IMG/VR virus record: IMGVR_UViG_3300042907_001596
Coordinates: 1 to 64,000 of that record
Direction: 5' to 3' (one strand)
Source of the DNA: a virus
Length of the DNA: 64,000 nt
The notes below the pieces were generated by a model. The model did not search any database. It had not been told where the DNA came from and saw only the letters and a list, made by a program, of their open reading frames with translations. The translations under genes and the position numbers were made by a program. Positions within the stretch are counted from its first letter, which is position 1. Every line of letters begins with the position of its first letter. Positions 1-64,000 of this stretch are shown piece after piece.

Positions 1-2
1 TC

Positions 3-1409
3 GTCACCGACTCCGACACCTCCAACTCCGCGCTCAACCCCGTCCCCTTCCTCGTCAAGCGGATCAGCACCGGGTACGTCTACCAGGAAGGTTCGGACTA
101 CGAAGTCGTGCTGGACAGCGGCACCGAGGGAACCTCGCAGGCGACCTACCGCATCAAGCGGATCATCGACGGCGACATCGCCGCCGGGGAGGTCGTCCAG
201 GTGTCCTACCGCTACACCGACGACGAGTACTACGCCCCCCAAACCTTCTACGACTACGACGACATCCGCCGGTGGTACGGCGACCCGTTCAACACCAGCG
301 AATACGCCGTCAACGGCGTGGCTAAAGGCAATGTTCTCAGCGAACTGACGCTGGCCGCAAAGTTCGCTTTCCTCAACGGGGCCTACGAGGTGATGACCGT
401 CGCGGTCGACTTCAGTTCCGCCACCACGTCCGTCGCGGCCTACGAAAATGCGCTGGATCTCCTCCAAGACAAAGACAACGTAGCGGTCGTCGTACCGTGC
501 GGCGGCGGCGTGGAGGTTGCCGCGCTGGTCAAAGCCCACATCAAGCAGCAGTCCGAGAACCGCTTTGAGCGGCGGGCCATCATCGGGGTCGACGGCAGCA
601 ACGACACCTTGCGGATCCACAAAGAGCAGCGCCTGCAACTAGCGGCGACGCTGCGCTCCGACGGCAGCGGAGAGCGAGTAGCCCTGGTCAGCCCCGACCG
701 GTTCTCCTACTACAGCCCCGAAGTGAACAAAGAGATCACCGTCGGCGGTCAGTTCATGGCCGCGTCGCTCGCCGGGATGTCCGTCAGGCTGAGCTACGCC
801 CAGCCACTGACTCACAAAGCAGTCACCGGATGGAGGGACGTTCTGACACCCACGAATTACCGCGAGGGCGACAAGAACGACGAGTCCAAAGGCGGCGTCA
901 TGGTGGTGGAAAAGACCCGCAGCCAAAAGATCTGGGTTCGCCATGGCGTCACCGTCGACAACACCGAACTGCTCTACCGGGAGTGGAACATCACCGGCCA
1001 GCAGGACGCCATGGTCTACCGGCTCCGCGACTACCTGGAGAACGCCAACCTCATCGGTCAGCCGATCTACGACTACACCCTGGTCAACGTGAAGGCAGCC
1101 GCTGAAGGTGCCCTCCAGTCGCTGCTGCGCGACGGCTTGATGGTCGACTACACCGGCCTCAAGGCCCGCCAGTTGCTGACCAACCCCGACGTGATTGAGG
1201 TCGGGTTCTCCTGGCTGCCCGCGTTCCCGTTGAACTACATCGTGGTGTCGTTCGCCGTCAGCCTGACGACCGGCAACATCAACAGCCAAGGCGCGACCGC
1301 CAACGGCGGCAACATCGGCAACCTCCAGGCGGGCAACATCACCGCTCCCGCCACCCCGATCTTCAATGACTTCGGCGGTTCGTCCAACACCCTGAACACC
1401 ACACTCTAA
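3..1409 (+). CDS. Tail sheath protein (5' truncated by window edge)
   Basis: Frame is open from position 3. The C-terminus is sheath-like (IWVRHGVT...YLENANLIGQPI...IEVGFSWLPAFPLNYIVVSF) and lies directly upstream of the tube gene. Confidence 0.88.
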   Translation, partial: VTDSDTSNSALNPVPFLVKRISTGYVYQEGSDYEVVLDSGTEGTSQATYRIKRIIDGDIAAGEVVQVSYRYTDDEYYAPQTFYDYDDIRRWYGDPFNTSEYAVNGVAKGNVLSELTLAAKFAFLNGAYEVMTVAVDFSSATTSVAAYENALDLLQDKDNVAVVVPCGGGVEVAALVKAHIKQQSENRFERRAIIGVDGSNDTLRIHKEQRLQLAATLRSDGSGERVALVSPDRFSYYSPEVNKEITVGGQFMAASLAGMSVRLSYAQPLTHKAVTGWRDVLTPTNYREGDKNDESKGGVMVVEKTRSQKIWVRHGVTVDNTELLYREWNITGQQDAMVYRLRDYLENANLIGQPIYDYTLVNVKAAAEGALQSLLRDGLMVDYTGLKARQLLTNPDVIEVGFSWLPAFPLNYIVVSFAVSLTTGNINSQGATANGGNIGNLQAGNITAPATPIFNDFGGSSNTLNTTL

Positions 1410-1424
1410 GAAAAGGTGACCTAA

Positions 1425-1895
1425 ATGGTAGCGAGCGCAACAAGGGTAGCCGGATCTGGCTTTACCACCATGATGTGGAACGGCCAGCGGCTGGCATACC
1501 TCCAGGTTATGCAGGACACCCCGCCCACCCCGGTGGCGCAGGCCCAGGCCGTCCAGCCTATCGACTCCGAAATCCCGATGGAGATTGTGACCTCCATGGC
1601 GGTCGGCGTCGGCACCCTTCGCGCTACATTTTACGAACTGTGGAACCAAAATGCGTGGAACGCCCTCCCCGGCCTGGAAAACACCCACAACTTGCTGTCG
1701 GTGCTGCGCCAGCAGATCAACCTGGGCAACGTCACCATGCAGAAGGTCATCAAGTCCCCGACCGGCATGATGCGCTCGCGGGTGTACCACAAAGTGGTCA
1801 TCACCGACATTGACGAGGGTGAGAACGTCAATATCGGCAGCATGACGCTGCCGAAGACCCTGACCTTCCAGTACTGCTACAGCACCCCAGCCTGA
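1425..1895 (+). CDS. Tail tube protein
   Basis: 156 aa, beta-rich, follows sheath; RBS AAGGTGA; standard myophage order. Confidence 0.78.
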   Translation: MVASATRVAGSGFTTMMWNGQRLAYLQVMQDTPPTPVAQAQAVQPIDSEIPMEIVTSMAVGVGTLRATFYELWNQNAWNALPGLENTHNLLSVLRQQINLGNVTMQKVIKSPTGMMRSRVYHKVVITDIDEGENVNIGSMTLPKTLTFQYCYSTPA

Positions 1896-1897
1896 CC

Positions 1898-1934
1898 TGT
1901 GTAAACCCCCCTCCGGTTCCCTGAATAGGTGAAG
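1898..1934 (+). promoter_or_regulatory. Class-2 promoter-like motif (TGTAAA...GAATAGGTGAAG)
   Basis: Intergenic; resembles the copies at 25622, 51132 and 62529 (spacing 1 nt shorter); downstream gene has its own RBS (AGGAGG at 1950). Confidence 0.5.
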
Positions 1935-1960
1935 GGGTTACCCGGTTCTAGGAGGGTCTT

Positions 1961-2485
1961 GTGGAGATTCAGCGACAGTCCGACTATTACGGACTCGACC
2001 GGCCAGAACCCCGGCAGGCCCACCTGACGGCCGACCAGATCGCCGCGCTCATCTCCGGCCCGCAGATCACCCCCGGCTTGCTGAACACCCGCACCGCTTG
2101 GCGTGACGGCCAGGAGTGGACGTACGCGCCGGAGAACTTCGTGCCCGAAGACGAAGACGTGTACGAACCCAACGCCGAAGAGCTAGACCTAGAGGACGAG
2201 TTGGAGTCTCGCGAACGCTACGTCCCCGAAGATCTGGTGGAGCGCCGCCGGGAAGGCTTCCGCACCGCTGCCCCGGTGGCTTCCCCAGGCGACCCTTCAG
2301 GTGGCGGGGGAGCCTCAGAGATGGACATGGCCCTCGCCGTCGGCCCAGAGAACGCCCCTAAGAGTGTCGGAGTGGTCGTCCCCAGCTTTGGGGCTGGCGT
2401 CGATATGATGCTCGACTACATCAACGATGAAACCGACGAGCAGTACGGGATTGGATCCGACAACGCCTTTAAGCCCGCAGGCTAA
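1961..2485 (+). CDS. Hypothetical acidic protein in tail module
   Basis: RBS AGGAGG, GTG start, fills the gap between tube and chaperone genes. Confidence 0.7.
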   Translation: MEIQRQSDYYGLDRPEPRQAHLTADQIAALISGPQITPGLLNTRTAWRDGQEWTYAPENFVPEDEDVYEPNAEELDLEDELESRERYVPEDLVERRREGFRTAAPVASPGDPSGGGGASEMDMALAVGPENAPKSVGVVVPSFGAGVDMMLDYINDETDEQYGIGSDNAFKPAG

Positions 2486-2518
2486 CCAACCGCTAACGAA
2501 CCTTACGAGGAGGGTTTT

Positions 2519-3058
2519 ATGGCTGGACGACGTACCCCACCGGCACCACCGGAGATCTGGGCAGAAGACGGATCCCAGATCGCCCCGCCGCCGGAGATCT
2601 TCCCAGAAAACGACCGCCAGAAGGTCGAGGAGGTCGTTGCCGTCGAGAAGGTCACCGAACTGACCGAAGAAGAGCGCGGATGGTTCACGTCGCTGCTCAC
2701 CTGCGGCCGACGGCACAAAACCATCACGGTGATGGGCGACCACAAAGTGGCGATCCAAACGCTCAATGCCGACGACGACCTACGCATCGGGCTGTACACC
2801 AAAGTCTACAAAGACAGCGACTCCTACCCCCGCGCCTACCAGATCGCCGTCTGCGCCGCCGGGATCCGCACCGTCAACAACCGGCCGCTGTATCAGCCGA
2901 TCTCCGAAGAGGAGGACGCCCAGGCGGTCTTCATGGAGAAAGTGGAGCGGATGAGCAAGTTCTACCCGGTGGTCATCGCTGAAATCTACCGCTCCATTAT
3001 GGACTTGGACGGTGAGTTCGCGGAGCTAGCCAGGAAACTGGGAAAACTCACCGGCTAG
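2519..3058 (+). CDS. Tail assembly chaperone (gpG-like)
   Basis: Lies between tube and tape measure; ends with in-frame slippery heptamer G GGA AAA; RBS GAGGAGG. Confidence 0.85.
   Translation: MAGRRTPPAPPEIWAEDGSQIAPPPEIFPENDRQKVEEVVAVEKVTELTEEERGWFTSLLTCGRRHKTITVMGDHKVAIQTLNADDDLRIGLYTKVYKDSDSYPRAYQIAVCAAGIRTVNNRPLYQPISEEEDAQAVFMEKVERMSKFYPVVIAEIYRSIMDLDGEFAELARKLGKLTG
3040..3046 (+). other. Programmed -1 ribosomal frameshift site GGGAAAA
   Basis: X XXY YYZ in the correct phase (CTG GGA AAA); the -1 frame is open from 3040 into ORF 3079..3438. Confidence 0.88.
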
Positions 3059-3438
3059 ACGCACGAGCGGAGGTTGAAGTGCGTCTAGCCTACGAACAGG
3101 GACTGCTCAAGCAGCAGAGCTTGAACTTCTACCAAAAGTGGGCGTTGCTCTACTGGATCTATATGGTGCGCCGCGAGCAGATCGAAGACACCGAAGCCAG
3201 GCTGGAGCGGCAAACCTTCAACCTGTTCCCACAACGCTGGAACGAGCTTTACCGCGACCAACTGCTGGCCGGGATGGGGATCGCCAACGACGACGGCGAA
3301 ATCCCCCTGATGGAAGACGACCTGGACGAACTCGACAGGTTCATGGAGAAGCTGGAGCAGCAAAGCACGTTCTCTATGTCCGGCGCTGACACCCCCAACG
3401 ACTTCCACCAAGAAGAGAAGTGGGGAAGCTGGGCATGA
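3040..3438 (+). CDS. Tail assembly chaperone frameshift extension (gpT-like)
   Basis: -1 frame continuation (THRLDARAEVEVRLAYEQG...); stop overlaps the tape measure ATG. Confidence 0.82.
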   Translation, partial: GKTHRLDARAEVEVRLAYEQGLLKQQSLNFYQKWALLYWIYMVRREQIEDTEARLERQTFNLFPQRWNELYRDQLLAGMGIANDDGEIPLMEDDLDELDRFMEKLEQQSTFSMSGADTPNDFHQEEKWGSWA

Positions 3439-5762
3439 ACAACGAAGGCTTTGAGGTTGGAGCGGATTATGTTGCCGCCAAAGTCAGCTTCGACATCGAC
3501 TCCACCGGCGTCAACAACCTCAAGGAGTTGTCCGACCAGCTAGAGAAGTACCGCACCGAAGCCGAAGCGGCGGCTCGCGGGTCGAAAGACTTCATCGAAT
3601 ACCTCAAGAACATGGCGACGGTGGCTAACCAAGCCGCCGACGCCCAAAAGAACCTCATCGCCCAACTGAACTTGATGACCGGTCTTCAGCAGACCACGAT
3701 GACCAACCAGGGTTCCCAGGTCAGCCGGGGAGTTCCGCAAGGCTACATCGACCCGTTCTCCGGCATGGGCACCGGGTCGGGACGACTCCCCGCCGGGGCC
3801 GACGGGGGCTATTCCCCCACCATTTTGGGTGCCCAAGGCTACCTGGGCGACATGGCCCAGCAAGATCCCCGGCAGTACCTCAACTGGCAGAACCAGCGCG
3901 GGAATCTGCGCGTCGGGGACGTTCCCGCCCAATCCCCCGGCGATCAGGATCTGGAGCGGATCGCCCGCCGCCACGTCGATCGCGAAGAAGTCCAGAACCG
4001 GCGCAACGCCAAAGGCGACCCCTACTCCAGCCTGTCCGACCGGATTTCCGCCATGTCCACCGGGGCTAACCAACTCGTCAACGAGCTAGCCCCCGGCGGC
4101 GGCGTCCAAGGGCCGATGGGGATGCTCCAGCGCGGACTGGGCAGTCTCAGCGGGATGGCGCGGGCTTCCGGCGCGGTCGGTGCGTTAGGTGCCGTCGCTG
4201 GCCCCGCCGCGCTGGGGTTGGGTGCCGCCGCCGCCGGATACGGCCTCTATCAAGGTGTCGGCGGGGCGATCCAAGGCTACCGCGAGATGGGGCAGACTCG
4301 CGGCGGCGGGTTTGAAGAAGGCGTCGGCTACGAGATGGCCATCCGGTCGATGGCGATGAATCCGTTCATCTCTACTGAGCAGGCCCGCCAGATCATCTCG
4401 CAAGGACTCAGTTCCGGCTACTCCGGCAAAGAGTTCGATACCGTCACCCAGTTCATGGCCAACAACCTCAAAGACATGAATATGTCGGTAGCCGACAGCA
4501 TGGCCGTCTTCAAGAAGAACGTCACCGAAGGGGGGATGACCTCCGAAGGTTTGGGTGCCACCATGGCCGGACTGAAAGCCATGGCCGGACTCCCCGGCAC
4601 CACCATGACCCAAGCCGACATTACGTCCGGCTACGCGGGCGCATCCAGCGCAATGATCGACGCCGGAGTGTCCGGCGCGTCGGCGTCCTCCGCCGCCGCC
4701 GCAGGCACCCAGGTGTTCGCCGGGATCGAAAACCTCAAAGAGGTGGGCAGTCAGCTACAGGCATCGGCGTCGAACAGCGACGTAGCGCAAGGGTACATCC
4801 GGCAGTTCGGCGGCTACGCCAGCGAGTTGGCCGGGGTGGATCCCAGCGGGGTGATGGAAGCGTTAGGCGGCGACAAAGGCACCAACGCCATCTTTAACAC
4901 GTTGGTTCACTTCGCCAAGATGTTCTACAGCCAAGCCGGGGGCAAGAAGAGCAGGGCGGTCAAGCCCTTTCAGATGTTTCTCCAGAGAATGTTCCCCGAC
5001 ATAGAGTGGACGAAGAACAAAACCCAACAGCTTATGACCCAACTCATCCAGAACGGCAACCCTTTCCCCGCCGCTCAGCAGGCTAGCCGCCAGGCCACCA
5101 CCGCAGCCTCCCAGATCAAGGAGCGGGGGAGCATGAACCAAAACTTCACCAGGAAGATCGGTGCGCTGGGGACAATAGGTAGCGCCATCGGTGATACGGC
5201 CGAAGGAATTTTTAACATGCTGCAAGGCAAGACCCAGCCGGATGGCCAGGATGCGTTCGACTATGCGGACACCCGCGCCAACATAGATCGGGTCGATGCC
5301 GCCTCCACTGCTAGCCACATCCCCTTGATGGATGCAATCGTGGCCGACCAGGGAGGCTATCGAAACATCCAGGTCGGCTCCGGCGACAAATGGGCCTCCT
5401 ACAACCCCAACGACCGCAAGCAGCTTGAAGCCTTGCGGGACGGCAAAATGAACTGGCGACACAAAAACGACAACGGCAGCGGCCAGTCCCTGGCCAACAC
5501 CGCCAACGGCCAAGGCGTCAGCGACGGCGGTGCGCCGAATATGTTCAACAACGAAAAGGGTGGCCCCGTCAATATCGGCGTCGGCGGCGTCCTCAAGATT
5601 GAGGTGACCGGCGACTCCAGAGGGATTAGGGTGCCCGACCAAGTCAAGCTCACCGCCAACCAGCAGGCAGCACAGCAAGGCTTTGGCGGCGCTACCCTCA
5701 ACGCTCCCCCGCCGGGAGACACCCCCGGCCTTAACGGCTACAACGACTTGAAGTACCGATGA
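3435..5762 (+). CDS. Tape measure protein
   Basis: About 775 aa, Ala/Gly/Gln-rich, follows chaperone pair; ATG at 3435 overlaps the upstream TGA. Confidence 0.8.
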   Translation: MNNEGFEVGADYVAAKVSFDIDSTGVNNLKELSDQLEKYRTEAEAAARGSKDFIEYLKNMATVANQAADAQKNLIAQLNLMTGLQQTTMTNQGSQVSRGVPQGYIDPFSGMGTGSGRLPAGADGGYSPTILGAQGYLGDMAQQDPRQYLNWQNQRGNLRVGDVPAQSPGDQDLERIARRHVDREEVQNRRNAKGDPYSSLSDRISAMSTGANQLVNELAPGGGVQGPMGMLQRGLGSLSGMARASGAVGALGAVAGPAALGLGAAAAGYGLYQGVGGAIQGYREMGQTRGGGFEEGVGYEMAIRSMAMNPFISTEQARQIISQGLSSGYSGKEFDTVTQFMANNLKDMNMSVADSMAVFKKNVTEGGMTSEGLGATMAGLKAMAGLPGTTMTQADITSGYAGASSAMIDAGVSGASASSAAAAGTQVFAGIENLKEVGSQLQASASNSDVAQGYIRQFGGYASELAGVDPSGVMEALGGDKGTNAIFNTLVHFAKMFYSQAGGKKSRAVKPFQMFLQRMFPDIEWTKNKTQQLMTQLIQNGNPFPAAQQASRQATTAASQIKERGSMNQNFTRKIGALGTIGSAIGDTAEGIFNMLQGKTQPDGQDAFDYADTRANIDRVDAASTASHIPLMDAIVADQGGYRNIQVGSGDKWASYNPNDRKQLEALRDGKMNWRHKNDNGSGQSLANTANGQGVSDGGAPNMFNNEKGGPVNIGVGGVLKIEVTGDSRGIRVPDQVKLTANQQAAQQGFGGATLNAPPPGDTPGLNGYNDLKYR

Positions 5763-6463
5763 CCACCGCCACCGTCGACACCCAACTCGACTCCGCGATG
5801 CAGCGGGGGATCGCCACGCTGTCGTGGGGCAACAAGGTGTTCCGGTTCCGCACCAACCCCAACGAGATCACCTGGAACTACAGCCTCATCACGAAAACCG
5901 ACCAGACTTACGGCGGGCGGGTGGTGCAGATTTTGGGCACCAAGATTGACGACCTCACCGTCAAGGTCGACTGCGGCAACGGCGGCTGGGAATACCTGAT
6001 GAAAGTCGTCACCTTCGTTCGGGATCTGATGGTATCCCAACGCAACGGCCAGCCAGCGACTTTTGAGTACACCACCCGCAACTGGAAGCTGAACGTCTTC
6101 GCCGCCTCCATCCCCTTTGCTGATCAGGTCAGCGCTACCACCCGAGAATTGACCCTGAACTTCAAGGTGCAGCAGGATGTGACCGGAATGATGTCAACCA
6201 ACACCATCTCCTCCGCGTTGCTGGGCCTGACCGCCGGGATCGGCTTCGCCCGCAGCCAATACAATTCGTGGGACGTTCTCCCCGCCAATAACGCCCAAGG
6301 CATGATACCGAACGTCACTGACTTCATCGGGGGAGCCGCGACGCTCGCAGGCAATGCCACCGCGACGCCCGTCGATCTGGGAGGATTGTTGCAGTACTCC
6401 CCCACCAGCGGAGTCGGCAACAGTTTGTTAAACACCCTCAACTTCTTCACCGGCCCGCTGTAG
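5759..6463 (+). CDS. Baseplate/tail-tube initiator-like protein
   Basis: Position after tape measure; FRTNPNEITWNY...QTYGGRVVQ is typical of tube-fold baseplate proteins; ATGA overlap. Confidence 0.6.
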   Translation: MTTATVDTQLDSAMQRGIATLSWGNKVFRFRTNPNEITWNYSLITKTDQTYGGRVVQILGTKIDDLTVKVDCGNGGWEYLMKVVTFVRDLMVSQRNGQPATFEYTTRNWKLNVFAASIPFADQVSATTRELTLNFKVQQDVTGMMSTNTISSALLGLTAGIGFARSQYNSWDVLPANNAQGMIPNVTDFIGGAATLAGNATATPVDLGGLLQYSPTSGVGNSLLNTLNFFTGPL

Positions 6464-6483
6464 AAAGAGTAGGAGGAACCACC

Positions 6484-6657
6484 GTGTCCCAATACGTCAG
6501 CAATTGCGTCATCTCCGGCCCGATCCGTCTGCCCGACTACACGCCGGATGTTCACTTCAATGGAATGTCGTTCAACTTCCAGATCGGCATGATGTTCCAC
6601 GTTGCCGAAGAAACGCCTCCGATGCCACGGCCCCCGACACCGGTGCATGACCTGTGA
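6484..6657 (+). CDS. Small hypothetical protein, 57 aa (not in ORF track)
   Basis: RBS AGGAGGA, GTG start (MSQYVSNCVISGP...VHDL), GTGA overlap with next gene. Confidence 0.65.
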   Translation: MSQYVSNCVISGPIRLPDYTPDVHFNGMSFNFQIGMMFHVAEETPPMPRPPTPVHDL

Positions 6658-7220
6658 GCGAACTCATCCTCAGCAACCCCCGATGCGGAACGCGACGACT
6701 CAAGGTGGTCGCGTTCTCTTCGCCGTTGGTGGGGCAGATGTACGCCGCTCAAACCAGGACAATGGTGCAGTACTTCCCCATCAAAGCCCTACAGCCCGAA
6801 CTGGAACTGGAGGTGGTGTTCAGCAACGAAGCTGAATACCAAGACTTCCAGCGGTACGTTCGCAACATCCAGGTCGACGCACAGAGTTTCGACGCCACCC
6901 CCGGCGTCACCCTGTACTGGCCGCAGCGGTCAATCTACAACTGGACAGGGGTCATCAAAGCCTTCCGCGCCGGTGGGCAGCGCAACAACTTCATGCCCCG
7001 CGCTAAGTTCACCATCGACCTCGTGGACTCTATGCTGTCGTCCAAAACCACGGCATCCTCGTTCGCGTCGGCGTTTGACGAGATTTTTGGCATCAACACC
7101 CCCGGCGGGGTTTTGGGCGGCGGCGTCGGGGAGTCCTTCCTGATCGCACCCAGCGCCGCCGCTAGCGCGGCCCTCCAGTTCGCCCCCGAAATCATCAGCA
7201 TCCTAGGTGGTCTGCAATGA
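6654..7220 (+). CDS. Baseplate/minor tail protein
   Basis: Coupled to both neighbours; lies just before the hub gene. Confidence 0.6.
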   Translation: MSELILSNPRCGTRRLKVVAFSSPLVGQMYAAQTRTMVQYFPIKALQPELELEVVFSNEAEYQDFQRYVRNIQVDAQSFDATPGVTLYWPQRSIYNWTGVIKAFRAGGQRNNFMPRAKFTIDLVDSMLSSKTTASSFASAFDEIFGINTPGGVLGGGVGESFLIAPSAAASAALQFAPEIISILGGLQ

Positions 7221-10069
7221 CCAACTTTCAGCCCCAGATCGACCCCCAAGCGCCCCCGGCGATCAAAACCCTCATCTACGCGCCGCAAGCCAGGATCTAC
7301 ATCATCCACAACAACGTCCAATACGACGTGTCGGCCGACTTGGTGCGCGGCCAGGTGATTCGCAAAGAGAACAGCGCGTCGTCGCTCGCCTTCACCCTCG
7401 CCAACAAGCCCCTCGTCCCCGGCGGGCAGCCCCGCTACAACGCCGGGGAGGCGTTCGCCTTCAGCCGGATGGATGTCGTCACCCTCTGGCTAAAGCGCAC
7501 TGAGTGGGTGCAGATCTTCACCGGCTTCCTCGACACCATCCCGTACAAGCAGATCTACCCCGGCACCGTCGATTTCCGCGCCACCTGCACCCTCAAGAAG
7601 CTGATGCACACTTGGTGGAACCCGGCGTTGCCGCAAAACGCCAGCCTGCTCGACCAGTTCAGCTTCGGCCAGTCCGTCGGCGGGGACGGGCAGCTTCCCG
7701 TCGACTCCGGCCTGGGAGGGATGCTGCGAAACCTTGTGGTCAAAGTCGGCCAGTGGAATGAGTCGGCCGTCCAGATCCAAAACTTCCCTATCGCCATGAT
7801 GCCCTTCGTGGACGAATACATCGCCCGCACCCTCCCTGAGAATCAGGCGACAGTCAAGGCAATGAAGACCATCATTTTGGGGCAGGATCACAGCACCCCA
7901 CCCAAAGCCATGGCGGGCTATAACAGCACCGCCCCGCTGGGTGCGTGGCCACCGCCGGGTGCCGGTTTGGCGGGGCCGGTGGCAGGGGAAGCCGTGTATC
8001 TTCCGTTCATCGTCGCGGCGTGCGATGCCCGAGGGATGGGGCCGAAAACCGCCGACCTTCAACAGTCCGACGCCCTAACGCAAGCCGGTGTGACCGGGCA
8101 GTCTTCCGGCCAGTACGACGCCCCCGCGTGGGAGATCATCGCCAACCAAGGGCGCAACCAGACAGCCAACGAAAACGCCTCCGACGCCGCCATCCTCGCA
8201 GTGGCCTGCATCCTGGTGGAAACCGGCGGGACGTGGAAGAACTTCGCGAACCCGACAGTTCCCGACTCCATCACCTTCCCCAACGACGGCTACCCGCCCA
8301 ACCCCAACCTCGACTCCGTCGGACTGTTCCAGCAGCGCAATGGTTGGGGCGTTGTCGCCCAGCGGATGAATCCGTACGCCGCCGCCGGAATGTTCTTCGA
8401 CAAGCTCAACGACTTCGGTTGGCGCAACATGAACGAAGGGGCGGCGATCTTCAAAGTGCAGGTCGGTGCCACCCCAGCACTGTACGCCGCCCAGATCCCC
8501 GCTGCGAAAGCGATTGTTCGGACGTTCCGTGAGGCCCAAGCCAAAAGCGCGTCGACCGTAGCCAACGCCGCCACCAGTGCGGTGCCCCTCGTAAGCTCCG
8601 TCGCCGGTTCGGTAACCAACGCGGTCACCACCGCCGTCAACACCGCCGGTGTGGCCTCCCCCTCCAGCACCGGCGCGGCCCCGGTCGGGGCAAACCTGCG
8701 CGTCGGCAAGCCCGTCCCCGACTCCGAAGGGGCGATCAACGCCGCGATGTCGATGATCGCCACCACCCCCTTCAAGTCGGGTGGGAAAACCCCCGGCGTC
8801 GGACTGGACGGCCCCGGCTTGGTGGAGTGGGCTTTCCGGTGCATCGGCAAAGATGTCGGCATCACCGCTTCTGAACAACTCAGCAACCCTCGCGTCGTCC
8901 CGTCGACCCAAGCTCGACGCGGCGACATCATCCAGCTAGCTAGCCACGAACACACCGGCATTTATCTTGGTGCCAATATGTGGATCCAAAACGGCGGGCC
9001 GCTGCGCGGGTCGGTGCAAGTCCTGCCCGAGCCGCTGGAGTCCGTCAAGGCCGTCATGCGGATAGTCGACAACGGTGGGCCGGATCCGACCGCGCCGTTC
9101 ACCGCCCCCATCATGGGGCTGCCGCGAGGAACCCCGGCCGGAACCGGCGACAGTGGATCCAAAGGGGCGCAATCCAACGTGACTGAACCCATCGCCAGGA
9201 ACCTGTTTGCCTATCAGTTTGAGCCGTGGACATACGCCGCCTCCATCGCCTCCTTCTTTACCGGGGAGAAGGCGTTCATCGACTGCCAGCCGCTCATCCA
9301 GATCGTCCAGGCCGTCGCTCGCGCCGGGATGCGAAACTTCGCCAGCGCCCCCAACGGTGACTTCATTGCTTACACCCCCGACGAGTTCGGGATGTTCGGC
9401 AAGCCCGCGATCTTGTCACTAGAAGATGTCGAAATCAAAGACTGCCAGATCGACCTGTCCGACGACCCGCTGGCGACCCACGTCTACGTCGAAGGAAATC
9501 AGACGATGATGGGGCAGACAGACAGCGAACTGGGGTGGCTGATGTCTTCCGGCGTGGCGACTGTGGAGAACTCCGCGCTGTTCAGTCAGCTTCGCAAAAC
9601 CGCGCCGGGAGACATGGAAGGGCTGTCCGGCGACGACATCATGCGCAAGTTCGGCGTGCGCCCCCTCAAGCAGAACTATCAGCTTGCGGGCAACCCGGCC
9701 ATGGAGTTTTTGCTGGCCGTTCAGGTGTTCATGGGCAAATGGTCAGCGATGTATCAGACTTCGATCAGCTTCACTTTCATGCCGGAACTCTTCCCCGGCA
9801 TGCGTGTCCTACTGAACGGCCACAACCTGCAACTGTACTGCTCTGAAGTCGTCCACACTTTCGACTACGAGAATGGCTTCGCCACCCAGGCGAGGCTGTC
9901 GTCGGCAGCAGCAGCCGACGGGGCGAAGGCCGCGACGGGCAGCACCAACCCGCTGTCCTCGTGGCAGTGGCCGATCGACAACTTCCTCGACAACCTCGAC
10001 ATCATGCCGCAAGGCGGCACCGTCAACGGCGCTGGCGGCACCAGCACAGTCACGGTACCGGGAGGCTGA
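7217..10069 (+). CDS. Baseplate hub protein with lytic-transglycosylase-like and degenerate NlpC/P60 domains
   Basis: Hub-like termini (FMPELFPGMRV, VVHTFDYENGFAT); ILVETGG...DSVGLFQQRNGWG...RMNP muralytic motif; NlpC-like GLDGPGLVEWAF...HTGIYLG. Confidence 0.78.
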   Translation: MTNFQPQIDPQAPPAIKTLIYAPQARIYIIHNNVQYDVSADLVRGQVIRKENSASSLAFTLANKPLVPGGQPRYNAGEAFAFSRMDVVTLWLKRTEWVQIFTGFLDTIPYKQIYPGTVDFRATCTLKKLMHTWWNPALPQNASLLDQFSFGQSVGGDGQLPVDSGLGGMLRNLVVKVGQWNESAVQIQNFPIAMMPFVDEYIARTLPENQATVKAMKTIILGQDHSTPPKAMAGYNSTAPLGAWPPPGAGLAGPVAGEAVYLPFIVAACDARGMGPKTADLQQSDALTQAGVTGQSSGQYDAPAWEIIANQGRNQTANENASDAAILAVACILVETGGTWKNFANPTVPDSITFPNDGYPPNPNLDSVGLFQQRNGWGVVAQRMNPYAAAGMFFDKLNDFGWRNMNEGAAIFKVQVGATPALYAAQIPAAKAIVRTFREAQAKSASTVANAATSAVPLVSSVAGSVTNAVTTAVNTAGVASPSSTGAAPVGANLRVGKPVPDSEGAINAAMSMIATTPFKSGGKTPGVGLDGPGLVEWAFRCIGKDVGITASEQLSNPRVVPSTQARRGDIIQLASHEHTGIYLGANMWIQNGGPLRGSVQVLPEPLESVKAVMRIVDNGGPDPTAPFTAPIMGLPRGTPAGTGDSGSKGAQSNVTEPIARNLFAYQFEPWTYAASIASFFTGEKAFIDCQPLIQIVQAVARAGMRNFASAPNGDFIAYTPDEFGMFGKPAILSLEDVEIKDCQIDLSDDPLATHVYVEGNQTMMGQTDSELGWLMSSGVATVENSALFSQLRKTAPGDMEGLSGDDIMRKFGVRPLKQNYQLAGNPAMEFLLAVQVFMGKWSAMYQTSISFTFMPELFPGMRVLLNGHNLQLYCSEVVHTFDYENGFATQARLSSAAAADGAKAATGSTNPLSSWQWPIDNFLDNLDIMPQGGTVNGAGGTSTVTVPGG

Positions 10070-10070
10070 G

Positions 10071-10766
10071 ATGACTTCACCCGGCTTCTCTAACGCTCCG
10101 ATTCAGGACTTTAACACTCAACCGGTGGCCATCGTGTCCGTCGATGTCGCGAAACGCTCCGCTACCGGCCGCACCAACCGGGGTGCGATGATCCCGATCT
10201 CCACCAACTACCATGTCGGTGCCTGCCAGGTCACCCCCTCCGTCGGGGATCAGTGGCAGGTCGTCTGCATCAGAGGCGAATGGCGTTTAACGTCGCGGCT
10301 GCCGCACCATACCGCCGACCTTTTAGTCAAGCCCGAGCAAGGGCAGACACAGATCGGTGCGGCGGGGCCAACGGAGCTTCACGGATCGGTCGTCAACGTC
10401 AAAGCCCCCTACCTGACCCTCAACGGCACGCCGTACCGCGACAGAGATGGTGCCCTTCAGCGGCAAGAAGACGACGGCACCTGGACGCCGATCACCCCGA
10501 ACATCGCCGCAGTCACCGTCAACCAGATCACCAACGCGACCGCACTGGGGAAGGCGCTGCTGACCGCCAGCGATGTCAACGAAGTGTTGACGATCCTGGG
10601 TTTGGCAATCGCCGGTGCCGGACTGGACGGCGGCACCGCAACAAGCCCCAACACCGACCCGATCGTGTCCGGCGGAACCGTGTCCGGCCCCCGCGTCGGA
10701 GCCGACCTGGATGGCGGCTCGCCGTCCGTGTCGGGAGACATCGTTGCCTCCGGCGGCACACCATGA
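10071..10766 (+). CDS. Baseplate spike-like (OB-fold) protein
   Basis: ATG 10071 with RBS GGAGG; TPSVGDQWQV resembles the gpV/gp5 OB-fold motif; follows hub. Confidence 0.55.
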   Translation: MTSPGFSNAPIQDFNTQPVAIVSVDVAKRSATGRTNRGAMIPISTNYHVGACQVTPSVGDQWQVVCIRGEWRLTSRLPHHTADLLVKPEQGQTQIGAAGPTELHGSVVNVKAPYLTLNGTPYRDRDGALQRQEDDGTWTPITPNIAAVTVNQITNATALGKALLTASDVNEVLTILGLAIAGAGLDGGTATSPNTDPIVSGGTVSGPRVGADLDGGSPSVSGDIVASGGTP

Positions 10767-10782
10767 GAAGGAATGAAGTGAC

Positions 10783-12978
10783 ATGCTGATTCAGCCACGG
10801 CGGGGCACCGCTGACCAATGGACTTCCGCCAACCCGATCTTGGCCGTCGGGGAGATGGGATATGAAACCGACACTAAAAAGTTCAAGTACGGCGACGGCC
10901 TGACCGCCTGGGCTACCTTGCCGTACGGGATCAGCGCGGCCAACCTGAGCAACGCCACCTCAACCGGCCTTGCCGTCTTGACGGCCAGCAGCGCCGCCGC
11001 AGCGCGTACCGCATTGGGCGTCGGCACCGGCACTTCTGTGCAGGCCGCTGACATTCTGGACTCCACCGCGACCGGCCGCGCCCTGCTGCTGGCCGCGTCG
11101 ACCACTGCGGCTCAGACGGCGCTGGGTGCCACCGCGATCGGCAGGTCGGTGCTGACCTCCGCCGACGCCGCCGCCGTCCGCACGGCGATCAGCGCCGGAA
11201 CCTACTCTAAGCCGGGGACGGGCATCCCATCTACCGACTTCGCTAGCGCCGTCCAGACCAGCTTGGGGCTGGCGAACACCGCACTCCAAGCGGTGGCGTC
11301 CAACCTCATCTCCGACGCCAGCGTTATCGGTAGGTCAATTCTGACCGCCGCCGACGCGGCGGCTGTCCGCAGTGCCATCGGGGCCGGAACCTCTAACGTC
11401 GCGATCGGCACCACCGCCGGAACAGCACTCAGTGGAACGTACGTTCCGACCTCCGCCAGCATCTCCGACTCCACCACGGTGGGACGCGGCCTGCTCACGG
11501 CGGCGACGGCCGAGTCGGCGCGAGCAGTCATCGGAGCCGGAACATCCAACCTGGCGCTGGGGACGACCGCATCCACCGCGCTGGCCGGAAACTATGCGCC
11601 GACCTCGACCAGCATCACCGACGCCACCGCTGTCGGTCGTGGACTGCTGACGGCAGTCGACGCCGCCGCCGCCCGAACACTAATCGGAGCGGGCACCGGC
11701 ACCGGCACCGGCACCATCTCGTCCACCAGCATCTCCGATTCCACCGCCGTCGGCCGATCGCTGTTGACAGCAGCCTCCGCTGCCGCCGCCCTTGCCGCGA
11801 TCGGGGCGGGAACCGGCACCTACTCCAAGCCCGGTACCGGCATCCCTTCCACGGACATGACGACCGCCGTCCAAACCAGTCTGGGCAAAGCCAACACCGC
11901 ATTGCAGACCGTCACGGCAGCCAGCCTCACCGACTCCACCACGGTGGGCAGGGCCGTCCTCGTCGCCGCTGACGCTGCTGCTGCCCGCACCGCCATCGGG
12001 GCGGGCACCTACTCTAAGCCTGGTACCAACATCCCCGCCACCGACCTCGCTACGGCGGTGCAAACCAGCTTAGGTAAAGCCGACAGCGCCATCCAGGCAG
12101 TGTCATCCACAACGATCTCCGACGCCACCGTCGTAGGCAAAGCCCTCATCACCGCCGTCAATGCGGCGACGGCGCTCACGGCGATCGGGGCCGGAACCTA
12201 CTCCAAGCCGACAAACGGCATCCCGGCGACCGACTTCGCGGCGGCGGTGCAAACCAGCTTGGGGTTGGCAAACACCGCACTACAAACGGTGTCCTCCGCC
12301 ACCCTTTCCGATGCGACCGCGATCGGCCGGAGCTTGCTGACGGCCAGCAGCACAGCAGCAGCATTGACGGCGATCGGGGCTGGAACCTACTCCAAGCCCT
12401 CGACGGGAATCCCCTCAACCGACCTGGCGACCTCCGTCCAAACCAGCCTAGGGCTGGCGAACACCGCGTTGCAGACCGCACCGACGATCTCTTCGACCAC
12501 CATTACTGACGCCACCACCGTGGGCAAAGCCCTCATCACGGCGGTCGACGCGGCGACGGCCCGCACCGCGATCGGCGCGGGCACCGGGTCGGGAACCTAC
12601 TCCCGTCCCGCCACCGGCATCCCCTCGACGGATCTTGCCACGGCGATACAGACGAGCCTGACGAAAGCCGACGCCGCCTACACCAGGCCCGCAACGGGCA
12701 TCCCGTCCACCGACCTCACCGCAGCGGTGCAATCCAGCCTGACGCTGGCCAACGCCGCCTACGCCAAGCCGGGTACCGGCATCCCGGCGACCGACCTCGC
12801 AGCGGCAGTGCAGACCAACCTGACGAAAGCCAGTACCGCCCTGCAAGCCATCCCGACCGGCTACGTCGCCGGATCCAGCAACGGCACCGCCACCAACCTC
12901 ACCCTCTGGGTAGGCACCGCTGCGCAGTACACAGCCATCGCCTCTAAGAGCGCAACAACCGTGTATGTGGTGACCTAA
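10783..12978 (+). CDS. Tail fibre with Mtd-N/hyaluronidase-N-like anchor and Ala/Thr repeats
   Basis: N-terminal IQPRRGTADQWTSANPILAVGEMGYETDTKKFKYGDG; many internal repeats; C-terminal LWVGTAAQYTAI...TVYVV motif. Confidence 0.82.
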   Translation: MLIQPRRGTADQWTSANPILAVGEMGYETDTKKFKYGDGLTAWATLPYGISAANLSNATSTGLAVLTASSAAAARTALGVGTGTSVQAADILDSTATGRALLLAASTTAAQTALGATAIGRSVLTSADAAAVRTAISAGTYSKPGTGIPSTDFASAVQTSLGLANTALQAVASNLISDASVIGRSILTAADAAAVRSAIGAGTSNVAIGTTAGTALSGTYVPTSASISDSTTVGRGLLTAATAESARAVIGAGTSNLALGTTASTALAGNYAPTSTSITDATAVGRGLLTAVDAAAARTLIGAGTGTGTGTISSTSISDSTAVGRSLLTAASAAAALAAIGAGTGTYSKPGTGIPSTDMTTAVQTSLGKANTALQTVTAASLTDSTTVGRAVLVAADAAAARTAIGAGTYSKPGTNIPATDLATAVQTSLGKADSAIQAVSSTTISDATVVGKALITAVNAATALTAIGAGTYSKPTNGIPATDFAAAVQTSLGLANTALQTVSSATLSDATAIGRSLLTASSTAAALTAIGAGTYSKPSTGIPSTDLATSVQTSLGLANTALQTAPTISSTTITDATTVGKALITAVDAATARTAIGAGTGSGTYSRPATGIPSTDLATAIQTSLTKADAAYTRPATGIPSTDLTAAVQSSLTLANAAYAKPGTGIPATDLAAAVQTNLTKASTALQAIPTGYVAGSSNGTATNLTLWVGTAAQYTAIASKSATTVYVVT
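10943..12850 (+). repeat. Interleaved coding repeats of the tail fibre
   Basis: Units like SDATTVGKALITAVDAATARTAIGAGT and YSKPGTGIPSTDLATAVQTSLGLANTALQ recur with DNA-level similarity. Confidence 0.88.
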
Positions 12979-13577
12979 TGCTGTTCACCGGATCCTCCGC
13001 CTCCAAGGTCTACCTGGGGAGCACCGCCGTCAGCGCCGTCTACCTGGGTAGCACGCTCATCTACAAGTCAACCCCCGAACTCACGACCTTCTCCACCGCC
13101 GGGGCGTTCACCTACACCATCCCGACGTGGTGCAACACCCTCGACATCATCTGCTTAGGTGGCGGCGAAGCCGGTGGGGTGGCGTGGCTTCTAGGCACCG
13201 GCTCCGGCGGCAAAGCGGGGGGCTGGGGATCGTCAACGCTGACTCGCGGGTCGAACATCCCCTTCTCTACGGCCACACTGGCGGTGACGGTCGGTGCGGG
13301 CGGCACCGGATCGCAAGGCAACTGGCCTGCTCCCGGTGGTGATGGGCAGGCATCCACGGTCAGCGGGACGTGGGGGACGGTCACCGGGGCAGGCGGGGCA
13401 GGCGGAAACTCCTCCAACTACAACGGCGGCTCCCCCGGCACCGTTACCGTTGCAGGCCAGACCTACAGCGGCGGCGTCTTCCCTGCTGCACCCGGCACCG
13501 GCGGCGGTGGCGGCAACCCACCGGGAGGCCCCGGTGGCGTGGGGGAGCGAGGTCGCGTCTGGATCCGCGCCTACTAG
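12978..13577 (+). CDS. Glycine-rich minor tail protein
   Basis: FSTAGAFTYTIPTWC...CLGGG...GGKAG...VTVGAGG...GERGRVWIRAY glycine-rich fibre-tip domain; TAATG overlap. Confidence 0.75.
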   Translation: MLFTGSSASKVYLGSTAVSAVYLGSTLIYKSTPELTTFSTAGAFTYTIPTWCNTLDIICLGGGEAGGVAWLLGTGSGGKAGGWGSSTLTRGSNIPFSTATLAVTVGAGGTGSQGNWPAPGGDGQASTVSGTWGTVTGAGGAGGNSSNYNGGSPGTVTVAGQTYSGGVFPAAPGTGGGGGNPPGGPGGVGERGRVWIRAY

Positions 13578-13627
13578 AACCCTGTGGTGGCCCTTTCCTG
13601 GCACGAGAAGGATTAGAGGAGGAAATA

Positions 13628-14044
13628 GTGACGTACAGCCTTGCCGTGGTAGACGGCGATCTTGCCCAGCAGGGAAGTTCACTGGCGATCGTCTACGGCG
13701 TCGACAAGCTCCGGCAAGACCTCACCTTGTGGATGACTGAACGGCGCGGCATCGACCGCTTTCATCCCACAATGGGGACTATCCTGCCCGACTTCATCGG
13801 CTCGCTGATTGTCGAATCGACCAAGACCCTCATCCAAGGGGAAGTCCTAAGAGTTCTCCAGGGCTACCAGGCATACCGACTGTACGAGTTCAAGCGTGCC
13901 CCGCAGAACTTCAGCTACTCCGAAATGCTGTATTCAATCAACGCTATCGACGTGGCACTATCATTTGACACGGTGTACGCCTCCATTAAGGTCAGTGCGC
14001 TCGACGGAACCCCTTCGGCAGTGGCGGTGGCGCAAAGTGTCTAA
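13628..14044 (+). CDS. Baseplate wedge protein (gp25/gpW-like)
   Basis: GTG 13628 with RBS GAGGAGG; KLRQDL...TERRGIDRFHPTMGT motif. Confidence 0.78.
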   Translation: MTYSLAVVDGDLAQQGSSLAIVYGVDKLRQDLTLWMTERRGIDRFHPTMGTILPDFIGSLIVESTKTLIQGEVLRVLQGYQAYRLYEFKRAPQNFSYSEMLYSINAIDVALSFDTVYASIKVSALDGTPSAVAVAQSV

Positions 14045-15869
14045 AACTCCCGCCGACATCTCATCGGCCATCCTGGCAACCTTGGCGACGACCGCGCCGG
14101 GACTCTCGTGCGAACTGGGCACCCCCGAACGCAAAATCATCGACGCCTGCTCCGAAGCGATCAGCGCCGCCTACATCGACCAGTATCTCGTCGGCAGCCT
14201 GCTCGACATGGACACCAAGGTGGGCTTGGAGTTAGAGCAATTCGTCGGGATCTTCGGCTTCGGTCGGCTGCAAGGCAGGAGTGCCGTCGGCGTGGTGCGG
14301 ATCAGCATGACCACCCCCAGCACGATCGACACCCAGATTCCTATCGGCACCCAATTCTTCGCCAGGCCGGGAACCTCTGGGGTCAATGGGAACCTGCGTT
14401 TCGCCACTACCGCCCAGGCTGTGCTGCTGGCCGGAACCTACAGCCTCGACATCCCCGTCAGTTGTACCGAATCCGGTACCATCGGCAACCTACCTCCCGA
14501 CTCCATCGTCTCGACCGGCACGATGATCGGATCCTCATCGGTCACCAACCTTGCCGCCATGACCGGCGGCGTCGACACCGAATCTGACGCCGCGCTGCGG
14601 CAACGCTTTAAGGACACGCTGCTGCGCAACGTCTCCGGCACCCGCGACTGGTACCTCTCGCTGTGTCTTCTGAGCAACAGCGTATCCCGCGCTACCGTCG
14701 TCGGGCCGGTGTCGAAGTACTCCACTCAAATCGAAGTCCCTGCCGCCGGTGCCTCCTTGACCGTGCCGGTCGCTGAAGTTAAGTATGTATGGAAAGATTC
14801 CGCCAGCGTCTTCATCAACTTAGGGCAAAAATCCGACCTGCCCGAAGAAGATGAAAGGTTCTACATCCCCGGCTCCGACTTCACCTTATCCAGCGGCACC
14901 ACCACCGCGCCGACCTTCACCCGCACCACCGGAAGCCTGCTCACTGATGGCCAGGTGGTCGACTTAGAGTTCCAATACACCTCCCGGTCGTCGCGCAACG
15001 ACCCGGCCAACAACAAAACCAATAAGGTTGATGTGTTTGTCGACGGCATCGACCCCATGCCGGTAGCCGAGCAGACCGTGCTGGGGCAGACCGGGGTGAG
15101 CACCACCGCGCTGATGACCAACCTCGCCAGCGACACGCTGTACTACAAAAACTTTGAGCGGGTCGGCCCCAGCACCGACCCGGTCGTGGGGAGCCGGTTT
15201 ATGCGGCTAGGCAGCGTGCCGGTGGTGTCATTCCCGTCGGCGCTGACCATCAACGGCAAAGTGTACCGCGAAGGCGACGACTACTATCTGATCCGCAGCA
15301 CCCTCAAAAACGTCCTCAACGAGACGACGCTACTGACCGGATCCCACCGGGAAATCGCCGGTGTGGAGTGGCCAACCGGTAAAGGCCCCAGCCAAGCCAA
15401 CGGCACCCCCATGACCGTCGTCTTCGTCTACAACCGGGTGCCCGAAGTGCTGTACACCACCATCTCCCAAACAAAGCAAATCGCCACCGACGTGCTGGTG
15501 CATCAAGCGGACTACCAGTACATCCAGCCGTGCTTGTCGATCGAATACGACAAGGCATACCAGCGGTCGGTGGTAGACATCGCCATCACCGACAGATTGA
15601 AGAAGTACTTCCAAGGCCAAGGCTTCGGCCAGTCCATCAAGCTGTCCAACATTTGCATGGCCGTACAGCAAGTCATCGGCGTGATCGACGTGAAAGTCAC
15701 GACCTCAGCGGAAGCCACCGCCCGCAACTGGGCGCACTACGGCATCAGGCTGTACAACAACTCCTCCGACACCGTGCCGGACTACATCAAGACTGAAGAC
15801 TTCACGCTGGCAGAGAGCCAGGTGCTGATGTACTACGGGGTGAAGCTGCTACGGAGGGCCACCACCTAA
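14037..15869 (+). CDS. Baseplate J-like protein
   Basis: LEQFVGIFGFGR, GTIGNLPP and GGVDTESDAALRQRF...GTRDWY motifs; start inferred at GTG 14037. Confidence 0.88.
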   Translation: MSKTPADISSAILATLATTAPGLSCELGTPERKIIDACSEAISAAYIDQYLVGSLLDMDTKVGLELEQFVGIFGFGRLQGRSAVGVVRISMTTPSTIDTQIPIGTQFFARPGTSGVNGNLRFATTAQAVLLAGTYSLDIPVSCTESGTIGNLPPDSIVSTGTMIGSSSVTNLAAMTGGVDTESDAALRQRFKDTLLRNVSGTRDWYLSLCLLSNSVSRATVVGPVSKYSTQIEVPAAGASLTVPVAEVKYVWKDSASVFINLGQKSDLPEEDERFYIPGSDFTLSSGTTTAPTFTRTTGSLLTDGQVVDLEFQYTSRSSRNDPANNKTNKVDVFVDGIDPMPVAEQTVLGQTGVSTTALMTNLASDTLYYKNFERVGPSTDPVVGSRFMRLGSVPVVSFPSALTINGKVYREGDDYYLIRSTLKNVLNETTLLTGSHREIAGVEWPTGKGPSQANGTPMTVVFVYNRVPEVLYTTISQTKQIATDVLVHQADYQYIQPCLSIEYDKAYQRSVVDIAITDRLKKYFQGQGFGQSIKLSNICMAVQQVIGVIDVKVTTSAEATARNWAHYGIRLYNNSSDTVPDYIKTEDFTLAESQVLMYYGVKLLRRATT

Positions 15870-17227
15870 TGGCAAGTCAAAATCCGTTCCCACTGATGCC
15901 GCCGATCTCGACGGAACTGCGGCTGGCTCACTTCGATGAGCAGATCTATCGGGGCACCTCCGAAACGCTGCTTTACAAGTATGTCGACGCCATCTGCGGA
16001 ACTACCGGCGTCGGCGCACTGCTCAACGAAGCCTTTTTGGCGCGGCTATCCACGGCGCTGGAAACCATCTACTTCAACGACCTCGACTATATTTTCGGCA
16101 AGATCAGGTTTCTCTCTCGCTCCCCGGCGGAAAGCTACTCCTACAACCCGATGAAAGACATGCTGACCTCCGACCAATGGTCGGAAGTCAAAGTCAAAGA
16201 CACTTGGTACCGGGAGCGGATCCGCAACTTCTTCGTCGGGGCATCACTAGGCGGCACCCCCGAAGGGGTCAAGATGATCGTCCAAGCCGCGCTGGGTGTG
16301 GACTGCACCATCTTGGAGTCGTGGCGTTACATTGACAACTTCGGCCTGACCAACTCGCTGGGGCGGGCCAACGCCCGCAACGAGATCACCATCCGGCCGA
16401 AGGGCAAAGCCTACCTGCTGCCCGAAGAGTGGCGGCTGGTGCGGGATATGCTCGACAAAGTCTGCCCGGTCGAAACGATCGTCACCATCAACATCAACGG
16501 ACTGTCCGACCTCACCCCCGTCCGCATCTCTGCGGCGGCGTCGAACTCTACTTACTACGAAGTCGTCAAGTCGATCAAAGCCACCCCAGTCATCAAGACG
16601 ATCACGTCGGCAGCCGACCTCAACCTCACCTCCTCCGACCTCAACAGCAGCCACTTCTGGCTCTTCGACGCCACCACCGAAGCGCAAGAAGCCCCGTACG
16701 CCGCCTTCAACATCACGTCGGAATACGGCTACTACTACCTCGTCGGCGGCGGGGAAAGAAGCCCGATTGACAACGTCACCTACGGCACCCTCAAAGCTGA
16801 CGGCGAAGTGACGACCGAATCGAACTTTGAGGTACACCAAAACAGCGGAGCCTTCACCGACTGGTACAGCTACGAGCTAGCCGACTGCCCCCAAAACTTC
16901 CCCGGCGGAAAGTTTGGCTTAACCCCCACCAGGCTCCCCGCCCTCAACCCCGACCGCACGCCCTACAAGTTTCCGTGGGCCAGCCAGTTGGCGTTCATTG
17001 AAGAGAAGATCAACGAAATCCTCAAACTGGGCGGTATCGCAGACGCCATCCGCTATCGACTGCCACTGACCGCCTCCCGCAGCCCCAAGACGACCTATTT
17101 CCCCGAGTATGCCGTGGCCTACTCCGCTCCGTCGCAGGAATCAACGGTGTCCACCGGCATCACCACCCGACGACCGGCTACTCTTGCCAGTGACTGGGCC
17201 GACACAAATGCTTATGTGAGCAGGTAA
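15869..17227 (+). CDS. Baseplate wedge protein (P2 gpI-like)
   Basis: Follows J; YRERI...GGTPEGVKMIVQAALG...LDKVCP. Confidence 0.68.
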   Translation: MASQNPFPLMPPISTELRLAHFDEQIYRGTSETLLYKYVDAICGTTGVGALLNEAFLARLSTALETIYFNDLDYIFGKIRFLSRSPAESYSYNPMKDMLTSDQWSEVKVKDTWYRERIRNFFVGASLGGTPEGVKMIVQAALGVDCTILESWRYIDNFGLTNSLGRANARNEITIRPKGKAYLLPEEWRLVRDMLDKVCPVETIVTININGLSDLTPVRISAAASNSTYYEVVKSIKATPVIKTITSAADLNLTSSDLNSSHFWLFDATTEAQEAPYAAFNITSEYGYYYLVGGGERSPIDNVTYGTLKADGEVTTESNFEVHQNSGAFTDWYSYELADCPQNFPGGKFGLTPTRLPALNPDRTPYKFPWASQLAFIEEKINEILKLGGIADAIRYRLPLTASRSPKTTYFPEYAVAYSAPSQESTVSTGITTRRPATLASDWADTNAYVSR

Positions 17228-20200
17228 TGGCTACCGACGGTATGTTCTACGAGTTCCACATCCCGCTGGGACTCTACGATGCGATCCAAACGCTGCTCCG
17301 TCAGCAGCAGGCATCCCCTAACACCCCGAACGTCATCACCCCACCGACGACGGATCGGCAATGGTTCTCCCAGCCCCGATCGGCCGTCCAGGGCGAAATC
17401 ACCAAGCCCACTTTTTTCCACGCAGTCGGCATCTCGCATCTGTTCAGCCTCTTTGGGGTGGGGATCGCCAACGTCGGCGGCGGAAGCACACTCACCGTCC
17501 CCGGCGTCAACGGCAAAACCTACACCTGGAACGGTGCCCCCGGCACCGACCCCTTCCCGGCGATGGTGGACACCACCTACTGGAACGTCAAGACGGTTCA
17601 ATACTCCGCCTCCGCCTTCCCTTACCTCCAAAGCCTCGCGGCGGGAGCCGAAGCGGTCGTCGCGGCGATCAAAGCCACCCCCGGCAAGTTCGCGTTAGGC
17701 GGCTACGGCTTAGGCGCAGCCGTGATGTCGCGGGTCTGGGACGAAATCCAGTACGGCACCCTCGCCAGCCGCAAAAACGACCTGATCGCCGCAGTCACCT
17801 TCGGCTCGCCCGCCAGAGCGGCATCCCACCTGTGGCCGGGGGCCACCCCGATTGGATCGTGGGATGCCCCGTCCACGACCACCGGCAGCCACGGCGTCTT
17901 CCCGTCGGATCGGCGGATGACCTCCACTCCCGCTGTGTGGTGGGATTTTGCCAACTCCGACGACGTGTTCTCGTCCGTCGGCAACACCACCGCCGGGGCC
18001 AACTTGTCGGCGCTCACCGCCGTGCTCACCCAAACTTTCACCGGCAAAGACCTGCTGGCCTTCATCTCCACCAACCTCCTGAACCTGCCGTGGGACACCA
18101 TCACGTCGGCGGCGTCGACCATCAGCCAAGTCACCGACATCTTAGGATCCGACGGCGGCGGGCACAGCACTTACGCCACATCGCCCCCGACCGGCAATCC
18201 GCAAAATGGTCTGACCAGCTACCAGATCGCTCTCAACTACCTGAACACCGTCGGCAAGGACTACCAGGCCAGCCGCACCTTCGGCAACACCACCGAAGTG
18301 GTGCAAGTCAACTTCAAAATGCCGATGCCGATCAACGACCTGGCGTTCCAAGCCGTGCAGGTGCCCGTCACCATCGAAGCCTGGTACAAAGACCGCTACA
18401 ACAACTGGCGGGCCATGCTGGACGACAACCGAGTCCCCATCAAAGTCAACCTGTCGCGGGCCACCACCGAAAAGTGGTACGCCTACCGCGCCGACGTATC
18501 CCCGATCGTCGCCCAAGCGATCCAACTACGGCTGACGAGGGTCTACGACTCCGGCGTCGGCAACACGGCGTACTGCGTCGGCATCCGCAACCTACTGGCG
18601 AGGCGCAACATCTATTCGCGTCCGGCCGGGATCATGGCTACGACCATCACTGAAGACGCAATGGGCAACGTCGTGGAAACCACCATCAAAGACTGGGATC
18701 CACCCCAAGCGATCGACAACAACCCCGGCACGTTCTGGAAGTCGGCGGCGATGCCCGACCCCGACGCGGTGGCCTACTTGTGCTTGGATGTCCGCGACAG
18801 CGACGGCACCGCCAAGCTCATCGACACGCTCTATCTAGATCCGGTCTACACCGGAAACTCCATGAACCTGTACTACTCCAACGACGACCTCAACAGCACG
18901 CTGCGGCTCTCGCCTATCTCGCTGCGCCCCACGACGGCACCTTCCGGCACGACGTGGAAGATAAATAAAGGCTTGTCCGACATCACCACAGGAACCTCCG
19001 CCTCAACATGGTCGGCCCCTTTCCGAATCGGCCCGCAAGTACGCCGGGACGCTTGGATCGGGATCGAATGGGCACCCAACTTCAGTTCCGCCGCGCCGCC
19101 CGCCAACAACCCGGTACTCTTTGAGGTCACCCCGTCGGGGGCCAAGCCGGGACAGTTCTGGCCCCGCGTCTACTACCAAACCTCCCCGTCGCGGCTCGTG
19201 CTGGAGTTCACTAACGGCACCTCCACCCCCTACCAGTTCGTTGCACCGTTCAGCACGACCTTCGCGGCGGGCACCACCTTGAGGATCGTCGCCGGGTGGG
19301 CATACAACATGCCGGGGGAAGCGGTTGTCGTGTCGGTCTGCAATCAGAACGGCACCGAAATTGCGGCGTTCACGACTTCGTCCGTCGTAGACATCCCCGA
19401 ACTCATCACCTTCGACGGCAAGGTGGGATTCTCCCGGTTCAAAGGTTTATTGACGGCGCACGTCGTCAAGCTGGCGTCGTGGACGGACTCTAGCGGCAAA
19501 GCCGACTTCCAAGCCAACCCGATGTCGTTTGTCGACCCAGAGCCGACCATCCCCGACGCCGACGGACAGATCGGATCCAGCAGCCTGGACAACGCGGTGC
19601 TGTCGTGCGACTGGACGACCCAGCAGTACCCAATCGGCGGCAGCCACACCAGCGCCCACGCCGACCGCAAATGGGTGCCGGTGTGGCGCGATTACGTCAC
19701 CAAAAAGGGGAAGATGTTTTTGCCCCACCAGATCCGAGCGCAATACCTCAAGCTGGAGTTCTCCAAGCTCACGCCCGAGCCGTACCCGATCTACGACACC
19801 GGCATCCAAGTCACCTACGAAACCTTCCCCGTCTCCGTCTACGGCGACTACAAAAGCACGACCACCATCACCAACACCGTTAACCGGCGAGTCCCCGGCC
19901 TGCTGGAAAATGTCGGTGACGCCACCACGCAGTTCGTCGGCAACGCCATCGGCACCATCACCGGGGCGGCGGACGCAATCGGCGGAGCCGTCAACGGTGT
20001 GCTGGGGAAAATCGGCAGCCTTGTGGGGGGAATCTCCAGCGTCAACTGGCTCGACACGACCTCCATTAGGGCGGCAATCGAAGCGCCGTTCACCGCCGTC
20101 GCGCAGCCCATCGTCGCCGCGCTGGGCTACAGCAACCCTATCCAAAGCCTGCCGAACACACTGCTGTCTGCGGTATCGACCGTTAGCAACACTTTCATGT

Positions 20201-22986
20201 CGACATCGAACGCCAGCAACACCCTGACTTCCGTGTCGTCCATCGGGACGGCAGCAATTCAAGCCGCCACCGCCACTTCCGCCGTCACCCCCAGCACGCT
20301 GGCGGCGGCGAGGGCATCCAACCGGCAACTCAGCATCAACCTCCCGGCAAGAACGGTCAACCCGCGACTGCCGCGAGTCAACATCGCTAACACCCTCAAC
20401 AACGCCACCAAAACGCTAACCTCGTCGCTGGCCGGACTGATCAACACCGGATCTCCACTCGTCAGTGCTGGCTCGTCGGCGCTGAGCGTGATCCGGCAAG
20501 AGATGACGAGCAGCCTCGTCCACCGTCGGCCGCTGCTGGATGTCATCACCTTGGCGAAGCAGTCAATAAACACCCTGTTGGGTACCGATGTGCAGCAAGT
20601 CGTGGAGAAAATCATCCCCCCGCCGCTCATTAAAGCAATCGAAAGCGCCTTCTCCCCGTCGACAACGACGACATCAGTTGCTTCCCCCACCCGCCGTCCG
20701 GTGGCGCTACCCCCGTCTAGGGTCAACAACGCCATCCTGCCAACCCAAGGCACCGACAAATGGCTATTCCCCGGCGGCAACCTCACTATGCCTGCGGCCG
20801 TAATGAACGGACTAACCGGCCTAACCCAAACGGTGCTGGGCTACAACACCTCCACCACGACGGCCAGCAGCACCTCCACCACCCGGCGGGTGCGCTTTGA
20901 GACGACGGAAACGCACATCTACCGCAAGCTCGTCGCCAACCGGGATGCCGCGATCGGCTACTTCGCCGGGATCCGCGAGGTCGCCGCTTACAGCACCGCG
21001 TACGTCGACAACGAAGACCCCGTCTCGTTCCACTTCGACCTGTACGACAAGACCCAGTGGGCGTTCAGCAGCAACATCCAAACGCTGTCGGCTACCGGCG
21101 GCGGCTACGCCGGGGTGACCGCCCAGCCGATGCTGTACGCCAACGCCGACATCGACTTCGCCCTCGACCTGGACGCCTGGACGAAGACCGGCGCGTGGAC
21201 GTGGGACAACAGCCAGGACGGCTACACCGGCAACCGGATACAGGCCGCGAAGCTCACCCCCGCCGCTGGGGCGGCTGCCACCATCGTGGCCAGAGACACC
21301 ATCGACGTAACCGCCGGGGATGTCCTGGTGGTGTCCGGCTTCACGAAGTACATCAACGCCAACCTCACCAACGTCGCCACCAACCCCAGCTTTGAGGACA
21401 CCACGCTGCTCGTCGGCAACAACGGCGGGACGTACTCCACCGAGCAGGCCCGCACCGGAACCCGCTCCCTCCGGCTGGTCAGCAACGGCACCGCCCGCTA
21501 CTCGTATATCGCCCCTGACGCCACCACTACCACCACCTTCATCCCATCGGTGGCGGGCGATGTGTGGTATGTCGAAGGGTATGTTTACGGCAAGTCCGGT
21601 GTTGGCGGCAACACCCAGACCACCGGTGGTGCTAACGCCATCCAGATCGGTCTGACCGGGTTCAACTCCGGCGGAGGATTTCTCACCAACGTCGTTACGA
21701 GCATCACCGCCGACGCCTCACGCAAGGGTGTATGGACGAAAATATCGGGATACCTCACCGCTCCGACCAACACCGTTTCCATTGCCCCTTTCGTGCAGAT
21801 CACGTCGGCCGTCACCTCCGGCGACACCTATTACTTCGATGACGTAGTGGTACGCCGCGCCGGGAAGATCACGCTGGATCTGGTGACCTACAACAGCGCC
21901 GGAGTCGCGACCGGGTCGGCCGCACTGACCGCCGTGCCGTCCACCACCGCCGGTGTCCCCGCCACCATCACCAGCCTGACGGACGTATACAAAAACACCG
22001 ACGGGGTGACCTTCACCGAACTGAAAGGCACCTACACCGTCCCCGGCTCCGGCGTGAGCGCGGTCGCGGTGAGATACACCGTCTCCAACGTGGACGGCGG
22101 TTCGGTGTGGGTTGCGGAATCCAAAGTGGTGCCGTCGGACATCGCGAAGCGTCGCGGGACTTTGTACTCTCGCTTCGTTACGACCTCCGACTTCTCCAAG
22201 GTGGTCTGCGACTTCCGCGACACCGGCGCGATGAGGTCGGACGCGATGTGGGCACGGATGGATCCGTTCAACACCGCCATCGACAAGACCAAGTTGACGT
22301 GGTACACGACGCCGTCCACGATGCCGCCGGGGATGTGGGGTGACACCTTCGCGGACTGGGCCGATGAGAACGTCAAGTGGGGTAACGCCGAAGCGACGGT
22401 GGCGATCATCGTGGATCCCAACCGGGTCTACAAAGGCAATCGGGTGCTGCGCTTCATGCGCGGAGCCAGCGCCGGACAGGCTGGGGTCACCGTAGTGCAA
22501 CGCACCAACTACGTCCCCGGCTGCCTCGCCCGCATCAGCGCGGTGTTCTACAAGCCCGAAGCCAACACCAACTCCATCAAGGTGTCGTTGCGCCGGATTA
22601 GTGACGGCGTCTACATTTACGGTGGGGCCATTGACGAAGGCATCATCCCCGACCCCGACATCGGCCGGTGGTACACCTACACCAGTCCGTGGTTTGAGAT
22701 CCCGTCCTCCCTCGACCAGGCGTACACCGTCGGCTTCTACAGCAGCGGCTCCGACGCCGAAGAACTTTACCTGTCGGATCTATACACCGAAACGACCCAC
22801 GTTCGGTACCACATGCAATTGGGCGGCAGCAGTTCTTATTCGTTCGACGTGACCGGCGCGGCGATGACGACCGACGCGATCGTCACCGCAACCAGCCCGG
22901 TCAAAGAGATGGCGATCAACGTAACCGTCCTGTCGGATCGGGTCGCGGCGTTCGGGGCAACCGTCACCCCGGTGTACCTCAAGTAG
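17227..22986 (+). CDS. Large minor tail protein (1919 aa) with inserted cutinase/LysB-like and carbohydrate-binding-like domains
   Basis: Alpha/beta hydrolase segment (FALGGYGLGAAV, AAVTFGSPAR, WWDFANSDD, GHSTY); DPPQAIDNNPGTFWKS discoidin-like; NPSFE...YYFDDVVV CBM-like; Ser/Thr-rich linker. Confidence 0.8.
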   Translation: MATDGMFYEFHIPLGLYDAIQTLLRQQQASPNTPNVITPPTTDRQWFSQPRSAVQGEITKPTFFHAVGISHLFSLFGVGIANVGGGSTLTVPGVNGKTYTWNGAPGTDPFPAMVDTTYWNVKTVQYSASAFPYLQSLAAGAEAVVAAIKATPGKFALGGYGLGAAVMSRVWDEIQYGTLASRKNDLIAAVTFGSPARAASHLWPGATPIGSWDAPSTTTGSHGVFPSDRRMTSTPAVWWDFANSDDVFSSVGNTTAGANLSALTAVLTQTFTGKDLLAFISTNLLNLPWDTITSAASTISQVTDILGSDGGGHSTYATSPPTGNPQNGLTSYQIALNYLNTVGKDYQASRTFGNTTEVVQVNFKMPMPINDLAFQAVQVPVTIEAWYKDRYNNWRAMLDDNRVPIKVNLSRATTEKWYAYRADVSPIVAQAIQLRLTRVYDSGVGNTAYCVGIRNLLARRNIYSRPAGIMATTITEDAMGNVVETTIKDWDPPQAIDNNPGTFWKSAAMPDPDAVAYLCLDVRDSDGTAKLIDTLYLDPVYTGNSMNLYYSNDDLNSTLRLSPISLRPTTAPSGTTWKINKGLSDITTGTSASTWSAPFRIGPQVRRDAWIGIEWAPNFSSAAPPANNPVLFEVTPSGAKPGQFWPRVYYQTSPSRLVLEFTNGTSTPYQFVAPFSTTFAAGTTLRIVAGWAYNMPGEAVVVSVCNQNGTEIAAFTTSSVVDIPELITFDGKVGFSRFKGLLTAHVVKLASWTDSSGKADFQANPMSFVDPEPTIPDADGQIGSSSLDNAVLSCDWTTQQYPIGGSHTSAHADRKWVPVWRDYVTKKGKMFLPHQIRAQYLKLEFSKLTPEPYPIYDTGIQVTYETFPVSVYGDYKSTTTITNTVNRRVPGLLENVGDATTQFVGNAIGTITGAADAIGGAVNGVLGKIGSLVGGISSVNWLDTTSIRAAIEAPFTAVAQPIVAALGYSNPIQSLPNTLLSAVSTVSNTFMSTSNASNTLTSVSSIGTAAIQAATATSAVTPSTLAAARASNRQLSINLPARTVNPRLPRVNIANTLNNATKTLTSSLAGLINTGSPLVSAGSSALSVIRQEMTSSLVHRRPLLDVITLAKQSINTLLGTDVQQVVEKIIPPPLIKAIESAFSPSTTTTSVASPTRRPVALPPSRVNNAILPTQGTDKWLFPGGNLTMPAAVMNGLTGLTQTVLGYNTSTTTASSTSTTRRVRFETTETHIYRKLVANRDAAIGYFAGIREVAAYSTAYVDNEDPVSFHFDLYDKTQWAFSSNIQTLSATGGGYAGVTAQPMLYANADIDFALDLDAWTKTGAWTWDNSQDGYTGNRIQAAKLTPAAGAAATIVARDTIDVTAGDVLVVSGFTKYINANLTNVATNPSFEDTTLLVGNNGGTYSTEQARTGTRSLRLVSNGTARYSYIAPDATTTTTFIPSVAGDVWYVEGYVYGKSGVGGNTQTTGGANAIQIGLTGFNSGGGFLTNVVTSITADASRKGVWTKISGYLTAPTNTVSIAPFVQITSAVTSGDTYYFDDVVVRRAGKITLDLVTYNSAGVATGSAALTAVPSTTAGVPATITSLTDVYKNTDGVTFTELKGTYTVPGSGVSAVAVRYTVSNVDGGSVWVAESKVVPSDIAKRRGTLYSRFVTTSDFSKVVCDFRDTGAMRSDAMWARMDPFNTAIDKTKLTWYTTPSTMPPGMWGDTFADWADENVKWGNAEATVAIIVDPNRVYKGNRVLRFMRGASAGQAGVTVVQRTNYVPGCLARISAVFYKPEANTNSIKVSLRRISDGVYIYGGAIDEGIIPDPDIGRWYTYTSPWFEIPSSLDQAYTVGFYSSGSDAEELYLSDLYTETTHVRYHMQLGGSSSYSFDVTGAAMTTDAIVTATSPVKEMAINVTVLSDRVAAFGATVTPVYLK

Positions 22987-23027
22987 GGAATATCTGCCCG
23001 CCTCCCGGCGTTCTTGTAGATGGAGGG
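22987..23027 (+). promoter_or_regulatory. Class-1 promoter GGAAT-N18-GTT-N8-TGGAGGG (copy 1)
   Basis: GGAAT 22987, GTT 23010, TGGAGGG 23021; same spacing in seven copies. Confidence 0.8.
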
Positions 23028-23056
23028 GCCAGGTGGCTCCGCCGGGAGGGATCGAC

Positions 23057-23482
23057 ATGGGAAGGTTTGCCAAGCTCGACCTGGGTTGGTTCTGCTGCGA
23101 CGGTTGGCGTTGCGCGGATTGTCACCGGCTCAAAGAAGGATCTGGCGGCGTCTACAGCCTCTGCGTCCTAGGTGTGCTGTGCGGTGCTTGCGAGCACGAA
23201 GTGGAAGCCGGTATCCCGGCCCCGCCCGAACCACCCGCCCCCGAACTGAAGGGCGCAGCTATCGCGCTGGACGCCTACGGACTGGGCATCGTTCGATTCT
23301 ACGGCCCCGACGCCGAAGATCACGCGCTGGCCTTCCTAGCCCGCAAAGATGCTGAAGAGGTGCGGGAACTGCCCATCGACCGGGCCTACGAACGGCTGAT
23401 CGAAGCCCTCTACCCACAATGCGAACACGGCCTGGAACTCGCGCTGTGTGCAGGCCCCGGCCACTACCCGATGGATATGTGA
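23057..23482 (+). CDS. Hypothetical Cys-rich protein
   Basis: RBS GGGAGGG, ATG 23057; CxxC pairs and C-terminal CEHGLELALCAGPGHY. Confidence 0.65.
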   Translation: MGRFAKLDLGWFCCDGWRCADCHRLKEGSGGVYSLCVLGVLCGACEHEVEAGIPAPPEPPAPELKGAAIALDAYGLGIVRFYGPDAEDHALAFLARKDAEEVRELPIDRAYERLIEALYPQCEHGLELALCAGPGHYPMDM

Positions 23483-23661
23483 TGAAAGCCTGCCGCGAGT
23501 GCTACCACCTGGCCGACGAGCCGAAGCCGCACAGCATCCTGTGCTCCAAACGGGAGCCGGTGACCTGCTCTCACTGCGGGGCGCAGTTCCGCATCCCCGG
23601 TCAGACGTACGGCTTCAGCCACTGCGACCTTCACGCGGAATACACCCCGCTGCCCGACTAG
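23482..23661 (+). CDS. Small Zn-finger-like protein
   Basis: TGATG coupling; CRECYH, CSHCG, FSHCDLH. Confidence 0.6.
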   Translation: MKACRECYHLADEPKPHSILCSKREPVTCSHCGAQFRIPGQTYGFSHCDLHAEYTPLPD

Positions 23662-23702
23662 GGAATGTCCGGCCTCCCCGCTACGTTGTAAGTAGTGGAG
23701 GG
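23662..23702 (+). promoter_or_regulatory. Class-1 promoter (copy 2)
   Basis: GGAAT 23662, GTT 23685, TGGAGGG 23696. Confidence 0.8.
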
Positions 23703-23708
23703 AGAAAT

Positions 23709-23918
23709 ATGGACAGGATCACTGAGCGCGACGTGGACGACCGTCCGTTCGACCACGACGGCGAACTCGTGACCGCCGAAGAGTGGTGGGAGCACTTCCG
23801 CGCCGAAGCCTGCTGCCGCGACTGGCACCAAGCCGCCGCACTGCTGTGCGGCTGCGGCGGGTCGGGCGCACTACCCAGCGGCATCAGCCGCTTACTGATT
23901 GGAGAGGAGGAGTTATGA
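23709..23918 (+). CDS. Hypothetical protein
   Basis: ATG 23709 with RBS GGAGGGAG, directly behind the promoter motif. Confidence 0.65.
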   Translation: MDRITERDVDDRPFDHDGELVTAEEWWEHFRAEACCRDWHQAAALLCGCGGSGALPSGISRLLIGEEEL

Positions 23919-24076
23919 CACCGCACGAAGCGGAAAAAATCCGCCGCCGGGATCGCACCCAGCGGGGGCGCTCCCCTGCCCAGCGCACTACGCGCAGCAA
24001 GGACAAAGGCCGCGCCGCCAAACGCCCCGGTAAGGGGGAGCGCAACGCATGGAAGAAAGCCCTCGTCAACGCCTGA
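23915..24076 (+). CDS. Small basic hypothetical protein
   Basis: RBS GAGGAGGAG, ATGA overlap, Arg/Lys-rich. Confidence 0.6.
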   Translation: MTPHEAEKIRRRDRTQRGRSPAQRTTRSKDKGRAAKRPGKGERNAWKKALVNA

Positions 24077-24264
24077 TCTGGCATCGACGCAAAGGGCTGG
24101 GTGGGCTGTACGCCCGCCTGCCCGACAAACAGTCTTACGACATCACCCTCGCCCCGGTCGACGGCTATTACCTGTCACTGGTGCTGCCCGACGACCGGCG
24201 GATCACGCTGGGTCACTTCGGCAAGCAAGTGGAAGCGAAGCGGTTCGCGGAAGCGAGGGAATAA
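24049..24264 (+). CDS. Hypothetical protein
   Basis: RBS GGGGAG; stop TAA overlaps the next GGAAT. Confidence 0.55.
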   Translation: MEESPRQRLIWHRRKGLGGLYARLPDKQSYDITLAPVDGYYLSLVLPDDRRITLGHFGKQVEAKRFAEARE

Positions 24265-24298
24265 CCCCGGCACTCCCAGCGTTGGACTAGGTGGAGGG
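24258..24298 (+). promoter_or_regulatory. Class-1 promoter (copy 3)
   Basis: GGAAT 24258, GTT 24281, TGGAGGG 24292. Confidence 0.8.
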
Positions 24299-24309
24299 AA
24301 GGAAACAGA

Positions 24310-25626
24310 ATGACTGCCCCAATCATCATCGCCCCGGCCGACGAAGCCGTGGTGCTGCACATCCCCGCCTACCGGCGGGACGACCTCGACCACAAACTGG
24401 CTATCGCCAACCGCCGCTTAGAGCGCGGTGGTGTCGACGGCCGGTTCAGCTACGTCGCGGTGCCCGTTGAGCGCAAGATCCGCAAAGGCGCGATCGAACT
24501 GCCCGACGGCACTTTGTTCGGCGGCACCGAAGTGGTTGAACCCTGGCTGGACATCACGCTCGACGCCCTCAAGATCGGCGGCGGCGACCACACCTTCGTT
24601 GCGGCCCTGGTGGGCGAAGAGGCGGGTTACACCGTCCACTGCGCTCCCGGCCAAAGCCTCGACGGCTGGGTGCGCCCGCCGGTGGACGACATTCACTGCG
24701 ATCACTGCGGCCTGAAGCGCGACCGCCGCCGGATCTACATCGTGCGCGACGACCGGGACGGCAAGCTCCTCCAGGTCGGCCACTCCTGCATTGAGCTTTA
24801 CACCGGCCTCAAGATCAAGGGCCTGTGGGCGCTGGAGTTCGGCAAGGAACTGCGCGGCTGGGCCGACGAAGACACCGGCGGCGGCTTCGGTGACCGCGAC
24901 TACGGTGCGCCGGTCGACAAGGTGCTGGCGCTAGCCTTCGCTTTCGCTGACGAAGGCCGCAGCTACGTCTCCGTCAAAGCGGCGGAAGCCGGGGTGGGTG
25001 ACGCCACCGGCGGTCTGGTGCGGAGCGCACTGTTCTTCCCGCCCCGGCCTCCCCGCTCCGGCGCTAGCCCCCGCGAGCACGCGGCGTACGAAGACTTCCT
25101 CGCAAAGGTGCGCCTGGCTGAGGTCTTCGTCACCGACGCCGCCCTCATCGCCGGGATCCGCGAAGCCGCCGACACCTTAGAGGCGGGCACCGACTACGGC
25201 GACAACATGAAGGTCATCCTCGCCGGGGAGTACGTCTCCGGCCGCAACGTCGGGATCCTCGCCTCGCTGGTCGCGGTCTACGCCCGCGAGAAGGAACTCG
25301 CCGTCAAGCGGGAGCAGGAAGCGAAGTCGCCTCCGGCGAAGGGGTTCCTCGCGGAGGTCAAGGTGCGGGTGCGGGATCTGGAACTGGCCCTGCGGACGGT
25401 GAAGTCCTGGGAAGGCCAGTGGGGCTGGACGACCCTCCTGGTCGGCCGCGCCGCCACCGGGCACACGGTCAAGTGGTTCGCCTCCGGCTCGCTCGACCTG
25501 GAGCCGGGGGACACCCTCTTCCTGAAGGCCGCAACGGTCAAGGCCCACGAGGTCTACGAAGGTGTCGACCAGACGGTCATCACCAGGGGCGTCATCGACC
25601 ACGACAAGATGGGCGCGGTGGTGTAA
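24310..25626 (+). CDS. Hypothetical protein with Zn-ribbon and C-terminal OB-fold-like region
   Basis: CDHC...QVGHSC; C-terminal VKWFAS...ATVKAHEVYEGVDQTVITR; strong RBS. Confidence 0.7.
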   Translation: MTAPIIIAPADEAVVLHIPAYRRDDLDHKLAIANRRLERGGVDGRFSYVAVPVERKIRKGAIELPDGTLFGGTEVVEPWLDITLDALKIGGGDHTFVAALVGEEAGYTVHCAPGQSLDGWVRPPVDDIHCDHCGLKRDRRRIYIVRDDRDGKLLQVGHSCIELYTGLKIKGLWALEFGKELRGWADEDTGGGFGDRDYGAPVDKVLALAFAFADEGRSYVSVKAAEAGVGDATGGLVRSALFFPPRPPRSGASPREHAAYEDFLAKVRLAEVFVTDAALIAGIREAADTLEAGTDYGDNMKVILAGEYVSGRNVGILASLVAVYAREKELAVKREQEAKSPPAKGFLAEVKVRVRDLELALRTVKSWEGQWGWTTLLVGRAATGHTVKWFASGSLDLEPGDTLFLKAATVKAHEVYEGVDQTVITRGVIDHDKMGAVV

Positions 25627-25657
25627 AACGGCAGAACCCGCCAGGGAAAGGGTGAAG
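25622..25657 (+). promoter_or_regulatory. Class-2 promoter-like motif TGTAAA-N18-GAAAGGGTGAAG
   Basis: Both boxes and spacing are identical to the copy at 51132; separate RBS GGAGG at 25672. Confidence 0.62.
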
Positions 25658-25685
25658 TCAACGCCCACCCTGGAGGGTTCTTTTT

Positions 25686-27398
25686 ATGCCGCCCGCCTAC
25701 CGGCTTTACACCTTCGGTGGCACCGGAAACCTTAGCGTCGCGCTGGGGAAGACGGCCGTCGACCCCACTTACAGCACGGCGTCCGTCGACTACTCCCAGG
25801 CGGGCTACGGAGCGCAGATCGCCCAAGGAGTAAACCCCCGCCAGGTGGAGTGGGTGCCGGTGGCGTACGCCGCAGCGGCCTACCCGATGAATGTGTCCGT
25901 AGCGACCGCAGTCAACCGCACCGTCTCTATGATCCTCGCCAACCCCGGCAAGATCTTCCTGGCAGGAACCAGCCAGGGTGCGTACGTCACCAGCCAGCTT
26001 TGGCGGGAGTTCACCACCGGCCGTCTGGTGAGCCGCCGTGCCGACCTCGTCCGCATCTACCACTACGGCAACCCGCTGCGCCAAGCCAAGATGTTTCGCG
26101 GCACCCGTAACCCCGGTGGGCACGGCTGCGCCGCAGCGAACCTTCGGCTGACCAACACCGACCCGGCTGTCGTGTGGGAGTTTGCCAACCCCGGCGACCC
26201 GGTGGCAATCCAGTTTGACGACCAAAAGGGCACCTGGGCAGCGAGCTTCTTCGGCATCCTCAACCAGAACGCGACCAGCGTCTCGACGCTGGCGGCGCAG
26301 ATCTCCACGCTGCTCCTCAAACCCAACGCCAACCTATCCACGCTGGTGTCGCTCATCAACGACTTGATCAACAACATGCTCAACCAGACCGGCAAGCACA
26401 ACGCCTACCAGAACTTCTTCCCGTTCGGGGGGACGAAGAGTTCCGTGCAACTGGCGATAGACGACATCGCCACCATCGTCGGCGCACCGTCATCGAAGAC
26501 CCGGCATTACATTGCAATCCCTCCGGCGCTGTCGGTTGACGACCTCACGAAGACCTGCACCGGCATCAAAAACCTCAACATCGGATCGGTGCGGATCCCG
26601 GTGCCGTGGGGGGCAGCGCAGACTTCCGCGACGACCTTCGCGTGGACACCTTTCGACCAAGCCGTCAACGCCGCCCTCACCGCCGGACTGCGGATCCTGC
26701 TGGTGATCGCCCCTACCCGGCCGGAGTGGGCGACCGTCGCTACGTCCAACCTCAGCTTCGGCACCTTTGCCGCTGCTGTTGTGTCCCGCTACCGCCCCGG
26801 CGGCACCGGGGTCATCGCCAGCAACGCCGGGAAGGGTGCGGAGGAGTACCAAGTTTGGGACGAGCCGAACGTCATTGAGAACCTAACGACCGGCGATAAT
26901 CCAACCGCGTCAGGCTACGTCGCTTACCTTCGGGAAGCGTACGTCGCCATCAAGCGAGAGCAGCCAACCGCCACGGTGGTATTCGCCGGACTCCAAGCCT
27001 GCACCACCCAAACAATCGCCGCTGCCCGCCGGGTATCCCGCGCCGCCCTGACAACTTCCGCCAACATCGACCCCGTTACTTTCCTCACCGACTGCTACGC
27101 CGCCGGGGCAAAGCCTTTCTTCGATGTGATGGCCTACCATCCGCTGTCGATGGCGACTCGACAGAAACCTCAACCGCCCGCGCCGAGCGTCAACCTCATC
27201 GCCCAGTCCGACAGCATCAACGCCCTGATGGTGGCGAAGGGCGACGGCACCAAGCCGATGTACTGGACGCAAGTCGGCTACAACACCGCACTGATCACCC
27301 AAACCCAGCAGCAGGCATACCTGGACACGATGCGGTGGCTGGCGCACGAACGCACTTATGTGACCGGCATGGTCGTATCGGGATACCGGGATTTCTGA
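25686..27398 (+). CDS. Cutinase/LysB-like esterase fused to GH5/GH39-like (clan GH-A) barrel
   Basis: GTSQG elbow, YGNPLR, FANPGDP, KHNAY; then VRIPVPW, VWDEPN, DVMAYHP, YWTQVGY. Confidence 0.78.
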   Translation: MPPAYRLYTFGGTGNLSVALGKTAVDPTYSTASVDYSQAGYGAQIAQGVNPRQVEWVPVAYAAAAYPMNVSVATAVNRTVSMILANPGKIFLAGTSQGAYVTSQLWREFTTGRLVSRRADLVRIYHYGNPLRQAKMFRGTRNPGGHGCAAANLRLTNTDPAVVWEFANPGDPVAIQFDDQKGTWAASFFGILNQNATSVSTLAAQISTLLLKPNANLSTLVSLINDLINNMLNQTGKHNAYQNFFPFGGTKSSVQLAIDDIATIVGAPSSKTRHYIAIPPALSVDDLTKTCTGIKNLNIGSVRIPVPWGAAQTSATTFAWTPFDQAVNAALTAGLRILLVIAPTRPEWATVATSNLSFGTFAAAVVSRYRPGGTGVIASNAGKGAEEYQVWDEPNVIENLTTGDNPTASGYVAYLREAYVAIKREQPTATVVFAGLQACTTQTIAAARRVSRAALTTSANIDPVTFLTDCYAAGAKPFFDVMAYHPLSMATRQKPQPPAPSVNLIAQSDSINALMVAKGDGTKPMYWTQVGYNTALITQTQQQAYLDTMRWLAHERTYVTGMVVSGYRDF

Positions 27399-28555
27399 TG
27401 ACACAAAACAGCTACGGACTCTTTGACTCCAACTACGCCGCTAAGAAAGCAGCAGCATCGGTAGCCCGATGGAATGACGGCGTGAAGCGCCACACCCTTT
27501 ACACGGTGTGCGGCACCACCCAAGACGGCTGGGGCATCGTCAACATCCCGTACGAAGCCGAAGCCAAAGCGGCGCTCTACAAGCTGTACTACTCAATCGG
27601 AGGCACCGATCCTCCGCCGGTGGATGGAGAGCGCGGCCCGAACATCAACCTCATCAACACCGATGCCGTCGTCGGGGTGTACGCCGACCCGGCGCTGTTC
27701 AACTGGGTGCCGGTGAGCTACCCGGCGTCGATGCCGACTGGTGCGGGCCTTCTCGACAACGACTGGCAGCCGCAGAACATCTCTTTCCTCGACTCTGTCA
27801 CGCTGGGCGTGAAGGAACTGACCAGCCTAATCTTAGCCACACCGGGAACCTTCGCTCTGGTGGGAATGAGCCAAGGAGCGATGGTCATCACCAAAGTTTT
27901 GCACGCGATGATGACGCCGGGGACGGCGCTGTCAGCGCGGATGGGGGACTGCATCGCCGGGTTGGCATATGGAAATCCGCACCGCAAGCCGGGGGCGTCT
28001 TTCACCGGCGGCACCCACCTCAAGCTCAACGTCGGCGGGGTGAGTTATGTCGGCGGCGGGCTGTTCTCGTCGGCACCTCCCGCCACCACCCCGGCCGCTC
28101 TCGCCCAGAACATGCTGCTAGGAAATGGCAGTGTCACCACCCCCGACTGGTGGTGGGAAATGTGTACACCCAACGACTTCTTTGCCGACTCCCCGATCAC
28201 CACAATCGCCGGTGCGGTGATGGGAGAGATTGCCCGCGTCGCCGTCGGCATCAGGGGCGGCATTGACCCAATGGAGATGATGAGAAACATCGCGGGTGCG
28301 TTCCTCAAGCCGGGTGCGATCACCTGGGATGGATTTGCCTCGCTGCTCCAGACGCTGTCGCAGCCGAAAGTCACTAAGGTCATCACCGACTGGCTGGGGG
28401 CGTTCTCCGCACCGACACCGAACCCGCACATCTTGTACGGGGTGCTCTCGCCGCCGACCCTGCCGACCGGGCTGGGCCTCGCGCCGAAAGCAACGTACCA
28501 CGAAGTCGGCGTCGCTTACATGAACGCACGCGGCAGAGCTATCGCCCCGCGTTAG
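27398..28555 (+). CDS. Cutinase/LysB-like alpha/beta hydrolase
   Basis: LVGMSQGA, YGNPHR, CTPNDFF, PHILY triad motifs; TGATG overlap. Confidence 0.78.
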   Translation: MTQNSYGLFDSNYAAKKAAASVARWNDGVKRHTLYTVCGTTQDGWGIVNIPYEAEAKAALYKLYYSIGGTDPPPVDGERGPNINLINTDAVVGVYADPALFNWVPVSYPASMPTGAGLLDNDWQPQNISFLDSVTLGVKELTSLILATPGTFALVGMSQGAMVITKVLHAMMTPGTALSARMGDCIAGLAYGNPHRKPGASFTGGTHLKLNVGGVSYVGGGLFSSAPPATTPAALAQNMLLGNGSVTTPDWWWEMCTPNDFFADSPITTIAGAVMGEIARVAVGIRGGIDPMEMMRNIAGAFLKPGAITWDGFASLLQTLSQPKVTKVITDWLGAFSAPTPNPHILYGVLSPPTLPTGLGLAPKATYHEVGVAYMNARGRAIAPR

Positions 28556-29049
28556 GCTCCGCGAATCACTTCGTTGTAGTTGAAGTCGGTGCCTAGTGCC
28601 ACATGAATAGTGATCGGTGGCCCATCCAGTGCGTGCCGCTCTTCGTTGTACAACAGTGCCCAGCGGGGAATGGTGACTTCCCCCCGAACAAATCTCCTCC
28701 CCAGTTCGGTGAGCCGCCAAAACCCATTGCGCGGATTACCGTCGGCCTTCTCGCCGTCGCGCCCCTCAATCAAGCCCCAATGCTGAGACTTCACAGAGTC
28801 TCCACCTTTATCGCCGGTAAGGCTGGGAGTGTGATGCCAACCGTGAGGGTCTTCCCGATACATCGCCACCATTAGTCGGGCCATCTTGGCGTCGAAGGGA
28901 CGCACCGACATGGCGACATTTTGTCGGCAAGCGGGGCACTCCACCCCAGGATTGGCTTTCAGCCTGCCGGTGCGCCCACGCTTTGTTGGAATTAGCCGGT
29001 CAAGGATCCACCGGCGCACTTCGCCTAACGTCGTTTCGTCAGGGAACAT
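28552..29049 (-). CDS. Hypothetical Zn-ribbon/winged-helix-like protein
   Basis: CPAC; WGLIE...GFWRLTELGRRFV; directly downstream of the helicase. Confidence 0.62.
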   Translation of the reverse strand: MFPDETTLGEVRRWILDRLIPTKRGRTGRLKANPGVECPACRQNVAMSVRPFDAKMARLMVAMYREDPHGWHHTPSLTGDKGGDSVKSQHWGLIEGRDGEKADGNPRNGFWRLTELGRRFVRGEVTIPRWALLYNEERHALDGPPITIHVALGTDFNYNEVIRGA

Positions 29050-30948
29050 CTACCCTCCAAAGATCAGAAACTCCAGGTTGTCGTTCTCCGACCGGCTGGA
29101 GGAGTAGGACATCGCCTCCGTCGTACCGAGCGTTACTGATGCCAACTCCCGGCGGTCGTTACATATTCCCCACACCCGCTGCTCGACGGAATCGTCGGTG
29201 ACGTAGACGTACGCCGTCAGCCCGTCCAGGTAACTGTCGGCCCGGTCGATGCGGTTGGAGCGTTGCATCAAGATGTCCCACGAATACGGCGACTCGTAGT
29301 GAATGACGTAGCGGGCTTCGGTCATGTTCAGCCCGAAAGCCCCGGCGTCGGAGGACAGGAACACGGTGATCGCCGGGTCGGACTTGAAGTCCTCCTGGGC
29401 CTGCTGGTTCTCCCCGGCGGTGCGCCCGCCGTGGTGGGTAACGTACTTGATGCCCCGGCTCGTTAGTCCGGCGGCGATCAGATCCAAACTCATCGTCACC
29501 CACTGGGTGAAGATCAGCGTCTTGTCGCCGGAGTCGCGGATCGCCTCCACTTGGTCTAAAACGGCCTCCAGCTTCACGCTGTGCGACGAACTGACGAGGG
29601 TGGGGTGATCCTCTGCCAACTGCTTGCCGAACGGGTCTGTCGTCCATCTGAGGGCTTCGGGGTTGTTGCAGACGTACCGCAGCAGCCGGTAGAACGGCAT
29701 CAGGTTCTCCCCGACCGCCGCCGCCAGCCGTGCTTCCTCCACGATCACGTCGTACAGCCGCCGATCCTCCCGGCTCAACTGCACCGGCACGGTCACGGTT
29801 TGAAGGCCCTTGAAGTTGTCGCGGACGGCCGGGTCGGTTTTGCGCACCGACTGGGTGCGGTCGCACACCCGGTGACGCACCTCGTGCAACCGGGCCAGAT
29901 CCCACTCGTAGAAGGTGACCGGGAAGGTACCGTACCGGGTGGGCATGTTGTGGACTCTGACTTCTGCGGCGTACCGCTCCACGAAGCCCTGCCGGGAACC
30001 CAGCGGATTGTCGCCGGGGCCAGACAGCGCAAACACATCCCGGTACCGCAGGGGGCTGGCCGCGACGACCGACGCCGACATCGGCCACACCGTGGCGTGG
30101 CAGTTGAAGACCAGATCATCGAAGCGGCGGCGGAACGTGTTGGGCTTGTCGTCGGTTAGCAGCTTGGAGGCTTCGTCCGCGATGATCAGCACCCGGCGTC
30201 CGGCGGTCAACTCACTCAGAGCGCCGAAGTCCACGCGGGCCTTCTCGTAGTTCAGGACGTACACGTCGTGTCCGGCGGCGTAGCCTTTCCGGCGCTTCGC
30301 CGGGGTGCCGTCGTTGACGACGGCGTCCAGCCCGGTGGTGGAGGTGATGAATCGGCACAGGTTGGTCTTGAGGGGGCCGAGAGTGAAGGCCAGGATCACA
30401 TCGACAAGACCCCGGTTGACCATCTCTTGGGCACCGGCGGCGGCGAAACAACTCTTGCCCGTCCCGGTGGCCCACCCGACGAAGGTCAGCCGCTCGTCAG
30501 GGCGAGAAGCGTGCGCTCGCTCCAGCGCCCGGTTCAGGGTGAAAGTCTGGTAGGGGTACAGGCTGCCCTCGCCGGGGCAGACGAACCCGGCGATGTCCAG
30601 CGGCTGCTCCCACCGGGCGACCGCCTCAAGGATGGGGGCGCAGGAAGAGCCGAACAGCACCGTCCAGTCATCCTTCTCCAGAAGCTCAACGAAGTCGTGC
30701 AGCAGGAATAGCTCGTTAAGGCACAGATGCCGCGACAGCCACTCGCTGTAGGTGGCGAGGAACGGCGGCGGGTTGACGGTTTGAAACAGCAGGCTGCCGG
30801 GGTAGGAGGGATGCTGCTCAACGACTACCAGGCGATCGGGGTCGACGCCCTCGACCGCTGCGGCGAGGTCATCGGTGATCGGATACACCCCACCAACATA
30901 CCGGATGAGCAGGTGTTTCACTGATGTAGTTGCACTCGTGTCATTCAC
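29050..30948 (-). CDS. SNF2-like (SF2) DNA helicase
   Basis: ATGTGKS, IIADEAS, MSAS, FLSSDAGAFGLNM, QRSNRIDR motifs. Confidence 0.88.
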   Translation of the reverse strand: MNDTSATTSVKHLLIRYVGGVYPITDDLAAAVEGVDPDRLVVVEQHPSYPGSLLFQTVNPPPFLATYSEWLSRHLCLNELFLLHDFVELLEKDDWTVLFGSSCAPILEAVARWEQPLDIAGFVCPGEGSLYPYQTFTLNRALERAHASRPDERLTFVGWATGTGKSCFAAAGAQEMVNRGLVDVILAFTLGPLKTNLCRFITSTTGLDAVVNDGTPAKRRKGYAAGHDVYVLNYEKARVDFGALSELTAGRRVLIIADEASKLLTDDKPNTFRRRFDDLVFNCHATVWPMSASVVAASPLRYRDVFALSGPGDNPLGSRQGFVERYAAEVRVHNMPTRYGTFPVTFYEWDLARLHEVRHRVCDRTQSVRKTDPAVRDNFKGLQTVTVPVQLSREDRRLYDVIVEEARLAAAVGENLMPFYRLLRYVCNNPEALRWTTDPFGKQLAEDHPTLVSSSHSVKLEAVLDQVEAIRDSGDKTLIFTQWVTMSLDLIAAGLTSRGIKYVTHHGGRTAGENQQAQEDFKSDPAITVFLSSDAGAFGLNMTEARYVIHYESPYSWDILMQRSNRIDRADSYLDGLTAYVYVTDDSVEQRVWGICNDRRELASVTLGTTEAMSYSSSRSENDNLEFLIFGG

Positions 30949-31077
30949 GCGATAGAACTATTTCGCACGGTGCTATCAGGCGAGTCCACCGTAACCAGAC
31001 CGCCCCGGTCACTATCCTGTACCGGCAGGATGTCAAGGCAAAGGCCACGTCTTGGCAATACCGAAACCGCATGTCCT

Positions 31078-31135
31078 GGTGGACGTGCGGCGATAGGTGT
31101 TTGCCTTCCCTCCGCTTTGTCGTCGTCGTCCGACC
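31078..31135 (+). ncRNA. Candidate anti-Shine-Dalgarno hairpin sRNA A
   Basis: Stems GGACG/CGTCC and GGCGATA/TGTCGTC; loop TGTTTGCCTTCCCTCCGC is complementary to the RBS at 24291-24307. Expression not shown. Confidence 0.4.
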
Positions 31136-31153
31136 GGCGCACTACGCCCTTGC

Positions 31154-31183
31154 GGGGAGGGGGGCTTTGGGGGGAGGGGAGGG
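31154..31183 (+). other. G-run cluster (potential G-quadruplex)
   Basis: GGGG-A-GGGGGG-CTTT-GGGGGG-A-GGGG-A-GGG in the divergent intergenic region. Confidence 0.5.
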
Positions 31184-31235
31184 CAAGGCCGTTTTTCGGC
31201 CCTCCTCCAGACGATGCCAGATGAAGGAGAGACAG

Positions 31236-31622
31236 ATGAGAGTGACCGACGAAGAGCTTTGGCTCCAACAGAAAGCCGAACTGTCTGCCGACGACACCGG
31301 GAAAGCCTTCCTGCAATTCCTTGAGGACTGGGTGGGGACAGCCGACCGAGCGATGGATCTACAGCCCGACCTTCCGGCGGCTGATGCTTTCCGCGAATCC
31401 CTCACCCTGGTGGAAGGACGCCAAGGAAGGATTGCGTGCGCGTTCGTCGGCCAGATGATGGTTGTTGCGGTATCCCACTGGGTGCATGGTGAGGTTTTTG
31501 CACAAAACCTTACGGCGATAGAGCGCCGCCTGATGGAAGACACCGTTCTCCTCAAGCTCGCTGAACTGGAAGAGTCCGCCGCCGCGCCGGTGCAGGATAG
31601 CGTTCCTCTTTTACAGGAATGA
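31236..31622 (+). CDS. Hypothetical protein
   Basis: RBS GAAGGAGA, ATG 31236. Confidence 0.65.
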   Translation: MRVTDEELWLQQKAELSADDTGKAFLQFLEDWVGTADRAMDLQPDLPAADAFRESLTLVEGRQGRIACAFVGQMMVVAVSHWVHGEVFAQNLTAIERRLMEDTVLLKLAELEESAAAPVQDSVPLLQE

Positions 31623-31656
31623 TGTTAGAGTTGATGTGACAGAAGGGAGACACCCC

Positions 31657-31737
31657 ATGAATATCGTTGTCACGTTTTTGGTCGTATTTTTGGTTTCTTT
31701 GTCGGCGTGGCTTCTCGTAGAGGAAAGCCGCCGGTGA
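31657..31737 (+). CDS. 26-aa single-TM peptide (not in ORF track)
   Basis: RBS GAAGGGAG; MNIVVTFLVVFLVSLSAWLLVEESRR; stop overlaps next ATG. Confidence 0.45.
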   Translation: MNIVVTFLVVFLVSLSAWLLVEESRR

Positions 31738-31952
31738 TGATGAAGTCCGAAGTGGTCGCGGAGATCCTGTACAAAGCCTATTCTGACGCCGAAAAACGAG
31801 ATCATCACATCTGGCCGGGGGGACAGTCCCCGGTGAACTGGATCCAGCTTCCGTGGGATCAGCGCCAGCAGTGGCGAGCCGCCGCCGAAGCGGCGTTAAG
31901 TTTCTGTAGCCCAGTAGAAGATTGGCACGGAAAAGCACGGTCGTCATCGTGA
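31737..31952 (+). CDS. Hypothetical protein
   Basis: TGATG coupling; WIQLPWDQRQQWRAAA motif common in small phage proteins. Confidence 0.55.
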   Translation: MMKSEVVAEILYKAYSDAEKRDHHIWPGGQSPVNWIQLPWDQRQQWRAAAEAALSFCSPVEDWHGKARSSS

Positions 31953-32055
31953 CGGCCGAAGAGTTAGCGTTGTTCATTCGGGAGATGGTGCGCTCCGGCG
32001 TGCTTTCACCTCCGTGGGTGGAGAGAGCCGAAGATGTACTCGACCGGGTGGAGGG

Positions 32056-32289
32056 ATGGTAATGGTGGGTAAGCACTCAGCCGCAGCACTGGAGGGTTTC
32101 CGGTCGCTGAATCCGGCGCAAATACTGGAGATCGGTCGGTACTGGGATGCCGTCGACAAAATCAAAGAACACATGCGCGACGACGACAACTTCTGCGGTT
32201 GCGGCGAGTCGTTCGATGACGACCAGGGGTGGGCCGAACATCTCGCCAACAACCTCTTCCCCCACAAAAGCGTGATCCGCAGTGGCTGA
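32056..32289 (+). CDS. Small Zn-binding-like protein
   Basis: RBS GGAGGG; H...CGCG...WAEH. Confidence 0.55.
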   Translation: MVMVGKHSAAALEGFRSLNPAQILEIGRYWDAVDKIKEHMRDDDNFCGCGESFDDDQGWAEHLANNLFPHKSVIRSG

Positions 32290-32536
32290 CCCCGACATTA
32301 TCGACACCCAACTCACGTTGCACTTCGGGGCGACGCTGTCGGTCACCGGCGGCAACGGCTACAACGACTGGATCAAGCCCGCCGCCAGCTACTCCATCAA
32401 GTGGTCTGGAGTGCCCAGCGAGGAGCAGATCCGGCTGGCCACCACCTTCATTCAAACCCAAGTGCTCTCGCCCATTCTGGAAGAGATCATCGTTACCGCC
32501 CAAGACCGGCTGGAAGAAGCACGAAAGGGTCGCTGA
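32282..32536 (+). CDS. Hypothetical protein
   Basis: Overlap-coupled ORF with phage-like codon usage. Confidence 0.6.
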   Translation: MADPDIIDTQLTLHFGATLSVTGGNGYNDWIKPAASYSIKWSGVPSEEQIRLATTFIQTQVLSPILEEIIVTAQDRLEEARKGR

Positions 32537-32600
32537 TGGAGTTCGTCGTCGTTGCCGTCGTCATTGCCGGGATGCTGCTGCACCACAAGTTCATCCGCAA

Positions 32601-32750
32601 ATGACTACGTCGTACATGCTGTCGCACCCCGACCACAAACCCTTTTTGGTGATTATCCTTCAGGACGACGACGAAGTCATCGCCATCATTCAGGACTTCA
32701 TCGCGTCCTGCGTTGCTGTCGGTTGGTCTGTCGATCCCCAACTGTTATAG
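32601..32750 (+). CDS. Small hypothetical protein
   Basis: ATG 32601 in an ATGA overlap. Confidence 0.4.
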   Translation: MTTSYMLSHPDHKPFLVIILQDDDEVIAIIQDFIASCVAVGWSVDPQLL

Positions 32751-32817
32751 CCGTCTGTTAGCATGGTTATTGGATGGAGACAATCGCTCCGTCTGGAGGA
32801 TCGAAGGAGACGCGATC

Positions 32818-33546
32818 ATGGCAAAAGATCTGGTGGGATTCCCCGACGGAAACGACCCGCTCAACCGGGTATTTCGGGTGGCTCAGGAGAAGGCGCTGCT
32901 GGAACTTGTCGGCAGCAAAGCGGCGGCGCAGAAGTCGGCGCACACCACAGTGGCACAGCGCAAAGATAAGCTGCGCCAGTCTTTGGAGGACTACGACGTA
33001 GACAGGCTGCTGGAACTTCAGCAGAAAATGTCGTCGTTCATCGACATCCTGACCGGCGACAGTATCGCCACCACCAACGGTGGGCGTGTCCTCGACGGCA
33101 CCCGCGCCGCCGACCTGATGAAGCGCTTCCTCGACCAGCGTGACATTGACGAACTGACATCGGTGGTGCGCGACCTCATCAAAGAGACGGTGTACGGGCA
33201 CATCGACGCCCTGCTGGAAGCCAGCGACGTGGAGGATCCTGAAGCCCACAACGGCTCCCTGGAGGTGCCCGAACTGGGCAAGCGGTTTTGCCGGGAAGGT
33301 GCGGGATACAAAGATCCTGAGTTCGACACCGTCCGGCTCAAGGAGCTTCTGGGCGAGCGTGCCGCCGACATCTTCGACACTGAAGAGGTGCCGGAGCAGA
33401 TCATCCCCGCGCACACCGAAGAGGTCTTCTCCATTGAGAAGGCGCTCCGGCTGGGCCAGCGCGACCCTGCCGTGATGGAAATCCTCCGCGACTGCCTCAC
33501 ACCCGGTGCGCTCAAGTCGTCCCGGTTCGTGGTGCGTGACTTATGA
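32818..33546 (+). CDS. Hypothetical protein
   Basis: RBS GAAGGAGA, ATG 32818. Confidence 0.72.
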   Translation: MAKDLVGFPDGNDPLNRVFRVAQEKALLELVGSKAAAQKSAHTTVAQRKDKLRQSLEDYDVDRLLELQQKMSSFIDILTGDSIATTNGGRVLDGTRAADLMKRFLDQRDIDELTSVVRDLIKETVYGHIDALLEASDVEDPEAHNGSLEVPELGKRFCREGAGYKDPEFDTVRLKELLGERAADIFDTEEVPEQIIPAHTEEVFSIEKALRLGQRDPAVMEILRDCLTPGALKSSRFVVRDL

Positions 33547-33555
33547 GAGGACATT

Positions 33556-34053
33556 GTGGCCGACGACCTGATGGACGGCGTAGACAAGTTTTACTCCACG
33601 GCGGAGGCTGCTGAGTTCTTCGGACGCAGCAATCAGTGGATGTACTACTGCATGCGCAACGGAAGGTTCACCTACGCGCCGGTGTGGCATGTTCGCAGCA
33701 CCAGCGAAAAAGCTGAGTGGCACCGCTATACCCAGCACCCCTTTGAGGAACTGCGGGGCCGATTCACGTCGGTGACTGAACCCGACCTCACTTTAACGGT
33801 GTTGGGCGAGGCCGAACATCACATGGAGTGGCGCAACGAAGCGGGCACGCTGACGTTCAAATACTTTGCGGATCCGATTGAACCGATTCGCATCGGCCTG
33901 ACCAACCGGCGGCGGTTCACCCTCCCGGTGATCCGCGAAATCGCATTGTCGTGCTACCGGCTGGGCAACTTCAAAGAGGACGAACTCAAGACAGTTTTGA
34001 CGCGGATATTTGTCGCAGAGTTTGGCGAGTCGGCCACGGAGATCCCGACCTGA
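33556..34053 (+). CDS. Helix-turn-helix DNA-binding protein
   Basis: FYSTAEAAEFFGRSNQWMY excisionase/MerR-like HTH; RRRFTLPVI. Confidence 0.68.
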   Translation: MADDLMDGVDKFYSTAEAAEFFGRSNQWMYYCMRNGRFTYAPVWHVRSTSEKAEWHRYTQHPFEELRGRFTSVTEPDLTLTVLGEAEHHMEWRNEAGTLTFKYFADPIEPIRIGLTNRRRFTLPVIREIALSCYRLGNFKEDELKTVLTRIFVAEFGESATEIPT

Positions 34054-34086
34054 GCCAGTAAAATGCTGTGTCAGAAGGAGACACCC

Positions 34087-34866
34087 TTGACACTCAACAG
34101 CATGCTGCTTTCTGACGCCGAACTGCGTCGGCTGCTGGCAGAACACCCCGAGCTTCGCGCCGACCCCGACGAATACTGCCCGACCTGCGCCAAAGTCGGC
34201 ACCTACCGCTGGCAAGGCCAAGAGTATCTGTGCGATTGCGCCACCCAGCTTCGGCTCTACAAGCGATACTTAGCCAGCGGCATCGGCGTCCCGTATCAGC
34301 GGCTGTCGTGGGTTGACATCGACCCCGAAGTCCTCACCCGGCTCGCCCCGATTATGGAGTTTCTGGAGAACCCTGAGCCGTACATCTCGCGGGGAATCGG
34401 GGTGTGGCTGTGGGGGCCACCGGGCACCGGCAAGACGATGGTGGCCACCCTCATCCTCAAAGACCTGATCGGCAAGGGGCACTACGGATTCTCCGCCTCC
34501 CAAGCCTCCACCGTCGAAGCCTTCACCGCCGGGTGGGGTGGGAACACCGACGAGAAAATGTGGTTCCAAGAGAAGTTTCTGCGCAGCCGGGTGCTGCTGC
34601 TGGATGAACTGCGCCCCGGCACCACCCGCCTGGACGAGTCGACATTCGACCATATTCTGCGCACCCGCGTTCACAACGGACGCCCGACGATCATCACCAC
34701 CAACCTCACCCCCAGCGGGCTGGAGAGTGGCTACGGATCCTCCATCTTGTCGCTGCTGGTGGAGCAGTCCGTCACCGTCAACCTGACCGGCTTCAACTTC
34801 CGCAGCCAAGCGCACGACCGGGTGATGGCGGAGATTCGCGCCAAAGAGACAAGGCCGATCGTATGA
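34087..34866 (+). CDS. dnaC: DnaC-like helicase loader (AAA+ ATPase)
   Basis: CPTC...CDC Zn site, GPPGTGKT, LLLDE, PTIITTN. TTG 34087 follows RBS GAAGGAG (alternative start ATG 34063). Confidence 0.85.
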   Translation: MTLNSMLLSDAELRRLLAEHPELRADPDEYCPTCAKVGTYRWQGQEYLCDCATQLRLYKRYLASGIGVPYQRLSWVDIDPEVLTRLAPIMEFLENPEPYISRGIGVWLWGPPGTGKTMVATLILKDLIGKGHYGFSASQASTVEAFTAGWGGNTDEKMWFQEKFLRSRVLLLDELRPGTTRLDESTFDHILRTRVHNGRPTIITTNLTPSGLESGYGSSILSLLVEQSVTVNLTGFNFRSQAHDRVMAEIRAKETRPIV

Positions 34867-36104
34867 GTCTGGAACACCGCCTGCTCTCCCACCTGACTGA
34901 CGCCGCAGAGATAGCGCGGGTCTGGGAGATCGGCGTGCGCTCCGAAGTCTTTGAAGAGCCGCTATGCCAGGCCGCGTACAACTTCATCATCGACTACTGG
35001 CTGTACAACCAGATGGACAAAGCACCGACGACGCTGGTGATCGTCACGGAGTTCCCCGGCCTCAAGCTGACCGACGAACTAGATGAGGCAACCTCGTGGT
35101 TGGCCGAGACACTGATGCGCCGCTACGCCACCAACCGGCTCAACGAAATGCTGACCGAAGCCGCCGTCACCGCGCCGGAAGATCCCGTCGGAACCCTCAA
35201 GTCTCTCCAGTCGGCTACTTACGCCGCGACCGAAGTGGTCACCCCCCGGCATAGCCGTTCTGATATGTCGAACATCCACGAGCGCAGGCAACGCTACGGC
35301 GAGCGGGTCGACCACCACGGTCAGGGCATCACGCTAGGGCTGGCCGAACTCGACGCCCACACCAACGGTCTGCTGCCCGGTGAACTGTGCGCCGTCGGGG
35401 CGTTCAGCAAGGTTGGCAAGACGATGTTCCTCGTCAACGCCGCCGTCGCCGCCCGCCGCTCCGGCCGCACCCCGATCATCTTTACGCTGGAGATGAGTTG
35501 CCGGGAGGTGGAGGACAGGATCGACGCGCTGTACTCCGGCGTCTCGTACAACCGGTTCATCCACGGCGAGTTGTCGCCCGACGAGATCGCACTGCTGCAC
35601 CGTAGCCAAGACGAGATGCAGACGCTAGGCCCGCTGTACGTCGAACGCCCCGAACGCGGCGAGCGCACCGTCGCACTGATGGTCAACCGTGCCCGCCAGC
35701 TAGGGGCCGACTACGTCATCATCGACCAACTCAGCTTCATCGACGGGGAGAAGGACAACTATCGGGGCGACCGGCCGTTGACCCAGAAGCACTCCGACAT
35801 CGTGTTCGCGCTGAAAGATGAGATCAGCCGGGAAAGCCGGGGGGCCATCCCTTGCCTGCTGGCCGTCCAGTTCAACCGGGACTCCCTCAACGAGGTCAGC
35901 CTGAAGTCTTTCGCCAACACCTCCGCGATCGAACAGACGGTCGACCTCGCGCTGGGCTTGAGCCGCACCTCCGATATGCGGGCCAACCGGCTGATGCGCC
36001 TCGACGTGCTGGGTGCCCGCCGCTCCGACATTGCCAGCTATTTGCTGCGGTGGGATCTGAGCCACCAAAGTCGGATCAGTGTGGATGAAGAGATCCACGA
36101 CTAG
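34863..36104 (+). CDS. dnaB: DnaB-like replicative helicase
   Basis: GLLPGEL, AFSKVGKT, FTLEMS, VIIDQL, AVQFNR, IEQTVD. Confidence 0.9.
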   Translation: MSLEHRLLSHLTDAAEIARVWEIGVRSEVFEEPLCQAAYNFIIDYWLYNQMDKAPTTLVIVTEFPGLKLTDELDEATSWLAETLMRRYATNRLNEMLTEAAVTAPEDPVGTLKSLQSATYAATEVVTPRHSRSDMSNIHERRQRYGERVDHHGQGITLGLAELDAHTNGLLPGELCAVGAFSKVGKTMFLVNAAVAARRSGRTPIIFTLEMSCREVEDRIDALYSGVSYNRFIHGELSPDEIALLHRSQDEMQTLGPLYVERPERGERTVALMVNRARQLGADYVIIDQLSFIDGEKDNYRGDRPLTQKHSDIVFALKDEISRESRGAIPCLLAVQFNRDSLNEVSLKSFANTSAIEQTVDLALGLSRTSDMRANRLMRLDVLGARRSDIASYLLRWDLSHQSRISVDEEIHD

Positions 36105-36129
36105 AAAGGGTGACACCAAGGAGGTGGCG

Positions 36130-36282
36130 ATGAACAAATACTTCGATGCGGAGCTTTACCACGACGACACCTGGGAGGTGTATGACCCAGGCACAGCCAA
36201 AACCATCGCGCTCTTTTACGACAAAGACCTGGCCGAAGACTATATCCGGTGGCTCAACAAGAAGAAGAAGATCCGGTCGTGA
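36130..36282 (+). CDS. Small hypothetical protein
   Basis: RBS AAGGAGGTG, ATG 36130. Confidence 0.6.
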   Translation: MNKYFDAELYHDDTWEVYDPGTAKTIALFYDKDLAEDYIRWLNKKKKIRS

Positions 36283-36554
36283 CTCGCAGAGGAGTCAAGC
36301 TCGCCCCCGCACCCCGCCGCGAACTCCCCATCTACCCTCGTCCCTGCCCCGACGACTGCGGGAAGATGCTGACGAATTGGACGCACGCCTGCTTTCCCGC
36401 CCCTTGGTGGGATCCGCCGGGGCTGCCACCCCGCCCGATGGCCGACCGGTGCGCTGCTCATACGCACTGCTCTTACCGCGACGACGACCCCGGTCGGTGT
36501 TCTCTATGCCACGCCACCCCCACCACCTGCTGCTGCGGGAAGACCGATGAGTGA
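36279..36554 (+). CDS. Cys/Pro-rich hypothetical protein
   Basis: GTGA overlap; several Cys pairs. Confidence 0.45.
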   Translation: MTRRGVKLAPAPRRELPIYPRPCPDDCGKMLTNWTHACFPAPWWDPPGLPPRPMADRCAAHTHCSYRDDDPGRCSLCHATPTTCCCGKTDE

Positions 36555-36744
36555 AGACGACACCACCAGGATCATCTGCGCGGCGTGCCGGACAGTACTG
36601 GGGTTCGGCTGCGCCAAAGAGGAGATGACCCGCCTGGCCTACGCTCACCACGAAGTCTGCACCGCATCCAAAGAGGATTACGAGCAGGCGGTGTTCGACC
36701 TGAAGTTCAAGGCTATGGTGAGAGACATGCGGGTCGATGATTAG
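36547..36744 (+). CDS. Small Zn-finger-like protein
   Basis: CAAC...HHEVC; similar layout to 51602..51841. Confidence 0.55.
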   Translation: MSEDDTTRIICAACRTVLGFGCAKEEMTRLAYAHHEVCTASKEDYEQAVFDLKFKAMVRDMRVDD

Positions 36745-37789
36745 TCGGCGGATGTATCAGCAGTATCGTCGCCGCCTCGACGGCAGGCTGCTGCTGGAGC
36801 ATTATGGGGCGCAGAACTGTAGTGAGCAGGCAGGGCCGGACGGCACCACCGAGATCATCCACTCCTGCCTCCTCGACCGGGTGGAGCCGCACCACTCCAA
36901 CGGCGACCAGAACCCGTCGGCCTGCTTGAACGTCGACAAAAAGGTGTACGTTTGCTATTCGCTGGGGTGGGGTGGGGATCTGTTCCGGCTCATTCAAAAG
37001 TTGGAGGATGCGCCCAGCCTGGCCGATGTCACCCCGATGGTCGGGTCGATGCTTACTGGATCCACCCAGGACTCCGATGCGGTGGTAGCCGAAATCAACA
37101 GCTACTTCACCCAGCACGCCCACACCGACGCCCCGCTGCCGACCTACTCCGACCGGATCTTGACGCCGTGGATGGTGTCCCACCCTTACCTGCGGGAGGA
37201 GCGGGGAATCAGCCAAGGTGCCCACGAGATGCTGCGGCTGGGATACGACGCCGACGTGAATCGGGTGGTGTTCCCGCACTTCGTCCACGGCGATCTGGTG
37301 GGGTGGCAAACTCGCGCCATTCCGGCGCGGGACGGCTGGCCGGGAACTGACCCCGACTGGCCAAAATACAAATCGTCGTCGGGCTTCCCGAAAGCGGAAA
37401 CGCTGTACGCGATGGATCTGGCTCAGCGCCACCGCCCCGTCGTGGTGGTGGAGTCCCCGATGAGCGTGGCCAAAGCCTACAGCTTGGGGATCACCAACGT
37501 CGTCGCCACCTTTGGGGCGAAGGTCACCGACACTCAACTTCAGCTTCTGCGCGACTACCCCGGCGTCACCGTGTGGTTCGACGGCGACCCGGCGGGGCGC
37601 TCCGGTGAGCGCAAGCTGGTCGACGGGCTGCACACCCACACCGTAGTGTCCGTCGTGGTGCCCGAAGCCGAACGCGACCTGGGCGACTACAACGACGCCG
37701 ACGAGGTCACCAAAGCCATCGCCGGTGCGGTACCGGCTACCATGATGCGGGCCGAATATGCCCGCGCCGAACGGTACGGAAGGAGCTAG
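36737..37789 (+). CDS. DNA primase (Zn-binding + TOPRIM)
   Basis: C...H..GDQNPSA..N...VC; RVVFPHF; VVVESPMSV; WFDGDPAG; DLGD. Confidence 0.88.
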   Translation: MISRRMYQQYRRRLDGRLLLEHYGAQNCSEQAGPDGTTEIIHSCLLDRVEPHHSNGDQNPSACLNVDKKVYVCYSLGWGGDLFRLIQKLEDAPSLADVTPMVGSMLTGSTQDSDAVVAEINSYFTQHAHTDAPLPTYSDRILTPWMVSHPYLREERGISQGAHEMLRLGYDADVNRVVFPHFVHGDLVGWQTRAIPARDGWPGTDPDWPKYKSSSGFPKAETLYAMDLAQRHRPVVVVESPMSVAKAYSLGITNVVATFGAKVTDTQLQLLRDYPGVTVWFDGDPAGRSGERKLVDGLHTHTVVSVVVPEAERDLGDYNDADEVTKAIAGAVPATMMRAEYARAERYGRS

Positions 37790-37791
37790 CG

Positions 37792-38049
37792 GTGGGAAAA
37801 AGCAAAGTCACCATCCGCACGTTGTCGTCGGGGGAAAAGGTGCATCACTACCCGCCGGACGATGATCACCCCGACGGCCGGATGGTGCTGATCCCACACG
37901 ACGAACTGGCCGACAGCATTATGGAGCAGCAGGACGCCAACGCCGCTACGCTGTCCGACCTTCAGGTCTTCCACCACTCGCTGGTGCGGGAAAAGAACGA
38001 GGCTGAAGCCGCCCACCCCGCAGTGCCGCCGGAGAAGCGGTTCGTCTAA
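37792..38049 (+). CDS. Hypothetical protein
   Basis: RBS GAAGGAG, GTG start. Confidence 0.6.
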   Translation: MGKSKVTIRTLSSGEKVHHYPPDDDHPDGRMVLIPHDELADSIMEQQDANAATLSDLQVFHHSLVREKNEAEAAHPAVPPEKRFV

Positions 38050-38108
38050 TTCTGTACTCATCCCGCGACCACGTTCCTGGGCTGGGTTATCCAAGTTGCA
38101 ACCGCGCT

Positions 38109-38672
38109 TTGGCGAGGATCCCGCCCAACACTAACGACCCCAACGGCTACTACGCCGAGTTGGGTCTTGCGCCGTGGGCCGACCGCGCCGCCATCCACCG
38201 GACGCTGCGCCGCCAGATGCGCCAATACCACCCCGACGGCACCGACCCCGACCCCCACCTTTACAGCCGGTATGCGGAGATCGCGGAGACGCTATTGCAC
38301 CCCGGCCGCAAAGCTGCTTACGACCGGCTGGCCGACGGTCTGCTGCTGGTGGACTCCCGCGTGCGGGAGAAAGCCGACCAGGCCGGAATCCCGATCAACA
38401 CCATCACCGAACCTGTCTCCACAATGGGAACTCACTACGATTGGTTTGCTTCCCGCCCGCGTGTCACTGACGGAAATGTCGCACAGCGCTGGTACCGTTC
38501 TTTCGTAGCGGTAGCCCCGATGTTCAACTACACCAGGGCAATCCGTGTACTGCTACACGACGAAGGGCCTAAGTGGATCGGGGATGCAGGAATGATGGTC
38601 ATCCCCCGCTCTTGGGAGCCGACAAGCGGTAACGCTTTCGCCCTCTTCGCCGTTGTGGTGCCAACGAAATGA
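38109..38672 (+). CDS. DnaJ-like J-domain protein
   Basis: YYAELGL...YHPD...IAETL...RKAAYD; start codon uncertain. Confidence 0.8.
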   Translation: MARIPPNTNDPNGYYAELGLAPWADRAAIHRTLRRQMRQYHPDGTDPDPHLYSRYAEIAETLLHPGRKAAYDRLADGLLLVDSRVREKADQAGIPINTITEPVSTMGTHYDWFASRPRVTDGNVAQRWYRSFVAVAPMFNYTRAIRVLLHDEGPKWIGDAGMMVIPRSWEPTSGNAFALFAVVVPTK

Positions 38673-38690
38673 TGACACAAAGGTGATGAC

Positions 38691-39563
38691 ATGGAATCTG
38701 GAATGGAAGCCCTCCGTAGGGCAATCGACGCAGGCAAAGATCGCGGATCCCGCACTTCGCGTCCGGCTGGTGAGTGGGAGAACCGCCTCAGCTACTTCAG
38801 TTGGAAAGCTGACGACGTTAAGGTGCTGCGCTTTCTGACCGATGACATCAAGATCAACTTGTACGCCGAGTTCGTTCTGTCGATCGACGGCAAGAGCCAG
38901 AACTTCCTGGTCGACCCCGACAACAATCTGGTCAAGAAGTACGGCGGCAAAACCCGCGAGCGCTACATCGACCCAAGCTCCCCGCTGATTGAACCCCCGC
39001 TGCGCGAGCGGGCCGCACTGGTGGCGGTGCTGCGCGAAGAGCGGTCACTAGGCGGCGGGCGCACCGAAGTGGTTGATGCCCTCACCGAACGCAGCAGCAA
39101 CAACCAGCAGCTTCCGGCCCGCACCTTCGGCATCGTCCGGCAGGGCTTGCGGAACTTTTGGCAGCAGGTGATGGAGTACGGCAACCGGTACGGCACCTTC
39201 TGCGACCGCGACTACGTCGTCAAGCGGATCGGCGGCGGGCTGGACACTACCTACTCCATCCTGGCGTGCGAGCCGATCGACGCGCTGCGCAAGCTGGAGG
39301 ATGTCCAAGCTCACTACGGTTACGGTAAGCCGTGGAATCCCGCCGACCCCGAACGCTTCCTGTACTGCCCGCAGACCATTGACGAGTGGGTGGAGTATTA
39401 CGGCGGCGAAGACCGGATCAGGCACTTCCTCGTCGGCAACGACGCCCCGGTGTCGTCGTCCACCACGACCACCACCTACACCGACGAGGCCCAGGCCGCA
39501 CCCCCACCGGGGGGCACCGACTTCGCGTCGCTGCGCGACCGCCTGATTCCTCACGCTAAGTAA
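38691..39563 (+). CDS. Single-stranded DNA-binding protein (gp32-like)
   Basis: VLRFLTD, DRDYVVKRIGGGLDTTYSI; lies before the polymerase. Confidence 0.65.
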   Translation: MESGMEALRRAIDAGKDRGSRTSRPAGEWENRLSYFSWKADDVKVLRFLTDDIKINLYAEFVLSIDGKSQNFLVDPDNNLVKKYGGKTRERYIDPSSPLIEPPLRERAALVAVLREERSLGGGRTEVVDALTERSSNNQQLPARTFGIVRQGLRNFWQQVMEYGNRYGTFCDRDYVVKRIGGGLDTTYSILACEPIDALRKLEDVQAHYGYGKPWNPADPERFLYCPQTIDEWVEYYGGEDRIRHFLVGNDAPVSSSTTTTTYTDEAQAAPPPGGTDFASLRDRLIPHAK

Positions 39564-39566
39564 TCC

Positions 39567-39602
39567 GCGCCGGGGGAGGGCAGGAGAACCCTCCCCCGGT
39601 GC
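39567..39602 (+). terminator. 14-bp GC hairpin between SSB and dnaE
   Basis: GCGCCGGGGGAGGG / CCCTCCCCCGGTGC; no U-tract. Confidence 0.5.
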
Positions 39603-39623
39603 CATACTCCGCGAGGGGCCGAC

Positions 39624-42600
39624 GTGACTCAAGTTAACTTGCATTGCCATTCCGAACATTCCTTTCTCGACGGCTTCGCCTCCGTCTCCTCCATCGCCCG
39701 CCGGGTGCGCGAAGTCGGCTCCGACGCTGTCGCACTGACCGACCACAACGAGGTCAACGGCCACCTGGCCTTCCAGAAGGCGTGCCGGTCAGAAGGCGTC
39801 CACCCCATTCTGGGCATCGAAGCCGACTGGGTCACCGACATCGGCTGGACGCGGGAGAACCTGAAGTACCCGTCGAACCGCAGTCACATCTGCCTACTCG
39901 CCGCCGACAACACCGGGCTGTCTAATCTGTGGGCGCTGGCGTCGATGGCGTACACCGACAAGTACCGCTACCACAAGCCGCTGCTCGACCCCGACTTGAT
40001 GCGCCAATACAGCAAGGGCCTCTACGCCTCCGACGGCTGCATGATCACCCAGTTCTCCCGGTACATCGAAGCCGGGGACGACACCGGTGCCCGCAATCAG
40101 TTGGGGATCCTGGCCGACATTTACCGCGACAACCTATACGTCGAACTGCACACCTGGCAGTTCATCGACGCCGACACCGATGAGAAGCGCCGCCTTAACG
40201 ATCTGATGGGCCAGATCAACCGGGCGAAGGTGCGCTTTGCCACCGAGATGGGGCTGCCGATGGTGGTGGTCAACGATTCCCACCACGCCTACCCCGACGA
40301 CTGGGACAAAAAGGAGTTGGTCTGGGACTTCAACACCCGCAAGAACCCCGACCAGTCGTCGGAGGACTACGGCCAAAAAGCCGACCACCTGATGGGCGGG
40401 GATGAACTGCACCAGTGGATGAGCCGCCACGGTATCTCTGCGGACATAGTCGATGAAGCCATCACCAACGCCGCCGCCATCGCCGCCCGCTGCACCGCTG
40501 AAATCACCCCCACCCTCACCATGCCCCGGCTGACCAAGACCGACGCCGACGACGTGGCGATGCTCATTGACTTCTGCGAGCAAGGCTTCGCCGCCAAAGT
40601 CGTCAACGCCGGAGTCGACCATCCTGAGCAGTACTATGAGCGGCTGGAGGAGGAGCTTCGGCTGGTCATCGACAAGCGATTCTCCGGCTACTTCCTGACG
40701 GTGCGCGATTACGTTCACGCCGCCAAGACCGGGTCGTGGAGTCAGTACGTCTCCGGCGGTCAGAAGCACCCGATGCTCGTCGGCCCCGGCCGTGGCTCCG
40801 CCGGAGGATCCTTGGTGGCTTACCTGCTGGGCATCACCACCATCGACCCGATCCACTACAAGTTACTCTTCAGTAGGTTTCTGTCGGCCAGCCGCAAAGG
40901 CTACCCCGACATCGACTGCGACTTCCCGCAGAGCCTGCGCCCCGGCATCAAAGACTATCTGGCTGCCCGGTACGGAGCCGACCATGTCTGCGCGATCGGC
41001 ACCCTCACCCGCAGCCAGCCCAAAGCGATCCTCAAAGATCTGGGGCGGGCCATGAAGATCCCGATTGCGGACGTGATCGCGATGGGCAAGATCATCGAAG
41101 GTGTCTCCGCGATCCAAGCCGACGACGGCACCGACGACGATGCGTCGTGGGCGGAGATCGTTGAACGCAAAGGTGGGGCGCTAGCGGAGTGGGCACGCAA
41201 ATATCCCATCCTGTTTGAGCGCATCAACGACATGGCCGGGATCGTTCGCCAAGCCGGGGTGCATCCGTCCGGCGTGGTGGTCAGCAACCTGCCGATCTTG
41301 GGGGCGCTGCCGACGCGGGTCAAGAACGCCACCACCGCGACCCAACTCGACATGAACGAGTGCGAAGAACTGGGCGCGGTCAAGCTCGACCTGCTGGGGC
41401 TGCGCCACCTCGACACCCTGATGGTGGCCCGCGACATGGTGTGGGATCGCCACGGCTTCTGGTTGGACTACGTCGGGGTGGACGACCACAACGAGTCGGG
41501 CACCATCAACTTCGGCCCCGATCAGTACGCCGACCCCGACATCTGGGGGCAGATCGACGCGGGCCAGACCGCCGGGATATTCCAGTTGGAGACACCGGAG
41601 TTGACCCGGCTGTCGATGGAGATGAAGCCGCGCAACGAAGTCGATGTGGCGGCGCTGCTGTCGATCGTGCGCCCCGGCGTGAAAGATGCCCACCTCGACA
41701 AAGCCTATCTGCGCCGCCGCCATGGATTGGATCCCGTCGTCTACGACCACCCGGCGATGCAGCCGATCACCGAAGAGACGTACGGGATCTTGGTGTATCA
41801 GGAGCAGATGATGCAGGCGGCACGCGACCTCGCCGGGTTCTCCGCCGACGACGCCGACGATTTGCGCAAGATGCTGGGCAAGAAAAATGCCGCCGCGATC
41901 ACCGCTTGGGAAGGGAAGTTCGTCGCAGGCTGCTTGGGCAACCCGGCGTTCCGCGACCACTTCGCCTCCGAACCGCAAGCCCGCACCGCGATCAGCCACA
42001 TCTGGTCATCTATCAGTGCCGCCGGACGCTACGCCTTCAACAAGTCCCACGCCGTCGGCTACGCCACCATCTCCTGCTGGGAGATCTGGACGAAGCACTA
42101 TTACCCGCAGGAGTACATCGTCGCCCTGATGGCGACCGACTCCGACAACATCAACCGCTACCTGCGAGAGGCCCGAAAGCGGGGCATCGCCGTGCTGCCG
42201 CCGGACATCAACACCTCCGGCCGCAAGTTCACGTTGGGTGATAACGCGATCCGTTATGGTCTGGACACTATCCGTGGCGTCGGCAACTCTGCCGTCTCCG
42301 AAATCCTGGCCCGCCGCCCCTTCGCGAGCTTCGATGACTTCCTGAGTCGGGTACGCACCAATGCGTGCGGAAAAACCCAGATAGAAGCCCTCATCAAGAT
42401 TGGGGCCTTCGACGCCTTCGGGGATCGCACTGCACTGATGACGGCGTACCACGACCGGCGGATCCTCGACAAAATGGCACCGGGCAAGCTCGCCAAGATG
42501 GACGCCGACGAGCAGGTCATCCACGTCGCCACCTGGCGGGCTAAGCACGCCGGGGAAGAGTCCTACGTTAAAGAGTTCGCCGTCCCCGACTTTGCCGACG

Positions 42601-43013
42601 ACGACGTGGTGTACACGATCGAACAAGAACTGGTCGGCAACTACGTCACCATCGACCCGATGATGCGGTACCTGGACGCTTTGGAGGCGACCGGCGCGGT
42701 GCGCTCCCCGGCGGAGATGGAAGAGATCCAGACTGGCGATGACTTCGTCATCGGTGGGCAGTTGACCAAAATCCGCACCCACACCATCCAGAAGGCGGGC
42801 CGGTACAAAGGCAAGACGATGGCGTTCCTCACGGTGTTTTGGAACGAAGAAGAGTTTGAAGTCACCGCATTTCCCGAAGTGTGGCTGGGTGTCAAAACCG
42901 TCCTCAAGGAGGGCAAGCCGGTAGCGTGCCATGTAGTGCGCGACGACCGTGGGGCGCACCTGCGCACCGTAGAACGACTGGATCTGTTGTTCGATGAAAT
43001 GAGGAGCCGCTAG
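39624..43013 (+). CDS. dnaE: DNA polymerase III alpha subunit
   Basis: PHP domain (HCHSEHSFLDG, TDH), GRGSAGGSLVAY, PDIDCDF, KLDLLGL, YAFNKSHA. Confidence 0.96.
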   Translation: MTQVNLHCHSEHSFLDGFASVSSIARRVREVGSDAVALTDHNEVNGHLAFQKACRSEGVHPILGIEADWVTDIGWTRENLKYPSNRSHICLLAADNTGLSNLWALASMAYTDKYRYHKPLLDPDLMRQYSKGLYASDGCMITQFSRYIEAGDDTGARNQLGILADIYRDNLYVELHTWQFIDADTDEKRRLNDLMGQINRAKVRFATEMGLPMVVVNDSHHAYPDDWDKKELVWDFNTRKNPDQSSEDYGQKADHLMGGDELHQWMSRHGISADIVDEAITNAAAIAARCTAEITPTLTMPRLTKTDADDVAMLIDFCEQGFAAKVVNAGVDHPEQYYERLEEELRLVIDKRFSGYFLTVRDYVHAAKTGSWSQYVSGGQKHPMLVGPGRGSAGGSLVAYLLGITTIDPIHYKLLFSRFLSASRKGYPDIDCDFPQSLRPGIKDYLAARYGADHVCAIGTLTRSQPKAILKDLGRAMKIPIADVIAMGKIIEGVSAIQADDGTDDDASWAEIVERKGGALAEWARKYPILFERINDMAGIVRQAGVHPSGVVVSNLPILGALPTRVKNATTATQLDMNECEELGAVKLDLLGLRHLDTLMVARDMVWDRHGFWLDYVGVDDHNESGTINFGPDQYADPDIWGQIDAGQTAGIFQLETPELTRLSMEMKPRNEVDVAALLSIVRPGVKDAHLDKAYLRRRHGLDPVVYDHPAMQPITEETYGILVYQEQMMQAARDLAGFSADDADDLRKMLGKKNAAAITAWEGKFVAGCLGNPAFRDHFASEPQARTAISHIWSSISAAGRYAFNKSHAVGYATISCWEIWTKHYYPQEYIVALMATDSDNINRYLREARKRGIAVLPPDINTSGRKFTLGDNAIRYGLDTIRGVGNSAVSEILARRPFASFDDFLSRVRTNACGKTQIEALIKIGAFDAFGDRTALMTAYHDRRILDKMAPGKLAKMDADEQVIHVATWRAKHAGEESYVKEFAVPDFADDDVVYTIEQELVGNYVTIDPMMRYLDALEATGAVRSPAEMEEIQTGDDFVIGGQLTKIRTHTIQKAGRYKGKTMAFLTVFWNEEEFEVTAFPEVWLGVKTVLKEGKPVACHVVRDDRGAHLRTVERLDLLFDEMRSR

Positions 43014-44104
43014 TGGCCAACCCGAAGCTGACCAAGCTGGTCGGTGACCTCCGCACCAAGTTCGGTGAAGACTCCGTGATGTTCGCCGCCGACATCAAGC
43101 TCAACGCGCCGGTGTCCTCCGGCAGCCTCGCGCTGGACTTCGCGATCGGCCACGGCGGCTTCCCGTCGGATCGGGTCATCGAACTGGCCGGGGAGGAAGG
43201 CTGCGGCAAAACCACCCTCAGCCTGCTGGCCACCACCCGCTTCCTCGACTCCCAGCCCGACCGGGGTGCGCTGATCATGGATCTGGAGCACAAGCTCTCA
43301 CCGGACTGGGTGGCTTCGCTGGTGGGCGAAGAGCGGATGGACAGGATCATCTACATCCAGCCCGACCACATCGAACAGGCCACCAACATCTACCGCCAAG
43401 CCGTCACGTCCGGCCAGATCAGCATCGCCGTCCTCGACAGCATCGGGGGATCCCCGACGGTGCGGCGCAACGACAACGCGGAAGTGGCCTCTTACGGCGG
43501 CAACAGCCAGGGCGTCGGGGAGTTCGCCCGCACCGCTGCGGCGCTGTCCGCGAAATACCGCACCCTCACCATCGGCATCAACCAGACCCGCGCTGACATG
43601 GACGGCTACCACCGGATGCTCACCCCCGGTGGCAAAGCCTGGAAGCACGCGGTGATCCTGCGGATCCAACTCAAGAAGTCGACGCGGGAAACCGTGGAGC
43701 ATGCCGTTAACGGCGAGAAGATCACTATCGGCCATGCCGTCTACGCCAAAGTGGTGAAGAATCAACTCGCCGCCCCCGGCCGCACGGCGATGTGGTGGTT
43801 CTACAACGTGCCGACCGACGATTACGGCTTCGGTGTGGACACACTGGATGAGATCGTTCGGCTGGGCATCCTCACCAGGGTGATTCACCAGACCGGCGGG
43901 TGGTACACCCATCCGGCGCTGCCCGCCGACAAAAAGGGCGACCACAAAGTCAACGGCCTGGCCGGGTTGAAGAAGCTGATCTACGCCGACGAGTCGCTGA
44001 AGCAGACGCTGGTGTCGGAGATCCTGGCCAACCTGGAGGAGCACGCCGCCGAAGTCGCCCCCATCTCCGACCCCGACGCCCCGATCGAAGAGGCGATGGC
44101 ATGA
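43013..44104 (+). CDS. recA: RecA-like recombinase
   Basis: SSGSLALDFAIG, GEEGCGKTT, VLDSIG, INQTR, TPGGKAWKH, KVVKN. Confidence 0.93.
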   Translation: MANPKLTKLVGDLRTKFGEDSVMFAADIKLNAPVSSGSLALDFAIGHGGFPSDRVIELAGEEGCGKTTLSLLATTRFLDSQPDRGALIMDLEHKLSPDWVASLVGEERMDRIIYIQPDHIEQATNIYRQAVTSGQISIAVLDSIGGSPTVRRNDNAEVASYGGNSQGVGEFARTAAALSAKYRTLTIGINQTRADMDGYHRMLTPGGKAWKHAVILRIQLKKSTRETVEHAVNGEKITIGHAVYAKVVKNQLAAPGRTAMWWFYNVPTDDYGFGVDTLDEIVRLGILTRVIHQTGGWYTHPALPADKKGDHKVNGLAGLKKLIYADESLKQTLVSEILANLEEHAAEVAPISDPDAPIEEAMA

Positions 44105-44484
44105 AGACCGGGTGGGAAGCCTACGAACATTACATTCAGAAGCTGCTGGGGCTGGACTCCACCGCCGCGTCCGGCGCGAAGTTCCACGACATCGGGGACG
44201 CCGTCGACCGTCGCCATCCCAGCGAGTCGGACTTCCGGCTGCTGGCGGACGCGAAGTTCACCGAAAAGGGTTCCTACTCCATGAACCTGAAGTTCCTCCG
44301 CCAGATGAGCGACAAAGCGGTGGCGCTGGGCAAGCGCTTCATCCTGCCCGTCCGGCTGTGGCCGACCGGGGAAGATTTGCCCCACGACTACGTCGTCATC
44401 GGACTGGATGACTTCGCGGAAATCTTGGAGAAGTCCCGCGCTTGGGACGAACTCGTCGGAAGCAAAGGAATCTCAGTCGAATGA
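44101..44484 (+). CDS. PD-(D/E)xK nuclease (Holliday junction resolvase-like)
   Basis: GWEAYE...SGA...GD...DAKFT; ATGA overlap with recA. Confidence 0.65.
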   Translation: MKTGWEAYEHYIQKLLGLDSTAASGAKFHDIGDAVDRRHPSESDFRLLADAKFTEKGSYSMNLKFLRQMSDKAVALGKRFILPVRLWPTGEDLPHDYVVIGLDDFAEILEKSRAWDELVGSKGISVE

Positions 44485-45236
44485 CTACGGCTTACAGCGG
44501 TGTTTTGCGCAGCCTCATCAAGAAGGAGATGCTGCTGCCCTACCTGGAGAACCAGATCCTGTCGGAGACGTGGCCGGATTCCTACACCGTCACCATCGAC
44601 TCCCGGCCGTACTACGGCAAAGGTGATGGCTACTTCCACCCCAGCACCCACCCGCTGATGGGCGAGCGGCTGCTCTACTATATGTTCCACCCCGACCACC
44701 GCGACCAGATGATCCGCGAAAAGTCCTCCCTCAAGCGGGAGGTGACGCTGTCGGTGGGATCCTCCATCCACGCCGTCGTCCAAACCCAGTTCCAGATGGC
44801 GGGGCTGGTGACGCCGGAGAACATCGAAGTCGAATACATCAACACCGACCATCATGTGCGCGGCAAGATCGACTTCATCGTGGATCACCCGACCGGCCAG
44901 ACCATCCCGGTGGAACTCAAGACGATGTCGGCACGGATATTCGGCAAGCAGGACAAGATCAAGCCGGAGTGGGACGCCCAACTGTCGCTGGCACTCGACG
45001 CCGTCGGCCAGGACACCGGAATCTTGCTGTTGCTGGAGGTGGGCTATCCGTACGGCATCAAAGAGTTCATCGTGCCGCGCAACGACACGTTGCTGTCGGA
45101 GATCTACGGCAAGTTCGACCGGGTACGCGAAGCCATCGCCCTGAACACCCCGCCGACGCACTGCTGCGCCCCCGGCTCCTCGACCGTCGCTAGCTGTCCG
45201 GCCCGCTTTGAGTGCTGGATGAAAGATGAGCGGTAA
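44481..45236 (+). CDS. Cas4/RecB-family exonuclease
   Basis: FHPS, GSSIH, GKIDF, VELKT, QLSL, C-terminal CC...CPARFEC. Confidence 0.75.
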   Translation: MTTAYSGVLRSLIKKEMLLPYLENQILSETWPDSYTVTIDSRPYYGKGDGYFHPSTHPLMGERLLYYMFHPDHRDQMIREKSSLKREVTLSVGSSIHAVVQTQFQMAGLVTPENIEVEYINTDHHVRGKIDFIVDHPTGQTIPVELKTMSARIFGKQDKIKPEWDAQLSLALDAVGQDTGILLLLEVGYPYGIKEFIVPRNDTLLSEIYGKFDRVREAIALNTPPTHCCAPGSSTVASCPARFECWMKDER

Positions 45237-45663
45237 GCCCTGCAAGGACTGTGTGGCCGACGGGATCACCACCGGCCGTCCGGCTCCTCACCCCGGCCCC
45301 CGGTGCGTCACGCACCACCGGGCCATCAAGAAGGAGCGCAAAAAGCGTGCCCACGCCCGCCGGGTGGACATCTTCTACGGCATCACCGCCGCGCAGTACC
45401 AGATGCTGTACCGCCATCAAGGTGGGACGTGCTACATCTGCCGCAAAGCCACCGGGGCGACCCGCAATCTTGCCGTCGATCACGACCACAACCTCTGCAA
45501 CACCCATCCTGCCGATCGGGGCTGCCCGCAGTGCGTTCGCGGACTGTTGTGCTCAATCTGTAACCGTGTGGTCATCGGCCGCTATGACGAAGACAGTTTG
45601 TTGCGGGCCGTGTCGTATCTGCGACACCCCCCAGCGCGAACGATCCTGCGCCCAGGTTACTAA
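45226..45663 (+). CDS. Endonuclease VII-like protein
   Basis: YGIT...QGGTCYIC...LAVDHDH...VRGLLCSICN. Confidence 0.88.
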   Translation: MSGKPCKDCVADGITTGRPAPHPGPRCVTHHRAIKKERKKRAHARRVDIFYGITAAQYQMLYRHQGGTCYICRKATGATRNLAVDHDHNLCNTHPADRGCPQCVRGLLCSICNRVVIGRYDEDSLLRAVSYLRHPPARTILRPGY

Positions 45664-45716
45664 CAACCGTGTTATCTTGACGGCAGCAAGATTATTCCCC
45701 AAACTGGGAGAGGTGT

Positions 45717-46424
45717 ATGGGGAACAGACCCCTAGGAGATCTGGCGGAGTCGGTAGCTGAACAGCTAGCGACCGAGAGCTTCGCCCCGCTGACTGAGGAA
45801 ATCCTCACCGAAGAGGACGCCATCGAATCCCAGCGGGCCAGCATCTTCTCTAAGATTCGCTTCTCGTGGCGACCCGAAGACCGTGCCATCCTCGACCGTA
45901 TCCGGCTGGCGTCGGACTCTATGGTGGAGGAAGCCTTCGGGGAAGCCATTTCCACTATCGACCGCTTTTACGAGCAGCTTCGGATACCGGAGACGACGTG
46001 GGTCGACAACCATGAGGTGGTGCGGCGAGGGCCGGACGGCCGGGTGGTGTGGAAGCGGTCGGACGAAGGAAAGATCATCGAACGGTGGGATCAACTCACC
46101 GGGCCGGACATTGAGATGACCATCGCGGATCTGCTCCGGCTCAAAATGCTTATCGCCCCCCAAGTCAACCAACTCCTCAACGAAGCCATCTACGCTAAGC
46201 ACGTTGCGTCCGACGCTTACGACGACGCTTGGGGCACCGTCATCCAAGGCACCCAAGGCGACCGCACTGCCAAAGCCAACCGGCAAAGCCGCCAAGACCG
46301 CTACCACGCCCACTTCCGCTACGTTCTCTACTCCACCGCCAACACTTTGGTGCGCGAAATCGTGGTGTTTATCAACCGGCTCGCAGACATCCGCGAGTGG
46401 CAGATCCGAAGCCAGCCACGGTAG
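45717..46424 (+). CDS. Hypothetical helical protein
   Basis: RBS GGGAGAGGT; long ORF in operon. Confidence 0.72.
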   Translation: MGNRPLGDLAESVAEQLATESFAPLTEEILTEEDAIESQRASIFSKIRFSWRPEDRAILDRIRLASDSMVEEAFGEAISTIDRFYEQLRIPETTWVDNHEVVRRGPDGRVVWKRSDEGKIIERWDQLTGPDIEMTIADLLRLKMLIAPQVNQLLNEAIYAKHVASDAYDDAWGTVIQGTQGDRTAKANRQSRQDRYHAHFRYVLYSTANTLVREIVVFINRLADIREWQIRSQPR

Positions 46425-46428
46425 TGCT

Positions 46429-46902
46429 ATGGCCCGCCGCCTCCCCGACGACCCGGTCAAACGCCGCCTCCAACACTTCAAGAGGCTCTACCAACACTTA
46501 GAGCACTGGAAAGTGTTGCTGGAAACCGGCGACATGAGTCACCTCATCACCGTGCCCGAAACCGGTGAGGAAATCTATCTTCTCGACCTGATGGTCGGCA
46601 TCGACTCGCTGCCACCCCGCCAGCGCGAAGCCTTTGAGTTGATCTGCCTACTGGGGTACACCGAAACCGATGCCACCCGCAAAATGTTGCCCCACTCCCG
46701 ATGGTCGACCCCGATACAGCAGTACGCCGATACCGCACTGGCCCGCATGGTGGCCGCATACGACGCCGCCCAAAGCGGCAGCTACACCCACACCGTCTAC
46801 ATCAAAAAAGGGGCCAAGCCTGTCGAGGGAGCTTGCCCCACTTCACCAGGAGAGCACGATGAAGAACGAGATCCCCGAAGCAAAGCTGATGCCCCTACTT
46901 AG
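46429..46902 (+). CDS. Sigma-70 region-4-like HTH protein
   Basis: IDSLPPRQREAFELICLLGYTETDATRKM resembles sigma region 4; no region 2 recognisable. Confidence 0.65.
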   Translation: MARRLPDDPVKRRLQHFKRLYQHLEHWKVLLETGDMSHLITVPETGEEIYLLDLMVGIDSLPPRQREAFELICLLGYTETDATRKMLPHSRWSTPIQQYADTALARMVAAYDAAQSGSYTHTVYIKKGAKPVEGACPTSPGEHDEERDPRSKADAPT

Positions 46903-47146
46903 CGGAGTCAACTATTCCGTTGAAGACGAAGCCGACCGGCTGCTGGCCGACGGCCGACGCGGCACCACCAAGCTGGCCGACAAGACCGACTACCTGTCTC
47001 CCGAGCAGTTAGCATTGAGGAAGAGCAAAGAGGTGTTGAATCACCACGGCGTTCCCGACTCCCGGCTGTTCAGCGGCATGTATCGCAGAGCCTTTAACCC
47101 AGAGGCAGGACAGCGGCCGGTGCGGCTGCGCTCGCACGACGACTAA
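46859..47146 (+). CDS. Hypothetical protein
   Basis: RBS AGGAGAG, ATG 46859. Confidence 0.6.
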   Translation: MKNEIPEAKLMPLLSGVNYSVEDEADRLLADGRRGTTKLADKTDYLSPEQLALRKSKEVLNHHGVPDSRLFSGMYRRAFNPEAGQRPVRLRSHDD

Positions 47147-47158
47147 AAAGGGGGAGGC

Positions 47159-47851
47159 ATGACCGACGGTCTTGACGATGCCATCGCCGCACAAATCGAC
47201 CAGATGCGGGCCAATGGGGAGCTTGAGGTGCGCCCCGAACCCCGCTGCCGGGTCTGTCGAGACGAACAGTCGCGCCTCCTGGTCAACAAGCTGCTGGCGC
47301 ACGGATTGACGCTGCGCGACATTGAGGATGTCATCAAGCCACTCAACCGCAACCGGCCGCAGCGGGACAGGATCAACCTCAACAACCTCCGCGAACACCG
47401 CCGCCGACACTTCGACATTCAATCCCCGGCTAATGCCGTCTACCGGCGTATCGTTGAGCAGCGTGCCGCAGAAGCCAACATCGACCTGGAGAACGGCGTC
47501 GGCACCGCTGTTACCTACCTGGCCTACCTGGACACCATGATGGCGAAAGGGTTCGCCACCTTGATGGCGGAGGACACTGTGGTGAGCTACCGGGACGGCG
47601 CGGACGCTGGCCGGATGCTCAACGACCTCACCCGCAAGGACGCCGGGGCGACCCAGCAGGCCCAGATGATGGCCGAAATGGACAGGGTCATCTCCGTCGT
47701 TAAAGAGGTTTGCACGCCCGAGCAACTGTCGCTGATGAGCGCGAAGCTCAACGGCACCCCCGACGCGCCCACCCCGGTGGCGGCACGCCGGGTAACGGAG
47801 CCGTTCGACCCGTCTGAAGACCACGACGAGTACGACGAGTTTGAGGACTGA
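47159..47851 (+). CDS. Hypothetical DNA-binding protein (CxxC + HTH-like)
   Basis: PRCRVC...GLTLRDI...LREHRRRH; acidic tail; RBS GGGGAGG. Confidence 0.62.
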   Translation: MTDGLDDAIAAQIDQMRANGELEVRPEPRCRVCRDEQSRLLVNKLLAHGLTLRDIEDVIKPLNRNRPQRDRINLNNLREHRRRHFDIQSPANAVYRRIVEQRAAEANIDLENGVGTAVTYLAYLDTMMAKGFATLMAEDTVVSYRDGADAGRMLNDLTRKDAGATQQAQMMAEMDRVISVVKEVCTPEQLSLMSAKLNGTPDAPTPVAARRVTEPFDPSEDHDEYDEFED

Positions 47852-49296
47852 TGCTCCAGATCTCCGAAACGGCCGTCGATATGTTCGGCGTGAGTACCGC
47901 CACCGCCACCCCGTCGGGCACCGACAGTCGGGCAGGAAGCATCTACCAGCCTGCCACCCTCGCCGCCTGCACCCCGGTGTACATCACCTCGCTGGAGTTC
48001 GACACCTACCTGATGGTGTTCTCCCGGCGCTGGCTGGCCGCGACTCAATCCAGCACTCAACCCGGCCACTACACTGACTACACTGCGTCACCGGCACCAG
48101 GGTGGGTGAGCTTCAACGGGACGCACGGAAGTGTCGTCAGCCCCGTCGAAGACATCCCGATGGCGACGGCGCACGACTCCGTTCTCCTCACCGCTGCCTG
48201 CGCCCGACCGCCCTACACTTATCTGCTCAACACCGTTACGTCCGGCTCGTCGGTGACGGCGGTGGTGCAGCACATCATGTTCAACCAGCCGATGAAAACA
48301 CTCAGCGTCCTCAAAGAGGAAACCGTCCCGAACGCCGCGCTGCTCGACTTCCCGGTCGATGTGGTCTACAACCTTCCCAGTGGTGCGGAAATCGTGTTGA
48401 CCCCCGACGTGCTGGCCCGAATCTTCTCCGGTTCGATCTACCAGTGGACGGATCCGGCGATTTTGGATTTGAACCCCGGCGTCGACCTTCCGTCCTCCAC
48501 CCTCATCCAAGTCATCTACGATCTGGATGCTTCTGCCGACACCGCCGCGTTTCAGTCCTACCTGGAGGCGGAGTCCCCATATTGGGACTCCGGCACCTCG
48601 ACCAGCTACACAGGCTTCGGGGTGGGTGCGATCGACGTAGCCACTTCCGTCGCCGCGACATCCGCGTCGATCGGCTTCGTCGGAAAGGGGACGGCCGTCA
48701 ACGCGGCGACCGTCGTCACCCCGGTGCGTTTCGATCGGGGCCTCTACATTTCCGGCCAGAACCTTGTGGTATTCGGGGCGTCGTATTCGGGCAGGGTGTG
48801 CGTTGCCCGCAAGAACTGGGGCCGGATCGGATTCCCGACGACGGCGTGGGAGTACTTCGACGGAGCCGGGTGGAGCTTCGACCTGACCGCTGTGTCGCCA
48901 CTTCAGACGACGACCGGCACCGCCTTGACGACCGCTGGCCCGGTGAGTGTCGCGACGTACGACCGGCAGGTCTTTTTGTCTGCGGTGGTCACCTTCGGGG
49001 ATGACCGCTCCGCCCAGGTGTATCTTCAGAACGCCGTCAGCCAGTGGCAGCCGGTGGGGGATCAGATCTTTTTGGGGTCGGTGGCTGATGACACCTACAC
49101 CGGCGGCACCCTCCAGTTCCAGCCGCAGCTTTCTGCCATCGACTATCTGGTAGATGTGCCCAATGCGGTCGGTGCCATCCCAGTGTGCGTCACCATGGAG
49201 CAGTCGATCACCGAAGAGACGGTCACCGACATCTTCGTGACTTCGTCGGCGCTCGACGTGGCGTGGGGCTTGTGGCAAGTTGACCGCAATTTTTAA
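47851..49296 (+). CDS. Beta-propeller-like (DUF4185/DUF5005-like) protein with inserted PstS-like segment
   Basis: VARKNWG...WEYFDGAGWS propeller motif; insert YNLP...LARIFSGSIYQWTDPAILDLNPGVDLP. Confidence 0.6.
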   Translation: MLQISETAVDMFGVSTATATPSGTDSRAGSIYQPATLAACTPVYITSLEFDTYLMVFSRRWLAATQSSTQPGHYTDYTASPAPGWVSFNGTHGSVVSPVEDIPMATAHDSVLLTAACARPPYTYLLNTVTSGSSVTAVVQHIMFNQPMKTLSVLKEETVPNAALLDFPVDVVYNLPSGAEIVLTPDVLARIFSGSIYQWTDPAILDLNPGVDLPSSTLIQVIYDLDASADTAAFQSYLEAESPYWDSGTSTSYTGFGVGAIDVATSVAATSASIGFVGKGTAVNAATVVTPVRFDRGLYISGQNLVVFGASYSGRVCVARKNWGRIGFPTTAWEYFDGAGWSFDLTAVSPLQTTTGTALTTAGPVSVATYDRQVFLSAVVTFGDDRSAQVYLQNAVSQWQPVGDQIFLGSVADDTYTGGTLQFQPQLSAIDYLVDVPNAVGAIPVCVTMEQSITEETVTDIFVTSSALDVAWGLWQVDRNF

Positions 49297-49303
49297 CAAG
49301 TGG

Positions 49304-49313
49304 GTGTTAGACT
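49304..49313 (+). promoter_or_regulatory. SigA-type extended -10 (TGT TAGACT)
   Basis: Intergenic, AT-rich, upstream of the DUF932 gene. Confidence 0.45.
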
Positions 49314-49348
49314 TTCTACACAGTCATTACACAACCTAGGGAGCCGCT

Positions 49349-50335
49349 GTGAAGATCGCTGAATTAGAGTCCATCCTCGCTAACCGCCAGGAAGATCGGG
49401 TCGTCGCCAAAGTGGGCGAGATGAGCATCACCGACGATGCCGGAATCCTGTCCATCGGTAGCGACACCTTCCTGATGGACGAAGGGGTGGAGCGCACGCT
49501 GGCGTCCTATCTCAAGATCCCCCCGGCTTACTTGTCGGCGTGCCCTCCCGACTTCAAGGCAACCACGCTGCGCTTCTGGATGGGCGAGCACTCCGACGCC
49601 GACGCCGTAACGGAACTGATCAACGGTGCGGTGGTATCCATTCATTCCCCCGACCAACTGATGATCCCGGTGCGCCAGGTCGTCCAGGTAGCGGAGCGGG
49701 TCTTCAGCCCCGACGCTGAAGTGCGGCACAACTATCTGGATGACGAGCGTGTGCATCTCGACATCACTACATCAGAGCATCAAGTCGATGTGCAGTCCCC
49801 GGTGTACCGCCAAGTTGGGGACATTACCGAAGCGGGCTTGCGCTTCCTGGCCTACCCCACCCAAACCAAAGCCCCCAGCGTGGGGGCTTACCTGGAGCGG
49901 CTGGCCTGCACCAACGGTATGACCACCACGGAGCGGGCCGGACAGATCAGCCTGCGCGGCCGTACCGTCGATGAAGTCATCGAAGAGATGGAGCAGGCTG
50001 CCCGCATGATGCTCAGCACCCTCGACAATCGGTTGGAGCGCTATGCCGCCACCGCCCGCCAGCCCATCCCCGGCTCCCGGCAGGCGTTCGCCCACCAACT
50101 TGCCCGCGAAGCCAACCTGCCCCGGTCGGTGCTGGATTCGGTGATGGAGCTAGTCAACCAGCTTCCCGACAACGCGACGGTCTACGACATCAACCAGGCG
50201 TTCACTTCTGTGGCTAACACCGACGTGAACTACGCCACCCGCATGCGCCTCCAGGCGCTGGGCGGATCCATGGCTTTTGAAGCGGAGCGGATCCTAGCCC
50301 GCTGCGGAACGTGTCAACATCCCTTGGAGGTTTGA
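49349..50335 (+). CDS. DUF932-family protein
   Basis: ERLACTNGM signature. Confidence 0.72.
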   Translation: MKIAELESILANRQEDRVVAKVGEMSITDDAGILSIGSDTFLMDEGVERTLASYLKIPPAYLSACPPDFKATTLRFWMGEHSDADAVTELINGAVVSIHSPDQLMIPVRQVVQVAERVFSPDAEVRHNYLDDERVHLDITTSEHQVDVQSPVYRQVGDITEAGLRFLAYPTQTKAPSVGAYLERLACTNGMTTTERAGQISLRGRTVDEVIEEMEQAARMMLSTLDNRLERYAATARQPIPGSRQAFAHQLAREANLPRSVLDSVMELVNQLPDNATVYDINQAFTSVANTDVNYATRMRLQALGGSMAFEAERILARCGTCQHPLEV

Positions 50336-50515
50336 GTGAAAACTACCCTGACATTGGCGTCCGTCGCCATGAAAAAGGCTTTGGATGCTTACCACCCGAC
50401 ACAAAAAGCCCAACTGATCAACGAGTCCATCGCGTTGAGCTTGGTGTCGATTGCCGAAAATCTCAACAGGCTGGGGCGGCAGCCTCCTCCGAAAGCGAAC
50501 CTAGGTAGCGAGTAA
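50336..50515 (+). CDS. Small hypothetical protein, 59 aa (not in ORF track)
   Basis: RBS GGAGG, GTG start; ESIALSLVSIAENL. Confidence 0.55.
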   Translation: MKTTLTLASVAMKKALDAYHPTQKAQLINESIALSLVSIAENLNRLGRQPPPKANLGSE

Positions 50516-50592
50516 GAGGTGTAAGCCGACGTGATTCCCGACGTATTCGGGGACGTGCGGCCCCGCCACCCCAGCAACGGGGTATAGTTCTC

Positions 50593-50646
50593 GTGGGCCG
50601 GTGGGCGTATACGGGTGTCTCCTTCCGTCCACCGGCCTACCTTCTT
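50593..50646 (+). ncRNA. Candidate anti-Shine-Dalgarno hairpin sRNA B (or structured leader)
   Basis: TATAGT -10 at 50583; 15-bp stem 50593-50607/50626-50640; loop contains GGGTGTCTCCTTC; CTTCTT tail. Confidence 0.5.
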
Positions 50647-50660
50647 GTGAGGAGGGCCAG

Positions 50661-51128
50661 ATGGCCATCGACATGACCAACGCCAATGAGGGCGTCAGCG
50701 ATCTGTACGACAGTGAGCGCAAAGCCATCATCGGGATCCGTGCCCAGATGATGAGCAAATACTCCTTCAAAGCGATCGACTCCTTCAAGGCCGAAGACGA
50801 CATGAAGAACAAGATCTCCCAAGAGATCCGCCAGCGGTGCGCCGAGATCGGCTTCGTCGTAGAGGTGGAGTGGGAGTGGGAGAAGTTCGATGAGAAGACC
50901 GGCGAACTCGTTGACTTCAGCCCCACCGTGTCCTCCAACCCCAACGACCGTGCGATGTACTGGGTGCCCAACGTCGTGGCAACAGGCCGCACCGACAAGA
51001 CCGTCACGGAGTTCGACCACGACCGGCAAAAGCACGAGATTCGCTCCGGCCTGCTCGACGGCAAGGTGGGCGTGATCAACCCCAACACCGGGCAGATCAC
51101 CGAACCGAAGAAGAAGAACATCTACTGA
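50661..51128 (+). CDS. Hypothetical protein
   Basis: RBS GAGGAGGG, ATG 50661. Confidence 0.72.
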   Translation: MAIDMTNANEGVSDLYDSERKAIIGIRAQMMSKYSFKAIDSFKAEDDMKNKISQEIRQRCAEIGFVVEVEWEWEKFDEKTGELVDFSPTVSSNPNDRAMYWVPNVVATGRTDKTVTEFDHDRQKHEIRSGLLDGKVGVINPNTGQITEPKKKNIY

Positions 51129-51131
51129 AGC

Positions 51132-51167
51132 TGTAAAGTCTCGCGGCCCTGACGGGAAAGGGTGAAG
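51132..51167 (+). promoter_or_regulatory. Class-2 promoter-like motif TGTAAA-N18-GAAAGGGTGAAG
   Basis: Identical boxes and spacing to 25622. Confidence 0.62.
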
Positions 51168-51188
51168 CACCTACCCGCCGGAGGGCCA

Positions 51189-51356
51189 ATGAGAATCGCC
51201 GCAGTTGTCGCCCTGGTGTTTCTCACCGGCTGCGCTCCCAGCGATGAGCTTGATCAGATCATGGGCCGCACCGACGGCACACCGACGACGAGCACGCAGC
51301 GCATCGACTGTGACTTGATCTTCCCCGCCCCAAGCAAAGACACCCTCGCGCCATGA
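51189..51356 (+). CDS. Small lipoprotein
   Basis: MRIAAVVALVFLTG-C lipobox; RBS GGAGGG. Confidence 0.62.
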   Translation: MRIAAVVALVFLTGCAPSDELDQIMGRTDGTPTTSTQRIDCDLIFPAPSKDTLAP

Positions 51357-51601
51357 AGTGGGTTGTGGCTGGCTGCGCCGTCGTCTTCGTTGCCGCCTAT
51401 ACGTTCGTGTACACAGCGGTGAAGTCATTGCTGGATGAAGACTGGCAGCCCGACTGGGACTTACTGGAAAGAGAGAGATAATGACCGACAAGAAGAAACC
51501 ATCCGTCGATTGCCGGGGCGCTGAGTTGTTCCCAATCGGAAACAGCGGCTTCCTGGGCAAGATCATCTCCTTCTTTCTGGGCAGGAAGCGGCGGTAAAGC
51601 G

Positions 51602-51841
51602 GTGGGGGAGAATCCGCCGATTCCTCCAGCGGTGATCGCAGACCTGCGGGTGTACAACGTCGTCTGTCCGGCCTGCTTCACCGCGCTGGGGCGGGCGACG
51701 TTCCGCGACTCCGACGCCCTCGCTCTCGCTCACGACTGTCCGGCTTCGCCAGAAGAGCAAGAGCAGGCGATCATCAACGTCGAGTTTGCCGCTCTGACCG
51801 GCGACACCACCGCGTTGCTCGCCCGCAACCAGGACAAATGA
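51602..51841 (+). CDS. Small Zn-finger-like protein
   Basis: CPAC...HDC. Confidence 0.5.
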   Translation: MGENPPIPPAVIADLRVYNVVCPACFTALGRATFRDSDALALAHDCPASPEEQEQAIINVEFAALTGDTTALLARNQDK

Positions 51842-51985
51842 TGGTTTGCTCCGGCTGCTGCTGCGGCGAATCTCGTTGTGCCCCAGTGTCAACCCCCCAA
51901 TTATCGGCGGAACACGACCTGGGCATACCCTCTCAGCTACCCCCAAATATGGCCTCTAGCAGCGATGATGAGGAAGGCCGCTAAG

Positions 51986-52017
51986 TATAATTGAAGGTGA
52001 GGCCACAGAGTGTGGCC
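51986..52017 (+). promoter_or_regulatory. SigA-type -10 TATAAT plus 5' hairpin
   Basis: TATAAT 51986; GGCCACA/TGTGGCC hairpin 52001-52017 before RBS GGAAGGAG. Confidence 0.55.
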
Positions 52018-52034
52018 GGAAGGAGACACCTTCG

Positions 52035-52247
52035 ATGTCCAAACCCAAACGGTGCCGCTGCGGTCAGATACTGCAAGGCCGTCAACGTATCCACTGCGCC
52101 CAGTGCTACCTCAAGCGCCACCCCGGCTCCAGCCAGTGCCCCCGCTGCTTCCAGTGGTACATGAGCCACGGCGGCAAGGCGTACGCCTCCATCGTGAAGC
52201 TGCACGCCACCGGCAAGTGCAAGAAGCAGGAGGCGGTGGCGGCATGA
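52035..52247 (+). CDS. Small Cys-rich protein
   Basis: CRCG, CAQC, CPRC; strong RBS. Confidence 0.65.
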   Translation: MSKPKRCRCGQILQGRQRIHCAQCYLKRHPGSSQCPRCFQWYMSHGGKAYASIVKLHATGKCKKQEAVAA

Positions 52248-52426
52248 CCTACGTCGACAGTTCCTGGGCCTTCAAGCGCGGCGACCTCGTGCGCGTCGAT
52301 GACTCCACCCTGGTCGGGGTGGTACTGGAGGTGGCCAACCCCGGCATCGTCCGCGTCCGCTGGGGCACCGATGACTACTCCGGCTGGTACTCCTCCAACG
52401 ACCTCTACCGGGTGAAGCTGAAGTAG
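52244..52426 (+). CDS. Small SH3/KOW-like protein
   Basis: FKRGDLVRV...GVVLEV...VRVRW...L; ATGA overlap. Confidence 0.6.
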   Translation: MTYVDSSWAFKRGDLVRVDDSTLVGVVLEVANPGIVRVRWGTDDYSGWYSSNDLYRVKLK

Positions 52427-52501
52427 AGCGTGTCGCACTCCCCCGGTAATAACAAAGCTGTAATCTAGGTGGCAGTGCTGGCAGGATAGAGGAGGAGGGC
52501 G

Positions 52502-52912
52502 GTGTCCGACATCGTCAACGCGATCGACGCTCTCATCGAAGAGCAGCTATCGCAGGGGGAGCCGGAGAGAGGCTTCGACGCTGGTGATCCAGACTTCCCC
52601 ACCTGCCCGCACTGCGACCGGGACTGGCATGGGTTCCCATTGACCGAGCGGGTCGCGGCGATGCACCGCCGTGGCTCGTTTGATGAGGGGTACAGCGTCA
52701 AGGCAGACGAATCCCCTGTGTTATGTCCCGGTTCCAACTTCATCGGCCCTATCAAGGCCAGCGCCGTCGCCGTGCAACGACGAGTATCGTGCCTCGACAT
52801 CCTCACCGCCATCCTGGGGGAGATAGAGGATGACGACACCCCTCGCGGCTACTTGGTGTTCGACTACGCCCCACCGTCATCGTGGCTGTGCCGGGAAATC
52901 TCCGACCAGTGA
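52502..52912 (+). CDS. Hypothetical protein (CPHCDRDWHG motif)
   Basis: RBS GAGGAGGAGG, GTG start. Confidence 0.65.
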   Translation: MSDIVNAIDALIEEQLSQGEPERGFDAGDPDFPTCPHCDRDWHGFPLTERVAAMHRRGSFDEGYSVKADESPVLCPGSNFIGPIKASAVAVQRRVSCLDILTAILGEIEDDDTPRGYLVFDYAPPSSWLCREISDQ

Positions 52913-53054
52913 GCTACGGCGAGAAGCGACGATCCGCAGCCTCCTGCCGGTGGCCGGGGTGCGAAGACACCGGGACGGCGCTGGCCCTCGACCACACCGG
53001 CAAGCCGCAATGGTTCTGCCCTAGCCACCACGCCCACCTGAAGGGGAAGAAGCC

Positions 53055-53777
53055 GTGAAGTGGAGGAGCAAGCCGACCCCGCCGCCGATCGGGATCGCCG
53101 TCACCACCCTCAACCGGCGACGCCTGCTGAAGCGCACGCTGCGCAAGATCGCCCGCTACACCCCTGCCGGGGTGCCGGTCGTTGTGGTCGATGACGGATC
53201 CGACCGGCCGTACCGCCACGCCGACCACTACAACACTCTCCCGAAAGGGGTGGCCAACGCGAAGAATCACTGCCTTCGCCTGCTGATGGCCAACCCCGCC
53301 GTGGAGCATCTGTTCCTTTTTGATGACGACTGCCACCCGACCCGGCGGGGCTGGTGGAAACCGTATGTCGACTCCCCCGAACAGCACCTGGCGTACCTGC
53401 ACTCCAACCTCGACCCGGCTGCTCACACTGTGGTGTACGACGACGGCCAGATGATCGCCACCGAGCGGGGCACCGCTTGCATGCTCTACTTCACCCGCGC
53501 TGCCATTTATGCCGTCGGCGGCTTCCGGCCCGAATACGGCCGGTGGTCATACGAACACGACGACCTCACCTACCGGCTGATGAACACCGGGGTGACTCGC
53601 TTCCCCTACCAGGGGCTGAAAGACAACCGGGGCATCTGGAATCTGGACGAACACATCCACGGCCGTTCCTCCATCCCTTCCGAAGAGCGCCGTTCGATGC
53701 GTGACGCCAACCGGCTGCTCTTTGAGAAGTATCGGTGGAACACCGACTACGTCCCGTACGACGACAGGAGTGTGTAG
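53055..53777 (+). CDS. Glycosyltransferase family 2
   Basis: IAVTTLNR, VVVDDGS, GVANAKN, LFDDD, GGF...YEHDDL. Confidence 0.85.
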   Translation: MKWRSKPTPPPIGIAVTTLNRRRLLKRTLRKIARYTPAGVPVVVVDDGSDRPYRHADHYNTLPKGVANAKNHCLRLLMANPAVEHLFLFDDDCHPTRRGWWKPYVDSPEQHLAYLHSNLDPAAHTVVYDDGQMIATERGTACMLYFTRAAIYAVGGFRPEYGRWSYEHDDLTYRLMNTGVTRFPYQGLKDNRGIWNLDEHIHGRSSIPSEERRSMRDANRLLFEKYRWNTDYVPYDDRSV

Positions 53778-53898
53778 TGGCTAAACACCGATGGAAAGGC
53801 GCGGCGAAGCGCAACGCTTACGCCGTGATCCTCACCCCCAAGATGGGCTGGGTGCGGTGCTTTCACTGCGGCCACGAAGACATCCGGTTGATGCCGCT

Positions 53899-54543
53899 GT
53901 GAGCGCCACCGTGTGCTTCCCCTGGCGGGCGCAGCCCGACCGCCTCGCCGCCCACGATCGCTGCAAAGCGTACTGGGAAGAGGCGGGCTTCCCGGTGGTT
54001 GAAGCCGACAGCGACCCATCCCGGCCGTTTGTGTGCAACGAAGCCCGCAACAATGCCGCCGCGCTGGCCGACACCGACATCCTGATCATCGCGGACGCCG
54101 ACACCCTGCCCGACCACCTCGACCAGATCACCGCCGCGATCAAACTCATCGAAGACGATCGTGCCGACATCGTGTGGCCGTTCACGCTGTACCGCTACAT
54201 TCCCAACGGTTGGGACTCCGCCTTCTCCGAAGCGGCCATCGTGGGGGAAACCTACCTCAGCCCCGGCGGCATCGTGGTGGCTGGACGCGACCCGTTCTGG
54301 CGGATCGGTGGATACGACCCGCGCTTCATCCCCGGTGCGTCCGGCTTCGATGACACCGCCTTCCTTAAGGCGGCGCAGACCCTCACCAGGGTCACCCGCA
54401 TTTACGGCACCGTCTGGTCGTGGGATCACCCGATGTCGGTGGAGCGCCAGTACGACGAAGACAATCCGAACTATCCGCGCTTCCGGCTGTACGAGTATGC
54501 CGACGGTGACCAGGAGTTGATGGTTGAGGTGGTGCGGCGATGA
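53899..54543 (+). CDS. GT-A glycosyltransferase (galactosyltransferase-like)
   Basis: VCFPWR, ARNNAA, IADAD, GGYDPRF...GFDD; start inferred at GTG 53899. Confidence 0.8.
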   Translation: MSATVCFPWRAQPDRLAAHDRCKAYWEEAGFPVVEADSDPSRPFVCNEARNNAAALADTDILIIADADTLPDHLDQITAAIKLIEDDRADIVWPFTLYRYIPNGWDSAFSEAAIVGETYLSPGGIVVAGRDPFWRIGGYDPRFIPGASGFDDTAFLKAAQTLTRVTRIYGTVWSWDHPMSVERQYDEDNPNYPRFRLYEYADGDQELMVEVVRR

Positions 54544-54743
54544 AGAGTGAGCGCCAATTTTCCGCATTGGATCACTACAATTCCGCTGCTGCCAGCCTCC
54601 AGCAGATCGCGGAAAAGCATGACGAGCCTGACTTCGGCGTGGCCGACGCTGCCCTGCTCCTCAACGTCGCGACCACCCATGCCCTGCTGGGGCTGCTGAA
54701 GCTGGGTATCACCGACGCCCGCTTCGCTGGGCGGATGGAGTGA
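54540..54743 (+). CDS. Hypothetical protein
   Basis: ATGA overlap; ATTHALL motif. Confidence 0.55.
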   Translation: MKSERQFSALDHYNSAAASLQQIAEKHDEPDFGVADAALLLNVATTHALLGLLKLGITDARFAGRME

Positions 54744-54744
54744 G

Positions 54745-54954
54745 GTGTTGAGGACTCCCGGCCAGGAGTACACCGCTGAGTGCGATGACACGACTTCGCC
54801 GGAATGTGAACACACCACCAAGATCAGCGCCATCAACGACGCCACCGCGCTGTATCTGCTGAGCCGGAAAGGGTGGCTCACCACGGTGGTGTACGGGGCG
54901 GAAATCCGTAACGAACTGACCTGCCCTGCCTGCGCGTTGCGCCGCAATGATTGA
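54745..54954 (+). CDS. Small Zn-finger-like protein
   Basis: CD...C, GW, TCPAC. Confidence 0.55.
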   Translation: MLRTPGQEYTAECDDTTSPECEHTTKISAINDATALYLLSRKGWLTTVVYGAEIRNELTCPACALRRND

Positions 54955-55186
54955 CAGTGTGGGTGTTAAAGTTATCCCACAGCACGAATCCCAGGAGGAC
55001 ACGGTGAAGCAAGGGTATTGGGAGACGAGGGCTGCCCAGTTGGTGCAGCAGTCCTCCGACCACTCACCGCTGCTGAACCAATGGATTGAGCGGCTGGGTA
55101 AGTCTCACGACAGCCTCATCCAGTTGTTCATCCATTCCATAGGTGGAGACAATCCAAGTCGACACAACAACTCAAGGGAGCAGTAG
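54947..55186 (+). CDS. Hypothetical protein
   Basis: In-operon ORF; start uncertain. Confidence 0.4.
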   Translation: MIDSVGVKVIPQHESQEDTVKQGYWETRAAQLVQQSSDHSPLLNQWIERLGKSHDSLIQLFIHSIGGDNPSRHNNSREQ

Positions 55187-55354
55187 ATGCTTCAGATCAT
55201 CATAGGAGTCACCCCACTACTCGCCGGGATCTGGCTGCTGTACCGCCACGACGAAGACACCCACATGCTGGCGTTAGGCATCATCGCATCGGTCATCCTG
55301 ATCGGGTGCGTTCTACTGCTCCTGAGCGGGGTAGGAAAGGTTCTGCAACCATGA
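55187..55354 (+). CDS. 55-aa two-TM membrane protein (not in ORF track)
   Basis: RBS AAGGGAG; two hydrophobic stretches; ATGA overlap with the peptidase. Confidence 0.55.
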   Translation: MLQIIIGVTPLLAGIWLLYRHDEDTHMLALGIIASVILIGCVLLLLSGVGKVLQP

Positions 55355-56049
55355 CACGCACCTTCGGTCGATTCGTTGAACACGACCCCCGCAGCCGGAT
55401 GTTCGCCGCCCCCACCCCCCCGACGAAGCGGTCGGTGTTGTGGGCGCACCACGGCCCAGTACTGGATCAAGGGGAGATGGGATCCTGCACCGGCAGTGCC
55501 GCCGCGCAACTGATCAACACCGATCTGTTCGCCGCCGTACGCCCGAAGGGATACCTCACCCAAAACGACGCCATCAAGCTGTACGCCAGAGCGACGATGC
55601 TGGACGACGCCCCCGGCACCTTCCCGCCGGACGACACCGGCTCCTCCGGTTTAGCGGTCGCTAAAGCCGGGGTGCAGATGAAGTACTTCGGCGCGTACAA
55701 GCACGCCTTCGGGTTCGACAAGTTCTGCGCCGTCCTGCAAACCAGCCCGCTGCTGGTAGGGACGAATTGGTACACGTCGATGAACAAAACCTCCACCACC
55801 GGGCTGGTGACTGTGCGCGGCCAACTGGAAGGGGGACACCAGTGGCTGGCAATAGGGGTGGACTACGAGCGCCAGCAGATCACCGGCCTCAACAGTTGGG
55901 GGCCGACGTGGGGAAAGAACGGCCGCTTCTTCCTGAGCTTCACCACGATGCGCAGGCTGCTGGCCGAACAAGGCGACGCTGTCGCCCCCACCCCGGCGGT
56001 GAAGCGCACCCTGCTTTCCTTCATCCTGCCGAAAAAGGTGACGCCATGA
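55351..56049 (+). CDS. Papain-like (C1) cysteine peptidase
   Basis: DQGEMGSCTG, GGHQW, NSWGPTWGKNG. Confidence 0.85.
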   Translation: MTRTFGRFVEHDPRSRMFAAPTPPTKRSVLWAHHGPVLDQGEMGSCTGSAAAQLINTDLFAAVRPKGYLTQNDAIKLYARATMLDDAPGTFPPDDTGSSGLAVAKAGVQMKYFGAYKHAFGFDKFCAVLQTSPLLVGTNWYTSMNKTSTTGLVTVRGQLEGGHQWLAIGVDYERQQITGLNSWGPTWGKNGRFFLSFTTMRRLLAEQGDAVAPTPAVKRTLLSFILPKKVTP

Positions 56050-56447
56050 TCCGCAATGAACTGCTGTCGATGCTGGCCGATGACCGCATCACCATCCCGA
56101 CCGACCGGCTGCTGGAGCTACTGGGGGACATGAACTTCTTCGCGGACTGCCCCCCGCCGGAACTGGTCGCCATGACCGGCGACGACACCATGCGGGAACT
56201 GCTCAGTGCGATGTGGTCGGCCGGATACCGCGACGCCATGAAGGCGGTGATGACGCTAATCCCCAGGACGGAGCCGCAGAGCCGAGCCGAACTGATGGCC
56301 AAGCTCACCGACGCCCTCACGTCGTGGGAGAAGCACCCGAAGTACGGCGACAACGTGCCTCGCGGGGATGTCATCCAGGCTGCCGACGAACTGGCCACCC
56401 TCGCCGCCGAGATGCTGGACAAGCTCAAAGCCCCGATGGGAGAGTGA
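56046..56447 (+). CDS. Hypothetical protein
   Basis: ATGA overlap, RBS AAGGTGA. Confidence 0.6.
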   Translation: MIRNELLSMLADDRITIPTDRLLELLGDMNFFADCPPPELVAMTGDDTMRELLSAMWSAGYRDAMKAVMTLIPRTEPQSRAELMAKLTDALTSWEKHPKYGDNVPRGDVIQAADELATLAAEMLDKLKAPMGE

Positions 56448-56582
56448 GATGGAAGATCGCAAGCCGCAAACCGCTGACCATCTGGTCGACCAGATCCGCA
56501 CCGTAGTCGACCAAGACATCACCGCCCCCAACGAGTGGTACAAGATCATCCTGGCGGTGCGCGACCTCGTCGGGGTGACCCG

Positions 56583-56846
56583 ATGAGCGAGCCGACCTTC
56601 CAGTACGCCGTCGATGTTGATGTCGACCTCGACCTGACGGCGTGCTGCTCGCTGAAGCACATCGTCAACCGCCGCCCATTCTGTAGCCGACCGGCGGAGT
56701 GGATCGTGATGCTTGGCTGCTGCGGCTACCGCAAGCTGGTGTGCAGTCACCACCGCAATGTGTCGGACAGTGTCTTCCCGCTGATGTTCCTCTGTACCCG
56801 CTGCCACGCTCAGTACCCGCCGACGGCGGCGGCGTGGAGGGTGTAG
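56583..56846 (+). CDS. Small Cys-rich protein
   Basis: CC, CSRPAEW, CCG, CSHH, CTRC. Confidence 0.55.
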   Translation: MSEPTFQYAVDVDVDLDLTACCSLKHIVNRRPFCSRPAEWIVMLGCCGYRKLVCSHHRNVSDSVFPLMFLCTRCHAQYPPTAAAWRV

Positions 56847-57017
56847 AGGGCGATGACCTCACCACTTTGGAGGTGAGGTTGAGCCGGTACATCACCGCCG
56901 ACGGAAAGATGGCGTTCCGCATGGTCACCCCCGACAAATACAACGTGGTGGAGATGCTGGGGCTGCTGGAGGCGGCGAAGTTCACGATCTTCCACGAGAT
57001 GTCCCCGAAGGATGACG

Positions 57018-57368
57018 ATGACTGACCTACGCACCCGTATCGCCGCCGCGTGCAGCGACTACTTCGCCATGCTCCGGCGGGATGACTACGTCGTTGACGG
57101 CGTCAACCCGCAGGAGGTGGCCGACATTGCGCTCCTGGCCGTGGACTTCGACGCCTGGCTGCGCTACGGCATAGAGCAGGGCTGGTGTGGCCCGCCGTGC
57201 TGCGTCCCGCACGACGGCATCGGCATCACCACAGCCGAAGAGGCTGAGTACGACGACGGCGGCGACCCTTGCTACCACGTCCTGCGGCTATACGCCGACG
57301 CCGACACCAAAGCGGCGGTGGAGGACAACCACGCTCCGTCCATCTGGCGGGCCACCAACCTGGCGTAG
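57018..57368 (+). CDS. Hypothetical protein
   Basis: WLRYGIEQGWCGPPCCVPHDG...GGDPCYHVLRL. Confidence 0.62.
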   Translation: MTDLRTRIAAACSDYFAMLRRDDYVVDGVNPQEVADIALLAVDFDAWLRYGIEQGWCGPPCCVPHDGIGITTAEEAEYDDGGDPCYHVLRLYADADTKAAVEDNHAPSIWRATNLA

Positions 57369-57408
57369 GAATATCTCCGGCCTTCCTGGCGTTATAGCTA
57401 GTGGAGGG
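57368..57408 (+). promoter_or_regulatory. Class-1 promoter (copy 4)
   Basis: GGAAT 57368, GTT 57391, TGGAGGG 57402. Confidence 0.8.
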
Positions 57409-57436
57409 GCGAAGTGCCCCGCCGGGAAGGATCACC

Positions 57437-57847
57437 GTGGCTCCAAGCCTCGCGCACATCGACGCCATGTCAGCCAAGGCGAAGGCTGCCTTGCTGCGCC
57501 AAGACGGCGTGGAAGCCCTCAGTGCCCGGTTCATCGACTTCAAGGGTGAACCCGTACTGATCAAGCGCAGCGACGGCGTGACTGTCGTTCACTACAGGGA
57601 ACGCTACGCAGGCCAGTACATCGTCCTGTATGGCGAGAAGGATGGCCGCGTCGGTGTCACCCTCGCCACCTACAAGGTGAAGGTGACCCCCGGCCCCGCC
57701 AAGCCGGAGCGCACCGCCGACGGCGGCGTGATCTTCATGGTCAACTCCCTGTCGGTCGGCGTGAAGCGCATCAAGCGGCTGCCGCCGGGATTCCAAGGTG
57801 CGCTCAACGACGCGCAGCACGACTACGAAAGGGCGATGGAATCGTGA
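57437..57847 (+). CDS. Hypothetical protein
   Basis: GTG 57437 behind RBS GGGAAGGA. Confidence 0.62.
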   Translation: MAPSLAHIDAMSAKAKAALLRQDGVEALSARFIDFKGEPVLIKRSDGVTVVHYRERYAGQYIVLYGEKDGRVGVTLATYKVKVTPGPAKPERTADGGVIFMVNSLSVGVKRIKRLPPGFQGALNDAQHDYERAMES

Positions 57848-58004
57848 GAATCGGAAAAGCGGTCATCGGTAAGTGGGGTCGCATCGGCCTCGTCACCGAC
57901 CTGTACGGCCTGGAAGAGTTCGGCCGGATCTTTGAGTACGCCACCGTCACCTACGCCGAAGGTGACAGCGACGAGTTCCCGGTGGATGGGCTGGAGGTGT
58001 ACTG

Positions 58005-58307
58005 ATGACCAAGCAGAATAGGCACAAGCACACCGGCCGCTACGCCCCGATCTACGAGCGCGGCTACCTAGCCTCGCTGGGCAATACCTACTTCCCCAAG
58101 CGCGACAAGTTCGGGTCGCCAGCGTGGATGGCAAAACTGCACATATACGGCACCACAGCCCCCACCAATCTCAGCGTGGATGACCTCACCCAGCGAATGG
58201 GCAAGCAAGCAGCGCAGGCTTTTGAAGACGGTTGGTTCGATGCCCTAGAGGACAACGTGAGCTACGAGGAGAGCTACGACGAATGTCGAGCAGTGGACAC
58301 CGCATGA
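58005..58307 (+). CDS. Hypothetical protein
   Basis: RBS GGAGGTG, TGATG coupling. Confidence 0.6.
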   Translation: MTKQNRHKHTGRYAPIYERGYLASLGNTYFPKRDKFGSPAWMAKLHIYGTTAPTNLSVDDLTQRMGKQAAQAFEDGWFDALEDNVSYEESYDECRAVDTA

Positions 58308-58561
58308 TGGTGCAACTGGAAGTCCAGTTCAAGACCGCACGGCCAATCGGCCAAGAGGTTGGGATGGAGATGTGGCTTCTTGGCGACTACTTCGTATCGA
58401 CCGGGGCCTGCGCCTACATGCTTCAGGCAAAGGGTGAGGCGGAATCCCTCACCGATGCCGTCGAGGGGCTGGTGGCTCAGATTGGCGAGGTTATTGGATC
58501 CCCCGGTGGCTGGGATGTGGTGGTTACGAAAACCAAGGCAGAGATGGTAGAACAATGCTAG
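58304..58561 (+). CDS. Hypothetical protein
   Basis: ATGA overlap. Confidence 0.5.
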   Translation: MMVQLEVQFKTARPIGQEVGMEMWLLGDYFVSTGACAYMLQAKGEAESLTDAVEGLVAQIGEVIGSPGGWDVVVTKTKAEMVEQC

Positions 58562-58779
58562 GCCGCGCCATCGCCGCTCTGCGGATAGAGCGCGGGATGA
58601 GTCGCAAAGACCTCGTTCGTGCCGCCGGGATCTCCTATCCCTACCTGGCCGAAGTGGAGAAGAGCATCAAGCTGCCCTCGTCGGCCATGCTGGGCAAGCT
58701 GGCTGCGGCACTTCACGTCATGCCCTCCGAACTCTTAGAGCGGGCAGAGCAGATTGCCGCCGACCCCAGGAATGTCTGA
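58555..58779 (+). CDS. XRE-family HTH regulator
   Basis: LRIERGMSRKDLVRAAGISYPYLAEVEKSIKLPS. Confidence 0.85.
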   Translation: MLGRAIAALRIERGMSRKDLVRAAGISYPYLAEVEKSIKLPSSAMLGKLAAALHVMPSELLERAEQIAADPRNV

Positions 58780-58790
58780 AAGGAAACGCC

Positions 58791-58997
58791 ATGATCACCC
58801 TCACCATCACCCACGCCGATGACCGTAAGACCCGGCGGGTCACCGACCATGCCACCGCCGAAGAGGCGCAGGCCGTCCTGGTTGCCTGGGCCGACGGCGA
58901 GAAGATCAGCCCCACCAGCCCAACGACGGGAACGGTCGGGGAACGAGAAGATCGCTCGTTCTGGTATTACTCCATCGCGGAATATCAGAGCGCCTGA
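58791..58997 (+). CDS. Hypothetical protein
   Basis: RBS GAAAGGA. Confidence 0.6.
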   Translation: MITLTITHADDRKTRRVTDHATAEEAQAVLVAWADGEKISPTSPTTGTVGEREDRSFWYYSIAEYQSA

Positions 58998-59019
58998 CGG
59001 CGTTGTAACAAGTGGCGGG
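58979..59019 (+). promoter_or_regulatory. Class-1 promoter (copy 5, TGGCGGG variant)
   Basis: GGAAT 58979, GTT 59002, TGGCGGG 59013, hairpin GGCGGGA/TCCGCC. Confidence 0.75.
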
Positions 59020-59044
59020 ATCATCCGCCTGGAAGGAGACACCC

Positions 59045-59296
59045 ATGGAGTATCGCGTCGTTGGCCACGAGGTGTGGCTGTTCTACGCCGACGGTGGCGA
59101 GGAACGCTTCGCTGTACTGGAAGGCCCGAACGGTGCTGCGTTGGTAGCACGGCTGCTCAACAAAAACCTGGCTGAGATCGCCGCAGAGAAGTTGTCTGCC
59201 GAACAACTCGCCCTCGACCGCGCCCGCTACGAAGAGATGCGGGCTGAAATCGTGCGGCGCGAACGGCGTGAACGCTATGGGGTGAAGTCGGAATGA
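59045..59296 (+). CDS. Hypothetical protein
   Basis: RBS GGAAGGAG, ATG 59045. Confidence 0.65.
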   Translation: MEYRVVGHEVWLFYADGGEERFAVLEGPNGAALVARLLNKNLAEIAAEKLSAEQLALDRARYEEMRAEIVRRERRERYGVKSE

Positions 59297-59453
59297 CCTC
59301 CACCATCCCTATCACCCACCTCAAGCCCTACGAGCGGCTGTCCAACGGACGCCTCGTCGTCGCCGTTACGGTCGAGCGCGACACCGTCACTGTGACCCTC
59401 AAGGGCGGCAAGCCCATCGCCTACCCCGCCGACTACGAAGTGGATGTGAGGAT

Positions 59454-59813
59454 ATGACCAAGCCAATGGGCGTCTGCCCCGCCTGCGAGGGCAGCACCCG
59501 CCGCCCGGTGCCGGAGGCTTCCCGGCGCTACATCAAGCACAACGCCAAGTGGGGCCATTGGGGTACCGCCGGATACCTGCCCCCCGGCCCCGGCCCGTAC
59601 GTCCAAGGACAAGGCTGGGAAGAGGGCGGCACGTTCCCTTGCAACAACTGCGGCGGGCAGACGATGTTCTCCAAAGCCACCGGCGAGGTGCCGCTGCGCC
59701 CCGACGGCACACCGTGCCTGCACGAGTACACCCACAAGACGACCCGCAACTGCTATCACGAATCGACGTGCAAGCACTGCGGCTTCCACTACGCCATCGA
59801 CAGCGGCGACTGA
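59454..59813 (+). CDS. Zn-finger hypothetical protein
   Basis: CPACEG, CNNCGG, CLH, CKHCG. Confidence 0.65.
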   Translation: MTKPMGVCPACEGSTRRPVPEASRRYIKHNAKWGHWGTAGYLPPGPGPYVQGQGWEEGGTFPCNNCGGQTMFSKATGEVPLRPDGTPCLHEYTHKTTRNCYHESTCKHCGFHYAIDSGD

Positions 59814-59820
59814 CCCAGGT

Positions 59821-59929
59821 TTAGCAAGGGATGTAACGCAAATGCTAAGAAGACCCGGCAGCAGGCCGGGAACGAGGTTGGCGGGCCAACGCCTCCGTAA
59901 CCAGTCGGAGTGTTCCCACCCGTCATCCC
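59821..59929. ncRNA. Candidate structured non-coding element
   Basis: Five to six short helices incl. possible pseudoknot GGGATG/CATCCC; family unknown, strand unknown. Confidence 0.3.
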
Positions 59930-59934
59930 AGAAC

Positions 59935-59975
59935 GGAATAATCACCCCTGATCTGGCGTTATAGCTAATGGAGGG
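59935..59975 (+). promoter_or_regulatory. Class-1 promoter (copy 6)
   Basis: GGAAT 59935, GTT 59958, TGGAGGG 59969. Confidence 0.8.
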
Positions 59976-60004
59976 GCCGGGTGGCCCCGCCGGGAAGGGT
60001 TCTC

Positions 60005-60160
60005 ATGCAGAAGCCATGGCAGCAGATGCACGTTCGCAACGGCGTGCGTTTCCAGCCCAAGTGCCCTTGTGGCTGGCAGGGTCGTCCGGTGGCCGATCGG
60101 GCGAGGGCGGAGCGCGAAGCCGACCGCCACGGCCCCGGTTGCGGTTGGGGTGATGAGTGA
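60005..60160 (+). CDS. Small Zn-finger-like protein, 51 aa (not in ORF track)
   Basis: RBS GGGAAGGG; KCPCGWQG...ADRH; TGATG coupling. Confidence 0.55.
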   Translation: MQKPWQQMHVRNGVRFQPKCPCGWQGRPVADRARAEREADRHGPGCGWGDE

Positions 60161-60384
60161 TGGCTGACCCCAACGCCAAGTACGAAGCGGAGCTTCGGGA
60201 GCAGCTAGCCGAAGCCATCGACTACGTCGCAAAGTCGGCTCTCGCCCTGGAAGAGGCCAAAGGCCACCTGGAGCGCGACCTCGACCGCCTGGAGAAGATC
60301 AAGAGGAAGCTGGACGGCCTCGCCGCCCTGAAGGCCCGAGAGGACGCCTACTGGGCTGAGGTCGACGCCAAGGAAGGAGCCTGA
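60160..60384 (+). CDS. Small coiled-coil protein
   Basis: Heptad-rich ORF, coupled to upstream stop. Confidence 0.6.
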   Translation: MADPNAKYEAELREQLAEAIDYVAKSALALEEAKGHLERDLDRLEKIKRKLDGLAALKAREDAYWAEVDAKEGA

Positions 60385-60385
60385 G

Positions 60386-60778
60386 ATGGCGCGGAAGATG
60401 ACCCGGCACGGCGTCACCGTGGTCGGTGGTGGCGGCTTCTACGTCACACTTGACGGCCGGTTTGAGGTTGTTAAGGTTGACGACTTTGAGACATCCTGCG
60501 ACGAACCGCACCCTGTGAAGCTGCCGCGTGAGAAGTGGTTCATGGACGGCGACTACGACAGCCGTGGCCGGTGGGTCACCAAGCTCAAGAAGGGGTACCG
60601 CTGCGAAGGCGGCGGGACGCACTTCTATGTGGCCTGGCACATCTGGGATCGCCAGAACGGCTGGGACGGCGAGTATGCAGAGGGCACCGGGCCGGGTGAG
60701 TTCGACACCTTCGATGAAGCCATGCGCGACCTGGCCGACATCCTCAAGCGCGAGGCAGCCAAGCACGCGGTGGAATAA
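60386..60778 (+). CDS. Hypothetical protein
   Basis: RBS GGAAGGAG; stop overlaps the next GGAAT. Confidence 0.65.
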   Translation: MARKMTRHGVTVVGGGGFYVTLDGRFEVVKVDDFETSCDEPHPVKLPREKWFMDGDYDSRGRWVTKLKKGYRCEGGGTHFYVAWHIWDRQNGWDGEYAEGTGPGEFDTFDEAMRDLADILKREAAKHAVE

Positions 60779-60812
60779 TCCGCCCCGCCTCAGCGTTCTA
60801 CTAGATGGAGGG
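60772..60812 (+). promoter_or_regulatory. Class-1 promoter (copy 7)
   Basis: GGAAT 60772, GTT 60795, TGGAGGG 60806, hairpin TGGAGGG/CCCTCCA. Confidence 0.8.
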
Positions 60813-60839
60813 GGCAACCCTCCATGAAAGGAGATTCTG

Positions 60840-61157
60840 ATGCCTGAGCGCGTAAAGGTCGTCGCGGAAGCCCACCACGACGGTCGCAAGACCAAGGGTA
60901 CGGCCGAACTGTTGGTCAGCCCCGGCTACAAGGCTGAGCCTGACTACGGCATCGTGCTGTCGGTGCGCAGCGAGCAGGGCTATGCCCCCGGCGCTCGCGG
61001 CTACTCCCATGGCGGGGTGTCCAAGTTCTCCCCCGCTGAGGCGCGAGAGATCGCCGCCGCCCTACTGGCAGCCGCCGACGAAGTCGAGGCGCTGTCGGGC
61101 CACGACCCCGTCAAGGTGGCACTGAGGAAGCTGGGCGTCTTGAAAGGAGACGAGTAA
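60840..61157 (+). CDS. Hypothetical protein
   Basis: RBS GAAAGGAG; FSPAEAREIAAALLAAADE motif common in actinophage proteins. Confidence 0.65.
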   Translation: MPERVKVVAEAHHDGRKTKGTAELLVSPGYKAEPDYGIVLSVRSEQGYAPGARGYSHGGVSKFSPAEAREIAAALLAAADEVEALSGHDPVKVALRKLGVLKGDE

Positions 61158-61450
61158 TGACTGACTTCAAGGTAAAGATCCAACTGGATTGGATCGACAC
61201 CGACGACATCCCACAACTGCGCGAGCAGGTAGAAGAGTTCGTCGCGCTGTTCGGCCACGACGGTCTGCACACCGGCGGGATCTCCATCGAAGGTGCGGAA
61301 GGGCCAGCCGACGACGGCACACTCGTGCTGGACTTCGACTGGATCGACCTGGACGACGTGCCGGAACTGCTGGTCGCAATCGAAGACCGCTTGGTGCTGT
61401 CCGGCGATGCCACCGGCACGGTATCCATCGACTCCATAGAGTTCGTCTAG
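61157..61450 (+). CDS. Acidic protein with internal duplication
   Basis: LDWIDTDDIPQL / FDWIDLDDVPEL; TAATG coupling. Confidence 0.62.
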   Translation: MTDFKVKIQLDWIDTDDIPQLREQVEEFVALFGHDGLHTGGISIEGAEGPADDGTLVLDFDWIDLDDVPELLVAIEDRLVLSGDATGTVSIDSIEFV

Positions 61451-61495
61451 GCGTGTCGCCCCGTTCTCCCGCACGACCTGCGGGAGAATACGGGC

Positions 61496-61711
61496 ATGTC
61501 TGCCGAACGCATCGTCGTATTGCAAAACAGCATCCGTGCCCGTCAGGTGGAGATCCGCCGGTTGACCGAAGCGAACCGCGAGAACGCCCGCGAACTCAAA
61601 ACGCTGGTCGACATTCCGACGTGGTTGATCTTCATGTCCACCCTGGAGGGCACCCCGGCCGAGTTTGAAGATCCCGACTACCTGGCCAACCTCGACCTCA
61701 AAGCCCGATGA
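61496..61711 (+). CDS. Hypothetical coiled-coil protein
   Basis: RBS GGGAG lies inside a hairpin. Confidence 0.55.
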   Translation: MSAERIVVLQNSIRARQVEIRRLTEANRENARELKTLVDIPTWLIFMSTLEGTPAEFEDPDYLANLDLKAR

Positions 61712-62427
61712 GGAGCCACCTCAACACCCACGGCCCGCACCCGATGGCGCTGAGCACCGTCGCGGTAGTCGCCCACCCGGCGCGTACGTCGATGGCCAAC
61801 GTCGTCGCCTTTGAGTCCGGTGCCGATGCGGTGTGCTGGGACACCGGCGGCATCGGCTGCGAAGCCAACCACATGCAAGCCTGGCGGTGGCTCACCGAAT
61901 CCGCCCAGCCGTGGTCGGTCGTGCTGGAAGACGACGTGGCATTGGTCGGGCAGTTCACCCACCAACTGGGGCAGGTGCTGGCCGCAGCGCCCTCCCCGGT
62001 TGTGTCCCTCTACTTAGGCCGGGGGCACCCACACGGCGGCACCTTCGACTGGCAGAATCGGATCTCCGCGAAGATCACCGCCGACGTGTGCTGGCTGACG
62101 GCCGAGTCGCTGCTGTCGGCGCAAGGCTGCGCGATCCGCACCCACCTCGTCCCCGACATGCTCGCCCTGGTGGAGCCGCTGACGAAGGACGGCATGCCGG
62201 TGGACGAAGCGATCAGCGTGTGGTGCCAAGAGCGCGGGTACCTCGTGGCGCACTGCCGACCCAGCATTGTCGACCACCTGGATCCGCCGCCGCTGATCAC
62301 TAAGCGGGCCGACGGGCAGCCCAGGACGGCCAAAAGAACGGCCTGGCTCTTCGATGGACGGACTTTTTGGGACTCCTCGACTGCTCACCTCACCAACCTG
62401 CGTTCGGCGGCGATACCGGAAGCGTGA
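61708..62427 (+). CDS. Glycosyltransferase (GT25-like)
   Basis: VVAHPAR, GCEANH..AW, VVLEDD, PVDEAI, PSIVDH; start may be 61744. Confidence 0.75.
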   Translation: MRSHLNTHGPHPMALSTVAVVAHPARTSMANVVAFESGADAVCWDTGGIGCEANHMQAWRWLTESAQPWSVVLEDDVALVGQFTHQLGQVLAAAPSPVVSLYLGRGHPHGGTFDWQNRISAKITADVCWLTAESLLSAQGCAIRTHLVPDMLALVEPLTKDGMPVDEAISVWCQERGYLVAHCRPSIVDHLDPPPLITKRADGQPRTAKRTAWLFDGRTFWDSSTAHLTNLRSAAIPEA

Positions 62428-62452
62428 GACACCCGCCGATAAACTGAAGGTT

Positions 62453-62532
62453 CACAGCCCCGGCTAGCTTGCCAGAGCGAAAAGCGGACGTTGCTGCACT
62501 TACTCCGTTCGCACCCGCCTGCCGGGGCTGTG
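62453..62532 (+). ncRNA. Candidate 80-nt hairpin RNA
   Basis: Perfect 12-bp terminal stem CACAGCCCCGGC/GCCGGGGCTGTG with inner helix; TAAACT -10 at 62440. Confidence 0.4.
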
Positions 62533-62564
62533 TGCATCCCCCCTTCGACCAGGAAGGGGTGGAG
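62529..62564 (+). promoter_or_regulatory. Class-2 promoter-like motif TGT-N21-GAAGGGGTGGAG
   Basis: Same TGT-to-GAA offset as 25622 and 51132; overlaps a possible RBS. Confidence 0.45.
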
Positions 62565-62575
62565 GGTATGGGCAG

Positions 62576-64000
62576 ATGACACGGCGGATTCAGCGGCAAC
62601 GGGAGGCGTTTGCCTATCGGGTCGCTGAGGTTGAGGGCTACCCCCGCGACTACAGCTTGACGACGTGGACGCCGGAAGAGGAAGCCCTCGCCGCCGAACT
62701 AGGCGAACGCCTCCAGCAGAAGGGCATCAGCGGCTTCGGTGCCGACACCATGACCCAAGCGTTGCAGGAACTGATCCTGATGCGCCGGGAGCGCGAGGAA
62801 GCACCGTGGTCGGAAGACTACGACAAAGCGTACAACGACTGGGAAGCCGGACACGAAAGCGACAAGCTGGCCCGCCGGATCGCCACGCGGGCGCTGATGG
62901 CGGTAGTCCCGATGAACGCCCCCGACGGCTATGACCCGGCCGACTACGACCCCCACGACCTCTACGCAGGCAATCCCCCGCACGAAGCTCTGCTCTCCCG
63001 CCTGGAGAAGAAGTTCATGGGCTGGTACGAACAGCACGGCCAGGAGCATCTGAACTACGCCGGACGAGGCCCGCTAGGTAACTGGCACCAGATCGAACAG
63101 TTCCTCAAGATGCACTACCCCGAAGCGCACCGGGGGCTGAACACCGGCTTTGAGGGCGCGATGCCGCTGATTGACTACGGCGACCAACCCGGCCGCGACC
63201 GACGCAAGGTCTTCACTGAAGAAAAGCTCAACAACCTCCCTGGATACGCCACCGGGCCGGAGGCAGTGGCTCAGCACGGTTATGACCCCAAAGAGGTCGC
63301 GGCGGGCATGCTGCTTCTGCACAACCGCACTCACGACCACCGGGGCGGGGACATTGAGCAGGCGGGCATCGACCGGCTGTACGACATTGCCCAGAAGCGT
63401 TTTGAGATGCAGCGGGCGTATGAGCAGCGCCAGAAGACGGCGTACTACGGCGATGGCCTCCGCACCAACCCCAACTCCCCCACCGGCCTGCCCCTGCTGG
63501 GAGATCCCACCCCCGAACTGACCGGCGAGGAAAGCCAGGAGCTTTACGACCAGATCTCTCAGGCCGACGTGCTGGGCCGGGTGAACCAAGAGTTCCACGA
63601 CTGGGCGTACGAGAACAACAAAGAAAACCCGTACGACGAAGAAGGCTCCCTTGGCTGGCACGGCGAGGCGCGAGGCCCGATCGGCTACTGGCCGCACGTC
63701 GAAGACTTCCTCAAGGAGAAATATCCGGCAGCCCACCGGGGCTTGTCGTTGGGCATGGAGGACGCTGGGTATCTGCTCGACGTACTTCCGACCGGCAAGG
63801 GGTGGGACAAGCCCAGCGTTAGAGGCAAGGATCCGTACGAGACGGGCATCGACGCTGTCGCCCAGCATGGGTACGACCCGAAGGAGATCGTCGCCGCCCT
63901 CATGCTGCTGCACAACGACACCTCGCTGTTGCGCCGCAACAAGCAGGGCATCCAAGACGAGGATCTAGAGCGGCTGCACGACATCGCCGCCCGTCGCTAC
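62576..64000 (+). CDS. Large protein with tandem ~200-aa repeat (3' truncated, not in ORF track)
   Basis: Open from ATG 62576 to window end (475 codons); RGPxGxW...FLKxxYPxAHRGL...AVAQHGYDPKE...LLHN occurs twice. Confidence 0.8.
   Translation, partial: MTRRIQRQREAFAYRVAEVEGYPRDYSLTTWTPEEEALAAELGERLQQKGISGFGADTMTQALQELILMRREREEAPWSEDYDKAYNDWEAGHESDKLARRIATRALMAVVPMNAPDGYDPADYDPHDLYAGNPPHEALLSRLEKKFMGWYEQHGQEHLNYAGRGPLGNWHQIEQFLKMHYPEAHRGLNTGFEGAMPLIDYGDQPGRDRRKVFTEEKLNNLPGYATGPEAVAQHGYDPKEVAAGMLLLHNRTHDHRGGDIEQAGIDRLYDIAQKRFEMQRAYEQRQKTAYYGDGLRTNPNSPTGLPLLGDPTPELTGEESQELYDQISQADVLGRVNQEFHDWAYENNKENPYDEEGSLGWHGEARGPIGYWPHVEDFLKEKYPAAHRGLSLGMEDAGYLLDVLPTGKGWDKPSVRGKDPYETGIDAVAQHGYDPKEIVAALMLLHNDTSLLRRNKQGIQDEDLERLHDIAARRY

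Follow-up and report, generated by a model that had tools for sequence, protein, structure and literature searches.

What is the short, regularly spaced sequence that recurs at gene junctions of this phage, an uncultured 150-kb relative of the Bxz1-type mycobacteriophages, and which factor reads it? The window analyzed here is the first 64 kb of the 150,440-bp virus record. An earlier note on it had described seven promoter-like copies with invariant spacing, placed at gene boundaries ahead of small non-structural genes and resembling the promoters of host stress sigma factors.

A repeated motif at gene junctions

The motif GGAAT-N18-GTT-N8-TGG(A/C)GGG occurs in exact form at 22987, 23662, 24258, 57368, 58979, 59935, and 60772, in each case on the + strand; these seven matches in the window compare with 0.20 ± 0.45 in shuffles, and the seven sites described earlier, with their fixed spacing, are thus borne out. 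The placement at gene boundaries also holds for all seven. Six stand ahead of small orphan genes, in keeping with the earlier description, whereas the gene that follows 24258 encodes 438 aa. The distance from GTT to the start codon falls into two classes, 21–26 nt (short form) and 40–47 nt (long form), and the seven cassettes are composed as follows.

22987..23059, + strand: cassette 1, long form; GGAATA directly after the stop codon of a 1919-aa tail gene; -10 element GCGTT at 23008-23012, predicted start at ~23022, 5' hairpin, Shine-Dalgarno sequence GGGAGGG, ATG at 23057
23662..23711, + strand: cassette 2, short form; GGAATG-N17-GTT, TGGAGGG as the Shine-Dalgarno sequence, ATG at 23709 opening a 69-aa orphan gene
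24258..24312, + strand: cassette 3, short form; upstream stop codon TAA within GGAATAA, ATG at 24310
from 24310, + strand: genes after cassette 3; a 438-aa phrog_2319 gene, followed by two endolysin-like (phrog_102) genes
57368..57439, + strand: cassette 4, long form; upstream stop codon TAG overlapping the first G of GGAAT, 5' hairpin GGGGC/GCCCC
GTG at 57437, + strand: gene after cassette 4; 136 aa, with homologues only in the motif-bearing relatives G015 and G012
58979..59047, + strand: cassette 5, long form; variant TGGCGGG, ATG at 59045
59935..60007, + strand: cassette 6, long form; 5' hairpin GGGGCC/GGCCCC, ATG at 60005 opening a 51-aa ORF
60772..60842, + strand: cassette 7, long form; upstream stop codon TAA within GGAATAA, Shine-Dalgarno sequence AAGGAGA, ATG at 60840

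The hairpin of cassette 5 keeps its pairing, since the variant TGGCGGG faces CCGCC in the 3' arm, and the 5' hairpin of cassette 7 (GGAGGG/CCCTCC) has an energy of -12.9 kcal/mol. The shorter pattern GGAAT-N18-GTT gives eight matches in the window, with 1.21 expected. The additional one, at 29144 on the - strand, reaches less than 12 bits with the weight matrix and probably arose by chance.

The count of seven stands for the window only, and the regulon is larger, as the whole record holds 26 copies of GGAAT-N17-CGTT (one of them with GAAAT), all on the + strand. A 41-column weight matrix applied to the whole record yields 26 matches of 30–52 bits on the + strand, whereas nothing on the - strand exceeds 12 bits; among the called genes, 187 of 190 lie on the + strand. 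The density of the putative promoters is about one per 6 kb. A megablast search of the phage collection for close DNA relatives gave no match, and a pattern scan of IMG/VR returned only chance singletons with a loose pattern and one chance match with a strict pattern.

Resemblance to SigH-type promoters

The hexamer of the putative -35 element fits GGAAYR, being GGAATA at 24 of the 26 sites and GGAATG and GAAATA at one each. It is separated from GTT by exactly 17 nt at every site, and spacings shorter or longer by 1–2 nt give only 0–2 matches per strand. GTT is preceded by C at all 26 sites and forms part of GCGTT at 24 of them; position 5 of the hexamer is invariably T (26/26), and position 6 is A or G (26/26). 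The optimum published for Mycobacterium tuberculosis SigH is GGAAYR-N17-GTT, in which a purine is preferred at position 6, while SigE prefers a pyrimidine (PMC4803200). For Corynebacterium glutamicum SigH, the consensus is gGGAAta ... t/cGTTgaa, in which T at -31 makes the promoter SigH-specific; SigE of this organism recognizes only the GGAAC form of the -35 element, and C at -31 is essential for SigE of M. tuberculosis (PMC10012870). In M. smegmatis, 124 promoters are of the SigH type (PMC5430705).

Judged by its letters, the phage core is the SigH optimum GGAAYR-N17-GTT that was defined experimentally for M. tuberculosis. With T at position 5 and a purine at position 6, SigH is favored over SigE, and the likeness to SigH/SigE/SigR promoters noticed earlier is upheld by the published SigH consensus sequences. 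The SigA consensus TTGACA-N17-TANNNT is absent from this genome. A SigA reading of the -10 region (TAGCTA, TATACT) was rejected, as it puts GGAAT 23 bp upstream and leaves CGTT unexplained.

Cassette architecture and the predicted transcript start

Each cassette consists, in order, of the -35 element GGAATA, a non-conserved, C-rich spacer of 17 nt, the -10 element GCGTT(N)TA, and TGGAGGG. The stop codon of the upstream gene is at most 4 nt away at 19 of the 26 sites, and at 13 it lies inside GGAATAA/G. We infer that transcription would start at about the 10th nucleotide after GTT, the first G of TGGAGGG. This position fits better than the 6–8 nt after GTT expected earlier, because in the relative G002 the ATG stands exactly 9 nt after GTT at 9 of 15 sites, as in leaderless transcripts; these ATGs open ORFs of at least 44 codons, for which the random rate is 0.6%. 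The same spacing argues that the motif is a promoter, since the arrangement otherwise makes no sense.

With the start so placed, TGGAGGG is the predicted 5' end of the transcript, functioning as a Shine-Dalgarno sequence or as a hairpin arm, rather than a third promoter element. Short-form cassettes use this terminal GGAGGG directly as the Shine-Dalgarno sequence. In long-form cassettes, GGAGGGG is paired to CCCC(N)CC further downstream, and a second Shine-Dalgarno sequence, AAGGAGA, precedes the start codon; the resulting 5' stem-loop probably protects the mRNA from 5'-end-dependent decay. The mean z-score of leader folding against shuffles is only -1.6, because the leaders are rich in G+C, and covariation in the hairpin is limited, with variation confined to the innermost pairs, because both arms are conserved in sequence. 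A search of Rfam with the cassettes gave no family match.

Pairing of the spacer with TGGAGGGG, which would form a hairpin around the -10 element and insulate against read-through, was also considered and rejected, as it is strong at only about four sites (105898, 108639, 65779, and 77893). Its overall energy of -13.1 kcal/mol compares with -12.5 ± 0.6 kcal/mol for permuted partners and -10.7 kcal/mol for shuffled spacers, and therefore reflects the composition of a C-rich and a G-rich sequence, not site-specific pairing.

Distribution among relatives

The same promoter class is found in the cluster C mycobacteriophages Catera (a member of the species Bixzunavirus Bxz1) and Tonenili, with 17 forward copies each, and in the wild relatives G002 and G015; the motif is lacking in Phrappuccino, Pupper, G001, G005, and G006. 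Spacers and leaders differ among the motif-bearing phages, and the downstream genes are mostly unrelated (a few are shared with G015 and G012), so that a shared motif amid unrelated surroundings points to a common trans factor. The multi-copy promoter of Gordonia phage Pupper is of the textbook SigA type (TTGACA-N17-TATAGT), which suggests that promoters for a host sigma are the norm for this slot. Phrappuccino, like Catera, infects M. smegmatis but does not carry the motif, and the strategy is therefore optional.

Apart from orphans, the genes confined to the motif-bearing relatives encode an HExxH peptidase-like protein, a Ku-like protein, and a DUF2786 protein; in phyletic profiling aimed at a hidden sigma, no gene of sigma character was found to track the presence of the motif. 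Two groups of candidates were set aside: the proteins shared only with Catera are glycosyltransferases, and a protein of 179 aa with an HExxH motif, common to this phage, G002, and G015 alone, is not a sigma.

Which factor reads the motif

The sigma models PF04542, PF04545, and TIGR02937 have no match in this genome at E values up to 1–10, and PF04542 and the ECF model TIGR02937 have no real match in Catera, Tonenili, Phrappuccino, Pupper, or G001. A phage polymerase was rejected as the reader, the large ORFs being structural proteins or polyproteins. The only sigma-like gene in the phage and its neighbor are the following.

45717-46424: conserved upstream partner of the region-4-like protein
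46429..46902, + strand: sigma region-4-like protein, 157 aa, phrog_2931

The 157-aa protein has a weak match to Sigma70_r4_2 (20.5–22.6 bits). In its structure model, the C-terminal part (mean pLDDT, 77) finds its best local matches in sigma region 4 domains, although these are weak (3vep SigD4, root-mean-squared deviation, 1.5 over 54 residues; also 3hug and 2h27), and the N-terminal part, consisting of two helices and a β-hairpin, is not sigma-2-like. A sequence search of solved structures gave no significant match for this protein or its partner. The homologue in Phrappuccino carries the annotation of a putative sigma-70 factor. Conservation of the 157-aa protein extends to the motif-less Phrappuccino, Pupper, G001, G005, and G006; this phage and the motif-less G001 have the same putative recognition helix, which is nearly identical in Catera, with the motif, and Pupper, without it. 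The region-4-like protein is thus unlikely as the reader of the motif.

More broadly, it is unlikely that the phage encodes the reader at all, whether as an ECF-like sigma of undetectable divergence or as the region-4-like protein, with or without its partner, acting as a split or appropriating sigma. Phage-encoded ECF sigmas exist, as exemplified by phiEco32 gp36, and phage sigmas, often very divergent, can be too far removed for Pfam or NCBIfam models; the weak match to Sigma70_r4_2, the weak structural likeness to region 4, and the annotation of the Phrappuccino homologue speak for such a reader. Against it, region 2 is absent throughout the six genomes searched, the 157-aa protein also occurs in motif-less phages with the same recognition helix in G001, no gene of sigma character follows the motif, and recognition of the exact SigH consensus is not expected of a sigma divergent enough to escape every model. 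Between the two readers proposed in the earlier note, the host ECF sigma is therefore favored over a factor of the phage's own, for which no ECF or region-2 match was found.

A host ECF sigma other than SigH itself, for example SigE or a SigH paralogue with overlapping specificity, is quite improbable. The SigH and SigE regulons do overlap, with consensus sequences only one or two positions apart (PMC10012870, PMC5430705), and the cGTT present at 26/26 sites is the form given for promoters shared by SigH and SigE; SigE, however, needs C at position 5 of the -35 element and prefers a pyrimidine at position 6, where all 26 sites have T and A/G, respectively.

Finally, it is highly improbable that the repeat is a junction signal other than a promoter, whether an operator, a signal for RNA processing or translation within a polycistronic transcript, or a boundary for recombination or for a mobile cassette. 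Such a signal would fit the conserved RNA-level features (hairpin and Shine-Dalgarno sequence), the frequent abutment on an upstream stop codon without a terminator, by which read-through transcripts must also carry the cassettes, and the few spacers strongly complementary to TGGAGGGG (105898 and 108639). Against it, the two conserved blocks, their fixed 17-nt gap, and the variable spacer mark a bipartite sigma site; neither RNA processing nor an operator can explain the fixed 9-nt distance to the leaderless ATGs of G002; the complementarity of the spacers to the downstream sequence is not site-specific; and the cassettes match no Rfam family.

A host SigH-family sigma as the probable reader

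Altogether, the sequence evidence makes it probable that the repeats are ECF12 (SigH/SigR)-type promoters, most likely read by host RNA polymerase with a host SigH-family sigma. Each compact cassette is placed exactly at a gene junction, often with the upstream TAA or TAG stop codon within the -35 element; host RNA polymerase carrying the SigH-type sigma would bind the -35/-10 pair and initiate at the first G of TGGAGGG. The GGAGGG at the 5' terminus would then act in short-form cassettes as the Shine-Dalgarno sequence for a start codon 21–26 nt past GTT, whereas long-form transcripts would begin within the stem-loop and use AAGGAGA for the start codon 40–47 nt past GTT. The genes so driven would be the small accessory genes of the phage, probably expressed early as judged from gene content.

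SigH is normally kept inactive by the anti-sigma RshA, and a SigH-dependent phage therefore needs either basal SigH activity or a release mechanism. We tentatively consider, as a possibility that is rather doubtful at present, that this phage lineage and cluster C (Bxz1, Catera) gave up housekeeping-sigma promoters for accessory or early genes and rely on the host thiol/heat-stress ECF sigma. Such a lineage-wide switch would imply that the phage actively frees SigH from RshA on infection. Candidate agents would be virion-delivered enzymes or the HExxH peptidase-like gene, which Catera lacks and which is confined, among the relatives, to G002 and G015, the closer of those with the motif. Should SigA-dependent transcription of the host be shut off, the phage would then be insulated from the effect.

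The known strategies of phages are to work with the housekeeping sigma of the host or to supply a sigma or polymerase of their own. If the preferred reading, a host SigH-family sigma, is right, about 26 promoters wired to a host stress ECF sigma by a phage that encodes none would represent a different logic of take-over, and phage expression would be tied to redox or heat stress of the host or to a phage-triggered release of the anti-sigma. No description of a phage promoter regulon wired to a host stress ECF sigma was found in the searchable literature. Since the cultured cluster C phages Catera and Tonenili share the promoter class, the idea is directly testable in M. smegmatis, and the cassettes, combining promoter, 5' hairpin, and Shine-Dalgarno sequence, may provide compact, portable expression parts for actinobacteria.

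Comparison with known systems

The putative phage promoters have the same layout as the ECF12 promoters of SigH (Mycobacterium, Corynebacterium) and SigR (Streptomyces), namely GGAAT(A/G), 17 nt, and (c)GTT, with an A/T-rich stretch after GTT and leadered transcripts (PMC4803200, PMC10012870, PMC5430705). They differ from those regulons in having a stereotyped 5' leader (TGGAGGGG as hairpin arm or Shine-Dalgarno sequence) and a -35 element overlapping upstream stop codons, in standing in a genome that encodes neither a cognate sigma nor an anti-sigma, and in a dependence on SigH that is putative. They are, moreover, phage-borne and dense, at about one per 6 kb as against 124 in the ~7-Mb genome of M. 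smegmatis.

Among phage systems, coliphage phiEco32 has a regulon for its own ECF sigma, gp36, and in both phages a block of genes has its own class of ECF-type promoters, independent of the housekeeping sigma; unlike phiEco32, the present phage has no sigma with regions 2 and 4, and its promoter follows a host consensus, not a phage-specific one. With Pupper, it shares the many co-oriented copies of a single promoter motif, whereas Pupper uses the housekeeping type (TTGACA-N17-TATAGT) and this phage, G002, G015, and cluster C use the stress-sigma type.

The leader recalls the 5' stabilizers of bacterial mRNAs, such as the ompA-type 5'-terminal stem-loops and the cryIIIA STAB-SD elements. As in these, the stem-loop begins at nt 1–3 of the predicted transcript, and as in STAB-SD, the long form has a Shine-Dalgarno-like GGAGG at the extreme 5' end that is not used for initiation; in contrast to the ompA and cryIIIA stabilizers, the stabilizing role of the phage leader is putative. 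The SAS/ESAS elements of cluster K mycobacteriophages likewise recur a short distance ahead of many start codons in a genome of this type. However, SAS is a single 13-bp block beside the start codon that is thought to act in translation, whereas the conserved parts of the phage cassette are a bipartite -35/-10 pair with a variable spacer.

Cassette copies and anatomy

The virus record comprises 150,440 bp with 63% G+C and was judged complete; the window is its first 64 kb, and 187 of the 190 called ORFs of the whole record lie on the + strand. The seven window sites listed in the earlier note are all exact copies of GGAAT-N18-GTT-N8-TGG(A/C)GGG on the + strand, where shuffled sequences gave an expectation of 0.2. 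The proposed seven-copy regulon proved larger, with 26 copies of GGAAT-N17-CGTT across the whole genome, one of which reads GAAAT. With a 41-column weight matrix, the + strand of the genome gave 26 matches at 30–52 bits and was empty between 12 and 30 bits, and the − strand gave no match above 12 bits. The conserved columns of this cassette (the core and its downstream leader) are GGAATA, GCGTT, TA two bases further, and TGGAGGG; the 17-nt spacer shows no conservation beyond being C-rich (46% C). The 26 copies are grouped in five islands of small genes.

Islands of small genes with SigH-type sites (genome positions, + strand)
22987-24258, island 1
57368-60772, island 2
65779-67729, island 3
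77893-86920, island 4
104972-109416, island 5

The elements are placed exactly at gene junctions: at 13 sites the TAA or TAG of the upstream gene forms the final three bases of GGAATAA/G, and at 6 further sites the upstream stop codon lies within 4 nt of the element. In the short form of the cassette, GGAGGG itself is the Shine-Dalgarno sequence, with the start codon 21–26 nt past GTT. In the long form (17–19 sites), GGAGGGG pairs with a CCCC(N)CC shortly downstream, and the resulting stem-loop (−9 to −19 kcal/mol) is followed on its 3′ side by a second Shine-Dalgarno sequence, AAGGAGA, and a start codon 40–47 nt past GTT. Covariation in the hairpin is confined to the inner pairs, because the sequence is conserved in both arms; in the single TGGCGGG variant the counterpart arm reads CCGCC. 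At the two sites that lack TGGAGGG, the leaders are rich in CA and unstructured.

Probable promoter identity and predicted transcription start

At the level of sequence, two conserved blocks set at a rigid distance around a variable spacer, and strictly oriented with the genes, are the signature of a sigma-factor site, and the cassettes are very probably promoters of the SigH/SigR type. The strongest support for their reading as promoters comes from G002, a wild relative of 126.5 kb with 86% identity in the major capsid protein, which has 15 SigH-type copies on its gene strand. At 9 of these 15 sites, an ATG opening an ORF of 44–340 codons stands exactly 9 nt past GTT with no Shine-Dalgarno sequence (random rate, 0.6%), and the remaining promoters have leaders with one. 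Since leaderless genes need a transcript beginning at the start codon, we infer that transcription in this phage starts at the 10th nucleotide past GTT, i.e., the first G of TGGAGGG, rather than about 6–8 nt past GTT as previously expected. The mRNAs would then start with GGAGGG, which would account for the conservation of this block in both forms as the 5′ end of the message, and the long-form stem would be located at nucleotides 1–3 of the predicted transcript.

Genes under the putative promoters

The expected position ahead of small non-structural genes holds for most sites, which precede orphan ORFs of 50–150 aa, and fails at 24258, where a 438-aa gene is followed by two endolysin-like genes. 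Recognisable downstream genes encode a PNKP-type phosphatase, an L5 gp82-like protein, a Ku-like end-binding protein, and a DUF2786 protein. The Ku-like gene (genome 80873-81664; Pfam Ku, 5e-36) lies directly under the promoter at 80800, a placement that would suit an early function in the protection or joining of genome ends. The last promoter (109416) leads into a DUF2786/DUF7168 gene and the gene for a 179-aa protein bearing an HExxH metallopeptidase motif (VVLHELAHHL), together at genome 109484-110883; by tblastn, this phage shares both only with the motif-bearing relatives G002 and G015. That the HExxH protein might act as a protease on an anti-sigma factor is purely speculative. Separately, a 1919-aa ORF resembling a tape-measure gene (window 17227-22986) matches the minor tail family phrog_2840 and has an endolysin-like N-terminal region (phrog_102); two more phrog_102-like genes follow it at 25686-28555.

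A second motif

A second motif of fixed spacing, (C)CTGT(A/G)-N20-GAA(A/G/T)RR, is found 16 times on the + strand of the whole genome and never on the − strand. It precedes virion genes, in place of SigH-type sites, as well as polyprotein and lysis-region genes, and is a candidate late promoter.

Copies of the second motif, (C)CTGTR-N20-GAADRR
Window 13582, 51131, 62528, + strand
Genome 69140, 69857, 88358, 99711, 112313, 122109, 131298, 133879, 134834, and others, + strand

The motif is weak in relatives, with 4 copies apiece in Catera and Tonenili. An Rfam int-alpA sRNA match (window 62457-62529, + strand; 38 bits against a gathering score of 35.8; E = 2.8e-4) lies directly 5′ of a copy of the motif and the gene for a 1069-aa polyprotein. 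No SigA-consensus promoters were found in this genome.

Distribution among relatives

The scan of the full genome and relatives, which the earlier note had suggested, located the SigH-type motif also in Catera, Tonenili, G002, and G015. In de novo gapped-word discovery, GGAAT-N17-CGTT was the top-ranked word both in this genome and in Catera, and no word stood out in the mycobacteriophage Phrappuccino or the relative G001. In the Gordonia phage Pupper (MK977695.1), TTGACA-N17-TATAGT ranked first with about 16 co-oriented copies; these are textbook SigA-type promoters, TTGACA-N15/16-(C)TGTATAGT, holding the top rank there as the SigH-type cassette does here. Catera and Tonenili (Bixzunavirus, cluster C; host, M. 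smegmatis) have 17 forward copies apiece with the consensus GGAATGAATCCCCATACCGCTGCGTTATAC, located 41–48 nt 5′ of independently annotated start codons and followed by CA-rich leaders. Unlike the spacer in this phage, theirs has a conserved middle, CCCATACCGCT, which could serve a phage regulator as an additional operator. In Catera (NC_008207.1, 16094-16160), the annotated gp52 start (16097) falls inside the −35 element of the promoter, and the true start looks like the Shine-Dalgarno sequence and ATG about 40 nt past GTT. Among 20 IMG/VR relatives found via the capsid protein, the motif is present in G002 and G015 (the latter in a short form, GTT-N8-TGGAAGGGAG-ATG), weakly in G012, and absent from the rest. 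Across lineages the −35/−10 core is common, while spacers and leaders vary and most of the genes downstream bear no relation to those here, although G015 and G012 have a few of them; in sister lineages, housekeeping-type promoters fill the same role.

The sigma factor probably reading the cassettes

The earlier note had left the choice between a host ECF sigma and an ECF-like factor of the phage. Reading by a host SigH-family sigma is the best-supported explanation and, judged from these sequences, a fairly probable one: a shared core with differing spacers, leaders, and genes, and housekeeping-type promoters in sister lineages, are easier to reconcile with a conserved factor of the host than with a phage factor that co-evolves. 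The phage's own factor is disfavoured, since six-frame profile searches of this genome gave no match to Sigma70_r2, Sigma70_r4, or the ECF model TIGR02937. Nothing real was matched by Sigma70_r2 or TIGR02937 in Catera, Tonenili, Phrappuccino, Pupper, or G001 either. This phage also has no RNA polymerase, its large ORFs being structural proteins or polyproteins, and in phyletic profiling of all its 190 proteins, with four relatives that have the motif and five that lack it, no sigma-like gene followed the motif.

The sole sigma-like gene encodes a 157-aa protein with a Sigma70_r4_2 match below threshold.

Conserved gene pair
Window 45717-46424, phrog_2769, 235 aa
Window 46429-46902, + strand, region-4-like protein, phrog_2931, 157 aa

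In the structure model of the region-4-like protein (mean pLDDT 77), local matches of the C-terminal part to sigma region 4 domains are no more than weak, and the N-terminal part, built of two helices plus a beta hairpin, is not a region 2. The protein's homologue in Phrappuccino (61% identity) bears the annotation putative sigma-70 factor. The protein was judged an unlikely reader of the motif, because neither its presence nor its putative recognition helix tracks the motif: it is found in motif-less Phrappuccino, Pupper, G001, G005, and G006, this phage and G001 have the identical helix STPIQQYADTALARM, and the helices of Catera (which has the motif) and Pupper (which lacks it) are almost alike. 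The pair holds its position after exonuclease and resolvase genes in Catera (gp208/209), Tonenili (gp238/239), Pupper (gp158/159), and Phrappuccino (gp129/130), and could be a late-gene factor.

Reading by host SigH is testable in M. smegmatis, since cluster C phages carry the element; 124 such promoters are reported in that species (PMC5430705). For M. tuberculosis SigH, GGAAYR-N17-GTT is optimal; of 25 mapped promoters, 19 show the 17-nt spacing, and position 6 of the hexamer is preferably a purine for SigH and a pyrimidine for SigE (PMC4803200). In C. glutamicum, the SigH consensus is gGGAAta / t/cGTTgaa, GGAAT marks SigH-only promoters (e.g., GGAATA-N17-GTT and GGAATG-N17-GTT), and SigE reads only GGAAC (PMC10012870). 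In each of the 26 phage sites, the fifth base of the hexamer is T and the sixth A or G, the spacing is N17, and CGTT is present. The noted likeness to SigH/SigE/SigR promoters is thus borne out, with T5 and the purine at position 6 on the SigH side, and the phage core equals the experimentally derived SigH promoter.

Follow-up and report, generated by a model that had tools for sequence, protein, structure and literature searches.

A repeated promoter-leader cassette occurs 26 times in the genome of a 150-kb actinophage, whose host is an actinobacterium. Seven of these copies lie in the window, by which we mean the whole stretch of DNA that was analysed (64,000 nucleotides). We read them, at a probability of about 0.45, as loosely insulating promoter/stem-loop cassettes resembling the promoter-early stem-loop (PeSL) cassettes of the T4-like phages RB49 and phi1 (Arbiol et al. 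2010, PMC2839356). The stems between promoter spacers and ribosome-binding sites (RBS) that had drawn attention to this DNA would then be a composition-level form of such stem-loops and not an antisense tuned base by base.

A pattern scan of the 150-kb genome for GGAATA-N17-GTT returned 25 forward matches and one reverse match, and the reversed pattern, run as a control on the same genome, returned none. The family is listed on the + strand. Each promoter copy begins right behind the stop codon of the preceding gene, and the cassettes occupy the intergenic gaps before small genes. The start codons lie at a fixed distance from the promoter, at +47 to +52 in copies with short leaders and at +66 to +73 in those with long leaders. 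A repeated promoter in the gaps, with a Shine-Dalgarno (SD) sequence and a start codon at a fixed distance, is the PeSL-like arrangement, here with a promoter class that is ECF-type and not sigma70-type. The sigmaH consensus is gGGAAta / (t/c)GTTgaa, with the layout GGAAT-N18-19-GTT (PMC10012870). Judged by the -35 GGAAT, the -10 GTT and the gap of 18-19 nt, the phage cassettes appear to carry a sigmaH/sigmaR-type ECF promoter; their motif matches the sigmaH consensus, which agrees with the preliminary description in treating them as promoters of one family. The -35 GGAAT(A), the -10 (c/t)GTT(gaa) and the N18 spacing are identical in the phage and in the actinobacterial sigmaH/sigmaR/sigmaE promoters of the ECF group (PMC10012870). 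Unlike these promoters, the phage copies precede small phage genes, and their cognate sigma factor is putative. A domain search found no Sigma70_r2 domain in the phage proteins and gave a weak region-4 match, below the cut-off, for the ORF at 46204-46899; a phage-encoded sigma factor was rejected on these grounds.

No cassette matched an Rfam family. Megablast against the public phage collection gave no close relatives; the only relatives were distant ones at the protein level (Finch, E3 and Stormageddon), of which Finch has no copy of the promoter motif. A pattern scan of viral contigs for the promoter plus the box gave few matches, with G001 as the sole relative among them. The family set used for statistics comprised 67 promoters from 9 phage contigs. 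The copies in the window and their parts are listed below.

22987 to 23012, + strand: promoter of copy 1, with -35 GGAAT at 22987-22991, an 18-nt C-rich spacer and -10 GTT at 23010-23012; it adjoins the stop codon of a 1919-aa tail-region gene.
23001 to 23010, + strand: spacer arm of copy 1, CCTCCCGGCG, which ends in the conserved GGCG flanking the -10.
23021 to 23040, + strand: 5' box of copy 1, TGGAGGGG (23021-23028), and 5'-terminal leader hairpin GGGGCC-AGGT-GGCTCC (23025-23040).
23040 to 23049, + strand: RBS-side arm of copy 1, CGCCGGGAGG, with the Shine-Dalgarno sequence GGGAGGG 7 nt before the ATG at 23057.
23057 to 23482, + strand: 141-aa gene, with orthologues in related phage contigs and no Pfam match.
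23662 to 23711, + strand: copy 2, short leader, with GGAAT at 23662-23666, GTT at 23685-23687 and arms at 23678-23684 and 23692-23698; TGGAGGGAG (23696-23704) is the Shine-Dalgarno sequence itself, and the 69-aa gene runs from the ATG at 23709 to 23918.
24258 to 24312, + strand: copy 3, short leader, with ATG at 24310 and a 438-aa gene; no notable pairing of spacer and leader (p = 0.96).
57368 to 57439, + strand: copy 4, with GGAAT at 57368-57372, GTT at 57391-57393, spacer arm at 57381-57391, leader hairpin at 57406-57420, RBS arm at 57420-57430 and GTG at 57437 of a 136-aa gene.
58979 to 59047, + strand: copy 5, long leader, with ATG at 59045 and an 83-aa gene.
59935 to 60007, + strand: copy 6, with GGAAT at 59935-59939, GTT at 59958-59960, spacer arm at 59952-59958, leader hairpin at 59973-59988, RBS arm at 59988-59994 and ATG at 60005 of a 51-aa gene.
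60772 to 60842, + strand: copy 7, with ATG at 60840, a 105-aa gene and a leader hairpin TGGAGGG/CCCTCCA; its spacer forms a hairpin of the upstream type, reaching over the -35 to the sequence before it (p = 0.037).

The preliminary description held that the promoter spacers are antisense to the RBS downstream, and all four of its stems are present, in four of the seven window copies. CCTCCCGGCG (23001-23010) pairs perfectly with CGCCGGGAGG (23040-23049), and CCTTCCTGGCG (57381-57391) pairs with CGCCGGGAAGG (57420-57430) over 11 bp with one U-G. The two others are TCTGGCG (59952-59958) with CGCCGGG (59988-59994), 7 bp with two U-G, and CCGCTAC (23678-23684) with GTAGTGG (23692-23698), with one G-U, upstream of the ATG at 23709. 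The matched differences between copies 1 and 4 are also as described: a single pair changed in compensatory fashion (C-G to U-A), and another went from C-G to U-G. The pairing is not above chance once composition is allowed for. Perfect inverted repeats of at least 10 bp with a loop of 3-40 number five in the window against 2.9 +/- 1.5 expected (Markov-1). When the variable spacer was permuted with GGCGTT held constant, the four stems gave p = 0.33, 0.29, 0.055 and 0.31 against the whole leader, and p = 0.18, 0.21, 0.037 and 0.17 against the RBS window, the value of 0.037 belonging to the copy at 57368. The conserved GGCG that flanks the -10 element supplies four of the paired bases. Furthermore, the leaders of three of the four stem copies form a single subfamily, with 77-82% identity where the family as a whole averages 57%, and stand before unrelated proteins; therefore, they are not independent observations. 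Among the window copies, only 60772 (p = 0.037) is above composition, with 57368 borderline. Since the stems are about at the level set by composition, a purpose-built translation lock is not supported.

What departs from chance in the spacers as a group is their composition. They contain 56% C in this genome against 33% for the genome strand, and the leaders contain 39% G, so that a spacer is a better partner for its own leader than random genomic DNA is. Spacers bind their own RBS windows at -11.9 kcal/mol, and random genomic 14-mers bind them at -9.8 kcal/mol (p = 0.011, this genome); the advantage over random genomic 14-mers reaches p = 4e-6 across the 67 promoters. The base-by-base tuning proposed earlier did not appear: measured against shuffled spacers, the copies of this genome averaged z = -0.07, 1 of 25 was significant at p < 0.05, and cognate spacer-RBS pairs compared with permuted pairs gave p = 0.107. 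By hand count, CCTCC occurs in 6 of the 26 spacers, against roughly 4 expected by composition. These data bring in a second explanation, in which the complementarity is functionless, the C-rich spacers being a by-product of a promoter or sigma preference or of strand mutational bias, and the G-rich leaders of strong SD sequences in a high-GC host. We consider it rather unlikely. It accords with exact stems that are no better than shuffled spacers, with the roughly three 10-bp inverted repeats expected per window, with the lack of covariation in orthologues and with the lack of a modelled spacer-specific effect, the last two of which are given below. However, in the relative G001 the same promoter has spacers with no more than 29% C, so C-rich spacers are not needed for it to work, and 21 of the 67 family promoters have a spacer hairpin above composition, some with 13-20 pairs at z -4 to -6 and some of them canonical terminators.

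These hairpins fall into two types, and no promoter of the 67 has both. Leader-type hairpins beyond composition were found in 11 of the 67 promoters of the 9 contigs, where 3.35 would be expected (binomial p = 4.7e-4). A further 10 of the 67 have hairpins of the upstream type, in which the spacer pairs with upstream G-runs (p = 1.8e-3). The upstream type includes canonical terminators with a U tract, namely CCGGGGGAATAATTCCCCCGGTTTTTCT in G001 and GGGCCGGGGAATAAACCCCGGCCCTTTTCT in L027. In the leader type the -10 GTT lies in the loop, the partner is mostly the 5' TGGAGGGG box, and in 7 of the 11 it lies clear of the used RBS. The leader-type stems have no U tract behind them, so their terminator activity is only putative; we rejected them as canonical terminators on this ground, and there are no + strand terminator-like sites near the promoters of the window. 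The RNA structure with consistent support is the 5' hairpin on the promoter-initiated RNA. It was significant in 28 of 40 long leaders, and copy 1 gave z -2.6 (p = 0.02) on its predicted promoter-initiated RNA.

The preliminary description had inferred that the cassettes could sit inside other operons, such as the tail module, and the gene neighbourhoods are in line with this. The 141-aa gene moves with its promoter: in this phage, as in L021-L024, it stands behind the giant tail/baseplate gene, and in L027 and L028 it is found among small and non-structural genes, with Ku and an ArdC-N gene downstream. The same cassettes were compared for covariation, the absence of which the preliminary description had itself named as counting against its proposal, and an absence is essentially what we found. 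Among eight orthologues of the first cassette, 57-58% of cells were paired, which is not above shuffles, and there was no compensatory pair. The helix is not maintained among related phages. The spacer partner is the 5' box in L029 and L030, upstream sequence in L028, and none in L021 and L027. In L024, a relative with 91% identity, the copy at 23662 has lost CCTCC from its spacer and its RBS is altered without compensation.

These results bear directly on the proposal that spacer-RBS stems are selected locks in the style of T4 e, soc, 49 and I-TevI, in which read-through mRNA hides the RBS and the gene's own RNA is translated. In these T4 genes a late promoter lies inside the 5' strand of an inhibitory helix, and the RBS helices are conserved among relatives and shown experimentally, with a 100-fold effect for gene e (review PMC3014915). 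The phage cassettes share this geometry, since the promoter is within the 5' strand of a possible SD-sequestering helix and transcripts from that promoter would be without the 5' arm (PMC3014915). Unlike in T4, the pairing in most copies is at composition level and is not kept in orthologues, and the spacer usually pairs with the 5' box instead of the used RBS. We regard such locks as improbable in general and possible for a few copies. Some relatives do show striking stems that cover the RBS (L028 11921 with 20 pairs, L025 7920 and L025 15067). A stem in L024 survives a C-to-U change through a G-U pair, and in L025 CCGGUG/CACCGG replaces CCGGCG/CGCCGG. The copy at 57368 (p = 0.037) has a counterpart in L024 at p = 0.05 against the RBS window, and 8 of the 67 promoters reach p < 0.05 in that test (binomial p = 0.018). 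Against the locks stand the statistics of this genome and the switching of partners between orthologues, and the majority of the hairpins beyond composition avoid the used RBS. In addition, the four copies put forward were hand-picked out of the seven in the window.

The locks also depend on what read-through RNA does. No canonical + strand terminator was found before the promoters of the window, so read-through is plausible. The spacer arm is located between the -35 and -10 elements, and by sigmaH geometry transcription would start downstream of it, so that a cassette's own transcript would lack the arm, as had been proposed. Folding of read-through and promoter-initiated RNA bore out the expected change in part. 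The minimum free energy (MFE) read-through folds bury the RBS at 22987 and 23662, and also at 77893 in this genome, and the promoter-initiated leaders of these three copies are open; at 57368 and 59935 other pairings take the place of the proposed stem. The mean modelled RBS accessibility falls from 0.63 to 0.455 on read-through RNA, with single drops from 0.93 to 0.21 and from 0.60 to 0.04. However, this occlusion is not specific to the spacer, as the lock would have it: against 0.455 for native spacers, swapped spacers gave 0.466, random genomic spacers 0.477 and random upstream sequence 0.49, and shuffled spacers were likewise equal. The lack of any spacer-specific effect on RBS accessibility in the folding models also speaks against the PeSL-like reading. 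A three-element switch, in which the spacer captures the 5' box and the freed 3' arm of the hairpin blocks the RBS, was rejected; with the 5' box blocked in the 40 long leaders, accessibility was unchanged (0.57 vs 0.54, p = 0.28).

Action at the DNA level, through a cruciform exposing the -10 or a protein-binding palindrome controlling the promoter, is highly improbable: the -10 GTT does lie in the loop of leader-type hairpins, and promoters of this type in G004, a 140-kb phage contig that is unrelated, carry a conserved palindrome, TGACGGTCGTCA, within the spacer, but the arm sequences vary between copies and are therefore not a common operator, and the G-U pairs at 57368, 59935 and 23662 would not match in DNA or on the opposite strand. 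We know of no cruciform requirement for ECF sigma factors.

On the PeSL-like reading, a cassette consists of a sigmaH/sigmaR-type promoter that adjoins the stop codon before it, a C-rich spacer and a leader that opens with an SD-like box, TGGAGGG(G). In short leaders this box is the RBS; in long leaders it is the 5' arm of the 5'-terminal hairpin, and a second RBS, the one used, follows. Within the promoter only the spacer can vary freely, and it has G-rich sequence on both sides, so read-through RNA can fold it onto one of three partners. The first is a G-run lying upstream, which puts the -35 in the loop and in relatives takes the form of canonical terminators with a U tract. The second is the TGGAGGGG box, in which case the loop contains the -10, and the third, in one leader subfamily, is the ribosome site CGCCGGGA(A)GG. 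Such stems on read-through RNA would probably cause some damping of transcription and translation, which at 22987, 23662 and 77893 may include partial burial of the RBS. One promoter-leader module common to unrelated genes, and the 141-aa cassette in varied neighbourhoods, speak for this reading. On the other side, C-richness could be a sigma requirement or a mutational bias, with the 29% C of the G001 spacers as the counter-example.

PeSL cassettes join a promoter to a polyG/polyC stem-loop in five positions relative to the promoter boxes, and are associated with terminator activity and ORFan shuffling (PMC2839356). Their G...C stem-loops sit over the -35, over the -10 or in the interval separating the two, and they attenuate transcription from upstream (PMC2839356). 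The phage cassettes are alike in several respects: short gaps ahead of small genes without known function are taken up by a repeated consensus promoter, a stem-loop of G-tract and C-tract may lie on the -35, on the -10 or between, an SD sequence and start codon form the 3' end, one cassette is common to unrelated genes that probably move with it, and the proposed role is attenuation of transcription from upstream (PMC2839356). Unlike PeSL, the promoter is of the ECF sigmaH/sigmaR type and not of the sigma70 type, the host is actinobacterial, the stem-loop exceeds composition in only about one third of the copies, and the leader-type stems run C-arm then G-arm without a U tract. The cassettes also resemble the SAS/ESAS of Cluster K mycobacteriophages (PMC3203893) in having a conserved asymmetric box just before many actinophage starts. 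Imperfect inverted repeats, whose function is unknown, lie upstream of about half of the SAS (PMC3203893). The ESAS repeats are a conserved 17-bp sequence, which suits a protein site, whereas the arms here vary in sequence; SAS also lack the attached promoter consensus of the cassettes.

A bolder form of the PeSL-like reading seems to us rather unlikely. It supposes that this actinophage lineage independently evolved PeSL-like mobile cassettes on a sigmaH-type promoter of the host stress sigma factor, in which the spacer is a hairpin arm. The loop would hold either the -35, which makes a terminator, or the -10, with the stem pairing to the 5' SD-like box or the RBS. Each small gene would be expressed only from its own promoter, and a subset, for example L028 11921 (20 pairs), L025 15067, 77893 and 23662, would be true locks like that of T4 gene e.

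For annotation, the analysis yields a promoter motif in 26 copies, a fixed promoter-to-start distance that pins start codons, and a conserved 5' leader hairpin. If the cassettes insulate, high-GC actinophages would share the promoter-plus-stem-loop design of T4-like coliphages, with an ECF-type stress-sigma promoter as its basis, and this would help to explain how small accessory genes enter structural operons without disturbing them.

The promoter GGAATA-N17-GTT occurs 25 times on the plus strand and once on the minus strand of the virus record (150,440 bp, 63% GC, with the window as its first 64 kb; distant protein relatives in Rhodococcus phages Finch and E3 and Gordonia phage Stormageddon), and a reversed-pattern control gave 0 matches in the genome. 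Once the GGAATG variant at 23662 is included, the gene-strand total is 26 copies, named here by the start of the -35 element. Every copy begins at or adjoins the stop codon of the gene before it, and the start codon lies at +66 to +73 (long leader) or +47 to +52 (short leader) from the -35; copy 78987, outside the window, is the only one without an ORF at the usual distance. The family consensus, GGAATAatCc...GCGTT.tA...TGGAGGGg, matches that of actinobacterial sigmaH promoters (gGGAAta / (t/c)GTTgaa, GGAAT-N18-19-GTT; PMC10012870), and GTTGAAC is present in the promoters of relatives. A search for a Sigma70_r2 domain in the phage gave no hit, so a host stress sigma factor may serve the 26 promoters. 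The ORF at 46204-46899 (plus strand, 232 aa) resembles sigma-70 region 4 weakly and below cut-off (E 3.6e-4 in Pfam, 0.05 in NCBIfam), and may encode a sigma-like protein or just one with a helix-turn-helix. Ku and ArdC-N genes follow this type of promoter in relatives. In the related phage locus L025 (10857-10895), the orthologue of the 23709 gene has its ATG just 7 nt past the -10 GTT, which suggests a leaderless mRNA from this promoter type.

Promoters, spacer stems and leader hairpins
22987-60797 (window) and 65779-109441 (genome), gene strand: 26 promoter copies before small phage genes, GGAATA-N17-GTT, sigmaH/sigmaR-type
23001-23010 / 23040-23049: stem, copy 1 (22987), 10 perfect pairs
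23678-23684 / 23692-23698: stem, copy 2 (23662), 7 pairs, one G-U
57381-57391 / 57420-57430: stem, copy 4 (57368), 11 pairs, one U-G
59952-59958 / 59988-59994: stem, copy 6 (59935), 7 pairs, two U-G
23021-23040, 57402-57420, 59969-59988, 60806-60826 and other long leaders: 5'-terminal leader hairpin opening with a Shine-Dalgarno-like box TGGAGGGG

The preliminary description held that the spacers between -35 and -10 are antisense to the downstream RBS. The four stems lie where it placed them, with exact sequences and coordinates. The matched change it saw on both arms of copies 1 and 4 comprises one compensatory pair, but the other change is C-G to U-G. The conserved GGCG beside the -10 supplies four of the paired bases. 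Among the flagged leaders, the three long ones are mutual nearest relatives (77-82% identity vs a family mean of 57 +/- 12%) ahead of proteins unrelated to one another, so they amount to roughly one observation. Nor are such stems rare: perfect inverted repeats of at least 10 bp with loops of 3-40 number 5 in the window vs 2.9 +/- 1.5 expected.

We compared the pairing with chance. C makes up 56% of the spacers, compared with 33% of the strand, and G makes up 39% of the leaders. Native spacers bound their own RBS window more strongly than random genomic 14-mers did (this genome, -11.9 vs -9.8 kcal/mol, p 0.011; all 67 promoters, p 4e-6), and likewise the whole leader (-16.8 vs -12.6 kcal/mol, p 5e-4). 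When each spacer was permuted with GGCGTT held fixed, a null that erases any signal carried by composition itself, the p values for 22987, 23662, 57368 and 59935 were 0.18, 0.21, 0.037 and 0.17 for the RBS window and 0.33, 0.29, 0.055 and 0.31 for the whole leader. The flagged copies are thus unremarkable against shuffles of their own spacers. Genome-wide, the antisense claim failed on the same null (mean z -0.07; 1 of 25 RBS windows below p 0.05). Cognate pairs did not exceed permuted spacer/RBS-window pairs (p 0.107); they did so over the whole leader (p 0.0046), owing to 85394, 105898 and 108639. It is rather doubtful that the complementarity is a by-product without function. The 44-kb viral contig G001 (57% GC, 14 promoters of the family) has spacers of only 29% C with the same promoter, so C-richness does not appear to be needed by the promoter. 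In G004 (IMGVR_UViG_3300036790_000048, locus L018), an unrelated 139.6-kb phage contig, the palindrome TGACGGTCGTCA occupies the spacers of 7/7 GGAATA-N17-GTT sites and looks like an operator within an ECF-type promoter.

Thermodynamic folding models, which are noisy, gave a mean RBS accessibility of 0.63 for promoter-initiated RNA. For read-through RNA it was 0.455 with the native spacer, 0.466 with spacers of other promoters, 0.477 with random genomic spacers and 0.49 with random 82-nt upstream sequence. Since native, swapped and random contexts are nearly alike, the drop is, as modelled, a generic effect of longer RNA and not spacer-specific. The minimum-energy read-through fold uses the proposed stem at 22987 and buries the RBS at 23662, but other pairings prevail at 57368 and 59935; the fold of 77893 also buries the RBS. 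An attenuator-like three-element switch was unsupported.

TGGAGGG serves as the Shine-Dalgarno sequence of short leaders; in long leaders it forms the 5' arm of a hairpin, with a second, GGAAGGAG-like RBS downstream. This hairpin starts 2-6 nt from the predicted transcript start and beats shuffles in 28/40 long leaders (mean z -2.5), with variable stem sequences. It is, in the folding models, the structure with consistent support, and might stabilise the 5' end of the mRNA or act as a concealed decoy Shine-Dalgarno.

Loci were fetched for homologues (91-55% identity) of the 141-aa protein behind copy 1. L024 (91%) has an identical leader and a spacer C to U that keeps a G-U pair, and the more distant L025 has CCGGUG/CACCGG in place of CCGGCG/CGCCGG. 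The spacer pairs over 9 bp with the TGGAGGGG box, not the RBS, in L029 and L030, and with upstream sequence across the -35 in L028; pairing is absent from L021 and L027. Covariation was not borne out: in the alignment of 8 orthologues, whose register is uncertain, 57-58% of cells were paired with zero compensatory pairs, and the stem was slightly above slid controls and not above shuffles. In the L024 orthologue of 23662, CCTCC is gone from the spacer and the RBS is altered without compensation.

Across 67 promoters from 9 contigs, a spacer-leader duplex beyond composition was found in 11 (3.35 expected, binomial p 4.7e-4) and an upstream-arm/spacer duplex whose loop contains the -35 in 10 (p 1.8e-3); none of the 67 had both. 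The leader-type partner overlaps the used RBS in 4/11 (L028 11921, with 20 pairs; L025 7920; L025 15067; L028 2025) and lies off it in 7/11. The T4 e/soc/49/I-TevI mechanism, RBS-hiding on longer transcripts, fits the cassette geometry (PMC3014915), but is unlikely at the flagged copies, as it failed the conservation test here and the used RBS lies outside most of the clear hairpins. Upstream-type duplexes include textbook terminators with U tracts (G001, L027).

Terminators over promoters
G001 (L012-L014; reverse strand 11497, 13532) and L027:17323-17364: canonical intrinsic terminators overlapping the following promoter's -35 and spacer, e.g. CCGGGGGAATAATTCCCCCGGTTTTTCT

At these sites one 30-nt stretch serves both terminator and promoter. 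Outside the window, 85394-85433 forms a near-perfect hairpin of 13 bp, TCTGCCCGGT...ACCGGGCAGA, whose loop contains the -10 (GCTGTT); promoter 85394 lies 196 nt past promoter 85198, whose gene has 38 codons only.

A DNA-level role of the inverted repeats is very improbable. Rfam returned zero families covering the cassette sites. It gave an int-alpA sRNA match at 62457-62529 (plus strand, 38 bits, gathering score 35.8), directly upstream of a long ORF starting at 62576. Elsewhere in the window, ORF 10783-12978 (731 aa) carries a 189-nt (63-aa) unit repeated in tandem about 8 times (60-80% identity, 10992-12846, plus strand), like repetitive tail-fibre-like proteins.

The nearest layout is found in T4-like phages, in whose PeSL cassettes a polyG/polyC stem-loop overlaps the -35 or -10 of a consensus promoter or lies between both; PeSLs are effective terminators, placed ahead of ORFans and mobile with them (PMC2839356). 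Given this layout, the flagged stems would be loose, composition-level cassette stem-loops on read-through RNA, where we infer both the cassette transcription start and read-through from upstream. Such stems likely exert some non-specific damping, of which partial RBS burial, judging by the folds, is likely a part at a few copies. As had been proposed, cassettes can sit inside other operons, since the 141-aa gene occurs together with its promoter both after a giant tail/baseplate gene (this window, L021-L024) and in a region of small and non-structural genes that has Ku and an ArdC-N gene further downstream (L027, L028).

Follow-up and report, generated by a model that had tools for sequence, protein, structure and literature searches.

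How should an RNA hairpin be understood that lies immediately upstream of one phage gene and carries in its loop the complement of the ribosome-binding sites (RBSs) of several others? This question is raised by hairpin B (50593-50640, plus strand) of the window, by which we mean the whole stretch of DNA analyzed here, the first 64 kb (64,000 nucleotides) of a 150,440-bp IMG/VR virus record with a G+C content of 63%. The source is an uncultured actinobacteriophage, nearly all of whose genes lie on the plus strand and whose proteins are ~35-45% identical to those of Cluster C mycobacteriophages and some Gordonia phages. Megablast of the hairpin region found no close DNA relative among GenBank phages, two protein queries of IMG/VR yielded no close relative, and ARAGORN found no tRNA genes in the window. 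The ends of the record overlap, with the same sequence context at positions 45 and 150,265 (window 1-130 and genome 150,221-150,350), which is a terminal repeat or a circular assembly, though the record is classed as linear. Elsewhere in the window, an Rfam match to int-alpA RNA (62457-62529, plus strand; 38 bits against a gathering score of 35.8) sits just upstream of a giant ORF that starts at 62576. A second stem-loop, within 31078-31210 (plus strand), has a CU-rich loop (~31098-31115) resembling an anti-Shine-Dalgarno (anti-SD) sequence and is followed on its 3' side by an unusually G-rich tract (31151-31185) and then by a small hairpin and a CUCCUCC stretch; this is a divergent control region, with the minus-strand gene 29050-30948 on one side and the plus-strand genes on the other.

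Hairpin B folds as a 15-bp stem with an 18-nt loop. Its 5' arm (50593-50607), loop (50608-50625) and 3' arm (50626-50640) include two G:U pairs (50595:50638 and 50605:50628), and folded alone it reaches -32.8 kcal/mol; the 83-nt stretch that holds it has z = -2.5 relative to shuffles. The hairpin is preceded by TATAGT, a SigA-type -10-like hexamer (50583-50588, plus strand), and followed by a pyrimidine-rich tail (50641-50648) with CTTCTT at 50641-50646. Hexamer, stem, loop and tail all lie exactly where a preliminary description of this DNA had placed them. Next come the RBS of the downstream gene (50649-50656), a spacer to 50660, and the gene itself (50661-51128, plus strand), which encodes a 155-aa protein. 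Because only 20 nt separate the hairpin from ATG 50661, hairpin B must form at least part of the leader of this gene. The protein is conserved, with homologues in 20 protein clusters at identities from 86% down to ~40%, and is ~45% identical to Cluster C mycobacteriophage proteins such as Cali gp218. It matches no Pfam family, and the neighboring genes are without informative Pfam families. In Cali (NC_011271; 1246-1402 of our locus L154), two tRNA genes and not the structured element lie upstream of the homologous gp218.

The loci of relatives of the 155-aa protein, in metagenome assemblies, provided the lineages for comparison, and the element was found upstream of the gene in each. Eleven lineages were compared: that of the window, L115, L116, L119/L152, L121, L124, L129, L146/L155, L148, L149 and L150. 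Across 14 aligned pairs of the hairpin B stem, 94% of cells are paired and seven pairs carry compensatory changes, a result reached by 0 of 500 shuffles; controls with slid partners leave only 31-53% of cells paired. A 7-bp core of the stem is invariant, and the inner and outer parts of the stem vary between lineages yet remain paired. In L115 and L116, a G that stands opposite U in the window is replaced by A, a G:U to A:U change that preserves pairing only in the plus-strand RNA. Covariation and strand-specific changes of this kind confirm that the stem-loop described earlier is a real RNA structure of the plus strand. Its tail is C/U-rich in all lineages, though varying in sequence, and U-rich in only some of them, with five U in eight nt here.

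The loop is conserved in a different manner. Its length ranges from 12 to 45 nt across lineages, and every lineage carries a pyrimidine core, CUCCUUC (CCCCUUC in L121), on the loop's 3' side, with 0-5 nt between it and the 3' arm. This core has the sense of the 16S rRNA 3' tail and is therefore an anti-SD sequence. Part of it is predicted to pair within the loop as a 3-bp mini-helix. A search of 50250-50750 against Rfam 15, with E-values up to 10, gave only chance-level matches (best E-value 0.99), and neither the 6C sRNA model (RF01066) nor the C4 models matched there at that threshold.

In the window, the anti-SD core (CUCCUUC, 50619-50625) is part of a longer segment (50613-50627) that has a lineage-specific 5' extension (50613-50618), and it is this longer segment that corresponds to RBSs elsewhere in the genome. 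About a dozen genes are preceded by a private RBS tag, GGAAGGAG followed by the spacer ACACC. The preliminary description held that 50613-50627 is the reverse complement of four RBSs next to start codons, and this is exact for all four. The longest matches are of 14 nt, at 52017-52030 before a 70-aa gene (ATG 52035) and at 59031-59044 before an 83-aa gene (ATG 59045); 13 nt match at 34074-34086, before a gene that begins with an in-frame TTG at 34087 and encodes an IstB/DnaC-like ATPase (Pfam IstB_IS21, E 1.7e-6), and a shorter copy of 10 nt at 31646-31655 precedes a 26-aa hydrophobic ORF (ATG 31657). All four sites are on the plus strand. Read on the minus strand, the motif in the loop is not followed by a start codon (ATG, GTG or TTG), again as had been described.

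With up to one mismatch allowed, the 13-nt tag occurs 11 times in the forward direction in the whole 150,440-bp genome, each time abutting a start codon, and once reversed, in the hairpin loop (50614-50626). The tag read backwards, as a control, does not occur in the genome at all. Eight further tagged sites lie beyond the window. That the match extends past a generic SD had been pointed out earlier; it was compared with chance, given SD composition, by shuffling the flanks of the loop with the core held fixed: 12 plus-strand sites in the genome are complementary to the loop over at least 11 exact nt, compared with a mean of 0.72 sites for the shuffled loops, which reach 12 in 0.2% of 1000 trials (p ~0.002). 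Energies agree with this picture. Duplexes of the loop with the tagged sites lie at -27 to -29 kcal/mol, the site at 59031-59044 being the best in the genome (-29.4 kcal/mol), and duplexes at or below -22 kcal/mol are found at 26 plus-strand sites versus 9 minus-strand sites in a genome scan. When the 3' arm is included with the loop, pairing with the leader at 52017-52030 reaches -37.1 kcal/mol, a value attained by 0 of 2000 core-preserving shuffles. In IMG/VR the 14-nt tag has 114 matches, all single, which give no hint of kinship. The same loop core also occurs in another hairpin, near genome position 133,040; it falls within a well-scoring coding gene and was rejected as a chance occurrence.

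Based on these observations, we propose that hairpin B is an antisense RNA loop that masks the tagged RBSs, whether as an mRNA leader or as a short RNA that is released, and we give this proposal a probability of roughly 0.45. In the proposed mechanism, transcription would start at the SigA-type TATAGT, which would place hairpin B at or near the 5' end of the transcript. The loop would present an unpaired anti-SD sequence at its 3' side, and in this phage that sequence would have grown to a 13-14-nt complement of the private tag. Pairing in trans with the tagged RBSs, expected to be best with the full tag, would compete with the 30S subunit and result in less translation. The RNA could act as an intact leader, or as a short RNA produced by partial termination or cleavage in the pyrimidine tail. 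On this proposal, the tag positions that are unable to pair with 16S rRNA would be kept because they pair with the loop. The sequences show the structure of the hairpin, its conservation and strand, and the complementarity with its statistics; transcription from TATAGT, short RNA release, pairing in vivo and repression, including the previously suggested repression of a defined gene set, are inferences.

The hexamer from which this transcript would start is well preserved. TATAGT lies 5-12 nt before the base of hairpin B in 10 of the 11 lineages, amid variable flanks, which favors the earlier assignment of a promoter-like -10 box at this position; the exception is L150, in which the upstream domain is joined directly to the hairpin. 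The plus strand of the 150-kb genome has just three TATA[AG]T hexamers (50583, 51986 and 131989), all of them intergenic and all followed within 8-14 nt by a hairpin and then by an RBS and a start codon. The second is the TATAAT (51986-51991) of the 70-aa gene, whose 5' hairpin (52001-52017) leads into the tagged RBS. The third, a TATAAT outside the window (in genome 131989-132049), leads into a hairpin and then an RBS, of which 10 nt are complementary to the hairpin B loop. In addition to the sites with the module described next, two tagged sites sit behind a TATAAT hexamer and a hairpin.

Another promoter-like module, GGAAT-N18-GTT, stands with fixed spacing ahead of six tagged sites, and five of the six run into a 5' hairpin and then the tagged RBS. 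The copies are at 59000-59044 in the window and at 67,4xx, 67,7xx, 80,8xx, 105,9xx and 109,4xx in the genome; the copy at 109471 has no hairpin. In the module hairpins, the arms are SD-like and anti-SD-like. One further tagged site, at 105573, has the hairpin and the tagged RBS and aligns with the modules without having GGAAT-N18-GTT, and the same modules are carried by the relative L152. Opening a transcript with a stem-loop seems to be customary in this phage group, and hairpin B conforms to the pattern. A 157-aa protein encoded at 46429-46902 (plus strand) has a weak match to sigma-70 region 4 (Pfam Sigma70_r4_2, E 1.9e-4, below the cut-off), which makes it a candidate reader of the GGAAT-N18-GTT modules.

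How an RNA begun at TATAGT would end is a separate matter. A simple scan called neither a promoter nor a terminator at hairpin B. Among terminator features the GC-rich stem is present, the 18-nt loop (12-45 nt in relatives) is atypical, and there is no clear U-tract. The preliminary description had proposed a trans-acting sRNA of ~55 nt: the conserved promoter-like hexamer upstream is in its favor, whereas the tail has no clear U-tract and the hairpin belongs both to a ~190-nt structured region and to the leader of a gene. Leaky termination or cleavage could yield a free short RNA.

Proximity to the 155-aa gene suggests instead that hairpin B might act in cis only, as a 5'-terminal stabilizer and/or translational operator of that gene, with the matches to other RBSs being a by-product of similar strong RBSs; we regard this as credible, if unlikely. 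In its variants, the loop would form a pseudoknot with its own RBS, or the hairpin would keep the leader from misfolding. In most lineages the hairpin lies 9-16 nt upstream of its own SD (35-40 nt in L129 and L150), which leaves no room for a second promoter, and the three TATAAT-like promoters and the GGAAT-N18-GTT modules also begin transcripts with a hairpin. The own SDs permit 4-7 bp with the loop in every lineage, and only the generic core of the loop is invariant across relatives, both in keeping with a cis function. However, this pairing shows no covariation, and the cis alternative that had been named earlier, pairing with the RBS at 50649, turns out to be weak: its -15.1 kcal/mol is an ordinary value, matched or beaten by 5% of genome windows, versus the -27 to -29 kcal/mol of the tagged sites. 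In folds of the lineages, the pyrimidine tail does not consistently mask the own SD. In L121 and L150 the own SD is weak and the loop core is still kept, and in the window the extension beyond the core fits other genes and not the hairpin's own. A pseudoknot would also have to be formed across a 15-bp stem with 9-16 nt to span, which argues against it on geometric grounds, and the analogous hairpin of the Cluster K phage Anaya, discussed below, lies 160 nt from the next gene.

If, as we propose, the loop acts in trans, then loop and target should have changed together in relatives. We compared the loop and 3' arm with the leader of the TATAAT-promoter gene (the gene at 52035 here) in five lineages, and any co-change of loop and tag across lineages rests on 3.5-20-kb pieces of the relatives. 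These were scanned by exact match and with the loop only, since searches with the loop and both arms were swamped by GC-rich background. In four of the five lineages, the best partner is the TATAAT-gene leader of the same lineage, and in two, those of the window and of L121, 0 of 2000 core-preserving shuffles reach the observed energy. L121 achieves this with a different 12-nt perfect match. The own-lineage match does not stand out from shuffles in L148 (p 0.24) or in L155 (p 0.29), and in L152 it is borderline (0.06). A 20-kb stretch of L152 contains promoter-hairpin-RBS modules with RBS spacers that are not uniform, so the extended match between tag and loop is not a family-wide rule. The family-wide constant is a generic anti-SD loop, and the long match to a uniform tag is peculiar to the window lineage and, in another form, to L121. 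The leader at 51986-52034 is the best conserved candidate target of the loop.

Hairpin B is not an isolated structure. It is the 3' part of a conserved structured region of ~190 nt that starts near 50469 and was overlooked in the preliminary description. The ~105 nt upstream of TATAGT are conserved even where proteins are only ~55% identical, and they fold into a domain of helices, all on the plus strand, that we call P1-P4. P1 (50469-50484) is a 5-bp hairpin with a G-rich 6-nt loop (GGCGG core), both invariant across the 11 lineages apart from a single compensatory change, G:C to A:U, in L149. P2 (50486-50489 with 50516-50519) has compensatory changes in four of its five pairs and encloses a conserved internal region with a 6-nt palindrome. 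P3/P4 is a composite hairpin (50525-50561), with an outer helix (50525-50532 with 50553-50561, one bulge) and an inner helix (50536-50541 with 50547-50552); the sequence of P3 differs in every lineage and pairs in each when folded alone, and the loop of the P4 inner helix is nearly invariant. Over 19 pairs of P1-P4, 90% of cells are paired and eight pairs have compensatory changes, a combination matched by 0 of 500 shuffles, versus 35-56% of cells paired in slid-partner controls. The domain is followed by a conserved C-rich strand (50562-50572, CCGCC core) that is complementary to the P1 loop and is used as a closing helix in the fold of the whole element; a pseudoknot or long-range closing helix between the P1 loop and 50562-50572 is therefore possible. 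The same strand may also pair with 7-9 nt of the hairpin B 5' arm in most relatives, judging from complementarity. Rfam holds no family for the domain. The invariant P1 16-mer has 49 matches in IMG/VR, none of them accompanied by other parts of the element, and the combined pattern has 0. A 59-aa ORF (50336-50515, plus strand) is found only in the window, L115, L116 and L146 lineages, and it overlaps the RNA domain by its last 45 nt and its stop codon, the latter within P2; the domain persists where the ORF is absent.

Such a domain invites comparison with an attenuator, either riboswitch-like or under the control of a protein, in which P1-P4 would be the sensor and hairpin B the terminator or expression platform. 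The switch would lie in the C-rich strand: bound to the P1 loop, it would leave hairpin B free to form, and bound to the 5' arm of hairpin B it would permit read-through. We consider this improbable, even though several observations favor it. The upstream ~105 nt are structured and covarying, with P3 pairing in every lineage; the C-rich strand is complementary to both of its proposed partners, and an invariant 7-bp stem core would be expected of a strand with two partners. Moreover, the domain begins within ~10 nt of the stop codon of the upstream gene in several lineages, which implies that it is transcribed with that gene, and in L150 it runs directly into the hairpin without TATAGT. Against this stand the same hexamer, invariant between sensor and hairpin in the other 10 lineages, the lack of a U-tract and of any Rfam family match, and a loop of 18-45 nt that is atypical of a terminator. 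An attenuator also leaves the anti-SD core of the loop and its complement to the tag unaccounted for.

It is highly improbable that the loop is instead a recognition site for protein, whether for RNA polymerase or an antiterminator (put/nut-like), for ribosomal protein S1, or for a nuclease of the 16S 3' end that it would engage as a decoy. The stem and loop cores are invariant in sequence and not only in pairing, the position is promoter-proximal, and the loop is similar to the 16S 3' tail, with UCCUU in it. MazF-mt3 cleaves UCCUU. However, L121 is without UCCUU, no partner protein was identified, the neighboring genes are without informative families, and a protein site does not account for the lineage-specific complement to the tag. 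Scarcely credible, finally, is a DNA-level feature or chance, the palindrome being a DNA element and the reversed tag either left over from recombination or an inverted duplicate of a DNA-binding site. An inverted DNA repeat automatically yields RNA complementarity and the tag could be a protein site, but only one strand tolerates G:U pairs and bulges, a loop of 12-45 nt with covarying stems is unlike a dimeric DNA site, Cluster K shows the layout again, and the statistics of tag and complement oppose chance.

None of these alternatives explains the complement to the tag as simply as masking of the tagged RBSs by the hairpin B loop; the cis and attenuator readings are compatible with everything else.

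The closest parallel to this arrangement comes from Cluster K mycobacteriophages, for which 13-bp start-associated sequences (SAS) have been described (Pope et al. 2011, PMC3203893); the role of SAS was still called ill-defined in papers of 2024 and 2025 (PMC11373665; PMC12699233). Like the tag, SAS are asymmetric motifs of ~13 nt with an SD core and conserved positions that are unable to pair with 16S rRNA, and they occur in one orientation a few nt before the starts of about a dozen non-structural genes. A subset of sites, the ESAS in Cluster K, sits behind a promoter and an inverted repeat; here this is the GGAAT-N18-GTT or TATAAT with its hairpin. In both groups, a single reversed copy lies away from a gene start and in a hairpin loop. 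Anaya (JF704106) has one reversed SAS (34871-34883 of our locus L205), in a 385-nt non-coding gap between genes 96 and 97 and after a classic terminator, where it makes up the 10-nt loop of a 6-bp hairpin; around this hairpin lies a 10-bp outer stem with two G:U pairs on the plus strand. The region of this hairpin is conserved in 182 Cluster K records, and nine aligned Cluster K phages show compensatory changes in the stem. Among these nine, K1 phages have the SAS complement as the loop and three others have a generic CU-rich anti-SD there, and one phage is without it. Further conserved hairpins flank the anti-SAS hairpin in the gap (L205 34803-34840 and 34925-35020), and a short stretch 3' of the Anaya hairpin resembles the 5' side of P3/P4 (~12 of 14 nt), by homology or chance. 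Rfam has no family for the Anaya hairpin, and no link between a reversed SAS-type copy and a hairpin loop was found in the literature searched. The two systems differ in phage group and in promoter type, the promoters here being mostly GGAAT-N18-GTT, and in placement: hairpin B stands just before a gene, whereas the Anaya hairpin lies inside a longer non-coding region. The published 13-bp consensus is not matched here, which makes the tag an analogue of SAS and not a member. Two unrelated phage groups nevertheless share the design, and in both some loops match the tag and others are generic.

This parallel leads us to a wider and more tentative suggestion, for which the odds are against but not heavily so: that SAS-type tags are address labels read by one phage RNA hairpin, with one RNA setting how strongly a regulon of at least a dozen scattered genes is translated, in Cluster K as here. 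If true, this would explain the SAS positions that are unable to pair with 16S rRNA, which have gone unexplained since 2011 even as SAS have been catalogued in hundreds of mycobacteriophages. It would also add a layer of translational timing to phage gene control and provide a compact, programmable tag-antitag pair for mycobacterial genetics. The finding of one reversed copy in a conserved hairpin loop in two unrelated groups opens the way to a cheap test in Cluster K phages and Mycobacterium smegmatis.

Among characterized RNAs, the 6C sRNA needs no chaperone to bind RBSs through its C-rich loops (Mai et al. 2019, PMC6486639). Hairpin B shares with the 6C/B11 sRNAs a high-GC Gram-positive setting and the use of pyrimidine-rich loops that would pair with the purine-rich RBSs of several mRNAs without Hfq or ProQ, and in both cases the hairpins may double as terminators. 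It differs in that RF01066 is unmatched, in having one loop and not two, in being CU-rich where 6C has a C6 run (except in L121), and in being phage-encoded and located in an mRNA leader. With riboswitches and attenuators the element has in common a covarying domain, a long-range closing pairing and a strong GC hairpin followed by the gene that would be regulated, as well as, here, one C-rich strand with two possible partners; it departs from them in matching no aptamer class, in lacking a U-tract, in the -10-like hexamer between domain and hairpin, and in its conserved anti-SD loop. Citron and Schuster reportedly found in 1990 that the c4 antisense RNA of phages P1 and P7 blocks translation by means of exposed loops complementary to an RBS region. 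Hairpin B resembles c4 in being a phage-encoded RNA structure with an exposed loop complementary to the RBSs of the phage's own transcripts, without sequence or Rfam similarity to it. Whereas c4 is a processing product of its own operon, on which it also acts within an immunity circuit, here many dispersed genes carry the target. Antisense RNA loops that mask RBSs are thus a known mechanism; what would be new, within the literature searched, is a phage RNA that reads a private tag common to many of the phage's own genes.
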